Source: Mobula hypostoma (Eukaryota). Taken from it: a DNA stretch of 64,000 bases. This document shows, piece after piece, positions 1-64,000 of this stretch; the first letter of the stretch is position 1; each line of letters begins with the position of its first letter. The stretch lies in the NCBI RefSeq assembly GCF_963921235.1, contig NC_086097.1, positions 171,556,001 through 171,620,000 on the forward strand, read 5' to 3'. A program made the position numbers and the translations under genes. Under the pieces are notes generated by a model, which was not told the DNA's origin, searched no databases, and saw only the letters and a list, made by a program, of their open reading frames with translations.

Positions 1-243
1 AAGGGATAAAGGTGAAATATTTAAGTGGAACCCGAGGGGGGACTTCATCACTCAGAGAGTGTTGTGTGTGTAGAATGGGCTGTGAGCAGAAGTGGTGGAT
101 GTGAGTTCGATTGCAACATTTAAGAGAAGTTTGAATAAGTACATGGGTGGGAGTGGTATGAAGGGTCAAGGCAGAACAACAGTTCAACATGGACCAGATG
201 GGCTGAAGGGCATGTTTCCTTGCTGTAGTGCTCTATGACTCTA
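1..243 (+). mobile_element. CR1 LINE 3' end fragment
   Basis: Degenerate 'FFTQRVV..WN' coding tail followed by the 'gggctgaagggc..tgtttcc..gctgta..ctctatgactcta' 3' UTR shared with other CR1 copies in the window. Confidence 0.75.
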
Positions 244-420
244 AACAATCTGCTGGTGGAACTCTTAGGATGAGCAGCGCCTGTTGGGGGAGGGTGGAAT
301 TTTTGACATTTTCCTGCATTAGCACTCAGAGTGGGGAGCGGTTTTGCCCTAAAGTGTCAACAATTATTTTCCTTCTGCAGATATTGCTCTACCTACTGAG
401 TTAGTCCCAGCAGATTGTTT
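243..420. mobile_element. Penelope-derived palindromic short element
   Basis: Perfect 14-bp inverted repeat aaacaatctgctgg (243-256) / ccagcagattgttt (407-420) plus an inner imperfect IR; same family as 35823-36050. Confidence 0.65.
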
Positions 421-1440
421 GTTGCATTATCAAGTGGAGATGGAACTAAGGAACAGGGCAGTGGTCGGTTGAGTTAATGTGTCCAAACACGCTCTGTGGA
501 GCAGCTGTGAATAAAACAAAGACGTATCTTTGATTATGATCTGTTGAATGGTGGAAATTCAAAGCAGCAGGGGCCATTTGGACATGGGTGACAAAGTCAC
601 CTGGGGAAACTGCTGATGCGTCTCGTTCTGCGGCTCACCTTTGCAGCCCTGTATATCATACCATTTCAAATAATCAGCGGTTGTGAGGATTGACAGTGGA
701 GAAGGTGAGATGGAAGTTTTGACTCTTAGTGCATGGATATAGACCACTGATTTCCAGACAAAAGCCTCCAGACTCCTTTGATGATGCTTTCAGCTCTGTG
801 TCAGGGCTTCATCCATCTCCTAAGCCCCTGTAGAATCTCATCCATGCATAGCGCAAATATAATTATGCTGCAGAGCCCTGACTCTTGAAATCCATGCATA
901 ATTCTTGGGACCAGACAGATTAAATGTCGGCATTGAAATCACCAATTTATACAGTGATCTGTATGTAAGACAGAAACATACATGCAGAGGCTGTAACGAC
1001 ATTAAATCTAATTTCCATCAAGTGAGAGTATATTGGATTTTAAATCCTTACCAAATTATAAAAAAAGGTCTTGTCAGAAGAAGTGAGGAGCCTATAATGG
1101 AAAATGTTAATCCCTCTTCCCATTTAACCTCCTGAAAACCATGGTACTGTTTCAAATAGAAATAGGAATACAAAGCAGTTGGATTTTGATTTATTCAGAG
1201 AATATACAGTGGATACTGAGAGGGAGAACCCAATCTCTCTGATTCTGTATTAATACTGTTCTTTACTCACAGAAGGCTCTTTGAATTTTTTTTTTCTCTG
1301 TTGGACATTTTATCAATAACAAGGGCAGTGGCTTAAAAAGGACTGTGAGCACAATGTCTTTTACAGAGATATTCTGTAAAAAGGAATGGCTGTTATCCAG
1401 AAACTTCCATTCAGATTATAAAATAGGAGATACAAATGCA

Positions 1441-2017
1441 TTCAGCTTTCGTCACCCTGCCATAGAAAAGATGTTACAGAACTAGAAAGGCCGCAGAAAA
1501 AGAATTTAGAAGAATGTTGCCTGGACTTAAGGGCCTGAGTCAGAGAGAGAGGCTGTACAGGCAAGGGCATTTGTTCTTAAAGCATAAGAGAACGAAATAT
1601 CTAATGAAGATGTGTAAAATTGTGTGGGGTATAGATAAAGTGAATACACTCAGTCTTTTTCCCAGGGTTGGGGATTTAGGAACATAAGAGTAAAGGTTTA
1701 AGGTGAAAGGGAGAACATTTAATAAGACCCTGAGGAGAATTTTTTACTTGGAAGATGGTGTGTATATGGAATGAACTGTGGAAGGAAGTGGCTGAGGCTG
1801 GTGTAATGACAAGTTTTAAAAGACAAATACAGGGTTAGAAAAGTTTAGAGTAGGGGTTCCCAACCTTTTTATGCCATGGATCCCCACCATTAACCAAGGG
1901 TTCCGTGGACCCATGGTTCAGACAGATCTGGGCCAAATGCTGGCTTGGATGGACATCTTGGTAGGCTTGTATGAGTTGGATTGAAGGTCTTGTTTCTGTG
2001 CTTTATAACTATGACTC
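1441..2017 (+). mobile_element. Old CR1 3' fragment
   Basis: Degenerate homology to the RT C-terminus and 3' UTR of the younger CR1 copies. Confidence 0.7.
1851..1920. mobile_element. hAT/Charlie-type MITE fragment inserted in CR1
   Basis: Starts taggggttcccaaccttttt, resembling the TIRs of the hAT at 52007-53151; right TIR decayed. Confidence 0.5.
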
Positions 2018-2180
2018 AATATAGAAGGGATGGTGGAATGAAGGTTGCAAATTGTCATTTCCCACTGCACTTTTGATGACAGGTATTTGAGTGCTGTTAT
2101 GTTACTGGCTGTTAATTTAGTGACCTAGACTGAGAATGTGTGTTCCAGTTTAAGTGTAGTTAATTCAATAATTAAATCAC

Positions 2181-2540
2181 CTTATAGAAGTTTATAAGAT
2201 TATGTGAGGCTCAGATAGGATAGAGAATCTGAATCTTTTACCCTAGAGTAAAAATTTCAAATACTAGAAAACATGCATTTAAGGTGAGAGGAGGAGTGGT
2301 GGAGGGGTTGAGTTTAAAGGCGATATGAGATCAAAGATTCTTTTTAACACAGAGATCAGAGGGTGCCCAGGCAGCCCACTAGGGTTGTAGTGGAAGTGTA
2401 TATGATAGTGGAAGTAAAGAGGCTGGATTGGAAGGATATTGATCATGTGAATGCAGAAGTGATCTGGATTAATTTGACATTATATTCTGCACAAACATCA
2501 TGGGCTAAGGTGCCTATTCAATGCTGCATTGCTCTATGCA
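2181..2540 (+). mobile_element. Old CR1 3' fragment
   Basis: 'LIEVYKIM.G.DR' remnant plus CR1-type 3' UTR. Confidence 0.65.
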
Positions 2541-4159
2541 GTAAACTCTGGAAATCTAAAGCTAATATTAGAAATGGTGACACTAAACTATGGAATTACA
2601 TATATGGAAAATCCATCGGATTCACTAATGCATCTTTTGCGAAGGATATCTTCCTGGAGCTGGTTTCTCGAAACTGTAGCTTCATGTTGATTTTTGCACG
2701 CTGGGTGAAGTGACTCCACAAACTGATTAGAGATGAGCAATGATCGTTGGACTGTAACCGCAAGAAAATAGCAACAAAATTGAACACCCCACCTACCTCA
2801 GGCATTCTCTTTTCTCCTCCCATCAGAAAAACAGTATGCAAGACAAGGTTTCTGTTGTATCTCATGTGACAATAAACCAATTTACCAACTTGCTCATCCT
2901 ATCAGTAGATAAGGCTTTTTAAAACAATTGCTACTTAGAAAATGTGACAAACCTCTTCTTGATTGTAACTGTAACTGAAAGGTTTGATACAGGATTCCAC
3001 ATTGCTTTGAGTTTAGGAATATCTGAGGCGATCTAGCATTACCTTGCAAGGAATGAGGTATAATCATCAATAACCAAATCTAGGAGGCACAGACCCATGG
3101 GCTGATCTGCACCAGAGTTTTTAGAGATGCCTGCAATAAATGTCAGTGTTTTTTCAAAGCCTGTTTTGCTTTTAAATGCCGAAGTCCTGATGGTCATCTG
3201 AAGACCTTGGATGCCCAACTCACCCTCAGCAACCCCTGAACAGCTGCTTCTAATGTTCTCTCACCCAACTCTACAATTGTTCGAAAGAAGTCTCACGCAA
3301 GTGCACGCTGTTGATAAGAAATGCCAGTTCTCTTCATCCATTGCCCCCTACCCCCCACTCTGGTGGAGATCCAGTCTGAAGGATTGAAGGCCTGTGATGC
3401 ATTGAGATCTATTATCCTAGACCAAATTCTCCTCCCTGTAGTTCAGTCTCCCAACCTTCATCACAGTGTCCTGTATTCCAGCTTCTATGCAGACACAGTT
3501 CAAGCAGGTTTACTCTGTATTTCTCATTTCCCAGTAGATACCCATTCCTCTGGAAGCAGCAAGAAGAACAACTTGCATTCAGTATCTAAACTATGAACAA
3601 TCACAGTAAAGGTAGTGCTACTGCCTTACATTTGCAGTCACTGAAGATGTCTGAGTGTATGCTTGTGCAGAATTCCTTGGTTCGTGGCAGGGAGTGTTGC
3701 TGGTAAATTCTAGAGGATCTTGAGTTCATAAACAGAGAAACTGAGTATACAGGCAGGTTAGATATGTTAAGTCTTTACAAAACACTGGTTCGGCCATAAT
3801 TCCAACTGCAAGGGTTTCTTCTGTGTTCGCCAGTCTCCTCCCACATTCCAAAGGCCTGCTGGTTATTACTTTAAGTTACCTGTTAGGGGCAGGTGATTTT
3901 TGAATCATCAGGGAGCTCATAGGTACGTCAGATGATCTTAGGGACATCACTGATTATTTCGTTCACACCTGCTTTTTATTTATTTTCAGTTCGATCTGAT
4001 ATGCGTGTGCTTCTTATGATATTGCTCTGTTGCTACATCATGTGAAGCCTCATCTTTCAATGCCTTTGGTACAGTGACACAGCTACCAGGGTGCCTCCTG
4101 GCAGTGCCAGTAACGTAGGTTCAATCCTGTGCTTGAGTGCTGTTCATGTGGAATTTGGC

Positions 4160-4545
4160 TCACTTGTCTTCATTGGTCAGGGCATTGAGTACAGGAGTTG
4201 AGACATCATGTAGAAAATGTACAAACTGTTGTCTAGACCACAGTACTTCATTACTCCTCTTTTTCACTGCTTAGTTGTATTTTGTAACTTATGGTAACTT
4301 ACAAGAAAGATTTGGAACAGAGCTGAGGAACAATATTTTCACACAGAGGGTGGTGGGTATGTGGAATAAGCTGCCAGAAGAAGTGGTAGAGGTGGATACA
4401 ATTACAATGTTTTAAGGACACTTGGAAAGGTATATGGATTGAGGGATATGGGACAAATGCAGGCAACTGGACCTACCTCAGGTAGACATTGCCAGTGGCA
4501 TGCATGAATTGTGCCGGAAGGCCTTTATCTGCGCCCTATGAATCC
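4160..4545 (+). mobile_element. CR1 fragments
   Basis: 'FIGQGIEYRS..M' and 'FFTQRVVGMWNKLPEEVV' remnants. Confidence 0.65.
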
Positions 4546-4559
4546 TTGCACACCTTCCA

Positions 4560-4870
4560 TAAGACCATGAAATATTGGAGCAGAATTAGCCCATTTGGCC
4601 CATTGACTCTGCTCCGCCATTTCATCACGGCTGATCCATTTTCCCTCTCAGCCCCAGTCTCCTGTCTTCTCCCCACAAACCTTCATGCCCTGACTAATCA
4701 AACTCTACCTTAAATATACCCAATGACTTGGCCTCCACTGCCACCAGTGGCAAAGAATTCCACAAATTCACCACTCTCTGGCTAAAGAAATTCCTCATCT
4801 CCATTCTAAAAGGATGTCCCTCTATTCTGAGGCTGTGTCCCCTGGTCTTAGATTCCCCCACCATAGGAAA
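4560..4870 (-). mobile_element. CR1 3' fragment
   Basis: ORF 4694-4891 'FPMVGESKTRGHSLRIEGHPFRMEMRNFFSQRVVNLWNSLP'; tail cataagaccat. Confidence 0.85.
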
Positions 4871-4955
4871 TGGACAGAGAAGTTCCCACAACTGTGATTT
4901 ATCTCCAGGTGCTCAAGTTTCCTCCATTTAACGGAGATGTGCAGATTACCCGCAG

Positions 4956-5833
4956 GTTTGGGGTCTTGTGGATAGTGTGGAGGGCTGTCAGAGGTTACAG
5001 TGGGACATCTATAGGATGCAAAACTGGGCTGAGAAGTGGCAGATGGAGTTCAACCCAGACAAGTGTGAGCTGGTTCATTTTGGTAGGTCAACTATGGTGG
5101 CAGAATATGGTATTAATGGTAAGACTCTCGGCAGTGTAAAGGATCGGGGGATCTTGGGGTCCAAGTCCACAGGACACTCAAAGCTGCTGCGCAGGTTGAC
5201 TCTGTGGTTCAGAAGGCATACAGTGCATTGGCCTTCATCAATCGTGGGATTGAGTTTAAGAGCCGAAAGGTAATGTTACAGCTATATAGGACCCTGGTTA
5301 GATCCCACTTGGAGTACTGTGCTCAGTTCTGGTCGCCTCACCAGAAGTATGTGGAAACGATAGAAAGGGTGCATAGGAGACTTACAAGGATGTTGCCTGG
5401 ATTGGGGAGTATGCCTTATGAGAATAGGTTGAGTAAACTCGGCCTTTTTTCCTTGGAGCAACGGAAGATGAGAGGTGACCTGATAGAGGTGTATAAGATG
5501 ATGAAAGGCATTGATCATGTGGATTATCAAAGCCTTTTTCCCAAGGCTGAAATGGTTAACGTGAGAGGGCACAGTTTTAAGGTGCTTGGAAGCAGGGATA
5601 GAAGAGATGTCAGGAGTAAGTTTTTTACGCAGAGAGTGGTGAGTGCCGGCAACAGTGGTGGAGGCGGATATGATAGGGTCTTTTAAGAAGCTCCTGGATA
5701 GGTACATGGAGCTTGGAAAAATAAAGGGCTATGGGTAACCCTAGGTAATTTTTAAAGTAAGTACATATTTGGCACAGCATTGTGGGTCAAAGGGCCTGTA
5801 TTTTACTGTAGGTTTTCTATGTTTCTATGTTTT
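4956..5833 (+). mobile_element. 5'-truncated CR1 (RT C-terminus, frameshifted)
   Basis: 'WAEKWQMEFNPDKC', 'LYRTLVRSHLEYCAQFWSP', 'FFTQRVV'; (ttctatgt)n tail. Confidence 0.9.
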
Positions 5834-6699
5834 TATGGGTCAATTGGTGATTGTCAGTTGTTCCTCGAGTGTTGGCAAATCGTAGAAACAGGGAGAGTTA
5901 ATAAGAATGTGAGAATGAAATGGATTTAGTGTAACTTAGTGAAGACTCCAATGATTGAATGTCTTGTCTCCACATTGTACAATGTTACAGCTTCATCTTG
6001 GACTGGTTGCCATTTTTAGTCCCAATCCATCATGCACAGATCTTTCCATCTCCAATTATCTGCTAACACTGCTGCCTATTTACTTCTATGTTGAAAAATG
6101 CTGTCGATTTTTCCCTTGTGTTCCCCAAATGAGCAAAATTGCAACATCAGGTCAGAGATTATGTCAAGGGCAGTTTGCCAATCCTGATGACAGATCACCA
6201 GCCTGAAACATTAAACCTCTTTCCCTCTCTGCATTGTTTGTCTAGTATTTCCACCATCTCCTGCTTTGGTAAGGCAAGAATGTTTGTCTCTGAAAAGAGT
6301 CTAGACAGTTCAAACGAGTATTTCTCCTTCTGGGCTCAATAGGCAGGGTACAGTTGCCATAAATGCAATCAACCAGTTAGTCAAGAGCTCTCACAATGTC
6401 AGCAGATTAACCACAAATTTATTTCTCAAATGTTAGGATGGGATTGAATCTTATAAATCAATATACACATTCTCAGTGGAGAGAATCAAAAGAATGAATG
6501 CTGACAGGCAGTAATTTTTGATAAAGGATATAAGACCTCACAAGTAAAATCATCTCTTTCAGAATTGGTGATGTCTTTGTTACAATTTAAAAGCCACTGC
6601 TCTCACCAACTTGGTGATACCAGTGGATGGTGTGAGATGCCTTGCACTATTTTACATAAATTAAAGGTGTTATGTAAATATTAATGGTCATTAAATTGG

Positions 6700-7415
6700 C
6701 AAATTTGTTTATTATTGTCACATGTAATGAGGTACAGTGAAATGATCTCTGTGGTGTGCCAGCCATACAGATCATTTCATCACATCAGTGCATTGTGGTT
6801 GTACAGGGGAAAGGCAATAGAATAATGCAGAATAAAGTATTACTGTTACAGAAAAAGTGCAGTGAAGGCAAGCAATATGTTGCAAGGCCATGACAGCGTA
6901 GACTGTGAGATCAGGAATGTCAGACCTGCACATCTCCCAATCTCCACCCAATTTACAGAAGTCACCTGCCACTTGTTTCTAACTCATCACTTGCAACCTA
7001 TTTAAACACACCTCTCATCTACAGTCCTTGCTCACTCATTCTAGCCAATTTTCAGTTACTTCATTGGCCCAGCCTTCAGTTACCTTGTTGCCGTGTTGTG
7101 TTAAGTACCCATTCACTCTTGTCTTTGGACCCTCGTGGTTTGCTATTTTGCAGTTTATTATCAAAGCGATTGCTCACTGCTAAACCATCTTCAATATTCT
7201 GCGTTTGGGTCAAGACATCTTTACATTTCCTGACGGAGTCCATGTTAGTGTTCAAAAAGTATGTTCATTAGTCTTGTAGCAGTAGGATAGAGGCTGTCCT
7301 TGAGTTTAGTGGTAAATGCTTTCAGGGATTTGTATTTTGTGTGGAGTAGCAGGGAGAACATCAGAAGCATCTGGTCTGAGAGGAATTCTTATTTGGTTAG
7401 TTGTTTTATCGAGTC
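6700..7415 (-). mobile_element. Rex1/Babar-like 3' region interrupted by a putative solo LTR
   Basis: 'tttattattgtcacatgt...acagtgaaa' tail shared with many Rex1-like copies (23120, 24665, 53960). Confidence 0.55.
6911..7234 (+). mobile_element. Putative solo LTR (Gypsy-like)
   Basis: About 325-bp insert splitting the host repeat; terminal IR tcaggaatgt / acatttcctga; TATA-like tatttaaa; ctgcgtttgggtc near the 3' end; TSD unclear. Confidence 0.45.
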
Positions 7416-8379
7416 AGCAGAGTTGCTTCTGAAATTGAATCAAGCACAAATTTTGTGAAAATTAGACATGGCTAAATATACCCAAAACTTTCTGAGCTTC
7501 CGTTAGCTCCTGGGACTCTCAAATATAGGATCTAATATGTGCAGCTATTTGTTGAGAACATTTGGCTTGTGTAGCAGGGATGTTCACTGCACTAAATGAT
7601 TCCACTGCCTTGATTTTACATTCACACTGTTTCACTGTCAGGTTTTACTTATCTGCATTAATACACCTGCAGGAACATTCTGTTTTTAAAGTGAAATCTC
7701 AGCATTACATCATCACCTGACATCTGCGAAGGAAGAGCATAATACTGTTGTCATTTGTTAACAATTTAATGTAAAATGTTCTTGCTACTGTTGTGTACAT
7801 CTGAGTTAGACACAACTATAACATCCTGTAGATTCAGCACTTGCACTACCAGTAGAAGCCAAAGGAAGTGAACTTGACCAATATTTCAAAATGTATTTTA
7901 TTGGGATCTTGGCATCCTGTAAGGTCAATATTTATTGCTGAAGGACAAAGGCGTTTTGGCAAACTGGTTCCACAATTGGCTTGGAAGTGGGAGACAGTGG
8001 ATAATGTTTCTCTGACTGGAATTCTGTAATGAGTTGTGTACCTTGAGGACTGATGTTGGGAGTTTAGTTGTTTGTCATGTATGTCATTGACTTGGATGTC
8101 CTGATAGATGATGAAAGTAGCTTTCCTACTGCAGGGGCTTTCATAAGGAGGGGATATAATTTCAGAATAATGGATCAATATTTAAGACACATGAGGAGGA
8201 ATTTCTCCCCTCTGAACATCACAAACTTTTGCAATTCTCCAAACTGGAGTGCTGTGGAATATTCAGGGTTAAACCTACAGAAGGGTTAGGGATTGAAGAA
8301 GGTGGCGCTGTGACCAAGAGCAGGGTTTATTACTAATGTTATTGTCATAGTGCAATAAAAAAAAAGACATGCTTGTAGC

Positions 8380-8545
8380 AGCCAATTAGCCTATCAAAGT
8401 CAACCGACATGCCCTTGGGATGTAAAAAGAGACCCAAGTACCCACAGGTAACTGATGCAGTCAAAGGAAGAACATGTAAATGCCAGAGAAACAAGACCCA
8501 AGGTCTGCATTGAACCTGGATCTCTCGAGCTGTGAAGGGATAGCT
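8380..8545 (-). mobile_element. tRNA-derived SINE fragment (HE1-like)
   Basis: Reverse-strand homology to the SINE at 47828-48105, including B-box ggttcaatgc. Confidence 0.55.
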
Positions 8546-8627
8546 GTACAGAATGACTGCGGTAATTAGAATGGTCAGATGATACTGAGGTATCTCCTAC
8601 AGTGAAAAAATGCCCAAATCAGTCTCT

Positions 8628-8828
8628 TTCCTGTGAGGAGTTTGTATGTTCTCTTCGTGGCTGTGTGTGTTTCCTGCAGGTGCTCTGGTTTCCTCCCAGT
8701 TGTTCTGTTAATTGTTCATTGTAAATTGACCTGTGATTACGCTCGGATTAAAAACTGGGGATTAATGGGTGGCATGGCTTGAAGGGCCGGTAGGGCCTAC
8801 TCTGTGCTGTATCTCAATAAATAAATAA
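8628..8828 (+). mobile_element. SINE 3' half
   Basis: 'ggagtttgtatgttctc..gtgctctggtttcctccca..gggcctactc..(taaa)n', homologous to 47828-48105. Confidence 0.7.
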
Positions 8829-9344
8829 TTCTTGGATTATGCAGTAAGAACACATTGTTCTGAAACGTATTGCTTCTAAGAAAGCAGTTCTAAATAGCTC
8901 ACGAAATAATTAATTCCTTCCATTATTGTTAGTGTACCAACTTCTGAGGAATTTAAAGACAAAACACAACAATGGTAATTTGGGTTGAGGAAGCAGTGAT
9001 TTGATAGATACTGTAGGCAGATGGTTGGTGAAACTATTTCAACACTTGGCTTTGGTGCCCCCAATTTTGTGTTCCTGCCCCATTCCCATTAAAGCAGCGA
9101 AGCATGGAGTGCTCCCTGGTCAGAAGGGGTTTGATCCTAATCCACCTTGTTCTCTCTCAATGATCGTGATCCTCATCTCTCTACACCTCCATCAGCTCCT
9201 TTCCTTATTGAGAACACCAAAGGTTCAGTAGATTCTCTGACCCACTGAACTCTACTTTCTATGGACAATGCAAACAGTGCACAACAGACACCAGCATTTG
9301 AGTTGATCTGTTAGACTTGCTTTCCCAGGTTTAAGCTACCAACT

Positions 9345-9865
9345 GGAAGGAGTGCAGAAAAGGTCTACAGGGACATTGCCAGGATTAGAAGACCTAACTT
9401 ATTGGAAAAAGTCAATCAGGCTAAGTATTTATTCTTTGGTACATAGGAGAATGAAGGGTGGCCTTCCAGAAGTATTCAAAATTATTTGAGGAAATCCTGG
9501 ATGGCAACAGTCATTTCCTCAGGGTAGGGGAGTTCAAAACCTATGGGCATAGATTTAGAGTGAGAGTGGAAAGATTTAAAATTAACCTAAGGGGCAATAT
9601 TTTCATGCGGAGGGTGGTGTATATATGGAAATTCCTCAACACAAAATAATCTGCAGATGCTGGGGTCAAAGCAACACTCACAACACGCTGGAGGAACTCA
9701 GCAGGTCGGGCAGCATCCGTAGAAAAGATCAGTGGATGTTTCGGGCCGGAACCGTTCGTCAGGACGGAAATTCCTGATGGGTGCAGGTGCAATCATATCA
9801 TTTAAGAAGCTCTTAGATGGAGGAGCAGAGCCCAAAGGCATGTGGGCTGAACACTGGAAATTGTC
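9345..9865 (+). mobile_element. Old CR1 3' fragment
   Basis: 'GHRFRVRVERFKINLRGNIFMRRVVYIW' remnant; interrupted at 9637-9765. Confidence 0.65.
9637..9765 (-). mobile_element. Penelope-like terminal fragment with hammerhead-ribozyme core
   Basis: 129-bp insert flanked by exact 10-bp TSD ggaaattcct (9627-9636, 9766-9775); minus strand begins gtc-CTGACGA-acggttccggccc-GAAAC-atc. Confidence 0.75.
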
Positions 9866-10994
9866 TTTATGTGTTTGACTCTACACTAACTTTGAGTCAC
9901 TGGATTTCAATTAACCATTTCTACCTGGTTACCCAATTACTAGGGAAACGCAGAGTCTCTTGTACATCACTTCATGTCAACAAAAATTTATAAGCCTCAG
10001 AGAATTTAGCTGCAAAGCTAACTTCATACATTTTTAAAATGAAGATAGTATCACCCTCTTAGTCACCTAAATTTTAGAATAAATAAAGACAAATGACTGG
10101 TAGGAGAATCAATGAATGAGCGTCTTAGAGAAAGGAAAAGGCGATAGAGGAATTCTTTTCTACAGAGTTGTTTTGATTTTGAATGGAGAACCTGGCAAAA
10201 CAGAGGTAGCAGTCTCAAATTGGAACTTCAAGAGGGAAGAGAATAAAAGTATAATAGGTCAGAAAAGGGGAATGGTAAAATTGGATAAATTGGAGAACCC
10301 AGCTCTGAGAACCTAAAGGAGCTGGTGGAAATAAAATGGTTTATAATAAGAATTGAATAAAAGTGGAAACATGATAGTCACACAAACCTGATGGGCTGAA
10401 GGGCTTGATCTCAGTGCTAAGACCCAGCATGAGGAATGTGGAAAGTATTAGGGACTAAATTAGATGTGCTCCTTCAGAAACAGATTTGTCAGAGGAAATA
10501 TTTCCCCCAGGTTATGGTTGTTATATGGGAATAGTATTGATGGAAGGGATCCCATAACAAATGGAGAATAAATTGAGTCAGGAGCAGCTGGACAGGACCG
10601 TAAGACCATAAGACATAGGAGCAGAGAGAGGCCATTCAACCCATCATATTGCTCTGCCATTCAATTATGGCTAATTTACTTTCCTTTTCAACCCCATTCT
10701 ACTGTCTTCTCCCTATAACCTTTGATGTACTTTGAGTGGTGATATAAAGAAGTTCATATAAGGGTAGTAACAATCTGGAACTCTCCACCCTTAAAATTGA
10801 CTGAGATTGTATTTCAACATTGCAATTGATAGATTTTTTACAGTAATTTTAATTAAGAGTTTGGAGACAATATATAACTTTTAATAATTTATTTCTCTAC
10901 ATGGTTCACTTAGGACCTCACCGTTATCTTTTAGCACAAAGCACAGTTTGCACTTATTGCCCTTAATAAACAGAGCCGATTATTCCTTTACACC

Positions 10995-13900
10995 GTAAGA
11001 TCATAAGATATAGAAGTAGATATATTTAATTTGGCCCATTGAGTCTGCTCTGCCATTTCATCATGGCTGATCCAATTTTTCTCTCAGCCCCAATCTCTTT
11101 CCTTCTTCCCATATGCCTTCATCCCCTGACCAATCAAGAAACTATCAACCTCTACTTTCAATATACATAAAGGCTTCACCTGCACAGCTGCCATGGCAAA
11201 GAGTTCCACAAATTCACCACTCTCTGGCCAAAGGAATTCTTCCTCATTTCTGCTCTAAAAGGATATCCCTGTGTCCTCTAGTCTTAGACTCTCCCACCAT
11301 ATGAAACATCTTCTCCACATCCACTCTATCAAGGCCTTTTACCATTCGATAGGTTTCAATGAGGTCACCCCACATTCTTCTGAACTCTAGTAACTACAGA
11401 CCCAGATCCATCTTAATATGACAAGCCATTCAATCCGGGAATCATTTTTGTGAACCTCCTTGGAACCCTCACCAGTTTCAGCACAGTCTTTCTCAGATAG
11501 GGGCCCTAAACTGCTCACAATACACCAAGTGAGGCCTCATCAGTGTCAAAAATTGCATCCTTATTTTTATATTCTAGTCCTCTTGAAATGAATGCTAACA
11601 TCACACTTGCCTTCCTCATCACAGACTCAACCTGCAAATTAACCCTTAGGGAACCCTGCACAAGGACTCCCAACTCCCTTTGCACCTCAGTTTTTTGTAT
11701 TTTCTATCCATTTATAAAATACTCAACTCTTTCACTTCTTAGAAACATAGAAAACCTACAGCACAATACAGGCCCTTCGTCCCACAAAACTGTGCTGAAC
11801 ATGTCCTTACCTTAGAAGTACCTAGGCTTACATATAGCCCTCTATTTTTCTAAGCTCCATGTACCTATGCAGCAGTTTCTTAAAAGACGCTATCATTTCC
11901 ACCTCCACCACCGCCGCCGGCAGCCCATTCCACGCACTCACCACTCTCTGCGTAAAAAAACTTACCCCTGACATCTCCTGTGCACCTTCTTCCAATCACC
12001 TTAAAACTATGCCCTCTCGTGCTAGCCACCTTCTATCAAAGTGCATGACCATACACTTCCTGACATGGGATTCCAACTGCCAATTCTTTGCCCAATCTCC
12101 TAATCTAAGTCCTTCTGTACCTTCTCTGCGTCCTCAAACTATCCACCCCTCCATCTGTCTTCATATCCTCTGCAAACTTTGCAACAAAACCATCAATTCC
12201 ATCATCCAAGTCATTGACATATAATGTAAAAAGAATCAGTCCAAACACAGACCCCTGCGGAACACCTCTAGTCAGCAGTAGCCAACCAAAAAAGGCTCCC
12301 TTTATTCCCATACTTTGCCACCTCCAGTCAGCCACTGTTTTATCTATGATAGAATCTTTCCTTTAATACCATGGGCTCAGAGCCTGTTAAGCAGCCTTAC
12401 GTGTGGCACCTTGTCGAAGGCCTTCTGAAAATCTACGTGTACAACATCAACCAATTCTACTTTGTCTATCCTGCTTGTTATTTCTTCAAAGAATTCCAAT
12501 AGATTTGTCGGGCAAGATTTTCCCTTGAGGAAACCATGCTGATTACAGCCTGTTTTATCATGTGTCTTCAAGTACACTGAGACCTCATCCTTAATAATCG
12601 ACCTCAACACCTTCGCAACCACTGAGGTCAGATTAACTGGGCTACAGTTTCCTTTCTTCTGCCTCTCTCCCTTCTTGAAGAGTGGAGTGAGATTTGTAAT
12701 TCACCAGTCTTCTGAAACCATTCCAGATCTAATGATTCTTGAAAGATCATTCCTAATGCCCCCACAATCTCTTCAGCCACCTCTTTCAGAACATTGGGGT
12801 GTACACTATCTAGTCTAGATGACTTATCTATCTTCAGACCTTGCAATTTCCCAAGAACCTTCTCTCTGGTAATGGTAACTTTACATGCTTCATGATCCCT
12901 GACACTTGGAATTTCCACCATACTGCCAGTGTCTTTCGAAGTGAAGACTGACGCAAAATACTTATTCGGTTTATCCATCATTTCCTTGTCCCCCATTACT
13001 GCCTCTCCAGCATCATTTTCCAGTGGTCCAATATTCACTCATGCCTCTCTTTTACTCTTATGTATCTGAAGAAACTTTTGATAGTGTCTTTAATATTCTT
13101 GGCTAGCTTACTTTTGTATTCCATCTTTATTTTCTTAATGACCTTTTTAGCTGCCTTCTGTTCATTTCAAAAGCTTCCTAATCCTCTAACATCCCGTTAA
13201 TTTAAACTCCATTACATGCTCTCTCTTTGGCTTTTATGTCAGCTTTGACTTCTCTTATTAACCATGGTTGTGTCAGCTTGCTTTTAGAATACTTCTTCCT
13301 CTTTGGGATGAATGTATCCTGTGCCTTCCAAATTGCTTCCAGAAATTCCAGCCAATGCGACTCTGCCATCATACCTTCCAGTGTTCTTTTCCAATCAATT
13401 CTGGTCAACACCTCTCTCATGCCTTTGTAATTCCCTTTACTTCCCTGTAATCATGATATATTTGACTTTAGTCTCTCCTTCTCAAATTTCAGGGTGAATT
13501 CAATCATATTATGATCACTTGTCCAAAAGGGCTCTTTTACTTTAATCTCTCTAATCAAATCTGGTTCATTGCACAGCATCCAATCCAGAATAGCTGATCC
13601 TCTAGTGAGTTCAACCATAATTGCTCTAAAAAAAAACTATCTCATAGGCGTTCTAGAAAATCCCCCTCTTGGAATCCTGCCCCAATCTACCTGCATATTG
13701 AAATCCCCCATGAATATTGTAGCATTGCCCTTTTGGCATGCATTTTCTATCTCCTTTGTAATTTGTAGGCCACATCCTTACTACAGTTTGGTAGTCTATA
13801 TACAACTCCCATCTGGGTCTTTTTACCTTTGCAAGTCCTTAGCTCTATCCATAATGATTCAATACCTCCTAACCTAAGTGTCACCTCTTTCTTATGATTT

Positions 13901-15190
13901 TGATTTCTTTTTTTACCAACAGAGCAACACCATCTCCTCTGCCTTCCTGCCTGCCCTTTTAATACAATATATATCCTTGGAAATTAAGCTCCCAGATATA
14001 AACTTCTTTCAGCCATGATTCAGTGATGTCAACAACATCATACATGTCAGTCTGCAACTGTTCTGCAAGTTCATCTACTTTATTCCGTATGCTGCTCACA
14101 TTCAGATATAATACCTTCAGTCCTGTATCTATCCTTTTCAATTTTGTCTGCCTCTTATGTTAAAACTCATCCTGTTGACTTCAGATTTGTCCTCTCAGCA
14201 GCCTCTTTTCAGTACACATTGCCACGGTTTGTAAACCAGCTGCCTCACCTTCAGCTCTATCATCCACCTTTCCTATGATACTTCTTACATTGAAATATAC
14301 GCAGTTCAGGACATTAGTCACACCACGCTCAACCTTTTGATTCTTAACTTTGTCTGAAGTCTTACATACATCTGCTCCACAAGCTCTCCACTGACTGCTC
14401 TGTCTCTTTGGTTCCCATCCCCCTGCCACTGTAGTTTAAATCCCATCATGTAGCATTTATATCCTAGTGGGAAGGTTTGTTAGTCCCCCTCCAGTTCCAA
14501 TGCAAACTTTCCCTTCTATACAGGTCCTACTTGGCCTGGAAGAGAGCCTAATGATCCAAAATTCTTATGCCCTCCCTCCTACACCAAATGCTGAGCCACG
14601 TATTAAACTGTATAATCGTCCTAGTTCTGGCCTCTCTAGCACGTGGTGATCTTGTCATTTGTCTTACCCATGACATTGGTCCCTAAATGGACCATGATCT
14701 TTGGCTGTTCGCCCTCCCACTTAAGAATGCTGAGATTCCCAATTTGAGATGTCCCAGACCCTGGTACCGGGGAGGCAACGTACTATCCGGGAATCTCATT
14801 CTCGCGCACAGAACCTCCTGTCTGTTCCCCTAGCCAATAAATCACCTATTACCACAGCGTACTTCTTCTCCCCCCTTCCCTTGTGAGTCACAGAGGCGGT
14901 CTGAGTGCTAGAGATACTGTTAGGAGAACTCCCGCAGCTGTATCCAAAATGTTGAGTATGATAGCCACAGGCCAGTACTCTACCCTAGCTCCTTCCCTCT
15001 TCCTGACTGTTACCGAGTTTCCTGTGTCCTGCACCTCTCTGTATGTCCTATTTATCACCCCTTCAGCTTCCTAAATGATCTGCAGTTCATCGAGTTCCAG
15101 CTCCAACTGCTTAATGCAGATTGTTAGAATCTCAGCTGCATGTACTTCTCACTGGAGGTCTCGGCGCCTTCCCACATCCTGCAAAATATC
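10995..15190 (-). mobile_element. Near full-length degenerate CR1 (ORF1 zipper + SGNH esterase, ORF2 APE endonuclease + RT)
   Basis: ORF1 remnants 'VVIGD..RGTDRRFC..CLPG' and 'VHLGTN' (about 14660-14860); EN 'LKVLYLNVSSIRNKVDEL..DVVDITESWL'; RT 'QHGFLKGKSC..DFQKAFDKVPH', 'GVPQGSVFG..AKFAED'; many stops and frameshifts. Confidence 0.9.
11740..12029 (-). mobile_element. Younger CR1 3' fragment nested in CR1
   Basis: Same subfamily as the 3' ends at 5560-5833 and 25368-25694; flanked by cttct repeats (11735-11739, 12030-12034). Confidence 0.85.
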
Positions 15191-15489
15191 CAGCCTGTAA
15201 CACATACATAAAAGGCTTTCAGGTTTATCTTAATCCTGCCTGCAGAGATTTCTTGTCCGCTCTTTACCTTCCTAATTTCCTTTATATGTGGAAGGAAAGT
15301 GATTAAATCAGAGGACAACCAGCATCAAAGATAGTAAGGAGAGATCTTAATCAAGTCAGAAATGATAGGATGGGATTCATGGATACTAGCAGAATTATAG
15401 GGAGAAAATTGTTGACAAAAAGGTCTAGCTTTCCCACTTGCTGCTGGCACAAGCACAACCAGAAAAAGCATGCGAGTGATGAAAGCAGC

Positions 15490-15612
15490 AGGTTGTGCTG
15501 CAGCTTCACAGAACCCAGTGACCCGGCTTCGATCCTTAATTCTGTGTGCCTGTGTGGAGTTTGTCTTCTTCTCCTTGGGTGGTGTGGTTTCTTCCCACAT
15601 CCCAAGAATGTG
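15490..15612 (+). mobile_element. tRNA-derived SINE fragment
   Basis: B-box-like ggcttcgatcc then gtggagtttg..ttcccacatccc. Confidence 0.6.
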
Positions 15613-16024
15613 TAAATGATGTTATTGAGATGTATAAGATTCTGAGGAAGGAGAATTTGTTGAAATTTCACTTGGTGAGGAAATGAAGATGTAGAGACAT
15701 AATCAGAATCAGGATTATTTTCACTGAGTTAAATGACATGAAACTGGTTATTTTGTTACAACAGTACAGTTCACACATGTAAAATTACTATAAATTACAA
15801 AAATAAGTAGAACAATGAGGTAGTGTTCATTTGGATTATGGATGGCTCAGAAATCTCTAGGCAGGCAGAAAGGATCTATTCCTGAATCAATCTTCAGGGT
15901 CCCCCAATGGCAGTAACAAGAAGAGGGCATGTCCTGGATGGTGATGGTCCTTACTGATTGATGCCCCCTTCTTGAGGCAACCCCACTTGGAGATACCCTC
16001 TAGTTGTGCCTTAATTGAGAGTTT

Positions 16025-16535
16025 GTTGAGGCTTTGGAGAGGGTGCAGAAGAGGTTTACCAGAAAGCTGCTTGGATTAAATGGCAAGTGTTGTAAGGAAA
16101 GTTTGGATTATTTTTTCTGGAGCAGCCGAGGCTGAGGGGAAACATGATTGAGTTTTATAAGATTATGACAGGCATAGATAAAGTAGTCAGATGGTATCAT
16201 GTTCCCAGGATTGAAATGTCTAATACAAATGGGCATGCACTTAAGATGAGAGGAGGTAATTCAAAGGAAATATACAGGGGAATTTTTTTTTACAGAGAGG
16301 GAGGTGGGTACCTGGAATGCCCTGTCTGGGGTGGTGGCGGAGTCAAGTATGATAGAAGCATTGACAGTAAGAGTCTCTTAAAAAGGCATATGAATGTGCA
16401 GGAAACAGAGGATATGGACATTTTGTGTGCAGAAGGGAACAGTTACATCGGGCAGTTTATTACTAATTTAATTAAATTGGTGCAACATCATGGACCTAAG
16501 GCTCTGTTACTGTGCTGAACTAAGTTTTATGTTCG
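16025..16535 (+). mobile_element. CR1 3' fragment
   Basis: 'ALERVQKRFTR', ORF 'MIEFYKIMTGIDKV'. Confidence 0.75.
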
Positions 16536-16571
16536 GTGTTCTACGTATGTATTTAAGGCTGCAAAGGATTT

Positions 16572-18236
16572 AGAACCATAGAACCATAGAAACTACAGCA
16601 CAGAAACAGGCCCTTTGGCCCTTCTTGGCTGTGCCGAACCATTTTCTGCCTAGTCCCACTGACCTGCACACGGACCATATCCCTCCATACACCTCCCATC
16701 CATATATCTGGCCAATTTATTCTTAAGTGTTAAAAAAGAACCCGCATTTACCACCTCGTCTGGCAGCTCATTCCATACTCCCACTACTCTCTGTGTGAAG
16801 AAGCCCCCCCTAACGTTCCCTTTAAACTTTTCCCCCCTCACCCTTAACCCATGTCCTCTGTTTTTTTTCTCCCCTTGCCTCAGTGGAAAAAGCCTGCTTG
16901 CATTCACTCTATCTATACCCATCATAATTTTATATACCTCTATCAAATCTTCCCCTCATTCTTCTACGCTCCAGGGAATAAAGTCCTAACCTATTCAACC
17001 TTTCTCTGTAACTGAGTTTCTCAAGTCCCGGCAACATCCTTGTAAACCTTCTCTGCACTCTTTCAACCTTATTTATATCCTTCCTGTAATTTGGTGACCA
17101 AAACTGAACACAATACTCTAGATTCGGCCTCACCAATGCCTTATACAACCTCATCATAACATTCCAGCTCTTATACTCAATACTTCGATTAATAAAGGCC
17201 AATGTACCAAAAGCTCTCTTTACGACCCTATCTACCTGTGACGACACTTTTAGGGAATTTTGTATCTGTATTCCCAGATCCCTCTGTTCCACTGCACTCC
17301 TCAGTGCCTTACCATTAACCCTGTATGTTCTACGTTGGTTTGTCCTTCCAACGTGCAATACCTCACACTTGTCAGTATTAAACTCCATCTGCCATTTTTC
17401 AGCCCATTTTTCCAGCTGGTCCAAGTCCCTCTGCAGGCTCTGAAAACCTTCCTCACTGTCTACTACACCTCCAATCTTTGTGTCATCAGCAAACTTGCTG
17501 ATCCAATTTACCACATTATCATCCAGATCATTGATATAGATGACAAATAACAATGGACCCAGCACTGATCCCTGTGGCACACCACTAGTCACAGGCCTCG
17601 ACTCAGAGAAGCAATTCTCTACCACCACTCTCTGGCTTCTTCCATCGAGCCAATGTCTAATCCAATTTACCACCTCTCCATGTATACCTAGCGACTGAAT
17701 TTTCCTAACTAACCTCCCATGCAGGACCTTGCTGAAGTCCATGTAGACAATATCCACTGCCTTCCATTCATCCACTTTCCTGGTAACCTCCTCGAAAAAC
17801 TCCAACAGATTGGTCAAACATGACCTACCATGCACAAAGCCATGTTGACTCTCCCTAATAAGCCCCTGTCTATCCAAATGCTTGTAGATTCTGTCTCTTA
17901 GTACTCCCTCCAATAACTTACCTACTACTGACGTTAAACTCACCGGCCTATAATTTCCCGGATTACTTTTCGATCCTTTTTTAAACAACGGAACAACATG
18001 AGCCACTCTCCAATCCTCCGGCACTTCACCCGTAGACAGCGACATTTTAAATATTTCTGCTAGGGCCCCCGCAATTTCAACACTAGTCTCCTTCAAGGTC
18101 CAAGGGAACACTCTGTCAGGTCCCGGGGATTTATCCACTTTAATTTTCCTCAAGACAGTAAGCACCTCCTCCTTTTCAATCTGTACAGTTTCCATGGTCT
18201 CACTACTTGATTCCCTCAATTCCATAGATTTCCATA
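16572..18236 (-). mobile_element. Young 5'-truncated CR1, RT ORF about 440 aa (pseudogenised)
   Basis: 'KSPGPD', 'NYRPVSLTS', 'GVPQGSVLGP', 'KFADDTK'; frameshift near 16950; (ttctatgg)n tail; possible TSD gattt (16567-16571, 18237-18241). Confidence 0.95.
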
Positions 18237-18354
18237 GATTTCTTGGATGAAAGATATCCAAAGTTTTTGGGAATTATGCAGGAAGATGGAGTTTCTAGTT
18301 GAAGTTAGAGCAATCATGATCTTAATGGTTGGTAGAACTGGCTTAAGAAGTTTT

Positions 18355-18545
18355 TTTATTTTATTGAGATACAGCATAGAATATGGCCTTCCAACCTTTC
18401 GAGCCATACCATCGAGCAATCCCTTGATTTAACCCTAGCCTAATCACAAGACAATTTACAATGACCAATTAGCCTACTAACTGGTACATCTTTGGATTGT
18501 GGGAGGATACCAGAGCACCTGGTGCAAACCCACGTGATCATGGTC
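18355..18545 (-). mobile_element. SINE 3' part
   Basis: Reverse homology to 47920-48100 (acaatgaccaatt..ggattgtgggagg..ccagagcacc). Confidence 0.7.
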
Positions 18546-18638
18546 AAGATCAAAGTTCATCGTCATGTGCAGAAGTACATGTTGTGCGCAGGTAGGATAA
18601 AAAAGTTATTTATAGCATCAGATACACCAAATTCTCAA

Positions 18639-19932
18639 GAATCAGAATCAGAATCGGGTTTAATATCACTGACATATGTTGTGAAATTTGTTGTTTTGTG
18701 GCAGCATACATTGCAATACATAATATAAAGTATAAATTACAATAAGAAGTATATATATAATGAAACTTAAATTAAGTAAGTCGTGCAAAAAGAGAGGGGG
18801 GAAATTACTGAGGTAGTGTTCATTGGTTCATTGCCCATTTGGAAATCTGATTGCAGAGGGGAAGAAGCTGTTCCTGAAATGTTGAGTGTGTGTCTTCAGG
18901 CTCCAATACCTCCTCCTTTAAGGTAGCAATGAGAAGATAGCATGTCCAGGGTTATGACCATCTTTGATGAACAATGCCACCTTTTTGAGACATCAGCTTT
19001 GGAATGTGTCCTGGATGCTGGGATGGCTAGTGCGCATAATGGAGCTGACAGAGTTTACAACTTTCTTTGATCCTGTGCATTGGCCTCTCCATACCAGGTG
19101 GTCACGCAACCTCTTAGAATGCTCTGCATTGTACATCCGTGGAAATTTGCGAGTATCTTTGGTAACGTAACAACTCTCCCCAAACTTCTGACGAAATATA
19201 GCCACTCTCATGCCTTCTTTGTAATTGCATCAATATGTTGGGCTCAGGATAGATCTTTGGAAAATTTGACAATCAGGAACTCGAAACTGCTCACCCTTTC
19301 CACTTCTGATCTGTCGATGAGGATTGGTATGTGTTTCCTAGATTTCACCTTCCTGATGTCCACAATCAATTCTTTGGTCTTACTGACATTGAGTCCAAGG
19401 TTATGGCTGTGATACCACTCAACCAGCTGACTTATCTCATTCATATACACCTCCTCACCAACATCTGAAATTCTGCTAACAATAGCTGTGTCATTGGCAA
19501 TTTTATGGATGACATTGGAGCTTTGCCTAGCCACACAATCATGGGTGTAAAGATAGCTGAGCAATGTGGGCTAAGCACACATCCTTGAGGTGCACTACTG
19601 TTGATTGTCAGAGGGACGATGTTACTTCCAATCTGCAAAGACTTTGATCTCCCAGGGAGGAGGTCAAGGTGCGGGTTTTGGAGCTTGTTAATTAGTATTG
19701 AGGATATGATTGTTTTGAACACTGAACTGTAGTCAATAAACAGCAGCCTGATGTAGGTATTGTTATTGTCCAAATGATCCAAGGTCAAGTGGATAGCCAG
19801 TGACATTGTAACCGCTGTAGACTTATTGTGGCAATAGGTAAGTAGCAGAGAGTCCAGGTCTTTGCTTAGGCAGGAATTGATTCTAGCCATGACCAACCTC
19901 TCAAAGCACTTCATCATACAGATCTGAGTACA
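18639..19932 (-). mobile_element. Rex1/Babar non-LTR retrotransposon fragment
   Basis: 'MKCFERLVMARI', 'HLDNNNTYIRLLFIDYSSVFKTI', 'APQGCVLSP', 'LNVSKTKELIVD'; (ctgatt)n tail. Confidence 0.88.
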
Positions 19933-21771
19933 CATTTAGATGTGTAGTAGTTGTGAGTCACAGTAGATGTAACAACATAAATTATACAAAATAATTTGGA
20001 CAAACAGATGAACTCTTATTTCTCTGTTCTTACCAAGAGATTCAAACTATACAATAGGAACCTGATCTCCTACAGAGGTCTGGTCTCTAGCAAGCTGACC
20101 TGTTCTATTTTTAATCCTGCCAGAGCACTCTGCATTGTTCAAAGAGTGACCAATCCAAGCTATCAGAACAAGCTCCTACATCAATTAGTTTTAGCTTCTC
20201 ATTCTGCACTCCCTGAAACTAACCTCCAGTCCCTACCTCTGTTAATAGCTTCCCTCTCCTCTTTGTTCTCCAGCCTTGTGGGTTTTGAAGGTTTTACACT
20301 GAATGCTGACTACTGGACTTGAGCCAAGAGACTGGAATCAAATTCAGGAACCTAACCGACATTTCAACATTTTGTGATTAGTAAGCAACACCAGGAGTGA
20401 GATTATCACCTTGACCTCAATGCCCATGGTTTGTTGCTTTTTCCATTTATGTTAGTTAACAGTTAAAAATTGCAAGTTGTGTAGCAATTATACACAATCT
20501 TAGTATTCAGTAACATAAATAGTTTTTTATGCAGTATTGAGGGAACAAGGAAGTGATGGTCTCAGAAAGGATGCAGGGAAGGATTACCAGAATGGTATCA
20601 GGGTCGGGCTACGATTAGACTGGAGACTTTGGTATGGTGGGCAACAAGCAATTAGCTAGACTATTTCAGTAACATCTATAAGTGGAGGGGGAGAGGACAT
20701 TTCAGGTAAAAACCCCATTGTGCCTAGCGCCACTTTATGAACATAAAATGAATCTATGTATATAAGCTTTTTTATATATTTATACTTACTAAATATTTTT
20801 AAAATTACATTCTTTATCTTATTGTATTTCTTTTGGTCCTGCATCAGATCCAGAGTAACAATTATTTCATTGTCCTTTACACTTATGTACTGGAAATGAC
20901 ATTAAACAATCTTGAATCTTGAGAACAGAGTCGAGAGGGGAGATAGTCAGTATAAAAAGGAAGAGAGGTGAGACATAAGTCTAAGGTGATTGGACTGAAG
21001 GGTACAGGATTACAGAAAGGTTGTGCCAGGTTTGAGAGAGGAGTGGGGATGGTGTTGGAAGGCAGAGAAAGAGGGAAAATAAAATGAGAGGCAAATGGAT
21101 TGAGGTAGGGGAGGGGGGTAGAGCTTGGAAAGAGCTGCTGGAGGGTGTTAAGTAAGAACGCAAAGGATTACCAATGCTGAACTCAGAAAAGTAAAGGAGG
21201 TGAGATTGCAAATGTTCAGGCAGAGGTAAATGGCAGAAAGAACCTCTTCCCCAACCTTGTTCCATCAGTAACTCACTTTTCCTTTCTCTATGTCCACCTC
21301 ATTCTATCATCCACTTGTCACTGTCTCTCAACTCCATCACTAATCCCCTCTCTTTCATGGCACAACCTGTCTATCATTTTTCATTCTTCCCCAGTCTTTC
21401 AATCACTTCGAACTCCTGTCTCACCTCTCCCATTCCTCTGCCAAGCAGGTTTCCTGTCACCATCGGACATGACAGACAACAACCATTATTATTACTAGCT
21501 TATTATTGTCACATATAGCGAGGATAGCAAGGAAGCTTGTCTCGTATTCTGTTTACACGGATTGAATCATTACATAGTGCATTGAGCTAGAATAACTTTA
21601 AGTGATTTTTCTTTCATCCAGACAAATTTATCAGCCTCTGGGTTCAGGTGCAGACTAGAATGAACTTTGTTTAATTTTGTACCAGAGCAGACCTCTGACC
21701 TGGTGATTATGAGATGAAGTGATAAAGCCAATTGCAGTAAAACTCTGCTTATCCAGCACTTTCAGAATCTT

Positions 21772-21990
21772 GGACACACAAAGAACTGCAGATGTTGGAA
21801 GCTGGAGCAACACAGTGCCAGTGGAACTCAGTGAGTCCGGCAGCAAATGTGAAGGGAAATGGGCAGCTAATGTTGCGTGTCGAGACTCTTCATTTGGATC
21901 CTTTGTCAGTCCAGAGGACAGGCTTTGACCCAAAATGTTGACTATCCATTTCCTTCCACAGATGTCTAAACTGAGTTTCTTGAGGTCTTC
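21772..21990. mobile_element. Penelope-derived palindromic element
   Basis: Inverted arms (gtgaagggaaatgg / ccatttccttccac) with decayed hammerhead-like segments. Confidence 0.6.
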
Positions 21991-22084
21991 GTGAAGAAGT
22001 TCACGATCTCGGTGGAGCAGAATGAGCAGATTTTCTGCATTATTGGGTATTTTCTCATTCAATCCCAACACAACTTTTAAATCA

Positions 22085-22272
22085 AACAAAAACCTGCAGG
22101 AGCTCAATGGGTCAGACAGCATCTACAGAGGGAAGTGGACAGTCTGTATTCTGGGTCAAAATCTTTGATCAGCACCTGAAACATTGATTGCCCATTTCCC
22201 TCCACAGAGGCTGCATGTCCTGTTGAGTACCTCTATTGTTTGTTTATTTCTCCAGATTTCCAGCATCTGCAT
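22085..22272. mobile_element. Penelope-derived palindromic element
   Basis: Arms gagggaagtggacagtc / gattgcccatttccctc; family tail ccagcatctgca. Confidence 0.6.
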
Positions 22273-22861
22273 GTACCCTTGTCTATCCATGTTTTAATTC
22301 ACTTTCATTGGGTATTAAATAGCATTATAATGACCTCACTGGAGAGTCCAATAAGTTTAGAAGGAGCATGGGAAACAAGGCCTAGCTCAGTTTAAAGAGT
22401 GTACAGGGGGAAAGGGCCACAGAGATGAGTGGAAGCATAGGCCCACAAATCCAGTGAGTTGGAATTAAATGCAGGAACTGAGTACCATTATGTCACAGAA
22501 GGAAAAATCTTGTTTTTTTTTCATACCATGACATTAACACAAATCAGATCAGTCTCTCATCTTAAGTATTGACAGGCGTTTGGACTTATGGTTTTATTAT
22601 CATCACAGAGATCAAGCCACTTACAAATCAAACTGTCAAATAAAAGTTGAGCTACCTGTCCATCTGTTCTCTGCCCTTTCATTCTGTTGTGCCACTCTCC
22701 ATGGTTCAGGCGCTGAAAGCTTCTGACACAGCAGTGCCCAGAGACATTGACAGCAGGGGGGAACATCTGAGTACAGTGGCAAGTCCAGTCAAGAAGCCTC
22801 CTTGAAAAGTTAATAAACTGGTTCTGAAACTTGGTGATTCTCTCCATGAGATGAAAATCAA

Positions 22862-23019
22862 AGGAACTGCAAATACTGTTAATCTGAAACAAAAACAGAA
22901 AATGCAGGAAACACTCAGCAGGTCAGGCAAAATCTGTGGGGATTCAACCAGAAAAATTAACTCTGCTTCTCTTTTCACAGATGCTGCCAGATCTGCTGAG
23001 TGTTTCCAACATTTTCTGT
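22862..23019. mobile_element. Penelope-derived palindromic element
   Basis: About 45-bp imperfect IR acagaaaatgcaggaaacactcagcag / ctgctgagtgtttccaacattttctgt. Confidence 0.7.
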
Positions 23020-23819
23020 CTTGTCTCCTCTCAGAAATTGTGTTCACCTGACTTTGTAAAAAATAAAAAAGGGTTCTCTCATTCTAACTTTTAAAAGTAA
23101 TTCATGAGCAATGTGTAATGGTATTGGAATTGGTTTTGTCACATGTACAGAAGTACAGTGTAGCACTTGTCTTGCATATTGTTTATACAGATCAAATCAT
23201 TACCTATTGAGCTGGAATAAGGTAAAACAATATCAATGCAGAATAACATATAAAAGCTACTAAAAGTGCAGTACAGGTAAACAATAAAGTGCAAGATCAT
23301 AACGAGGTAGATTGTAAAGCTGAGTCAAACTTATTGTACAAGAGGCCCATTCAAGAGACTGATAGTGGCTGGAGAGGGAGAAACTGTTGGTAACTTTGTC
23401 AGCTTGGATGATGTGGGCTGAAGGGAGAGTTTCCCTTTCCTATGACTTGGTGATATTTCTTTGACTCTCTTAAGTAAACAAATTATGATCTTTCCCTCCT
23501 AATTAAAGCCCTTTCAATCTCTTCTGCTCCAAGGAAAACAGTCATTTATTTTTAAGTTCATTTTTGGGACCGGTCATTACCTGCAAGACCAGCATTAATT
23601 GCCTATCCCGAACTGCCCTTGAAGGCAGTAATGAGCTGCTTTGGTGAACTGCTCCAGATCTTCTGCTAAATGTAATCCCATGGTGCATGAGATGTTCTAG
23701 TGTTTAGATCCAGTGACAATGAAGGAATGGTGATATATATTCCAAGTCATGATGGCATGTGACTTGGAAAAGACCCTTGAATCTAAGAGCAGAACACAGG
23801 AAGGTCTAGATTATGTACA

Positions 23820-24260
23820 CAAATCTTGTCCACTTCCTCAGAAAACTAAGGAAATTTGGCATGTTTCTGATTACCCTCACATATTTTTATTTGTGCTCTA
23901 AAGAAAGCATCCTATATGGATGCACCATAGCTTGCTACGACAACTGGTCTGCCTAAGATTGCAAGAAACAGCAAAAAGTGCTGGCACAGTTCAGTTTGTC
24001 ATGAAAACCAGCCTTCCCTCCATTGACTCTGTCTACACTTCCTGCTGCTGCAGGAAGACTGCCAAGATATCAAAGAGACCTCCTACTCTGGCATTTTTCT
24101 CTTCTCCCTCCTTCCTTTATGCAAAAGATACAAAAGCTTGTGAATATGTACTGCTAGGCTCATGGACGGCTTCCATCACACTGCTAAAAGACCTGAATAG
24201 GTCGATTATAAGCTAATGATGAACTTTTGATCTCTCAAGCTACATCACTGAGGTCCTTCT
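23820..24260 (+). mobile_element. Rex1-like 3' fragment
   Basis: 'FLRKLRKFGM', 'TSLPSIDSVYTSCCCRKTAKI' remnants. Confidence 0.65.
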
Positions 24261-25367
24261 ACCAATAAAGAAATGACTAATTCTATTCTGCAGTCACTTA
24301 AAATGGCCATCCTAGTTAAATCGAGTGGATTAGATCCATGATATTTTTTTCAGTGTACCCTGTCCATTGAGTGGAAGGAAATACACTAAGGTCATAAAAA
24401 AAGGAGAGAAATAAAGGAAATAATAATATCAACACTGAGGAACAAGGGATATAAAATTCTCTCCTGTCATTGTTGGTTCACTGGGTTTTATCAGAGCTCC
24501 CGGGTGTGATAAATATGATGTGTTTGCAGGTTCTGTTCAGTTGCTCTCCAAGGTGAAACAAAGCAAGTTCTAGTAGCAGTCAGAAACTAAAGTTAGTGAC
24601 CTTTGCAAACAGTAAAACGTCTATTGGAAAACCATTTTTCTTGTTAAAATGTAAATTAGTAACTTGGTTTAATATTGTCACATGTACAGAGATACAGTGA
24701 AACGTATTGTTTTGCATGCCATCCATACAGATCACTTCATCACATCAGTGAATTGAACTAATACAAGGGGAAAATAGTGTCAAAATAGAATGCAAAATAA
24801 AGTGTTACAGAGAAGGTGCAGAGCACTTAGACAGTAAGGTGCAAGATTGCAACAAAATAGATTGTGAAGTCTAGAGTACATCTTATCATTGAAGGGAACC
24901 ATTCAATCGTCTTACAACAGCAGGATAGAAGTTGTCCTTAAACCTGGTGGAATGTGTTTTCAGCCATTTTCATCTTCTGTCCAAAGTACTTGTATATGGA
25001 ATGATTTGTCTGGATTGCATTCAGACAAGAGTTTTTTAGTGATTCTAGGTACATGTGATAATAATAAGCCAGTTACTAATTCTATCCTTCAATCACTTGC
25101 AATGAACAAGGGGGAGAATAGTGAATGTCTGGGGTGGGTGGGGTCTTTAATTACGCTGGCTGTTTTACTGAGGCAGCAAGAAGTAAAAAGTCCATAGAGA
25201 GGAGGCTATTTTCCATGATGTGCTGAGCTGTGTCCGCAAATCGCGGTAGTTTCCTGCGTCGTTGGGCAGAGCAGCTTGCTGCATTGTATTAGATTTTGTA
25301 AAGTATTGGATGAATGTCTGAACAGTTTAAAATTACAATTTAACTCTTGGTCTGCTCACAGCATGCA

Positions 25368-25694
25368 ACATGTGCATAGTCAGAGGCTTTTTCCCAGGGC
25401 TGAAATGATTGCCACAAGAGGACACAGGTTTAAGGTGCTGGGGAGTAGGTACAGAGGAGATGCCGGGGTAAGTCTTTTACTCAGAGAGTGGTGAGTGCGT
25501 GGAATGGGCTGCTGGCAACGGTGGTGGAGGCGGAAATGATAGGGTCTTTTAAGAGACTTGTAGATAGGTACATGGAGCTTAGCAAAATAGAGGGCTATAG
25601 GTAAGCCTAGTAATTTCTAAGGTAGGGACATGTTCGGCACAACTCTGTGGGCCAAAGGGCCTGTATTGTGCTGTAGGTTTTCTATGTTTCTATG
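25368..25694 (+). mobile_element. CR1 3' fragment
   Basis: 'LFPRAEMIATRGHRFKVLGSRYRGD'; (ttctatgt)n tail. Confidence 0.9.
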
Positions 25695-26539
25695 TCTGTA
25701 GAAGATAAACACTGTAGGCTTGCTAATGTCCAATGCTTTTTGATAGCAGCTGGATTATTTCTTCGTCATAGACACCATTAACGTAAGGATGTCTGTTAAT
25801 GACTGAATGTCTGTTGGTAAGTTTGAGAGCTAGTCGATGGATTCTTTCTCAGCGTCTGTCAAATTGGATTGATGGATTCTTTTTTGAATTCAAACTTATT
25901 GCTTATATGTAATATTAATGTTCTTTTGTAACTAAAGGAATGTTAAGTCCAAAACATTGTTGGACTGATGGATGAGGAATGAGCATTAAAATTCCTATTT
26001 GATTTGTAAGGGCATGCTGAACAACGTGTGGATGAACACATGTGTTGTTTGAATGAAAGAAATTAGGCTGAGTTAATGGCATGAGAACAAATGATCAAAC
26101 AGCTTGTCTGTCTGTGTGTCTTTCCATGATTGTAGAACTCGTATTTATGAAGGTACCTTTCTCTCAGTGCTTTGGACTTCACTTAGACTGGAGATTCATG
26201 ATCAGTGCAAAGACCCAGGGTGGTTTAACGAGTTAGTTGGAATTTGGAGCTCCCCCCAAAGCAACAACAAGCAAGTGGTGACTAAGAATCTTGAGCCCTG
26301 AAATATTTGTGACTTACTACATAGTATTTTGTGTGGTTTATTTGTATTTTTTATTTTATGATAATAAATTAGGCTTAAATTATTTTGTGCATCTATGTTT
26401 ATTACCACATCTCCTGGATGTTCAAATTATTTGGGTTTGATCAACCCAGCCCATTACACCTGCTATACCAAGCTGTAATGAATCCAAGTTTGCTACATTC
26501 TAAGTTTTTGATATGGTCTATGGTTTGCTGTATGTTAAT

Positions 26540-27695
26540 ATAGAACAGAAAACACAGAACAGCACAGGTCCATCAACCTAACCCTAACTCTCCCCACCCA
26601 CGTAGGCCTCCATTTTGAGTCTCTTAAATATCACTAATGTTTCCACCTCTACCAGAAGCCCTGGCAATGCGTTCCATGCACTTACCTCTGTGCGTAAAAC
26701 AAAACAAACAAACAAAACCCTTCCTCTGATATCCACCTTTGCTCAAAAGAGAAAAGCTTTATCTCACTCAACCTTTCCTGATAAGACATGCCATCCAGTC
26801 AAGGGAGCGTCCTGGTAAATCTCCTCAACACCCTCTCGAAAGCTTCCAATTTTTTTCTATAATGAGGTAACTAGAACTGAACACAACACTCTAAATGTGG
26901 TCGAACCAGAACTTTATAAAGCTGCAACATTACTTCACAGCTCTTGAACTCAATCTCTCAACTAATGAAGGCCATACACCTTTTTAACAACCTTATCAAC
27001 TTGGGCGGCAACTCTGAGAGATCTATAAACATGGACCCCAAGTTCCCTTTGTTCCTCCATTCTGCATTCAGGTTTGACCCTTCATTGTGTATCATCTCAC
27101 ACATTTCTGATTTGAATTTCATCTCCCATATCTCAGCCTCAGCATTGCCTCCTATTAATATCCCATTGTAACCTACGACAACCTTTAAAGATAAAGATGA
27201 AAGTTAGCTTTATTTGTCGCATGCCGTAATACCAACATTTACAGTGAAATGTGTTGTTTGCATCAGAGACCAGCACAGTCTGGGGATGTGCTGGAGGCAG
27301 CCGGCAAGGGTCACCTTGCTTCTGGCACCAGTGTAGCAAGCCCACAACTTTACGAACCCCTAACCATTACGTCCTTTGAAGTGTGGCACCTGGAGGAAAC
27401 CCATGCGATCAGATATACAAGAACATATAAATTCCTTCAAGACAGTGGCAGGAATTGAACCCCAATCTTCGGACTGCTGCTGCTGTAAAGCTTTATGCTA
27501 ACCTTTACGATACACTATCCATAACACCACCAACTTTTGTGTCATCTGCAAACTTACTAACCCACTCTTCCACTTCCTCATCCAAGACATTTATAAGAAT
27601 CACAGAGAATAGATCCCTGTAAAACATTACTAGTCATGGAATTCCAGGCAAAATATATTCCGTCCACTACCACCCTCTCCCTTCTGTGGGCAAAT
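26540..27695 (-). mobile_element. Old CR1 fragment interrupted by a SINE-like insert (about 27186-27520)
   Basis: CR1 RT remnants on both sides; insert carries B-box gggttcaattcc on the minus strand. Confidence 0.6.
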
Positions 27696-28188
27696 CCATG
27701 CCTGTGTATTTAACATGGAAATTGCTGTGTGCATCTCTGCACAGACGCAGGGGAGTGAAAGAATAGGGTGCAGACAGCAAGCATAAAGAACTAAGAGGGA
27801 GGGGTTGGCCAGTGATAGGTGGGAGATTAGGAGAGGGGAGAGTGGAGGTAGTGACAGAGGCTGGAAGGTATTACGTGGAGGCAACAGCAGATGGAATCTA
27901 ATAGGATAGGAAAATGAGGTGTGGGTTCACGTTAGGAATGTGGTAAGGGTGAAAGGAGCTGAGGTGGGGGTGGAGGCGCCCCACTGGAAGGTGTGTGTTG
28001 GTAATTCACAGATGGAGTGGCTGAGGAAGAGGAGAGAAGCCAGGTGATTGGTGGAAATGGCGAGGGTTATAAGAAAGGTGAGTATGACAGAACCTGGTTT
28101 GATCGGTAGGAGAGAAAGGAAGAGAGTGGGAGCAAGTCACCTGAAACTGGAGAATACAGTATTGTTACTGGCAAGATAGAGAGTATTC

Positions 28189-29591
28189 TCTATATTGATA
28201 GCTTGACATCAGTGGTTGGAAAGTTGTTGGAGTCGATTGTCAAGGGTGAGGTTACAGACTACCTGGAGGCATATGACAAGATAGGCAGAACTCAGCATGG
28301 ATTCCTTAAAGGAAAATCCTGCCTGACAAACCTATTACAATTTTTTGAGGAAATTACTGGTAGGCTAGATATGGGAGATGCAGTGGATGTTGTATATTTG
28401 GATTTTCAGAAGGCCTTTGACAAGGTGCCACACATGAGACTACTTAACAAGATAAAAGCGCATGGAATTATGGGAAAGTTACATACGTGGATAGAACGTT
28501 GGCTGATTGGCAGGAAACAGAGAGTGGGAATAAAGGGATCCTATTCTGGTTGGCTGCCGGTTACCAGTGGTGTTCCACAGGGGTTCGTGTGGGGGCCGCT
28601 TCTTTTTACATTGTACACCAACAATTTGGATTATGGAATAGATGGCGTTGTGGCTAAGTTTGCTGATAATACGAAGATAGGTGGAGGGGCCGGTAGTGCT
28701 GAGGAAACAGAAAGTCTGCAGAGAGACTTGGATAGATTGGAAGAATGGGCAAAGAAGTGGCAAATGAAGTACAATGTTGGAAAGTGTATGGTTATGCACT
28801 TTGGCAGAAGTAATAAACGGGCAGACTATTATTTAAATGGGGAAAGAATTCAAAGTTCTGAGATGCAATGGGACTTGGGAGTCCTTGTACAGGATACCCT
28901 TAAGGTTAACCTCCAGGTTGAGTCGGTGGTGAAGAAGGCGAATGCAATGTTGGCATTCATTTCTAGAGGAATAGAGTATAGGAGCAGGGATGTGATGTTG
29001 AGGCTCTATAAGGCACTGGTTAGACCTCACTTGGAGTACTGTGGGCAGTTTTGGTCTCCTTATTTAAGAAAGGATGTGCTGACGTTGGAGAGGGTACAGA
29101 GAAGATTCACGAGAATGATTCCGGGAATGAGAGGGTTAACGTATGAGGAACGTTTGTCCGCTCTTGGACTGTATTCCTTGGAGTTTTGAAGAATGAGGGG
29201 AGACCTTATAGAAACATTTCGAATGTTGAAAGGCATGGACAGAGTGGATGTGGCAAAGTTGTTTCCCATGATGGGGGAGTCTACTACGAGAGGGCATGAC
29301 TTAAGGATTGAAGGGCGCCCATTCAGAACAGAAATGCAAAGAAATTTTTTTAGCCAGAGGGTGGTGAATCTATGGAATTTGTTGCCACGGGCAGCAGTGG
29401 AGGCCAAGTCATTGGGTGTATTTAAGGCAGAGATTGATAGGTATCTGAGTAGCCAGGGCATCAATGGTTATGGTGAGAAGGCGTGGGAGTGGGACTAAAT
29501 GGGAGAATGGATCAGCTCATGATAAAATGGCAGAGCAGATGCGATAGGCCGAGTGGCCGACTTCTGCTCCTTTGTCTTATGGTCTTATGGT
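28189..29591 (+). mobile_element. Young 5'-truncated CR1
   Basis: ORFs 28203-29189 and 29193-29498 split by a TGA; FADD mutated to FADN; (tcttatgg)n tail; TSD tattc (28184-28188, 29592-29596). Confidence 0.95.
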
Positions 29592-29919
29592 TATTCAGGT
29601 CACCTGAAACCAGAGAATACAGTATTATTGTTGTCAGCCTGTAGACTATTCCGGTCACCTAAAACTGGAGAATACAGTATTATTGCTGTCAGGCTGCAGA
29701 CTGTTCCGCTGACATGAAACTGGAGAATACGGTATTATTGCTGTCAGGGTGTAGACTATTAGGGTCACCTGAAACTGGAGAATACAATATTATTGCTGTC
29801 AGACTGCAGACTATTCGGGTCACCTGAAACCAGAGAATACCATATTATTGCTGGCAGACTGGAGACTATTTGGGTCACCTGAAACTGGAGAAGACTGGCA
29901 GGATGCAGACTATTCGGGT
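29592..29919. repeat. 55-bp minisatellite, about 6 units (plus one unit at 28136-28188)
   Basis: Units start at 29592, 29647, 29702, 29757, 29812 and 29867 (last is 44 bp); consensus tattcgggtcacctgaaactggagaatacagtattattgctgtcaggctgcagac. Confidence 0.95.
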
Positions 29920-29981
29920 GGAATATGAGGTTCTGTTTCTTCAGTCTGCATCCAACTTAAAGTAGGCAGGATAAACCGGAC

Positions 29982-32497
29982 CAGGATTTCTCAGCTGGGG
30001 TTCTGCGAGAGATTGCGATTTAAAAAAAATAAACATCATTTTGTTTTTACTTTGCACGATGTGCTAGCGCCTGTAGTGGTGGGCTGTGACCAAGCAGGCC
30101 CATAGCAATCTTGGTCGCAGTCTCTCAGCCAGTTTGGCAGTGCACAGTGGGACTGTGTTTGAGTCCTCTCCCTCCTGAATTACCTCCCCAAACCTCCCCT
30201 TACTGACTGACTTATGGGATTGAAGTGTAGGAGAAAATTGGAGGTAAATCTTCATTGTATAGATGGTCCACTGTGTGATTTTTGAAGAGGAGGTGTAAGA
30301 TGAAGGTGGAGGATTCTAGGCCTAGGCCTATGGACAATTCTGATGAGGTTAATGATGAAGAATTACAATCTTCTGAGTCATTTCACTGCACTAGTGCAAT
30401 AATGGACACAAAAAGTCCGTATTTACAACAAAAGCTACTTACCAATGGGTTTTACATAGACTGGTGATCCAGGTTGTAAAAGGACTCAAGAAGCGAGTTA
30501 CTTAGTAACAGAACTTATTGCCCAGAAAAGGAAAAGTCACACAGTTGGTGAGAACATAAAGATGCCAGCATGTAAAATTATAGTGGCTGAAAGACTAGGA
30601 CAAAATGAAGTATGAGAAATTGAAAAGGGTTCACTTTCAAACAAGACGATAAGTTGACATATTGATGACATGTCACATGATGCATAAGATGTCTTGTGTG
30701 AGAAACTGAAAAACAGCAGCTTCTCTATCCAGGTTGAGGAGTCAACAGATTTCACCAATAAATGTCATATTGTAGCATTTGTAAGATTTGTAAATGATGG
30801 TGAAATTCAAGAAAACTTTTTTTCTGTTGTAAAGAGCTGCCCAAAGCAAGTAAAAAACCATGATACGTTTAATGTTTTGCCATCATATCTGGAAACAAAA
30901 AGTCTGACTTGGAGGAACTGTATTGACATCTGTATTGATAGTGCCCCATCAATGGTTAGCTCGATGAGAGGTTTTGTTTCTCTTGTTAAAATAAAAGGAA
31001 ATCCTGACATTGTCACAACACACTGCTTTCTTCACAGAGAGGAGCTGATGTCAAAAACTCTTGGAGATGAAATGAAAAACGTTCGGAATGATGCTACAGA
31101 AATGGTTAACTTTTTAAACAAAGACCAGTTTACTCAAGAATGTTTGAAAAAATGCATAGAAACCCAGACAAAGAACACACCAATCTCTTGCTACATATGG
31201 AAATCTGACGGTTTAGCAGAGGAAGTATTCTCAACGGGGTGTTTGAGCTGAAGGGTGAATTGCAGGAGAGACATTCACAAAAGTTATAGGCCAGATCTTG
31301 CTGAGTGCATTGAAGATGAAGAATGGCTGCAGAAATTAGCCTACTTAATAGTTATTTTTCATCATATGAACTAGTTGAACAAGTTTTTACAAGGGCCTGG
31401 AGAAAATATTTTGACTACAGGTGACAAGATTCTTGAATTTAAAAGGAAATTGAATCTTTGAAAAAATATGTTGCAAAAGCAAATCTTGAAATGTTTCCAC
31501 TGCTGCTTGGGTTTGAGAATGAGGAAAGATATCAGAAAGTTTCAAGTCTTATTGGAAACCACCTGGAAGAACTGCAGAAAAATTTGAACAATATTTTTCC
31601 TCCCTTTGAACACAAGTGTACGACTGGGTGAGGAACCTTTCTCTGAATCTTCTGCTCAGCTTGAGAACTTCTCTTTGAGAAAATAGGAAGAACTTTGTGA
31701 GATGCAGTCTGATCAGGCACTCAAGATTATATTTACTGATCTGCCCCTAGACAATTTTTGAATTTCTGAGAAAGAAGAGTATCCTGCCATTCATAGGAAA
31801 GCAATGAACATTTTGCTGCAGTTTTCAACTTCTTGACAAACATCAAGAGCAAGGATAGAAATCGCCTCATTTCAGTTGAAAGTGAAGTCCGTGTGTACTT
31901 GAATTGAGTATTTGTGCAGCAAAAAACAAGCTCAGGTTTCACACGCTAGGCCTGGATTTGAGTCTGATGATGTTACTAAATAAGAAAATGTTTTTTTCAA
32001 AATCCTGCATAAAATTGTGTCTTAGGCTATATTTTTATTTATATTGCTTTGGCTTATGGTTTTCAGTAACTTCACTATTTAACATGGTCAATAAATTTTC
32101 ATGTCGTAAATAGCATTAATTAAAATCAATTTATAGCCTTTATTTAAAAGAAATCTACTGAGCCTACCTTTAGAAAATTAAATCTCATTTTGGCTTAAGC
32201 CAGTTATTTAACAGAAGTTTATGTTTGCCTTAGAGTTTTTAAAATTTATAAAAGGGTAAGAAAGCGACTAATTTCAAAAAAAGTAAGCTAAACATAACTA
32301 CCTGTGTTTTTTTCAAGAAAGGCTGGCTAAAAATTCATTCTCTACTAGACAATTATTTTTGGATTATTATATCTACAAATTATTGATCACGCTAATGTAT
32401 TGTGAGCTGTAGATATAATAATTTTTACACAGGGGTTCCCTGAGACCTGAAAATTATTCCAAGGGTTCCTCTAGGGCAAAAAGGTTGAGAAAGGCTG
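29982..32497 (+). mobile_element. hAT (Buster/Charlie) DNA transposon with decayed transposase
   Basis: TIRs caggatttctcagc / gttgagaaaggctg; remnants 'ELIAQKRKSHTVGE', 'FSIQVEESTD..VRFV', 'CIDICIDSAPSM', 'THCFLHRE' (ZBED5/SCAND3/FAM200-type); multiple stops. Confidence 0.9.
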
Positions 32498-32899
32498 AGA
32501 AAGACTTTGTCTTTCAATTGTTTTCTATCAGACAAATCACAAAGGACTGGGACATCTGCCATAGTGGTGTTGACCAAAGCAGAGTCAATTCTGATAGCAT
32601 GTGACATATGACTTCACTGGTTACTTTATGGGTTAAGCAGGAATAAGTCATAGAGAGATACAATTAGGAAACCATTTGACCATTGGACCAATGGACCTTC
32701 AGGCATTTGAGCCTGTGCCCACTATCAGCCACCCATTTACACTAATCCTATTTTAGCCCACATACCCATCAAATTCCCCAGATTCACCACTCACCAATTT
32801 TCAGCAGCCAATGAACATTCCAACCTCTGCATCTTTGGGATGTGGGAGGAAACTCAGGCATTCGGAGGACACATATGTAGTGTGATTAAAGCTAATTTT

Positions 32900-33365
32900 T
32901 ATCTTTATCAGTCCAAGGCTGGAAAGACAAAAATGATGCTAGTGATGAAATGCTTAACATATGAGGGGTATTTGATAGCTCTGGATGTGCACTCAGCAGA
33001 GTTCTGAGGGGTGACCGGGATCTCAACGGAAGCTGACAAATGCTGAAAGGTGTGGGTGGAGTTGATGTGTTAAGTCTAGGATGCAAGGACACATTCTCAG
33101 AATGAAGGGATGACCCTTTGGAACTAAGATAAGGAGGAATTTCTTCAGAGGATGGTGTATCCTTGGAATGGGTCACTACAAAGAACTGTAGAGGCTAAGT
33201 ATCTGGGTGTATTGAAGGCATAGATTGTTAGGTTCTTGCTTAATATGGGAGTTAAGGGATACAGGGAGAAGGCAGGACAATGGAACTAAAAATAAAACAG
33301 CAATGACTGAATAGTGGAGCAGGCTCAATTCAGATTAATTCTGCTCCTATACATACGTATGACCT
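32900..33365 (+). mobile_element. Old CR1 3' fragment nested in a minus-strand SINE (about 32650-33450)
   Basis: CR1 tail homology; SINE halves on both sides (tgggatgtgggaggaaac .. gtcacagggagaa). Confidence 0.55.
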
Positions 33366-34719
33366 TACAGATGTCACAGGGAGAAGATAGAGGCTCCAAG
33401 CAGACAAGACCAGAAGTCAAGAACAAATGAGAGTCTTTGACACTGTGAGTGTGCTTTCAAGTAAGGATATGATAAATGAGTAGAAGTGGACATTACAGCC
33501 ACTTCAGAGGGATCTTCCTTTTAACGTTTGATTTTTAGAGATTCACCACTGGTTTAATTTACTCAGCTCTCCAAAGCCTGTTCAATTGAATACACGTGAA
33601 AATAATGTTACAATGTGCAATTAATAGTCTCCGTTAGATCTCCTGATGCAAGTATACCCATGGGATGACATTACACAGCCCAATCTGTCATTAAAAAAAC
33701 CTTCTCTCTTCCAGTGACTCTGTCTACACTTCCCACTGCAGAAAACCTACTTTTCTCATTTATGTAAAAACTGGCCAACGCTGCTGGAAGCGTATCAACC
33801 TGCAGCACTAACTCAGTTTATTTTTCTCTTTCCAAAGATACTGCCTGACCTCCTCAATATTTCCATGCTGTCTAGCTTTTACTTCAGTGCAAGGGCAGTT
33901 TGGAACTGCTCTTGCTGACGTGTCTCAGACCAGAGGGCATAGGTTTAAAGGTAACGTTTCTGGGTCACTTGGGGATTCCAGAGAGTCATTGCAATCTGAA
34001 ACATTCTCTGTGTGTGGTGTAGGCAGGTACTCTTAGAAAGTTTAAGAAGCAACTGGACAAACACCAAGGTATCATGCAAGGACCAAGGAGCAGTATGGCT
34101 CTGGATAGGCCATTCAGCCCATAATGCCATGCTGATCTTAATGTCCATTTATACTAAATGTTATCTTCCTGTCCATCATCCATATCCCATCAGCTGGTAA
34201 ATGTGATTAGACCAGGTATATGTGTGATACTCAGCATGGTCTTGATAGGCTGATATGGCTCACTGACTCTCTGGTAATATGATTCAAGCTCTTCTGAGGC
34301 ATGTAACAGCTAAGACTTTCATGGAAGGAGTTATAAACAATTTTTAATTTGGAAGTCTCGTCTATGTTAGAATTAATTCATTTCTTTAAAACATGATTAT
34401 TTTATTTTACTCAATAACGAAAGCACCACTCCATAAAAAAGCAAATATTAAATGGCTTTGAAATGTTTTAGTAATCACATTGGACACTGTTTTAGCTTCT
34501 GATTAAAATTAATCTTTATTTTTACACAAAGTAATATGCTAAATTACTTTATGCATTTCGCACATTCATTAAAAGATGGCAGAAGAGATTAGTTTAACTG
34601 ATTATTTAGTTGACTAATGGGTAATGAGATATTGTCTCCATGATCTTTTCTGCAGTGCAGCCTGAGTTGTAACCTCCCTCTGGCTGGAGTCTGACAAAGT
34701 GGCTGCCAACTGTCACCAT

Positions 34720-35205
34720 GCTATAGCAAAGACATCACCAAGCTGGAAAGAATGCAAAGAAGATTTATGAAAATTCTGCCAGGTACAGAGGGCTGGAGTT
34801 ACAGGGAGAGGTTGTTCAGGCTAGCTCATTATTCTCTGTTATGTAGGAGAGTGAGGGTTGACTTTAGAGAAATGTTGAAAATTAAGGGACCAATAAGCTA
34901 GATGGTAGCTAGAAGGTAAGGGAGTCCAAAACTAGGGCTGTGGATTTAGGGCAAGAGAAGGAAAGATTTCAAAGGGATCTTAGGGTCAACTTTTTCACTC
35001 AGAGGGTAGTGAATGTATGGGATGAACTGCCAGAGGAAGTGGTTGAGGCAAGTATAATCATATCATTTAAGAAAGACCTGGTTAGACACATGAGGGGTGG
35101 GGGCTTGAGTTAGATGCAAGAAAATGGGACTAGCTGGGCAGACAACTTTGTCAGCTTGGACTGGTTGGGTCAAAGGGCCTGTAAATATGTTATATTAGTC
35201 TATGA
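34720..35205 (+). mobile_element. Old CR1 3' fragment
   Basis: 'KLERMQRRF', 'NFFTQRVVNVWDELPEEVV'. Confidence 0.7.
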
Positions 35206-35231
35206 CTGAGTCTAATTCGCCTTATGGTGTG

Positions 35232-35796
35232 TGTAACTCTCGCTTCGGCTAGTGGATTAATACAGGGCGTGACAGCCCCCGGCCTGGCCAAACTTAAGAA
35301 ATCTCATTTGGGTGGATGCTGCACGATGTGTCCCTTGTTACAAATTAGTACCCTGAAATAACAAACAGTACACAATATGCGATTAAACTATAGGCTTTAT
35401 AATTCTTACTTTGGCTATATGGTTAGTAAAGAAACAAAAAAAAAGGGAAAAAAAGGCCCAATCTTATTAAACAGTCTGTGTGCAATGTTGGAGCTCACTG
35501 ATAAGTCGATCGTCCACCATCCACTTCCTCCAATCGTCGCTGCCCTTCGGACCCTCGCTCCAAGTCCACCCCATCTGGTGGTCTACCAACTCTCCCCATT
35601 CGAGTCTTCTCTCCTCGTCTCTCCCTGGCAAAAGATCGTGAAAATCTCTCTTCCAGCTCACAAGAAAGAACAACAGCATTCCAAACCCCATAATCTCTAG
35701 TCATAACCCAAACATTGCTGCTACAGAGAAACCATTATATTATCAGTGAAACCTTACAGCGTGTTACACAGCAGTGAAACCCTACAGCATGTTACA
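35232..35796. mobile_element. Putative solo LTR
   Basis: Termini TGTAAC...GTTACA; 4-bp flanks tgtg/tatg (one mismatch); relatively CpG-rich; no ORF of note. Confidence 0.6.
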
Positions 35797-35822
35797 TATG
35801 TAATAAGTCACCATTGCAATCT

Positions 35823-36050
35823 TCAAGATGCTGGAGGAACTCAACAGGTCAGGCAGTTCCTATGGAGGGAAATGGATAGTCAATGTTTCGGGTCACAACA
35901 CTTCATCTGCAGTCTTCCTCTCCAAACACAGGATCTTAACCTTGAAATGTCGACTGTCCAATCCCCTTCACAGATGCTGTCTGACCTGTGAACTCCTCCA
36001 GCATCTTGAGTCTTGCTCCAGATTCCAACATCTACATTCTCTTGTGCCTC
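35823..36050. mobile_element. Penelope-derived palindromic element
   Basis: Perfect 16-bp IR tcaagatgctggagga (35823) / tcctccagcatcttga (35994-36009), extending imperfectly about 60 bp; hammerhead-like remnants at the inner ends. Confidence 0.75.
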
Positions 36051-37110
36051 TGCTTACCATGAGGAGACTGGAGACTGGAGGATGTAGATGCTTGACTGAA
36101 GGCAGTTTCTCAGTCACTGCAATGCATCGATCCTTACAGGTTAGACAGTGAATTCATTAACAGAGAGCCCAGCCCAAACAACAGGCAGCTCATTGACAGA
36201 GGCAGGAGTCCTTGTCGAAGGTAGTTGATTCTGCACACATGAGAGCTTAAGCCCCATTCGTGCTGAGCTTGTCAAGGTTCTGCAACAAACAAATGATGCA
36301 GTGCAGAATTAAGCAACAAGAAAATCCTTCCTGGAACTTCCTCACATTTATTATGTAACTGTTTCCTTTTTACTTCAAGAGACTCCCTCATCACTGAAAA
36401 GGGTTGCATCACTTTTTAATGCACTGTCTTATTACTGCAAACCCTTATAAATTATAGACCAGTGGCAATCTTCCACCTTCTCTAAGGAACAAACTTGCAT
36501 CTCAATGATATTTTGTGACTTTATTGAACTTGAGGCTTTCCAAACCATCCTCATCTTTCGAAGTACTTTTGAGCTCCTACATACTATGGGGAAAATACCA
36601 GCTAGTAATCTGCATGGGCAGAAAAGAGAAGGTGATGAAATAATCCATGTACTATTAACGATAATTGAGAGATAATTAATGACAAGGATACCTTCAGCAT
36701 AGTGTTTCGATTGGGTTATTATTGGCACATGTACTGAGTTACAGTCAGAAGCTTTACTTTTGAGTGCCATCCTGAAGGATCATTCCATGCATAAGTACAC
36801 TGAGGCTGTAAAAGGACAACAGAATGCAGACTATAGTGTTACAGTTACAGAGAAGGCACAGTGCAGATAGCAAATAAATTCAAGGGCCATGGTGACATAG
36901 AGCGGGAGATGAAGGTCACAGCATTTAAAGTAGGAGAGGCCTGTTCAGGACATAACAATGGGATAGAAGCTGCCGTTGAGTCTGGTGGTATTGCTGTCAA
37001 GCATTTGGGTTTGCAGCCTGATGGAAGAGGGGAGATAAGGGGATGACTAGAATTGGGAGGTGGAGGGGTCCTTGATGTGATGGCTGTTTCACCAAGGCAG
37101 CGTGAAATCC

Positions 37111-37225
37111 GTCCTGATGAAGGGTCAGGGTCCAAAATGTCGGCTGTTTATTTCCAGCCACAAATGCTCCCTGACCTGCTGAATTCTTCCAGCATTTTGT
37201 GTGTGATGCTCAAGGTCTCCAGCAT
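37111..37225 (+). mobile_element. Penelope-like terminal fragment with decayed hammerhead core
   Basis: gtc-CTGATGA-agggtcagggtcc-AAAAT-GTC-ggctg then the family body ctgacctgctgaattcttccagca. Confidence 0.7.
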
Positions 37226-37483
37226 CAAAGCTCAAAGTAAATTTATTATCAAAGTACAAATATGTCGCTATATACAACAGAGAGATTCATTTTCTTATGG
37301 GAATACCCAATAAATTTAATAACCATAATAAAATCAATGAAAGATAACTAATGTACAAAAGACAAAAAACTGTGCAAATACAAAAAGAGAAAAAAGAAAT
37401 AATAATAATAATAAATACATAGGAGGTTGACAAGCAAAGAAAGTAGATCATGGAGTGATAAAGGGAAAACTTTTGACAGAATT

Positions 37484-38995
37484 TAGACCATAAGCCATAG
37501 GAGCAGAATTAGGCTATTCTGTCCTTGGAATCTGCTCTGCTATTTCACCATGGCTGATCAATTTCCCTCTTAACCCATTTTCCTGCCTTCTCCCCATAAC
37601 CTTTCATGCCCTAACTCATCAAGAACATACAAAATCTGCCTTAATACACATAATGGCCTGGCCTCCACAGCTGCTTGTGGCAATGTCCCACTATTCTGAG
37701 GCTGTGTCCTTTGGTCTGAGACTCCCCCACCTTAGGAAACATCCTCTCCACATCCACTCTATCTAGACCTTTCAACATTCGACAGGTTTCAATGTGATCC
37801 TCCCTCATTTATCTAAATTCCAGTGAGTAAAGGCCCAGAGCCATCAATCGCCATCGCTCCTCATATGATAAGCCTTTCATTCCTGGAATCATTCTTGTGA
37901 ACCTCCTCTAAACTCTCTGATGACAGAACATCCTTTCTTAATTATGAGGCCCAAAACTGCTCATAATACTCCAAGTGATGCTTCACCAGTGCTTTATAAA
38001 GCCTTAGCATTATATCTTTGCTTTTATATTCTAGTCCTCTGGAAATGAATATTAACATTGTATTTGCCTTCCTCACCATTGACTCAACCTGCAAAATAAT
38101 CTTTAGGGAATCCAAATAAGGACTTCTAAGTCCCTTTGCACCTCGAATATTTGAATTTTCTCCCCGTTTAGGAAACAGTTTTTACTTTTATTCCTTCAAC
38201 CAAAGTGCGTAACCATACACTTCTCAAAACTGTATTCCATTTGCCACTTCTTAATCCATTCTCCTAATCTGTCTAAATCCTTCTGTAGTCTCCTTGCTCC
38301 TCAACACTGCCTGTACCTCTACATATCTTTGTATTGTCTGCAAACTCGGCCACAGAGCCATCAATTCTGACATCTAAAATCAACCATTGTGGGACGCCAC
38401 TAGTCACAGGCAGTCATCAGAAAATGCTTCCTTTATTCCCGCTCTTTAATTCCTATCAGCCAATGCTCTGTCCATACTAGTATCTTTCCTGTAATACCAT
38501 GGGCAGCACCTTGAGCGGTCTCATGAGCGGCACCTTGTCAAAGGCCTTCTGAAAATCCAAGTACATAACATCTTCCAATTCTCCTTTGTTATTTCTTCAA
38601 AGTATTCCAAACGATTTTTCAGGCAAGATTTTCCCTTGAGAAAACCATGCTGACTTTGGCCTATTTTACTATATGCCTCCAAGTACAATCTTAACAAAAA
38701 GCCACATCCTTAACAATCAATTCCAACATCTTCTCAGTCACTGAGATCAAGCTAACTGGCATATAATTTCCTTTCTTCTGACCACCTCCCTTCTTGAACG
38801 GTGGAGTGACATTTGGAATTCTTCAGTCCTCTAGAACTAATGCCTCCGGAATCTCTTCAGCCAACACTTTCAGAACTCTGATGTGTACACCATCTGGTGC
38901 AGGTGATTTATCTACCTCCAGACCTTTCAGTTGCCCAAGAACCTTCTCTCTAGTAATGGTAACTTCACACACTTCATGACCCCTGACACTTGGAA
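37484..38995 (-). mobile_element. Degenerate CR1 (RT region), same subfamily as 10995-15190
   Basis: Collinear homology with about 11000-12910 (ccttgtcaaaggccttctgaaaatc; ttcccttgagaaaaccatgctga). Confidence 0.85.
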
Positions 38996-39735
38996 CTCAA
39001 AGCTGGAGACCTCTTCCCAGAAATCGTGACAATTCAGGACCAGATGGTTAACACAAAACTTATCAAAAATATATAATAAGGGATCATCAAATTCAATATA
39101 ATAAACATAGAAAAGGCCAAGAGAAACCTGAAACAATCCAACACATTACAGGAACCTGCAGCACTTTAGCTCAATCTGATTACCTAGGCAGGCACAATCA
39201 AGTGGGAAAATCAGTCACCAAAATCTTTGCTCTAAAATACAAACTCATAAAAGGCAACATACCTTACTATAAATACAAGCATGATCCAGTTTTAGAGTTG
39301 GAATCCTTCAGATTATATAATGACTGATTCATTATTGTAGATAGGAGAATACATAATAATCATCCGGATATAATGTTACAGGATAAACAAGCAAGAACAA
39401 TTTACTTAATAGATATAACCATTCCAAACACACATAACATACAGAAATCAATAAATGAAAAATATCAGCAATATGCTGAATTAAAGGAGGAAATTGAAAG
39501 ACTATGGAACACAAACAGGCTATACATTATCTCAACAGATATTCCTACAACTGGTATCATCCCAAAGTCATTACACAATAGCACCAAACAATTAGGGCTA
39601 CAAAAATATTTCTGTAAGTCCCCAGAAAGCTACAATACTAAACGTCACGAGAATAGTCCAATAGTAATTGAGAAATGAATGTGCTTGGCTATGCCCTTCC
39701 CTCAGGTTTTACCAGCTTGAGCTGGAGAGAAAAAG
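38996..39735 (+). mobile_element. R4/Dong-clade non-LTR retrotransposon 3' fragment (restriction-like endonuclease)
   Basis: 'GDLFPE..IQDQ', 'ETIQHITGTC..LAQSDYLGRHNQV' (zinc knuckle + RHN), 'HPDIMLQDKQARTIYLIDITIP..EKYQQYAEL' (PD-D-K..Y RLE motif), 'TTGIIPKSL'. Confidence 0.85.
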
Positions 39736-40399
39736 TAATAAATATCAAGAGCATGAGATGAAGAGAGCAGAATATCCTGTGTCTCGAGCCTGACTGCTTA
39801 ATATCTTCCTTTACCTCCCACCCAACACATTGGCCACCACTCCCCATTCTCCATCTCTGCCTTGTTCCCAGGAGTAGTGATGGAAGCCAATAGGATAGGG
39901 GTGCTTGAGTTTATTAGACCATGAATATGCAGGGAATCAAAGGATATGGTTCATGTCCATTCAGAAGAAATTTAGTTTAATTTGTCATCATGGTTAGCAT
40001 AAACATCATGGGCTGAAGGGCCTGTTGCTGTGCTGTACTGTTCTATGTTTTATGTTTAACTCCCTTCCCTGTTCACTGGAAGCATCAATGAATTCTCTTA
40101 CTTCAATGTTACTGCCACACAACAATGCCGACCTTCTAAACTCCCTTTGCACCACTATCCAATCACCTTGTCTCCCCGACCAGCTTTCCACCAAAATCCA
40201 AGCATTATAAGTCTCACAATCCCCTGCCACAAGGATCCAGTATGAATTATCATGTTCCACCCCATCCCAAAGCAAGAATCACTACTCCACGCATATACAC
40301 ATCTTGTACTTGAAGTGAGGTGCAGAAAGATTTTGAGACAAGTACTTTTTATATTTTTGGATGTTTACTTTTGAAGCACAACTTAATGTTTAGCTTTCA

Positions 40400-40860
40400 C
40401 AGTGCAACAGGAAAACTGCTGTGCCCAAGGATGCAAAGAATTGCAGCGAATTGTGAATGATGACCTGTGCATCACACAAACCAGCCCCCTTTACACTGAC
40501 CTCCACCACCTCAGAAAAGCAGCCAATGTAATCAAGGACCTCCTCCCCCCTCACATTAGGAAGCTGATGCAAAAGCTTGAGAACACATGCCCCCAAGCTC
40601 AATAAAAGCTGTAGTAAGACTCTTGAACGGACCTCTTGTATAATATAGGTGAACTCTTCATCTCATAATCTACCTCGTCTGGGCCTTTGCACATATTCTA
40701 TCCACCTGCACTGTATTTCCTTTGTAGCTGTAACACTATATTATACATTATCTGTTTTACCTTGATGTTCTTATGCATGGAATGATCAGTATGGATGGCC
40801 AGCAAACATAAGCTTTTCACTATGTCTCAGTACATGTGATCATAATAAACCCATTACCAC
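40400..40860 (+). mobile_element. Rex1-like 3' fragment
   Basis: 'CAQGCKELQRIVN..ITQTSP..LRKAANVIKD'; tail gtacatgtgatcataataaac. Confidence 0.7.
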
Positions 40861-41202
40861 AACCTCAATAAAGCAGAATCATTATTGGATGTGTAGAATA
40901 GGTTGCCTGGAATGGAGAGGCTCAAAGATGAGGGAAGACTGGTCTGTCTGGATTAGTTTGCCTTGGAATGGCTAAGGAGTTGATTGAAGTGCATGAAATT
41001 GTGCAAGGTCTAGATAGAGTAGACAGCATTAAACTTTTTACCACATCAGAGATATCTAAAATCAGAGATCATAGTTATAAGTCAAGGAGTAAAGGGACAT
41101 ATTTGGCATAATTTTGTGGGCCAAAGGGCCTGTATTGTGCTGTAGGTTTTCTATGTTTCTATGTTTCTATGTTTATGGAGAATGAAAGAAGAAAGTTTTC
41201 CC

Positions 41203-41316
41203 AAATACAAGAAAATCTGCTAATGCTGCAAATCCAAAGCAACACACACAAAATGCTGGAGGAACTCAGCAGTGTAGGCAGTGTCTATGGAAAAGAATAA
41301 ACAGTCAACATTTCAA
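41203..41316 (-). mobile_element. Penelope-like terminal fragment inside an old CR1 (about 40900-41535)
   Basis: aaagcaacacacacaaaatgctggaggaactcagcag..cagtcaacatttc, homologous to 9637-9765. Confidence 0.7.
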
Positions 41317-42825
41317 GATTTTTGCCTGGATGGTGGGGAGAGTCTGGTATGCAATGAATGAGTGGGTGGTGGAGGCAGAGATTCTCACAACATTTAGGAT
41401 ATATCAGGGCATACACTGGAATTGCCAAGACATAGAAGGCTACAGACCAAGCACTGGTGAACAGGATTTATTTCAATAATCGCTGCTGGTGTGAACAGTG
41501 TGGACAAAAGGCCTGCTTCTGTTTTGTATGACTCACAACTATGATTGTTCCTTTAGCTGAAAATCTCCTGGGATAACATAAGGCAAAGCATTATAAAAAT
41601 GTCATTTTTATACAAGTTGTTGTTTTTCTTTTACTGTTTTGTTTTGTTCACACCCATTGTGGTGTTCCATCAATACTTTCAATTACCTCTGAGAGTGCCC
41701 CCTGAAAATAAACATGTAGAAAGCAGTGTAGGTAAAAGTTAAGAGCTGTAATCAGCCTTCAGGCAGGAGAACCACATTTAATTTTATGTTGTGTTCTCAA
41801 AGGAACGAGGCACCAAGGAAACCCTCTTCCAGCAGAAGAGAAACAATCACAGTACCCAATTCAAGGCTGAATTGGTGAGAACAATATAATGGGGCTTATT
41901 ATACGATGTGATTTCAGATTGAACCAGGCAATGGAGTGCTAATCACCTAGAAAGCAGTTGAGTCATTTCATATTTATTGGTGATGCTTGGGAGAATTCAG
42001 CGGGCCCAGCTTAGTCTTTGCCCATTTGCAGTGAAGAAACTGAAGATGATAAAGGAAATACAAGTGTTCCACTTCATTTTGTGACGACTTAATGGAAAGT
42101 GACTCGGGTGATAAGAAAAATGCTATCTTGAATGTAGGAGAATGCATTTGCTTATCTGTCATTGTTTAGCCCAGTAAGAAACAGAATATTTGTGACAGGC
42201 CAATAGAATTAGCTGGTACATTGAAGCACAATGTGCTTCATTTTTCTCCTAACGTATCCCCATAATTAAACCTTTGAAAAATGCGCATTTGTCATTTTAT
42301 CATACTGTCATTGGGTATCCCGAAAGGACAGAACTTTGTTTCAGTTAGCAAGATTTCACCCTAATAGAGTTGAACTGTATGATAAATATCTCCTGTAAAT
42401 AAATGTTGTCATTTTAAAGGGATCTGCTGAGCTTATGAGGCCTTAGTGACATTTATAGAGAAAAGATAAAATCCATGCTAACAACTTTCAAAAACCTGTG
42501 GCATTCTACTCAATGAGAGCTGTCAAGTCAGGAATATAAGTGACCTGTTTGTTTTCGATTATTATTTGAATATTATTGTTCCAGTGTTTCCAATCAGCGT
42601 AAGAGATACAGTTGTTCAAAGCAGTTTGTGTATCTCGGTCATGCTTGATCCAAACTTCCACCCATTCCTCTTTCCACCTTTACTGTTTTTGGAATATTAT
42701 GAGTAATTTTCAGCCCCCGGTGGTGGGCCTAGATCGACCAGATGAAGTTCACTAGAATGATCTCAGGAATAAAAGGTTTAATACATTAGATTAGTTTAGA
42801 TTATGAGGACACTCAGTCCTTGTTT

Positions 42826-45431
42826 AGACCATAAGACCATAAGACCATAAGACAAAGGAGCAGAAGTCGGCCATTTGGCCCATCGAGTCTGCTCCACCAT
42901 TTTATCATGAGCTGATCCATTCTCCCACTTAGTCCCACTCCCCCGTCTTTTCACCATAACCTTTGATCCCCTGGCTACTCAGATACCTATCAATCGCTGC
43001 CTTAAATACACCCAATGACTTGGCCTCCACTGCTGCCCGTGGCAACAAATTCCATAGATTCACCACCTTATTTCTGTTCTAAATGGGCACCCTTCAATCC
43101 TTAAGTCATGTCTTCTCGTACTAGACTCCTCCATCATGGGAAACAACTTTGCCACATCCACCCTGTCCATGCCTTTCAACATTCGAAATGTTTCTATAAG
43201 GTCTCCCCTCATTCTTCGAAACTCCAAGGAATACAGTCCAAGAGCGGACAAACATTCCTCATATGTTAACCCTCTCATTCCCGGAATTATTCTAGTGAAT
43301 CTTCTCTGTACCCTCTCCAACGTCAGCACATCCTTTCTTAAATAAGGAGAACAAAACTGCCCACAGTACTCCAAGTGAGGTCTCACCAGCGCCTTATAGA
43401 GCCTCAACATCACATCCCTCCTCCTATACTCTATTCCTCTAGAAATGAATGCCAACATTGCATTCGCCTTCTTCACTACTGACTCAACCTGGAGGTTAAC
43501 CTTAAGGGTATTCTGTACAAGGACTCCCAACTCCCGCTGCATCTCAGAACTTTGAATTCTTTCCCCATTTAAATAATAGTCTGTCTGTTTATTACTTCTG
43601 CCAAAGTGCATAACCATACACTTTCCAACATTGTACTTCATTTGACACTTCTCTGCCTATTCTTCCAATCTATCCAAGTCTCTCTGCAGACTTTCTGTTT
43701 CCTCAGCACTACCAGCCCCTCCACCTATTTTCGTATCATCAGCAAACTTAGCCACAAAGCCATCTATTCCATAATCCAAATCGTTGATGTACAATGTAAA
43801 AAGAAGCGGCCCCAACACGGACCCTTGTTGAACACCACCGGTAACCGGCAGCCAACCAGAATAGGATCCCTTTATTCCCACTCTCTGTTTCCTGCCAATC
43901 AGCCAACGCTCTATCCACGTATGTAACTCTCCCGTAATTCCATGCACTTTTATCTTGTTAAGTAGCCTCATGTGTGGCACCTTGTCAAAGGCCTTCTGAA
44001 AATCCAAATATACAACATCCACTGCATCTCCCTTGTCTAGCCTACTGGTAATTTCCTCAAAAAATTGTAATAGGTTTGTCAGGCAGGATTTTCCTTTAAG
44101 GAATCCATGCTGAGTTCTGCCTATCTTGTCATATGCCTCCAGGTACTCTGTAACCTCATCCTTGACAATCGACTCCAACAACTTCCCAACCACCAATGTC
44201 AAGCTAACAGGTCTATAATTTCTTTTTTGCTTCCTTGCTCCCTTCTTAAATAGCGGAGTGATATTTGCAATCTTCCAGTCCTCCGGAACCATGCCAGAAT
44301 CTATCGACTTTTGAAAGATCATTGCTAATGCCTCCGCAATCTCCACAGCTACTTCCTTCAGAACACGCGGGTGCATTCCATCTGGTCCGGGAGATTTATC
44401 TACCTTAGGACTATTCAGTTTCCTGAGTCCTTTCTCTGTTGTAATTGTGACTGTGCACACTTCTCTTCCCTGCCACCTTTGAGTGTCCGGTATACTGCTG
44501 ATGTCTTCCTCAGTGAAGACTGATGCAAAATACTCATTCAGTCCCTCTGCCATCTCCTTATCTCCCATTACAATTTCTCCAGCATCATTTTCTATCAGTC
44601 TTATATCTACTCTCACCTGTCTTTTACTCTGTATATACTTGAAAATGCTTTTAGTATCCTCTTTGATATTATTTGCTAGCTTCCTTTCATAGTTAATCTT
44701 TTCTCTCTTGATGACCTTCTTAGTTCCCTTTTGTAAGGTTTTAAAAACTTCCCAATCCTCTGTCTTCCCATTAATTTTCGCTTCCTTGTATGCCCTCTCC
44801 TTTGCTTTAACTTTGGCTTTGACTTCTCTTGTCAACCACGGTTGCATCTTTTTTCCATCGAAAATTTCTTCTTTTCTGGAATATACCTCTTTTGCACCTT
44901 CCTCACTTCTCGCATAAACTCCAGCCACTGCTGCTCTGCCGTCTTTCCTGCCAGTGTCCCTTTCCAGTCAACTTTGGCCAGTTCCTCTCTCATGCCACTG
45001 TAATTTCCTTTACTCCACTGAAATACCGACACATCAGATTTTGGCTTCTCTTTTTCAAATGTCACAGTGAACTCAATCATGTTATGATCACTGCCTCCTA
45101 AGGGTTCCTTCACCTCAATCTCTCCAATCACCTCCGGTTCATTACACAATACCCAATCCAGTACAGCCGATCCCTTTGTGGGCTCAACAACAAGCTGTTC
45201 TAAAAAACTATCTCGCAGACATTCTACAAATTCTCTCTCTTGAGATCCAGTGCCGACCTGATTTTCCCAATCCACTCGCATGTTAAAATCCCCCACAATT
45301 ATCATAATATTGCCCTTCTGACAAGCCTTTTCTATTTCCTGTTGTAATTTGTAGTCCACATCCCTGCAGCTGTTTGGAGGCCTATAAATAACTGCCATCA
45401 GGGTCCTTTTACCCTTGCAATTTCTTAGCTC
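42826..45431 (-). mobile_element. Young 5'-truncated CR1 (EN C-half + RT), pseudogenised
   Basis: ORFs 44832-45455 ('IYRPP', 'GDFN', 'SDH'), 43657-44928 ('KFADDTK') and 43060-43641; frameshift and stops; (tcttatgg)n tail. Confidence 0.95.
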
Positions 45432-45539
45432 ATTTTGACATTTTTGCTTTGACATAATTTATATGTGGTTTCCAGCTTAATTTATTATTTATTACCACTC
45501 CTAAAAATTTCACTATGAAGGAAACAGATCCACCCACAT

Positions 45540-46075
45540 GAAAGCAGTGTACCATGGAGGAGATGGTGGCAGTATTATGAATACCAACTTATTTGTGCCT
45601 TCTAACCAGTTCTGTTTCTTCTCTGAAACACACGGGGAAGACTGCATCAACACACTTACTGCATGGTGGATGAACTCAGCGGATTGGGCAACATCTATGG
45701 AGGAAGATGTACAATTGGCATATTGGGCAAAGACCATTCTCCCCTCTCCCCCCTCTCCCCCCTTTCCCCCACTCTCCCCCCTCTCCCCTCCCCCTTTCAT
45801 CTACCCAGCCCAACCTCAACTGTGCTATCCTGCTGTTTTCAGACACTTGAATGGACTCGCGCTCTAAGGATGAATTCTTGATCTCCCAATCTGCCTCATC
45901 ATGTCCCGTGCATTTATTTGTCTTGCTGTGGTGTTTTTTCTGTAACTACATCATTTTTTTCCAATCTGTTTTTGCTACCACAAGATACTTATTTACATAG
46001 TGATCTACCTGGATGACATGCAGACAAGATCTTTTCATTTATCTCAGTACACATGACAATAATAAACCAACACCA
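45540..46075 (+). mobile_element. Rex1-like 3' fragment with C-rich low-complexity tract (about 45738-45795)
   Basis: Tail gtacacatgacaataataaac; degenerate coding remnants. Confidence 0.5.
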
Positions 46076-46623
46076 ATATCCATTTCGACACACTTCAGTT
46101 TCATAGAACCAGACTCATAGTATTGAAATAGCACAGAAGGACTCTATTCAACCCCTATAAATATTTATTTTGCAGTCTCATTATCTTCCCAACTCTTATC
46201 TCTGAGCCCTGCAAATCCTTCACTTTCAAGCACCCTTTTGAAAGTCCTGATGAATTTCTGATCATTACTTCATTACTTCACTCTGCATAAAAAGTTCTTC
46301 CTCATGATACCTCAGTTGCACCCCTCCCGTATCCTCGCCCAAACTCATGCTCACTGATCTGTAAACTTACAAGTGCTCCTATCCATCAACCTCTCCTTAA
46401 TCTTCACGCCCCAAGGATAAGAACCCAAATGCACTCACCTAACCTTGTACATGAAATGCCCCATTTTTAGAACTATTCCAGTTAATCCCTTCCACACTTT
46501 CATTAGGAACTTGAAATCTTTTCTTACACTTGATGACCAGAACTGGATGTAATTTTTGACTCATATCCTAACCAGTGCAGGAATGAGAATCAGGATCAGA
46601 TTTGTCATCATTGTCTTAATTGC

Positions 46624-47228
46624 TATGGTTCCTTAAGGTTGTCATAGTTGGGGGGTGGAGGGGCCTTTGCATTAGTGGAGATGAACTTTCACTACCTATT
46701 TGATGCTCCCTATGGTGTGCATCTCAAATAGCCTCTGACAACCAAGTCCACCTCCTGGCTTAGCTACTTAGCCCGGTGGAACCATCTCTACTGACAGGAG
46801 AACAGGCGAAGGTTGGTTACAAATGCCTTAAAACCAGCCAATCCAGGCAGATGGAGCTTGCCAGCTGTGGTTGGTCGATCATCTTGGAGAAGGAAAGCTC
46901 TGATTTCAAATTTTCACTGCCTTGCGGCTACACCTACACATGGGGACGACTTCAGGAGTAAACCCTGAGGGAAAAATCCAGAGCTGGAGTCCCTAAGGCA
47001 GTCCTATGTTGAGTTCAATGCTGACTGGCAACTTCTTGACTGGTGCTAAAGTGTATTGGCCTCTGCCATTCGTTTGGAATCATTAGTTGTGTGGAGAGGG
47101 GGAGTCTGCTGCATGGGTCTTCATATTGTTCTTGCTCTTCATATTGGGCTACCCTGGCTTTTGTATCAACTACACAGATAGTTGGGGCGCAGTATCCATG
47201 GTCGACCCCAACCAGCGGAGGGTCTCTC
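46624..47228 (+). mobile_element. Non-autonomous retroposon, probably RTE-derived (5' UTR fused to 3' end)
   Basis: About 600-bp ORF-less insert splitting a Rex1-like tail; ggagaaggaaagctctgatttcaaa and terminal ggcgcagtatccatggtcgac..ggagg resemble RTE ends from memory only. Confidence 0.4.
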
Positions 47229-47827
47229 TATATGAAGTGAAATTCATTGTTCTGTGGCACCGGTATAGTGCAGAGATGAAATTACTATAAAGGTCAAAAT
47301 AAATAAATGAATTGTGCAAAATATGATTAATGAGCTTGTGTCTATGAGTTCATAGTATGTTCAGTTATCTGATGGCAGAGGGGAAGACGCTGTTCCTGAA
47401 TCACTGAGTGTGATTCTTCATGCTTCTCTACCTCCTCCCTACTGTAATTTTGAACAGCTTCAATACTGATTCATGGAGCAAAACAGCACAGATAAAAGAC
47501 GCATCTAGTCCATGCCAGCTCAATCTTCTGCTTAGTTCCATTTACCTGCACCTGGACATTATCCCTCCAAATTCTTCTATCTATCCAAACTTCTCTGAGA
47601 TGTTACAGTTGAACCTGCATCCTGATAGCGAAGGAATTTCAGAGGCTCTGATTATTAGTGCTACTGGAAATCTGAGGACTGCTGTCATTGTACTTATGTT
47701 TAGATAGGGAGTAAGAGGTCCACTAAATAATAACAGACCATTTTGTTTAATTTTGATGACTGAAATATGATTGGAATCCATCGTAAATGACAGTGTAAGA
47801 CTTCACTTAGAAAGGTGCTGATTAATT

Positions 47828-48105
47828 GGTAGTATAGTGGTTAGCACAAAGCTTTATTGTACAGGTGATGTGGGTTCAATTCCTGTCGCTGCCTGTAAGG
47901 AGTTTGTACGTTCTCCCCGTGACCACATGGGTCTCCTCCAGGTACCCTGGTTTCCTCCCACATTCCAAAGGTATACTGGTTGGTAGGTTAATTAGTCATT
48001 GTAAATTGTCCCATGATTAGGCTAGGTTTAGATTGGGAGATTGAAGGACCAGAAGGGCCTACTCCAAGCTGAATCTCAAATAAATAAATAAATAAATAAA
48101 TAAAT
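47828..48105 (+). mobile_element. Near-complete tRNA-derived SINE (HE1-like)
   Basis: A-box tagtatagtggt, B-box gggttcaattcc, CR1-like 3' segment gaagggcct.., (taaa)n tail. Confidence 0.8.
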
Positions 48106-49249
48106 GGTGATAGTCTGCATGGATTTCCAAAGGAAATGGCATATCTGACAAAAGAATAATTTCTTCGAGGAAGTGAAGTTGAGGATTGTTGATGGCAGTG
48201 TGTTTGGTAGAAACATAGGGCATGAGTTGGCCATTTTCTCCTCCCAGCCTTTTCCTCCACTTAATATGATCTTGAGTGATCATCAATCACAATCTATCCT
48301 CCTACTTTCTCCACATCTCCTCGGTGTGGCTTCAGCTGGAAATTTATCATTTCCTTTTCAAACAAAGCTTGATATGTTTTTCATAAATATGCTCCAGTCT
48401 ACATGGATTTCATTAAGATTTGCAACAAGGTCTCCCTCAACAGGCTGGTCAATGGAGTTCCCATAGGATTCATGGGAGGATAGCAAATTGGATTCAAGGG
48501 AGAGTGACAAATTGGATCCAGTGCAACTAGAATAGCTATGGAGGGAATTGAATAGATGAGACTTCAGGCTGAGGCCCTTCATCAGGATTTTGTTCCAGCA
48601 AGCAACAGGTAATGATTCACAGGTATCTCTATAACTCGAAGGGTGTAAGCCAGTTCCATTTAAACTCTCAAATCAGCCACAAATCTTTTCTGCACTAATT
48701 TCTTTCTGTGTAATTGACATAGCATCTTGTTGTAGGCTATGATTTGGGTCTGGGGTACTAACTGGTGTCACCTTGCTTTCTCAAGTTTCACCAGCATCTG
48801 GAGTACATCAGCAATAGTTGAATGGACCAGTGATAGACTGAACAAACACTAGCCTGCTTGTATCTGGCATGTCAGTAACGCGTTCTTAACTGAGTAGAAA
48901 GGGATTGATCTCTCCTGAAACCAATGCAGAAGTTCTTAGCAGATAGTGCAAGGTGACACTGAGGGATGGCTGCACTGTTCGATTAAACTGCAGTTCTCAT
49001 TCTCAGCTAGACACCGCAGATCCATGACATTATGAGCTCCAAAATCTAGCTCTGAATTAACATCATGAAACAAATTAACTGGTCATCATCATGTCACAGG
49101 TACTTGCCATGCACACCTTGACCATTGTGTTTCCTGCATTAACACAAATAAAATTTGAGAAATACTCAAATGACTGCAAATCATTTTGGGACAGGTCAAA
49201 TTGTGAGTGACATTATAAAAACCGAAGTCTTTCTTCTTGCTAATGTAAG

Positions 49250-49508
49250 TGACTGCAGATGCTGGATTCTGGAGTAACAAATATCTTGGTCGGAGTGTGG
49301 TTGAAGAGCCAAAGGATGGAAGAAAGACGGGGATCAGTGCAAGAACATTTCACAGAACTCTGTCAAACAGGAGGACAACTTCTTCAAAGATGGCAGACCT
49401 TGAAAAGACTTCTGATTCCGAGTTTCCATCCAAAATGTTCATAATTCTTTCACTCACACAGACACTGCTCTATCTGCTGAGTTCCTCCAGCAGACTGTTT
49501 GTTACTCT
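49250..49508. mobile_element. Old Penelope-derived palindromic element
   Basis: ctgcagatgctgga..gagtaacaaa / ctgctgagttcctccagcag..tttgttactc. Confidence 0.55.
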
Positions 49509-50569
49509 CTCTTGTTCTCAATTGGGGTAAACCCTGACCATATACATTTGTGTAAAGCAGGTTACAATAAATTGAGAGATTTGATCAGCTGGCTGACAAC
49601 CTATAGTGCAATCACATAAAGGTCTATACCTAACAACTTGAAGCAGGAATACATTTGCACATTTACCAGACAGCTATGTGGTCTCATAATCTTTAGTCAG
49701 TCAGGAATAAATATCAGTATATGACATATTTTCCAGCTGCATGTTCTTAGTCTAGTCTCCTCTCCTCATCTGAGACATTTCAAAAGGCAACAACAGCAAC
49801 TCATAAAAATTGTAAGTTCTGGTACCTGAAATGAACAATAAAGATTGCTTGGAATCTCCTCTATTGAATTTTATAATTGGAATGGTAACAATCCTTCCAT
49901 TAAAAATCACAAGTCTGGAAAAGTTACAATTACATAATAAAACAGCACCTTCAGAACAGAACCTCAACACAGTTTTGTATTTTAGATAGCACATTATTTC
50001 AACTCCGATGTGCTAGTATCTTTTGAAGAAGGTTACATGTGAGTCTCTGCAATACTAAAACTTTTCCTTTTTTTTTAAACTGGTATAAGGATTTATGAAA
50101 TTGAGTTGTACTATTTGAATGCAGGCTAAAAGCAGTATTATTACAGTCTAAAGATTAGTTTAATCAGCAATGCATTAAATAAAGCAGAAAACCTGCCACA
50201 TTTACCTTCCTGATTCCCATCTTCATTCACATCACATTAATTGCCAGAAGCGTCATTTACACCACAGGTAATCTAGGCACAAAACACTCTGATATGACAG
50301 ATCTTTTTTTATATATATATAGACACCTCATTTGTGCATTTCTAATTTAAAGCTATCAAGATATTTCTCAAGCATGCTTTAATATCCTGGAGGCATTAAA
50401 ATCTGCAGTGTAAAGGCTGGCATACATTAGAAATTGGATCAGGAGTTGGCCATTCACCCTCTCAAGTTCTGCTGTTCTATAATATCACAGCTGATCTGAT
50501 CTCAGCCTCTTTTCTTCCCGATACTCTGAAGTCTAAAAGTCTCAGCCTAATGATTCGTTCATCATAGTA

Positions 50570-51045
50570 TCCACAGGATTCTACATATTATCTACAGGAT
50601 ACTATGGAGTATCTACAGGAGGTGCTGCCTCAAGAAGGTGACATCGATCATCAAAGATCTCCACCAGTTGGGCCATGTCATCTGCTTGCAGCTACTAGTG
50701 GGCAGGAGAAGTCTGATGATTCACATCAGCAGGTTCAAGAACAGCTATTTCCCCTCAACTAATTGGTTCTTAAACAAACTAGCAAAAAAAAAGGTTCTTT
50801 GAACCTTTGAACCTTTGAACCTATCACCAGAACACAGTGACCACAATGAGTTCTATCACTTTGCACAAAAATGGACTTGGTTCTTTTTTTATTCTAATTT
50901 TGTTCTTTCTTATAAAAATCGTGTTTAATTTATGTCTTTCTTGTGAATGCTGCTGAAATAATGCTATGAGTCTGTGATGTTGCTGCAAATAATGTTTACA
51001 TTGCACATATATTTACACATATAATAATAAACTCAATTTTGACTT
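50570..51045 (+). mobile_element. Rex1-like 3' fragment
   Basis: 'YRRCCLKKVTSIIKDLH', 'SRFKNSYFP'; tail aataaactcaattttgacttt. Confidence 0.65.
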
Positions 51046-52006
51046 TTCATATCTTTTAGAGAAAGAAATTCTCCTCATTTCAGACTAAAGTGTCCCTGAC
51101 ATCATTATATTGGATTATTACTATCAAGTGTAATTGATAATTTTCTAATTGGTAACTTTTTTTGTCACACTTGCTGAAGTATAGTGCAAAACTTTGTCTT
51201 CCACGCTGTCCTGGCAGATCATTCCAAAACAGAAGTTCACAGGGAAAACCAATGACAGAATGCATATTATAGTGTTACAGTATAGTTGCCATTACAGGGA
51301 AGGTGCAGTGCAGATGCACTGATTTACAGTGAGGAACTTTTGCTTGCAGGTGATCCTGATGGATCATAACACATATAATTGCATCAAGGAAATAAAAGAA
51401 AGCAGAATGCAGAATTTTGTGTAGCAACTACAAAGAAAGTGCAATGCAGATAAACAAATAAAATGCAAGGGCCATGACAAGGTGGAATGGAAGATACAAA
51501 TTTATCTTTAGCGTATAAGCAGTACATTTGATCAGCAAGATAGTATCTGCCTTTGAGTCTGTGGTACTTTTTTCCCAAGCTTTTGCATCTTCTGCCTAAC
51601 AGGATAAGGGAGAAGAGAGAAGCACTGAGGTGTGATTGGTCCTTGATTATGTTGTACAATGAATCTAAGATTCCTAATTTTAGGTTCCCACCAGACGAAA
51701 CATCCTTGAGTCAGAAGAAACATCTACCTTCTCAAGACTCCTCATGTGGCAGGAAATGTAGATGAGGCTTGACCCGAAATCAATGCAGTGGTGAGCAATA
51801 ACTTTAATAATCAACTGCAAACTAACAAGCCACTAAGGGCCACAAAACAAGAGAGAACAGTTACTAAAAAACACAGACAACAAGGTAACTGGCTGGTTTG
51901 ATCAGGGAACAAGAACTGTAGCTATTGTTAGTTAGGTGGGAGGTGCCTGTCTGTACAGGCCTGACATTGTGATCAAATACTTCCAGGACGATTTGATAAT
52001 CTATAG

Positions 52007-53151
52007 CAGCGGTCCCCAACCACCGGGCCCTCGAGGAAACGATATGATTTGGTGATATGAGTCAGCTGCACCTTTCCTCATTCCCTGTCATGGCCACTGT
52101 TGAGCTTGAATGCACGCATGCGTCATCCATGTCAGCGCGGGAAGGAGATCAACTCCTCGAGCTTTCAAATGACGGCAGGCTGAAAAGTATATTTGACATA
52201 ACATCTCTGCCAGCATTCTGGATCAAAGTCAAGGCTAAATATCCTGAGATAGACACGAAAGCACTGAAAAGGTTGCTTCCATTTCCAACATACCTCTGCA
52301 ATGAATGCAACGAAAACTAAATTGTGGAATAGACTGGACATAAGGAACCCTCTTCCAGTATCGCTGTCTCCCGTCACCCTTCGATGGGACCGTCTTGTTG
52401 CAGGGAAACAAGCCCAGGGCTCCCACTGATTCAGCCATATTGGTGTGTTGCAATGATTTGATATGTTCATACGGGGAAAATACGTTACTTAAAATGTTAT
52501 GATGCTATTCACTTATAAGTGACTTATATAACCATATAACCATATAACAATTACAACATGGAAACAGGCCATCTTGGCCCTTCTAGTCCGTGCCGAACGC
52601 TACTCTCACCAAGTTCCACCGACCTGCACTCAGCCCATAACCCTCCATTCCTTTCCTGTCCATATACCTATCCAATTTTTCTTTAAATGATAATATCGAA
52701 CCTGCCCCTACCACTTCTACTGGAAGTTGGTTCAATATTTACTTCAAGCTCCCCTGTCCTCCCCTGATAATTGACATATTCATGTGAGGAAAATATGCGC
52801 TGTGTGTTTAATATTAAATTTGTTAGATTACCCTTTTAGAAACGAAATTGAGTGTATTAGCCACTTATCACCTATATTCCGGTCGTGATTAACACCCCCA
52901 CCCGAACAGAATCGCCAAAAACGATTTGTAGAAAAAAATCAGCATGTACACACATGCGCACTGGTGCCCGCTCAAGGCTTCATGGTAATTGTATATTTGT
53001 AGTCTTTCTCTGGGTACACACAACATATTTGATTGCTACTCTTGTCCGTTGGCAATCCTACCCCCCCCCCCCCAACCCCGGGTCGACCTGTCTGCAAGAA
53101 TATTGTCAATAATAAACCGGTCTGTGTTGCAAAAAAGGTTGGGGACCTCTG
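52007..53151 (+). mobile_element. Non-autonomous hAT (Charlie3/MER1/OC1-like)
   Basis: TIRs cagcggtccccaacc / ggttggggacctctg (14/15); 8-bp TSD atctatag / acctatag; transposase C-terminus 'SLPAFWIKVKAKYPEIDTKALKRLLPFPT' .. 'RWDRLVAGKQAQGSH*'. Confidence 0.92.
52526..52735 (-). mobile_element. CR1 3' fragment inside the hAT
   Basis: (ttatatgg)n tail plus CR1 3' UTR (gaaacaggccat..ccgtgccgaac). Confidence 0.8.
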
Positions 53152-54314
53152 ACCTATAGTGTTTTTGAGAGGGTAACACATATATGTTAAATATACGAAA
53201 ACCACTTGCCAAATAATCAAAGAAAGACCATTATTTTGAAATCAGTTTACTTTGGATGCAGAGAACTTCATAACATTTGAGGTATTAATATGGTAGTTCT
53301 GTACATTGCCAATGGTTGCATTTCCATTAAGACAGCACTATTGGATATGGCTCAGTGGATCAAATTCTTGATCAATATTTGCCATTTTGGTAGGATTCTT
53401 ACTTTGAGGTGTTCTGCCATATTCCTACTGATTGGTAGCTTTGTGCTATTGGCTCCTTATTTTATTGCTTGAGAACAATTGAAGAGACTTGGGTATAGAA
53501 TTCCAGACTGACATTTCCATTAAGTACTATGTGAATGATCCTCCAGCAGAGGCATAGTCAAGTAGAGGTCTTACCTACTCTTTCATGTGTGTGGAGTTAG
53601 TTCTCCCAAAAGTATTTGGTCAGAACTTAGAAGATAGATACCTGGTTGAGTGCAGGGGGTCTTTATATCTTTTTTTATCTATTAAAAACTAACTTCTTAA
53701 GTGAGTATTTTTAAGTTATTGCAAATGGAGCAATTATTCACAGCCGTTCCAAAGACATTGATTTAATTCTGAGTCAGACATAATTCTGAAAGGCATAGTT
53801 ATGGATTCTTTTTAATAAAAAGCAGATGTCAGGTACTTAAAGAGATGAACAGCCAGATCAAAGAGTGATCAATGAAATTGTACAGAGGGACAGAGAGTGA
53901 TGGGCAACATAGAAGGGAAAGAGAGAAACAGTAGACGACTCAGTCTCCTCTACCCTAACATTAGTTTATTATTGTCACATGTGTTAAGATACAGTGAGAA
54001 GATTTTGCCTTGCATACAATCAGATCATAATATAAATAGAACTTAGGTAGAAAATAGAACTTAGAATGCAGAATTTAGTACTACAGTGACAAAGAAAGTG
54101 CAGTAGCCACAACGAGGTAGATTGGGAGATCAAAACTTTGTCCTTTAGTGTATTTGAGATCCATTCAAGTAGGGGGAATAGATGTTGTCCTTAAGTATGG
54201 TGATTTGTGTGGTTAGCCGCTTATATACTCTGCCTGACAAGAGAAGAGAGAAGAGTGGATGCTTGGGGTGGGAGGTTTCTTTGATTATACGGGCTGCTTT
54301 TCTGCAGTAAGCAG

Positions 54315-54862
54315 CAGTTTTGGTCTCCTCATCTAAGAAAAGATGTGCTGGCATTGGAAAACATTCAGAGGAGGTTCACAAGGACAATTTCCTCAATAAA
54401 AGGGTTATCATACAAGGAACATTTGATGGCTCTGGGTCTGGACTCACTGGAATGTTGAAGGATGAGGGGTGATCTCATTGAAACCTTTCAAATGTTGAAA
54501 GGCCTAGACAGAGTAGATGTGAAAAGGATATTTCCCATGGTGGGGAAGTCTAGGACAAGAAGGCACAGCCTCAGGATAGAGGGCCATCCATTTAAAACAG
54601 AGATAAGGAGAAATTTCTTTAGCCAGGGGATGGTGAATTTGTGGAATTTATTACCACATGCAGCTGTGAAGGCCAGGTTTTTGGGTGTTTTTTAAGGCAG
54701 AGTTTGATAGGTTCTTTATTGGACACAGCATCAAAGGTTACGGGGAGAAGGCCAGGGAGTGGGACTGAGGAGGGGGAAAAAGGATCAGCCATGACGAAAT
54801 GGTGGAGCAGGCTCGATGGGCCAAATGGCCTAATTCTGCTTGTATGTCTTATGGTCTTATGG
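54315..54862 (+). mobile_element. CR1 3' fragment nested in a Rex1-like remnant (about 53960-55180)
   Basis: 'MRGDLIETFQMLKGLDRVDV..NFFSQGMVNLWNLLP'; (tcttatgg)n tail. Confidence 0.88.
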
Positions 54863-56009
54863 TGTAGATAGAGAGAATGGGAGGAGGGGACGCTGGTTTT
54901 TATGATGGACTATACTGAGTTTACAACTTCTGCCATTTCATATGGTATTGCACAGTGCAGATTTAATGCTAGGCTTTGATGCAACTGGATAGATGTTTCC
55001 TGAAGTGCACCTATAATCTTGCAGAGCCATTTGGGGACATGCCTTATTTCATTAGTCTTCTGAGGAAGTGGATATATAGGTATGCTTTTTAGGCCATATC
55101 ATACGTGTTGCTGGATCAGGAAAGCTAATAGGTTAGTTATACCTTGAAGCTCTCAACCATCTCCACCTTGGTACCATTGAACTGGAATTCAGAACTGATG
55201 TATTATTGTCACATGTTCTGAGATGCAATGAAAGCTTGTCTTGCATACTGTTCATACAGATCAAATCATTACACAGTGCATTGAGACAGAACAAGGTAAA
55301 ACAATAACAAGGCAGAGTAAAGAGTAAAAGCTACAGGGAAAGAGCAGTGCAAATAAACAGCAAGTTGCAAGCTCAGACAGAGTCATGTACGCCACTCATT
55401 TCCAAAAGAAAATGGCCAGCTCTTTTGACTTGTGCCAGTTCATTTTCTGACAAGGTTAACCTCATTGAGATAGGCAATGAGACAAAGCAGAAAATAACCT
55501 AAGTTCAAGCAAGAAAATGGTTGAATGCTGGCCTCATCTTATTCGGAGTATTTCCTCTTAAAAAATAATTCTTGTCAAAATATCAAAATGCTGAATAAAA
55601 GGTAACAAAAATGACATTGTTGCCAATCAAGGTCTGTGGACAGAAAAACAATGATAGGAACAGCAGGGAAAAGGACAGCTAGACCCTGCTTCTCTGCACT
55701 CAGATAAAATTAGGCAGTCCAATCACTGCATGTGCATTAAATCCTGTGCATGGGTTGACTGGGTTCCATTGAAGCAGAGACTATCAGAGTTGGAAGTTAC
55801 AGACTCTTGCTGTGACCAACACAGTTGGAAAGAAATTGACTGAGCTTGTGAGCGAGGGTGTGGAAGAGAAGGTAGACTTCTCCACGCAGTTAAATTATGC
55901 ATCCTTTAAAAACTGTAAAATTCTGTCAGTTACATATGATATTGCTGATTTATTCCTGTATAGATTTGATCCTTATGGCTTATCAGGAATGAAATGACAT
56001 TATCATTAG

Positions 56010-56270
56010 TGTCGTAGAGTTATACAGCACAGAAACAGACCATTTAGCCCAACTTGTCCATGCTGACCAAGATTTCATTTAAGCAAGCTCCATTTACCAG
56101 TGTTTGGCCTGTATCCTCCTAAACCTTTCCTGTCTATGTACCTGTCCGAGAGAATTTTAGAAGTTGGTATTTTACCTGCCTCAACCACTTGCTTCGGCAG
56201 CTCATTCCACAGGGATACCACTCTTTGTGTAAAAATGCTGCCTCGGAAGTGCCGATTAAACGTCTTCCTA
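56010..56270 (-). mobile_element. CR1 3' fragment
   Basis: 'IFTQRVVSLWNELPKQVVEAG'. Confidence 0.75.
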
Positions 56271-57129
56271 AATTTAACCAAGTTGCCCCTTGGCTCTCTA
56301 TACCTACCCACGTACTTGTCTAAGTTTGGACCAAAGAGCTGAATCCCAAAGGTGGGAGCAAGTGCACTTAACATCTAGGCAGGAGCTGACCAAATACAGT
56401 GGCTAGAGTAAGTGGTCTTTTCTCCCAGGTTGGGGAAGCAAAGACTAGAAGACAAAGTACAGAATCAAACCCAGAATCAAGTTTATTATTGCTGACATAG
56501 TTTAAGAAATGTGTTTTAGAGGCAGCAGCAATGAAAAGACATAAAATTACTAAAAATTACAAAATAAATTATAAAAATTCCACAAAAGCAATAATGATGT
56601 AGTGTTCATGGGTTCATGAACTGTTCAGAAATCTGATGGTGGAGGGTAAGAAACTATTCCTAAAACGTGTGTGTACTTTCATGCTCCTGTACCTCCTCAC
56701 AGATGGTAGTCATGAGAAGAGGGTATGTCCTGGGCGGTGACTCTCCTGGTTGAGTCTACAATCTTCTGCTGTCTCTTTTGATATAGGAAAAAGTTTAGTA
56801 TGAAATTGAGGGGCAACTTTTTTGAATACAGTGAGTGATAGATCTATGGAACCAACTGCCAAGTGGTTAAGGCAAGTATATTAGACACATTGATTAAGTT
56901 TGTGATCAGGCCTATAGACGCCAATAGGTGTCAAGTGCTAGGAAATGGAATAGTTTGAAACAAACAAACAAACAAATAATTAAATAAATATAATTTTATT
57001 TTTAATTAATTAATTAATTTACACATGTACATTTTGGTCAGCATGGACATGTGAACATGTATGGGCCAAAGAGCCTTTTTTTATATTGTGTGAACCAATG
57101 ACTTTAGGTCAGTAGCATCTAAAGTGCTC

Positions 57130-58470
57130 CAGCAGTTGGAGACATTCCTTGTCAAAAGAAAGATATCTGTGGTAGTCAGATATCAATTATCCCAGTCCCA
57201 GGACATCACAGCAATGGTTCCTTGTACCAGTGCCCTGGACAAAACAGTCTTCAGCTGTTTCCTTCATGACCTTCCTTCATCAAGAGATCAGAATTGTAGA
57301 TGTTCGCACAAATTTCAGTTCCATTCCCAGCTCCTCATTTACTGAAGCAGTCTATTCCGAATGACTTGGAGAATATTCAAGCATGGACCGATAAGCACAA
57401 AGTATCATTCACATCACAGCAATGCCAGGAATTCTGGATCTAACCACCTACCCATAGCATTCAGTGGCATTGGAATCACTGAGTCTCTCATCATCAACAT
57501 CCTCCAGGAAAAGGGAAAGAGTAGACTATTATTTAAATAGCAAAAAATTGCACCATGCTGCTGTGCAGAGGGACTCGGGAGTGTTTGTGCGTGAATCACA
57601 AAAGGTTTGCAGGTGCAGCAGGCTATCAAGAAGGCAAAAGGAATGTTGGCCTTCATTGCTAGAGGGATTGAATTTAAGAGCAGGGAGGTTATGCTGCAAC
57701 TGTACAGAGTACTGGTGAGGTTGCATCTGAAGTAATGTATGCAGTTCTGCTCTCCTTACTTGAAGGAGGATATACTGGCTTTGGAGGCGGTGCAGAGGAG
57801 GTTCACCAGGTTGATTCCAGAGCTATAGGGGTTTGACTATGAGGAGGGATTGGGTTGCCTGAGAATTCAGAAGAATGAGAGGAGATCTTATAAAAACATA
57901 TAAAATTATGCAAGGGATAGATAAGATAGAGACAAGAATGTTGTTTCCATTGGTAGGTGAGATGAAAACTAGGGGACATAGCCTCAAGATTCGGGGGAGT
58001 AGATTTAGGGCAGAGATGAGGAGGAACTGCTTTTCCCAGAGCTTGGTGAATCTGTGGAATTCTCTGCCCAATGAAGCAGTGGAGGTTACTTCAGAAAATA
58101 TATTCAAGGCAAGGTTGGATAGATTTTAGATTTTCTCATAGTAGGGGTGTTAAGGGTTATGGGGAAAAGGCAGATAAGTGGAGATGAGTCCATGGCCAGA
58201 TCAGCCATGATCTTATTGAATGGCAGTGCAGGCTCGACAGGCCAGATGTCCGACTCCCACTCCTATTTCTTATGTTCTTATGTCCAAGTCACCAATGACT
58301 GAAAGGCCAACAGGACTGGCCAGGTAGATACTAAGGTTACTCTAGATCAGGTCAGATGTTGGGTATCCTGCAGAAAATGACAACTCCTCTTGGCACTGCA
58401 AAGATTATCCACCATCTGCAAGGCATGAAACTATTTGCACCACTTGCTTGGACGATGATTGTTCCAATAG
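57130..58470 (+). mobile_element. Ancient CR1/L2-type RT remnant interrupted by a younger CR1
   Basis: Decayed 'VP..SALD.TVFSCFLHDLPS..MFA' (GVPQGSVLGP..INDL..FADD region). Confidence 0.5.
57508..58283 (+). mobile_element. 5'-truncated CR1
   Basis: 'MLAFIARGIEFKSREVMLQLYRVLVR', 'MRGDLIKTYKIMQGID'; (tcttatgt)n tail. Confidence 0.88.
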
Positions 58471-59089
58471 GTTCTTGATTGGTAAGGGGGTTAATAGTTA
58501 TGAGGAGAAGGCAGTAAAATGGGGGTCAAAATTAATAATCTATAATTGAATGGAAGAGCAGACTTGATAGGTTCCTATAACTCATAGTCTTATAAGCTAA
58601 CAACTCTCAGAATGCTCAACGTCATCCAGAGCAATGCAGCTTATTAGGTTGGCAAGAATCAATTACCTTTATAAGAGTACCTGACCATTGCCTACTTCAA
58701 GCAGTTAGGAAGAGACAATAAATGATTTGATTTTTATGAACTCATTTTTTTACCATGCGTCCCTTGGACTTTAAGAGTCAACAAACAGCCTTCTAGATCC
58801 ACAAATGTTAAGGTTGGGGTAAATTTGATTTTTGACAGGTTGTCTAGTCAATATAGTTCATTCAGGAAAATCTAGCTCTTAAAACTGAGTGGACAGTCCA
58901 GTCTGAGAATTCATTGCAGGTGATTTGGGGAAAGATGCAACAATTCCAATATTCCAAGAACTGAATAAAGGGTCATCTCAATGGAATATCTAGTGAGCAT
59001 ACTTAGGAAACACGTAAGTAACATGTAAAAACAATGACTTTTGAAGAGGCAACAGTAATGTTAAGCTAGGATTTCATATACTTCATTGA

Positions 59090-59703
59090 AGGGTCAATGT
59101 TGGAAAAAGTCAGCAGCATCACATTCCTAGGTGTCAACATCTCAGAAAATCTGTCCTGGGTCACCACATTGATGCAATCATGAAGAAGGTGTGCCAGCTG
59201 CGTGACTTCACTAGAAGTCTGAGGGGTTTGGTATATCACCAAATACTCCAGCAAATTTGTATAGGTGTACAGTTGGTAACATTCTGACTGATTGCATCAC
59301 AGACTGATATGGAGTCTCCAAGGTGATGGATCAAAGAGGCTGCAGAGGGTTCCATCAAAGGCATAGCGCTCCCCACCATTGAGGACGCTTCAAAGGATAG
59401 TGCCTTAAGAAGGCAACTTCCAGCATTAAGGATCCCAACCATCCAGGAAATGCCCTCTTCTCATTACTATCATCAAGGAGAAAGAATGGGAGGCTCAAGA
59501 CCCATACTCAATGATTTAGGAGCAGCTTCCTCCCCTCTTCCATCAGTTTTTGGAATGGTTCATATCCATCTTTTGCGCGGTATATTTACTTGGTTCTACT
59601 AGAACCTATAGTATATTTTATGTTTTCAACTGTACTGCTGCCACAGAACAACAAATTTTACAGCATATGTCAGTGAGAATACACTGGATTCTGATTCTGA
59701 ATC
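59090..59703 (+). mobile_element. Rex1-like 3' fragment
   Basis: 'VSSITFLGVNISENLSW', 'YRCTVGNILTDCIT'; (gattct)n tail. Confidence 0.75.
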
Positions 59704-61158
59704 AGGAGTCCACTCAGGAAGATCTACCTCTGAAAACTGACTAGATGGTCTTGTATGAAAATTTACGGCTCATGATATGGGAAAGATGCAAAAATAATCT
59801 TTTTGTATCTGAATTTACTGCATTTAACATATCACATGAGGGTTTCCTGAGTATGCTCACTTGACCTTCTACTGAAGCACAACTTTAATCCAGTTCTTGG
59901 GAAACACACATGTGATGGGTTGAACACAATTATTTTTAAAAGGGCAACAGCGGTGTTAAATATGGATATTTATGCTCCTGTGTGGAATTCTGTGCTATGC
60001 CTTCAAACATTATTGCAACAATTCCTACAGTCAAATGGTCTTTGGAATCAATTCTACTGAAAGCTGAGTTTATTGTTCTCCAATTCCACAAGTCTGCTAG
60101 TGATAACACTCACATCTCTCGACACATGATCTGCCTCTAAACTGTCAAATTTCTAATCTCAGATTAGACAGGCAGGACAGAGTCAAAGAGTCATACAACA
60201 GAGAATCAGGCCTTCAGCACAATGCATCTATGCAAACCATAGTGCCTACCTGAGTGACCGCCATTTTCCCATGTCTGTGAGACGCTGCCTGAGTTATCCA
60301 CTGTTTTCTGCCTACGCTTCATTATAAAGGGTTGACCATTTCAGATTGGCATCAGAAGGAATTTCTTCACCCATAAGGTAGTGAATTTTTGCAATTCCTT
60401 GCCCATAAGGGTTACAGTAACCCATACAAGGCAGATGTTAATAGATTTTTATATTGATATTAATAAGACAAACATTTCTGGTATTAGTGCGGGGAAGTGT
60501 CCCTTTGGAGAAAGATCAACCATAAACTTATGGATAGTAGAATTGGCATGCTGGGCCATATCACCTGCACCTGCTTCTGTTTCTTAAGAGCTGGTGAGCT
60601 GGTGTAGATTACAGTAATCTAAGAATTGGTGCAAAGTTAATATCATATTTGAAGCACAAGAAACTACAGATACTAGAATCTGCAACAACATGCAAAACAA
60701 TGGAGGAATTCAAGAGGCCAGCAGCCTCTATCAAAGGAGAGGGACAGTCAATGTTTTGAAAGAAAAAGGGGAGCTGACCAGTATAACTTGGAATCAGAAT
60801 CAGGTTTATTATCACCAGCATGTCATGAAATTTGGTGGCAGAAGTACTGTGCAATGCATAAAACTTACTATCAGTTACAAACAAACAACAGATAGAAAGA
60901 TAGCGCAAAAGATGAATAATCAAGTAGTACTAATCAGTCAGTAAACCATTCAGATGTTTGGAAATCTGATGTTGTATGGGAAGAAGTTACTTCTGTGAGT
61001 ATTCAGACTTCTGTTTCTCCTCTCCTATTATAATTATGAGAAAGAGTACATCCCGGATGCTGAGGATTCTTAAAGATGGATACCATCACCTTGAGACACT
61101 GCCATTTGAAAATGTCCTTAATGCTGTGGTGGGATGTGCCCCAGATGATGCTGACTGA

Positions 61159-62044
61159 GGCTACGTCCACACTAGACTGGATAATTTTGAAAACGGCGGT
61201 TTTGAGTAAAAACGACAGGCGTCCACACTAGGCATTTTTCAAAATATCTCTGTCCATATTAAAACGGTTATTTGGGCAAATCTACTCCTACTGGGCATGC
61301 AGAAAACAAGCGAAGAGGACATGGTATAATATTTACGTATTTGTGGCAGCATTGTGCTATTTCAATTGGTGAAAAACTAGAGTACCAACAGCAATAGCAA
61401 AAGAAAGTTTTCAACAATGTCTTCGAGGAATACAAAGAAAACCTCCGCTGGAAAAAGCAGACCGGACTTCTTCGTTTGGACAGACAATGAAGTCGAGCTG
61501 TTTCTGCGAGTTACAAACGACTACAAAGTCAGCAAAGCAGTGGAGAACATGGAGGTGTTTAACTTCAAACAAGCTATTAACGTAGACAATAAAGTAAACA
61601 ACACACGCATGAAGCCGTCCTCTACTCAAGATCAACAAGAGAGTGGAATCTTCTGCCGCCAGACCTGCGCAGTATTTCTGACATTAATATTTTTAAAGAT
61701 AGACTCAATCAAATCAATTTAGGAGATCTAGTCAAAAAAGCTCACTTTACAATTTAACTCTCACGCCGTTTACACTGACTGAGCATTATAACAGCCATTG
61801 CCAAGCAGAAGCAGAAAAAGCATTGTTGTTGTGGTGTTGTCATGACAGCATTTTAAAATATCTCTGTTTACCCCGTACACACTACAACACGCAACAATCA
61901 TTTTCAAATATACACACTCTGGAGAGTGTTTTAGAAAAGCTCCATTTTCGGGGGTTGAAAATGCTGTTTCAATGTGGACGGAGGGTCAAAACGAAGAGAA
62001 AAAGCTTCGTTTTCAGAATTATCCGGCGTAGTGTGGACGTAGCC
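61159..62044 (+). mobile_element. Non-autonomous PIF/Harbinger DNA transposon
   Basis: About 37-bp TIRs, first 16 bp perfect (ggctacgtccacacta / tagtgtggacgtagcc); 3-bp TSD TGA; inserted in a Rex1-like remnant (about 60790-62180). Confidence 0.92.
61417..61722 (+). pseudogene. Truncated Harbinger Myb/SANT-like DNA-binding protein ORF
   Basis: 'FFVWTDNEVELFLRVTNDYKVSKAVEN' resembles helix 1 of Myb/SANT-like domains; remainder not recognisable. Confidence 0.6.
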
Positions 62045-62919
62045 TGAGTCTACAAACCCTGCAGTGGAGCCTCCATACCAGGTTATAATTCTGATCAGAA
62101 TGCTGTCTACTATACATCTGTAGACCTTTGCTAGAGTGTTTGGTGATGTACTAAATCTCCTCAGACTTCTCAAGCAGAGGGAAGGGTTGTAGCAAAATCT
62201 AGCAGTTGATTGCTGGATCCAAGTGAGGGGGATGATGGGCAGATAAGGGAATGATGACAGAGGGAGGAAGAAATCATTCCTATTCTTCACCCCTCCTTCA
62301 TTTACCAACTCTTGCTCCACTCCTTCCCTTCACCTCTTTATATTGGCTATCTAATCTCTTTATTGCAGCCCAGCTGGAAAGTCATTACTCAAAACAATAA
62401 TTATCTATTTCCCTCTTGTAAAAGTTACTTTATATACATTTTTGGTCAACTCAAAATTTTTTGTGTCAAACCATTTCCATTCACAAAACCACTTTGAATC
62501 ATATCACCATGAAATAGCACTCCAAAATCAACACTGCAAGATGAAATTACACACGATCTAATCATACGTTTAACCAACAGCTCTGCCTGCGGCATTTTCA
62601 TGCCAAATGAATGCATCTTTCCTTCAGACCTTTTCATGGAGATGTTGGTTTCAGGCAATAAATCCAGGTACTCTTACTGTATATTACACCTATAAATTAT
62701 TTATATGTTCTTCTTTATTTTAGATCTTTTTTTTACTCTCCAGTAGGCGAGAACAGAAGAGAAGGTCCAGATGGGTCAGGTACCAGGAGAGACTAGATGT
62801 CACAATGGTGCTGGGAGCAGCTTTAAAAGTCTGGGGAAGGCTCTTGAACTACAGAAGGCAATTCTGGTGGTAGTATAAGTAGAAGGTTAAAAAAAAACCC
62901 TGTAAAATAAACAGGGGAA

Positions 62920-63305
62920 TCATAGTTATAGAATTACAGAGTACTACAGCATAGAAACAGGCCCTTCGGCCCATCTAATCATACCAACAATTTTCTGCCT
63001 AGTCCTATCTACACCCACCTGGAGCATATCCCACCAAATCCCTCCCATCCATGTACTAATCCAAACCTTTCTTAAATATTATAAATGAAATCACATCTAT
63101 CATTTCTGTTGGCAACTTCTTCCATACTCACACTACCATCTGAGTTTCCCTTCAGATTCTTCTCAAATATTTCGCCCTCCACGCTAAAATTATGACCTCC
63201 TGTTGTAGTCTTGTTCAAGTTATGGGGAAAAAATTTGCTTGTACTGACCCTGTCTATACGCTCATAATTTTGTATACTGCTGTAAGATCTCTCCTTATTC
63301 TCATG
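62920..63305 (-). mobile_element. CR1 3' fragment
   Basis: Homologous to 16572-16960 (actacagcatagaaacaggccc). Confidence 0.75.
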
Positions 63306-63599
63306 TGCACCAGCGACTCTTGTCACAGCTGCCACAGAGAATGGGTGCAGTCGTAGGCAAGCAGCTGAAAGAAGGGTCTTTTTAACCTTGCAGTTTCTTA
63401 ACTCGACCCACAATGCTTCTATATTTTCTGATCCTATATCACCTCTTTCTTAAAATTTGATTTCATTTTTACCAACAGAGCCATCCCATCACTTTGCTTA
63501 CTTGCCTGTCCTTTCGAAACAATACGTATGCTTGGAAGTTAAGCTTCTAATTACTATCTTCTTTCAGGCACTTTCTTCCAACCATGATCATTTTTTTTT

Positions 63600-63945
63600 C
63601 CCTGTGGTGGATTGGGCTGTATCCATTACTTTTCAGAGGCTCTTTTATTCTTGTGCATTTGTATTTCCATACCAGGCCGTGATGCAACTAGTCAGGATAC
63701 TCTCCACTGTGCATCTATAGAAATTCGTCAAAGTTTTTGATGGTATGCTGAATCTATACAAACTTCTAAGAAAGTAGAGGTGCTGTGTGCCATCTTTGTA
63801 CTGGCACTTACATGCTGGTCACAGGACAGATCTTCTGATATGATAATGCCAAGGATTTTGAATTTGCTGACCCTCTCCACCCTTGATCTCCTAATTTGGA
63901 CTAGCTCATAGATCTCTGGTTTTCTCCTCTTACAGTCAATAATGA
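63600..63945 (-). mobile_element. Rex1-like fragment
   Basis: Collinear with 19050-19370. Confidence 0.7.
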
Positions 63946-64000
63946 TGTCTGATCAATAATGATGGGTGATTGTGATTGATTTTAGGAGGAAGCGGACGGT

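Follow-up and report, generated by a model that had tools for sequence, protein, structure and literature searches.

The 64-kb window (the whole stretch of DNA that was analysed) carries a dispersed family of short repeats with decayed copies of a minimal type I hammerhead ribozyme motif (min-HHR), and these repeats are very probably the 5'-truncated 3' ends of an endonuclease-bearing Penelope-like element (PLE), consisting of its pseudo-LTR with an optional tail and derived from RNA that was likely uncleaved. The PLE origin is supported indirectly by head-to-head pairs, the optional tail, variable 5' ends and a 10-bp target duplication, the first two being the strongest evidence for it. The family is most likely a known, ordinary sort of genomic debris, notable mainly for its abundance.

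The repeats were collected by profile search, in which a first-round profile of 4 seed copies added 13 more at E<0.005 (E=8 for the best match in the reversed window) and the iterated profile gave 26 rows, 21 of them at E<0.01 (reversed-window best, E=4.7). The training set included 19 of these 21 matches and left out those at 6172-6270 and 62366-62415. As a result, 21 arms of about 100-145 nt each were placed at 16 loci, corresponding to one hammerhead arm per 3 kb with decayed copies included; when the tail-only piece at 49247-49281 is counted as a 22nd arm, the family occupies 2,285 bases, or 3.6% of the window. All six motifs that the first-pass annotation had picked out by eye were located within 1-2 bases (CTGATGA at 6184 and 37114 on the plus strand and 48585 on the minus strand; CTGACGA at 9762 on the minus strand; CAGATGA near 35909 on the minus strand; and GAAAT at 35944 on the plus strand), and each of these motifs marks the 5' end of a longer repeat unit. 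Its judgement that the family is very abundant was borne out, but its figure of about 10 copies in 64 kb is about half of the 21 matched. A search of the window against Rfam, of the kind it had suggested, returned no hammerhead match even at E≤5, the hits being 6 weak unrelated matches. The features, in window coordinates, are the following.

233..327, minus strand: pair A, left arm, decayed, without tail (profile match)
327..430, plus strand: pair A, right arm, decayed, without tail (profile match)
6172..6270, plus strand: weak solo arm (E 0.004); both catalytic boxes kept (6184-6190, 6205-6208), stem II and palindrome lost
9627..9636, plus strand: target-site duplication, left copy, perfect 10 bp
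9637..9765, minus strand: youngest solo arm, with hammerhead (9765-9730), core block and tail (profile E 1e-28); cut predicted from the hammerhead pattern between 9735 and 9734 on the minus strand; departures from the family majority at 9754 (stem II), 9737 (ACGU palindrome) and 9734 (stem I) break these three parts
9766..9775, plus strand: target-site duplication, right copy, 10 bp
20608..20719, minus strand: old arm (profile match), with an apparent upstream extension that is interrupted by an inserted repeat and reaches pyrimidine-rich sequence at about 20925-21090
20963..21429, no strand: inverted pyrimidine-rich pair (20963-21088 versus 21298-21429, 69%, E 4e-6); likely, we infer, the longer upstream parts of another head-to-head insertion of the family
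21770..21908, minus strand: pair E, left arm, with tail (profile match)
21906..21990, plus strand: pair E, right arm, short, tail ambiguous (profile match)
22074..22182, minus strand: pair F, left arm, without tail (profile match)
22149..22286, plus strand: pair F, right arm, with tail, starting within stem II (profile match); a 10-bp direct repeat (22042-22051/22307-22316) lies 20-25 bases beyond the arms of the pair and is a possible target duplication
22851..22941, minus strand: pair G, left arm, with tail (weak score), hammerhead absent or unrecognisable
22929..23029, plus strand: pair G, right arm, without tail (profile match)
33776..33892, plus strand: old solo arm, without tail (profile match)
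35807..35920, minus strand: pair I, left arm, without tail, containing the by-eye motif at 35877-35910
35921..36052, plus strand: pair I, right arm, with tail, containing the by-eye motif at 35944-35956
37102..37227, plus strand: solo arm, starting at stem I (37111), GAAA changed to AAAA, tail shortened
41201..41329, minus strand: solo arm, with tail, starting in stem II (profile match)
45628..45742, minus strand: solo arm, decayed, partial tail (profile match)
48519..48598, minus strand: short solo arm, CUGAUGA kept, second box decayed
49247..49281, minus strand: tail-only piece (E 0.15, tail score 36), oriented away from its neighbour at 49400-49510, with 119 unrelated bases in between
49400..49510, plus strand: arm without tail (profile match)
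60645..60758, minus strand: solo arm, with tail, 5' half of the hammerhead missing (profile match); about 25 nt resemble the upstream stretch, a score reached by 10 of 1000 shuffles
62300..62415, plus strand: weak arm (62366-62415, E 0.0016) with the preceding upstream stretch, which is pyrimidine-rich like that of the 20608 arm, a score reached by 13 of 1000 shuffles

The family sequence was derived by aligning 22,288 public DNA contigs to the youngest copy (9637-9765) in four runs and taking the majority letter. The contig majority is a complete minimal type I hammerhead with CUGAnGA, a bulged A, GAAA, a palindromic ACGU and the GUC site, in which the predicted fold has a stem I of 5 bp and a stem II of 4 bp (three from GGG/CCC and one U-G) with a tetraloop. 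In all four runs, the majority letter at 9754 (G>C, 99%) restored stem II, that at 9737 (50-72%) restored the ACGU palindrome, and those at 9734 (92-94%) and 9766 (98-100%) restored stem I. The by-eye consensus of the first-pass annotation was therefore recovered with its core and stem pairing in four of four runs, except that stem I has 5 rather than 3 bp and stem II has 4 bp, and its assignment to the PLE design stands, the family majority having core, stems and palindrome. The marks described for PLE min-HHRs (PMC4209133), namely a palindromic 15.2-16.2, G10.1-C11.1 and an unpaired base ahead of stem II, are all present in the family majority together with the lack of helix III, and its helix I of five pairs falls within the 4-5 bp of those motifs.

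Consensuses of loose-end contigs, which match nothing in the reference, also spell the GAAACGUCGAC core, with a second stem II loop; because the two loop variants share invariant stems, there is no covariation within the window family. At stem I position 9731, another letter accounts for 19-42% of the contig depth, with no partner change listed. In addition, the C-terminal end of a Mobula birostris protein record is the translation of the hammerhead repeat, and its residues K, R and R agree with the three restored codons, at which the window copy reads N, H and P. The family continues upstream of GUC, since contigs match up to 9769 with another letter at 9766. By ViennaRNA, an alternative fold of the monomer (-14.5) was lower than the hammerhead fold (-10.5), and the two-strand minimum was not the ACGU-bridged dimer.

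The whole hammerhead core is kept in none of the 21 window copies, the first box being intact in four and both boxes in two. The ACGU palindrome is likewise kept in 0/21, with CA or TG there in 14 of the 19 anchored copies. CG, TG or CA occupied 40 of 57 dinucleotides in the CpG test versus a background of 16%, and TG and CA were each found at all three CpG sites tested; most deviations from the hammerhead consensus are accounted for by CpG decay, which the first-pass annotation had proposed for several of them. The lack of a whole core in any copy indicates that all window copies are likely dead, and the hammerheads are probably inactive, as it had supposed for most. When folded individually, none of the window copies forms a hammerhead. 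Since the palindrome is lost in each copy and the transcript of a pair would be a long hairpin with one sense hammerhead, the copies are likely inert.

The anatomy of the insertions bears on their origin. All five arm pairs less than 40 bases apart are oriented head to head, accounting for 10 of the 21 arms, with 11 outside such pairs, and the five palindromic units of 180-250 bp are predicted to fold into hairpins (z -2.1 to -11.8; pair I, -100 kcal/mol, z -9.4). These palindromes were made independently, because the gaps (-33 to +1) and motif start positions vary by pair; the contigs contained 4 opposite-strand joints, every one in the 5' half of the repeat. The tail of about 30 nt is optional, with profile ends clustering near columns 114 and 142-148, and is one-sided in four of six pairs (F, G, I and 49247/49400), absent from A and ambiguous in E. 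Neither the pairing nor the tail figured in the first-pass annotation. Arm starts are spread over motif positions 0-27, consistent with variable 5' truncation, and related sequence upstream of the hammerhead was seen in three arms with modest support. The predicted cut site is crossed by 16 of the 21 arms with a correctly placed anchor and by all 21 under permissive scoring, with no start within 2 nt of it. Therefore, the window copies are likely derived from uncleaved RNA, which is in line with the report that uncleaved RNA is the main insertion substrate in vitro (PMC11167929).

The duplication flanking the youngest copy contains ATT and lies inside an older CR1 piece, and the joined flanks align with the CR1 3' piece at 34943-35073 (70%, 131 columns), supporting an empty site. 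A target-duplication score of 10 was reached by 2 of 17 candidates versus 2 of 150 random intervals, the other 15 candidates having no convincing duplication.

A profile of 120 PLE-like proteins picked up no RT or GIY-YIG remnant in the window, its best score of 0.4 bits being lower than that of the reversed control, and it is therefore by inference that the copies are linked to an autonomous parent. The lack of a PLE ORF is as expected if only element ends are present. In metagenome locus L005, an RT/GIY-YIG ORF, for which the Pfam matches fall below curated cut-offs, is followed after 133 nt by the same core motif, and in locus L049 the motif comes 87 nt after a GIY-YIG frame. Among the metagenome loci, 39 of the 60 distinct flank sets around the core pattern give a stem I of at least 3 bp, compared with a mean of 11 and a maximum of 20 after shuffling, and 8 divergent motif pairs occur in 122 loci. 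Stem I covariation of the pattern is seen only in these loci, which represent other animals' families and whose hammerhead columns alone are matched by the window profile (best E 0.011).

Drawing on published PLE biochemistry, we envisage that the RT/GIY-YIG protein would nick AT-rich DNA and prime reverse transcription from either of two internal positions, the choice deciding whether the arm includes the tail of about 30 nt. The reverse transcriptase would then stop after 100-145 nt, inside or just before the hammerhead, and, if both strands were primed or the enzyme restarted, two arms would be joined at their 5' ends. By analogy, the hammerhead of the parent element may cut after GUC only as a dimer, in which ACGU pairing of two copies would form helix III, perhaps aided by protein. 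It is conceivable, although doubtful, that the hammerhead works as a structure, the stem I hairpin stalling the PLE reverse transcriptase on uncleaved RNA and triggering a restart that gives the inverted arm. If so, the ribozyme would determine how large the 180-250-bp palindromes are and what shape they take, in hundreds of thousands of copies, the minimal hammerhead would, in rays, rank among the catalytic-RNA motifs of highest copy number known from a vertebrate, and the copies would form a natural library of truncation points for testing PLE inverted insertion.

It is possible, but on balance unlikely, that the repeat is a self-standing non-autonomous mini-element, an arm or a palindrome with its own master copies, which starts at stem I and is mobilised by PLE protein in trans. 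Under permissive scoring, 12 of the 21 arms have their first base no more than 7 nt from the stem I start, which could mean a fixed start; the clean copy at 9637-9765, which is flanked by a target duplication, starts precisely with the GUC of stem I; the window has 21 arms, yet no ORF remnant; and non-autonomous PLE derivatives are known (PMC8557442, in Chlamys; bioRxiv 10.64898/2026.07.22.740005). However, the junctions vary among pairs of independently formed palindromes, the three arms with related upstream sequence (modest support) and the contigs matching to 9769 extend the family beyond GUC, and searches of the window for a promoter or a tRNA head were negative. The first-pass annotation, which had proposed a non-autonomous PLE derivative, is supported, indirectly through the insertion anatomy, as to PLE origin, but the truncated ends of a longer PLE fit at least as well as an element with its own masters, because of the variable 5' ends, the few arms with longer upstream parts and the inverted partners.

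A non-LTR retrozyme, in which the hammerhead releases monomers from tandem units for circularisation and reinsertion, is very unlikely, although the repeat is short and non-coding with a type I hammerhead, retrozymes are reported in the one chondrichthyan genome sampled in a preprint (bioRxiv 10.64898/2026.07.22.740005), and a few contig joints that go back indicate some head-to-tail copies. In the window, the 19 TRF rows and the pair orientation gave no head-to-tail partial tandem and no TRF row on an arm, close neighbours are head to head, arms start upstream of the predicted cut rather than at it, and the motif lacks helix III, whereas retrozymes are described as tandem units with mostly canonical hammerheads (PMC7229834). 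For the window copies, the absence of tandems, the inverted pairs and the starts away from the cut largely rule this reading out.

A fold-back DNA element or MITE, with terminal inverted repeats and a chance hammerhead-like pattern, would account for the five hairpin-folding palindromes but is highly improbable, given the 11 unpaired arms, the unequal paired arms with one-sided tails, the 10-bp duplication observed, the presence of all the listed PLE min-HHR marks and the stem I covariation in other animals. Equally improbable is a SINE or LINE 3' end with a chance or by-eye hammerhead pattern, for which the Rfam result, the lack of any window copy folding as a hammerhead and the abundant CR1-type LINE pieces nearby could be cited, but against which the full pattern of two boxes, two stems and palindrome returns in the 22,288-contig majority and in the independent protein record, ARAGORN found 0 tRNA genes in the window (decayed heads could be missed), and the arms begin at the hammerhead and end without the 8-bp tandem tails of local LINE pieces.

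As truncated PLE ends, the repeats resemble the metazoan PLE min-HHRs described by Cervera and De la Pena (2014, PMC4209133) in CUGAnGA/GAAA without helix III, the palindromic 15.2-16.2, the unpaired base before stem II, G10.1-C11.1 and a helix I of 4-5 bp, and in the occurrence of mostly solo motifs from truncated elements with some close opposite-strand pairs. They differ from the Schistosoma families of that report, in which helix II has 7-8 bp, by a stem II of 4 bp with a tetraloop, and their density, decayed copies counted, is far above that of coelacanth and Xenopus, with 4,000-9,000 intact motifs; no cartilaginous fish is named in the parts of its text considered here. Endonuclease-positive PLEs (Penelope/Poseidon, Neptune, Nematis; Craig et al, 2021, PMC8557442) share the strong 5' truncation, the adjacent inverted 5'-truncated copy, the 30-40-bp tail at one end (also PMC11167929) and the hammerhead in the terminal repeat; unlike those units, both arms here are usually short, giving a 180-250-bp palindrome centred on hammerheads, and the window has no detected ORF or partial tandem. 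Animal non-LTR retrozymes (PMC7229834; bioRxiv 10.64898/2026.07.22.740005) are similar in being short and non-coding, with a type I hammerhead, kinship to PLE repeats and a chondrichthyan occurrence, but form head-to-tail tandem units, whereas the window copies are dispersed or head to head and lack helix III. In Poseidon of Anolis carolinensis (Frangieh et al, 2024, PMC11167929), the optional tail results from two RT start sites, and uncleaved RNA, likely the substrate here as well, is inserted at an AT-rich cut site; the Poseidon ORF starts inside the hammerhead, whereas the pattern in L005 and L049 lies behind the ORF end.

Six hammerhead-like motifs that the first-pass annotation had noticed from the sequence alone were found in place, offset by at most 1-2 bases, and proved to be the starting (5') portion of a repeat some 100-145 nt long, each copy of which we call an arm. 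A nucleotide profile made from four seed copies retrieved 13 additional copies in the window at E<0.005 (best E=8 in the reversed window), and 21 of the 26 rows given by the iterated profile had E<0.01 (best in the reversed control, E=4.7), 19 of these 21 arms having been in the training set and two, 6172-6270 and 62366-62415, outside it. Counted with a piece consisting only of the 3' tail, 22 arms total 2,285 bases, or 3.6% of the window, at a density of one per 3 kb; the window itself has a G+C content of 40%, a CpG observed/expected ratio of 0.24 and many LINE pieces. The core block of the family had no match in viral contigs, metagenome contigs or prokaryote genomes. When the youngest copy, the solo arm 9637-9765(-), was translated, it matched one protein record among 28 candidates, a COE3-like isoform of Mobula birostris (83% across 68% of the 44 residues; E 2e-4), which points to a ray-like cartilaginous fish as the source. 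The C-terminal 30 residues of this predicted protein, P0121, are a translation of the repeat, in codons compatible with an intact hammerhead, and this end could be either an exonisation or a gene-model artefact.

For the family consensus of the motif, contigs of four public runs were compared with 9600-9800 at 80% likeness, with contig counts of 22,288 and 26,184 for two DNA runs from two organisms and of 4,232 and 1,430 for two runs that we guess to be RNA, which may contain DNA and whose contigs give neither expression level nor RNA ends. No place emerged at which many molecules start or stop. The majority letter differed from the window copy at four sites in or beside the motif, namely 9754 (a share of 99% against the window copy in all four runs), 9737 (50-72%), 9734 (92-94%) and 9766 (98-100%), and with the majority letters in place, stem II regains its first strand, stem I regains two pairs and the ACGU palindrome is whole again. 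Loose-end consensuses, which lie off the reference, gave the same GAAACGUCGAC core together with a second stem II loop. Furthermore, the Mobula birostris record has K, R and R where the window copy has N, H and P, and these are the three restored codons. The majority sequence thus assembled has a five-pair stem I (CAGUC against GACUG), a CUGAnGA box followed by one unpaired A, a four-pair stem II (GGG/CCC and a U-G) capped by a tetraloop, a GAAA box, and a GUC site with the predicted cut between 9735 and 9734; it is without helix III and has the self-complementary ACGU instead. By its pattern, the family consensus is a hammerhead, and the consensus drawn up in the first-pass annotation is borne out by the contig majority in both boxes, both stems, the palindrome and the GUC site, with stem I five pairs long instead of three and stem II four.

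Covariation was absent inside the ray family, and at 9731, in stem I, another letter accounts for 19-42% of the depth with no partner change listed. For the majority sequence, ViennaRNA gave an alternative fold, with the first box paired to the cut site, at -14.5 kcal/mol, compared with -10.5 kcal/mol for the hammerhead; the two-strand minimum was not the ACGU-bridged dimer, and the active monomer was likewise not favoured. The hammerhead designation found no counterpart in an Rfam search of the window, which returned no hammerhead family match, and we read this null as a limit of the models on decayed minimal motifs and not as counter-evidence. The bin containing the hammerhead amounted to 0.9% of the peak bin in the two guessed-RNA runs as against 2.7-3.2% in the two DNA runs, from which nothing is concluded because contig depth cannot rank the parts of a stretch.

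The explanation that deviations from the consensus reflect CpG decay also holds, since 40 of the 57 dinucleotides at three consensus CpG sites were CG, TG or CA compared with a background of 16%, in a test anchored on non-CpG letters only that placed 19 of the 21 arms (two being dropped for low scores) and that retains 3 arms anchored at the wrong place. TG and CA were each seen at all three sites. The first box is kept in 4 of the 21 arms and both boxes in 2, the ACGU palindrome is kept in none of the 21, and none of five motif folds gave a hammerhead. The earlier suggestion that most copies here are inactive is in keeping with this, and, judged from their sequences, all window copies are likely to be dead.

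Ten of the arms lie in five close pairs (spacing under 40 bases), all five head to head, and the pairs fold into long hairpins (z -2.1 to -11.8). Two further inverted arrangements are as follows.

49247-49281 and 49400-49510: looser sixth pair, made up of the tail-only piece and an arm, with 119 unrelated bases between them
20963-21088 and 21298-21429: two pyrimidine-rich stretches in inverted orientation (69%, E 4e-6)

The 119 bases at 49282-49400 have no match elsewhere in the window and could be either copied-in DNA or a replaced arm. The pyrimidine-rich pair probably marks a longer head-to-head insertion that was broken up by later repeats. Related pyrimidine-rich sequence lies upstream of three arms (scores reached by 10 and 13 of 1,000 shuffles), and the other upstream comparisons were not significant. 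The 3' ends of the arms fall near profile column 114 or 142-148, and the extra stretch of about 30 nt, the tail, was present in one arm only in four of the six pairs, in neither arm in one and ambiguously in one, with scores of 25-42 for tailed arms relative to a background 95th percentile of 21. The solo copy 9637-9765 lies between perfect 10-bp duplications, and when its flanks are joined, they align over the junction with a further CR1 3' piece. A second 10-bp repeat was located 20-25 bases outside the pair formed by 22074-22182(-) and 22149-22286(+); a target duplication was absent in 15 of 17 candidates, and 2 of 150 random intervals scored equally high.

Junctions vary from pair to pair, indicating that each pair was made separately, and this argues against the main rival reading, a self-standing non-autonomous mini-element, which we consider somewhat unlikely. 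Such an element would account for the 12 of 21 arms that begin within 7 nt of the motif start and for the lack of any ORF remnant alongside the 21 arms; however, some arms extend further upstream, and a promoter head was not seen. A tandem retrozyme, by criteria drawn from PMC7229834, was not encountered in the window. Retrozymes are reported in the one chondrichthyan sampled in a recent preprint (bioRxiv 10.64898/2026.07.22.740005), where 1 of 9 Xenopus dimers tested cleaved. An origin as a MITE, or as a SINE in which the motif occurs by chance, is unlikely.

The arms are most likely truncated 3' ends of a Penelope-like element (PLE), a reading that can be set beside published anatomy. PLE insertions are described as being strongly 5'-truncated with a 30-40-bp tail at one end, and an inverted truncated copy often lies directly at the insertion's 5' end (Craig et al., PMC8557442); the tail comes from two internal reverse transcription start sites and is called PLE-unique, the main insertion substrate is uncleaved RNA, and the Anolis hammerhead cuts with protein only (Frangieh et al., PMC11167929). 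Cervera and De la Pena (PMC4209133) describe opposite-strand motif pairs 100-700 bp apart and derive solo motifs from truncated PLEs. In the window, 16 of the 21 arms span the predicted cut site with a correctly placed anchor, and under permissive scoring all 21 do and none starts within 2 nt of the site; thus, the templates were likely uncleaved. A few contigs have head-to-tail joints of the repeat around 9636-9717. Two of 7 rows of joints leave an arm close to the cut site; these were rejected as signs of cleaved templates, being ambiguous because the decayed core and the tail end have a common 6-letter word there.

It may be supposed that a PLE ribonucleoprotein nicks AT-rich DNA, that reverse transcription would be primed at one of two sites near the 3' repeat of the RNA, that copying would usually break off 100-145 nt along, within the hammerhead or immediately short of it, and that the inverted arm would result from a second priming or a restart. 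In the parent element, two hammerheads would pair via ACGU, form helix III and cut after GUC, a reaction whose rates are reported to be low even for dimers (PMC4209133; review PMC6765202). A head-to-head pair cannot supply this dimer, because its antisense arm would pair with the sense one. It is also conceivable, if unlikely, that the hammerhead hairpin and not the cut sets the stop and turn of reverse transcription, shaping several hundred thousand palindromes per gigabase by extrapolation from one window.

A profile of 120 PLE-like proteins gave nothing above the reversed control in the window, and a frame at 21100-21300(-) that resembled a PLE C-terminus by eye was dropped as the profile gave it no support. 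Many shorter LINE pieces with 8-bp tandem tails are present, together with these other elements.

16930-18273(-), 28110-29189(+) and 43657-45458(-): long, nearly open LINE frames (RVT_1, E 1e-23 to 1e-30), which we take to be CR1-type
44835-45458: endonuclease domain within the LINE frame 43657-45458(-)
19244-19935(-): reverse transcriptase piece from another LINE family (RVT_1, E 2e-7), presumably Rex1/Babar-like
29592-29892: 5.5 tandem copies of a 55-bp unit, with 85% matches and free of indels, immediately behind a LINE piece
30688-31251(+) and 52048-52320(+): frames that we take to resemble hAT/Buster-type transposase pieces, with no Pfam match at E 0.01
39052-39678(+): two consecutive frames, presumably like the C-terminal restriction-like endonuclease end of an R2/R4-type retroelement, the second with no Pfam match
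61381-61722(+): 113-residue frame, presumably a lookalike of a Myb/SANT-like transposon protein, with no Pfam match

Published work already covers the motif, its location at PLE ends, the tail and the pairing on opposite strands, and the finding is therefore mainly one of annotation and only modestly important overall. Within the part of the literature that was searched, no paper on the ray family in cartilaginous fishes was found; the repeat is probably already catalogued in Repbase or Dfam, and the motif may already figure in the supplementary alignments of PMC4209133 or the tables of the 2026 preprint. About 3.6% of the window is most likely PLE-end debris unflagged by Rfam, and if this density is typical, there would be some 300,000 arms per gigabase, as extrapolated from one window. 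Such numbers would suffice for charting where truncations fall, which tail classes occur and how pairs are joined, and work at that scale could test how inverted PLE insertions form and whether the hammerhead cuts in vivo. Double-stranded RNA would also arise in quantity from the palindromes where these lie in introns and UTRs, and at least one copy has become part of a predicted ray protein isoform.

The same design was sought in metagenomes with a pattern of the two boxes and stem II only, stem I being left out, which gave 123 stretches in 10 of the 64 parts of the collection, with 122 loci on file. At least 3 contiguous stem I pairs could form in 39 of the 60 distinct flank sets, against a mean of 11 and a maximum of 20 when partners were shuffled 2,000 times. 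Four to six types of pair occurred at each position, and in 58 of the 60 sets position 17 held a letter other than G. In one locus, L005, two motifs face outward on either side of a frame of 595 residues that matches RVT_1 (E 5e-5) and GIY-YIG (E 0.001), in each case below the curated cut-off, and that has 2,266 homologues with the same composition; the sense motif of L005 lies 133 nt behind the frame end, and in another locus, L049, a motif lies 87 nt behind a GIY-YIG frame. L005:1061-3608 is a near-complete PLE-like unit, with the reverse transcriptase plus GIY-YIG frame between two minimal hammerheads, and is adjoined at 4108-4740 by a DNA polymerase B piece (E 6e-8). The window profile matched the metagenome loci in the hammerhead columns only (best E 0.011); L005 and L049 belong to families of other animals and show what the design accompanies, not the parent of the ray family.

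Divergent motif pairs numbered 8 in the 122 loci. Head-to-head hammerhead pairs 20-287 bases apart were observed in L010, L036, L043, L068, L094, L098 and L109, with the same layout as the window pairs in unrelated families. As for known hammerheads, the marks of minimal PLE hammerheads listed by Cervera and De la Pena (PMC4209133) are a base between 9 and 10.1, G10.1-C11.1, a palindromic 15.2-16.2 and a short helix I, and the ray majority sequence carries exactly these marks.
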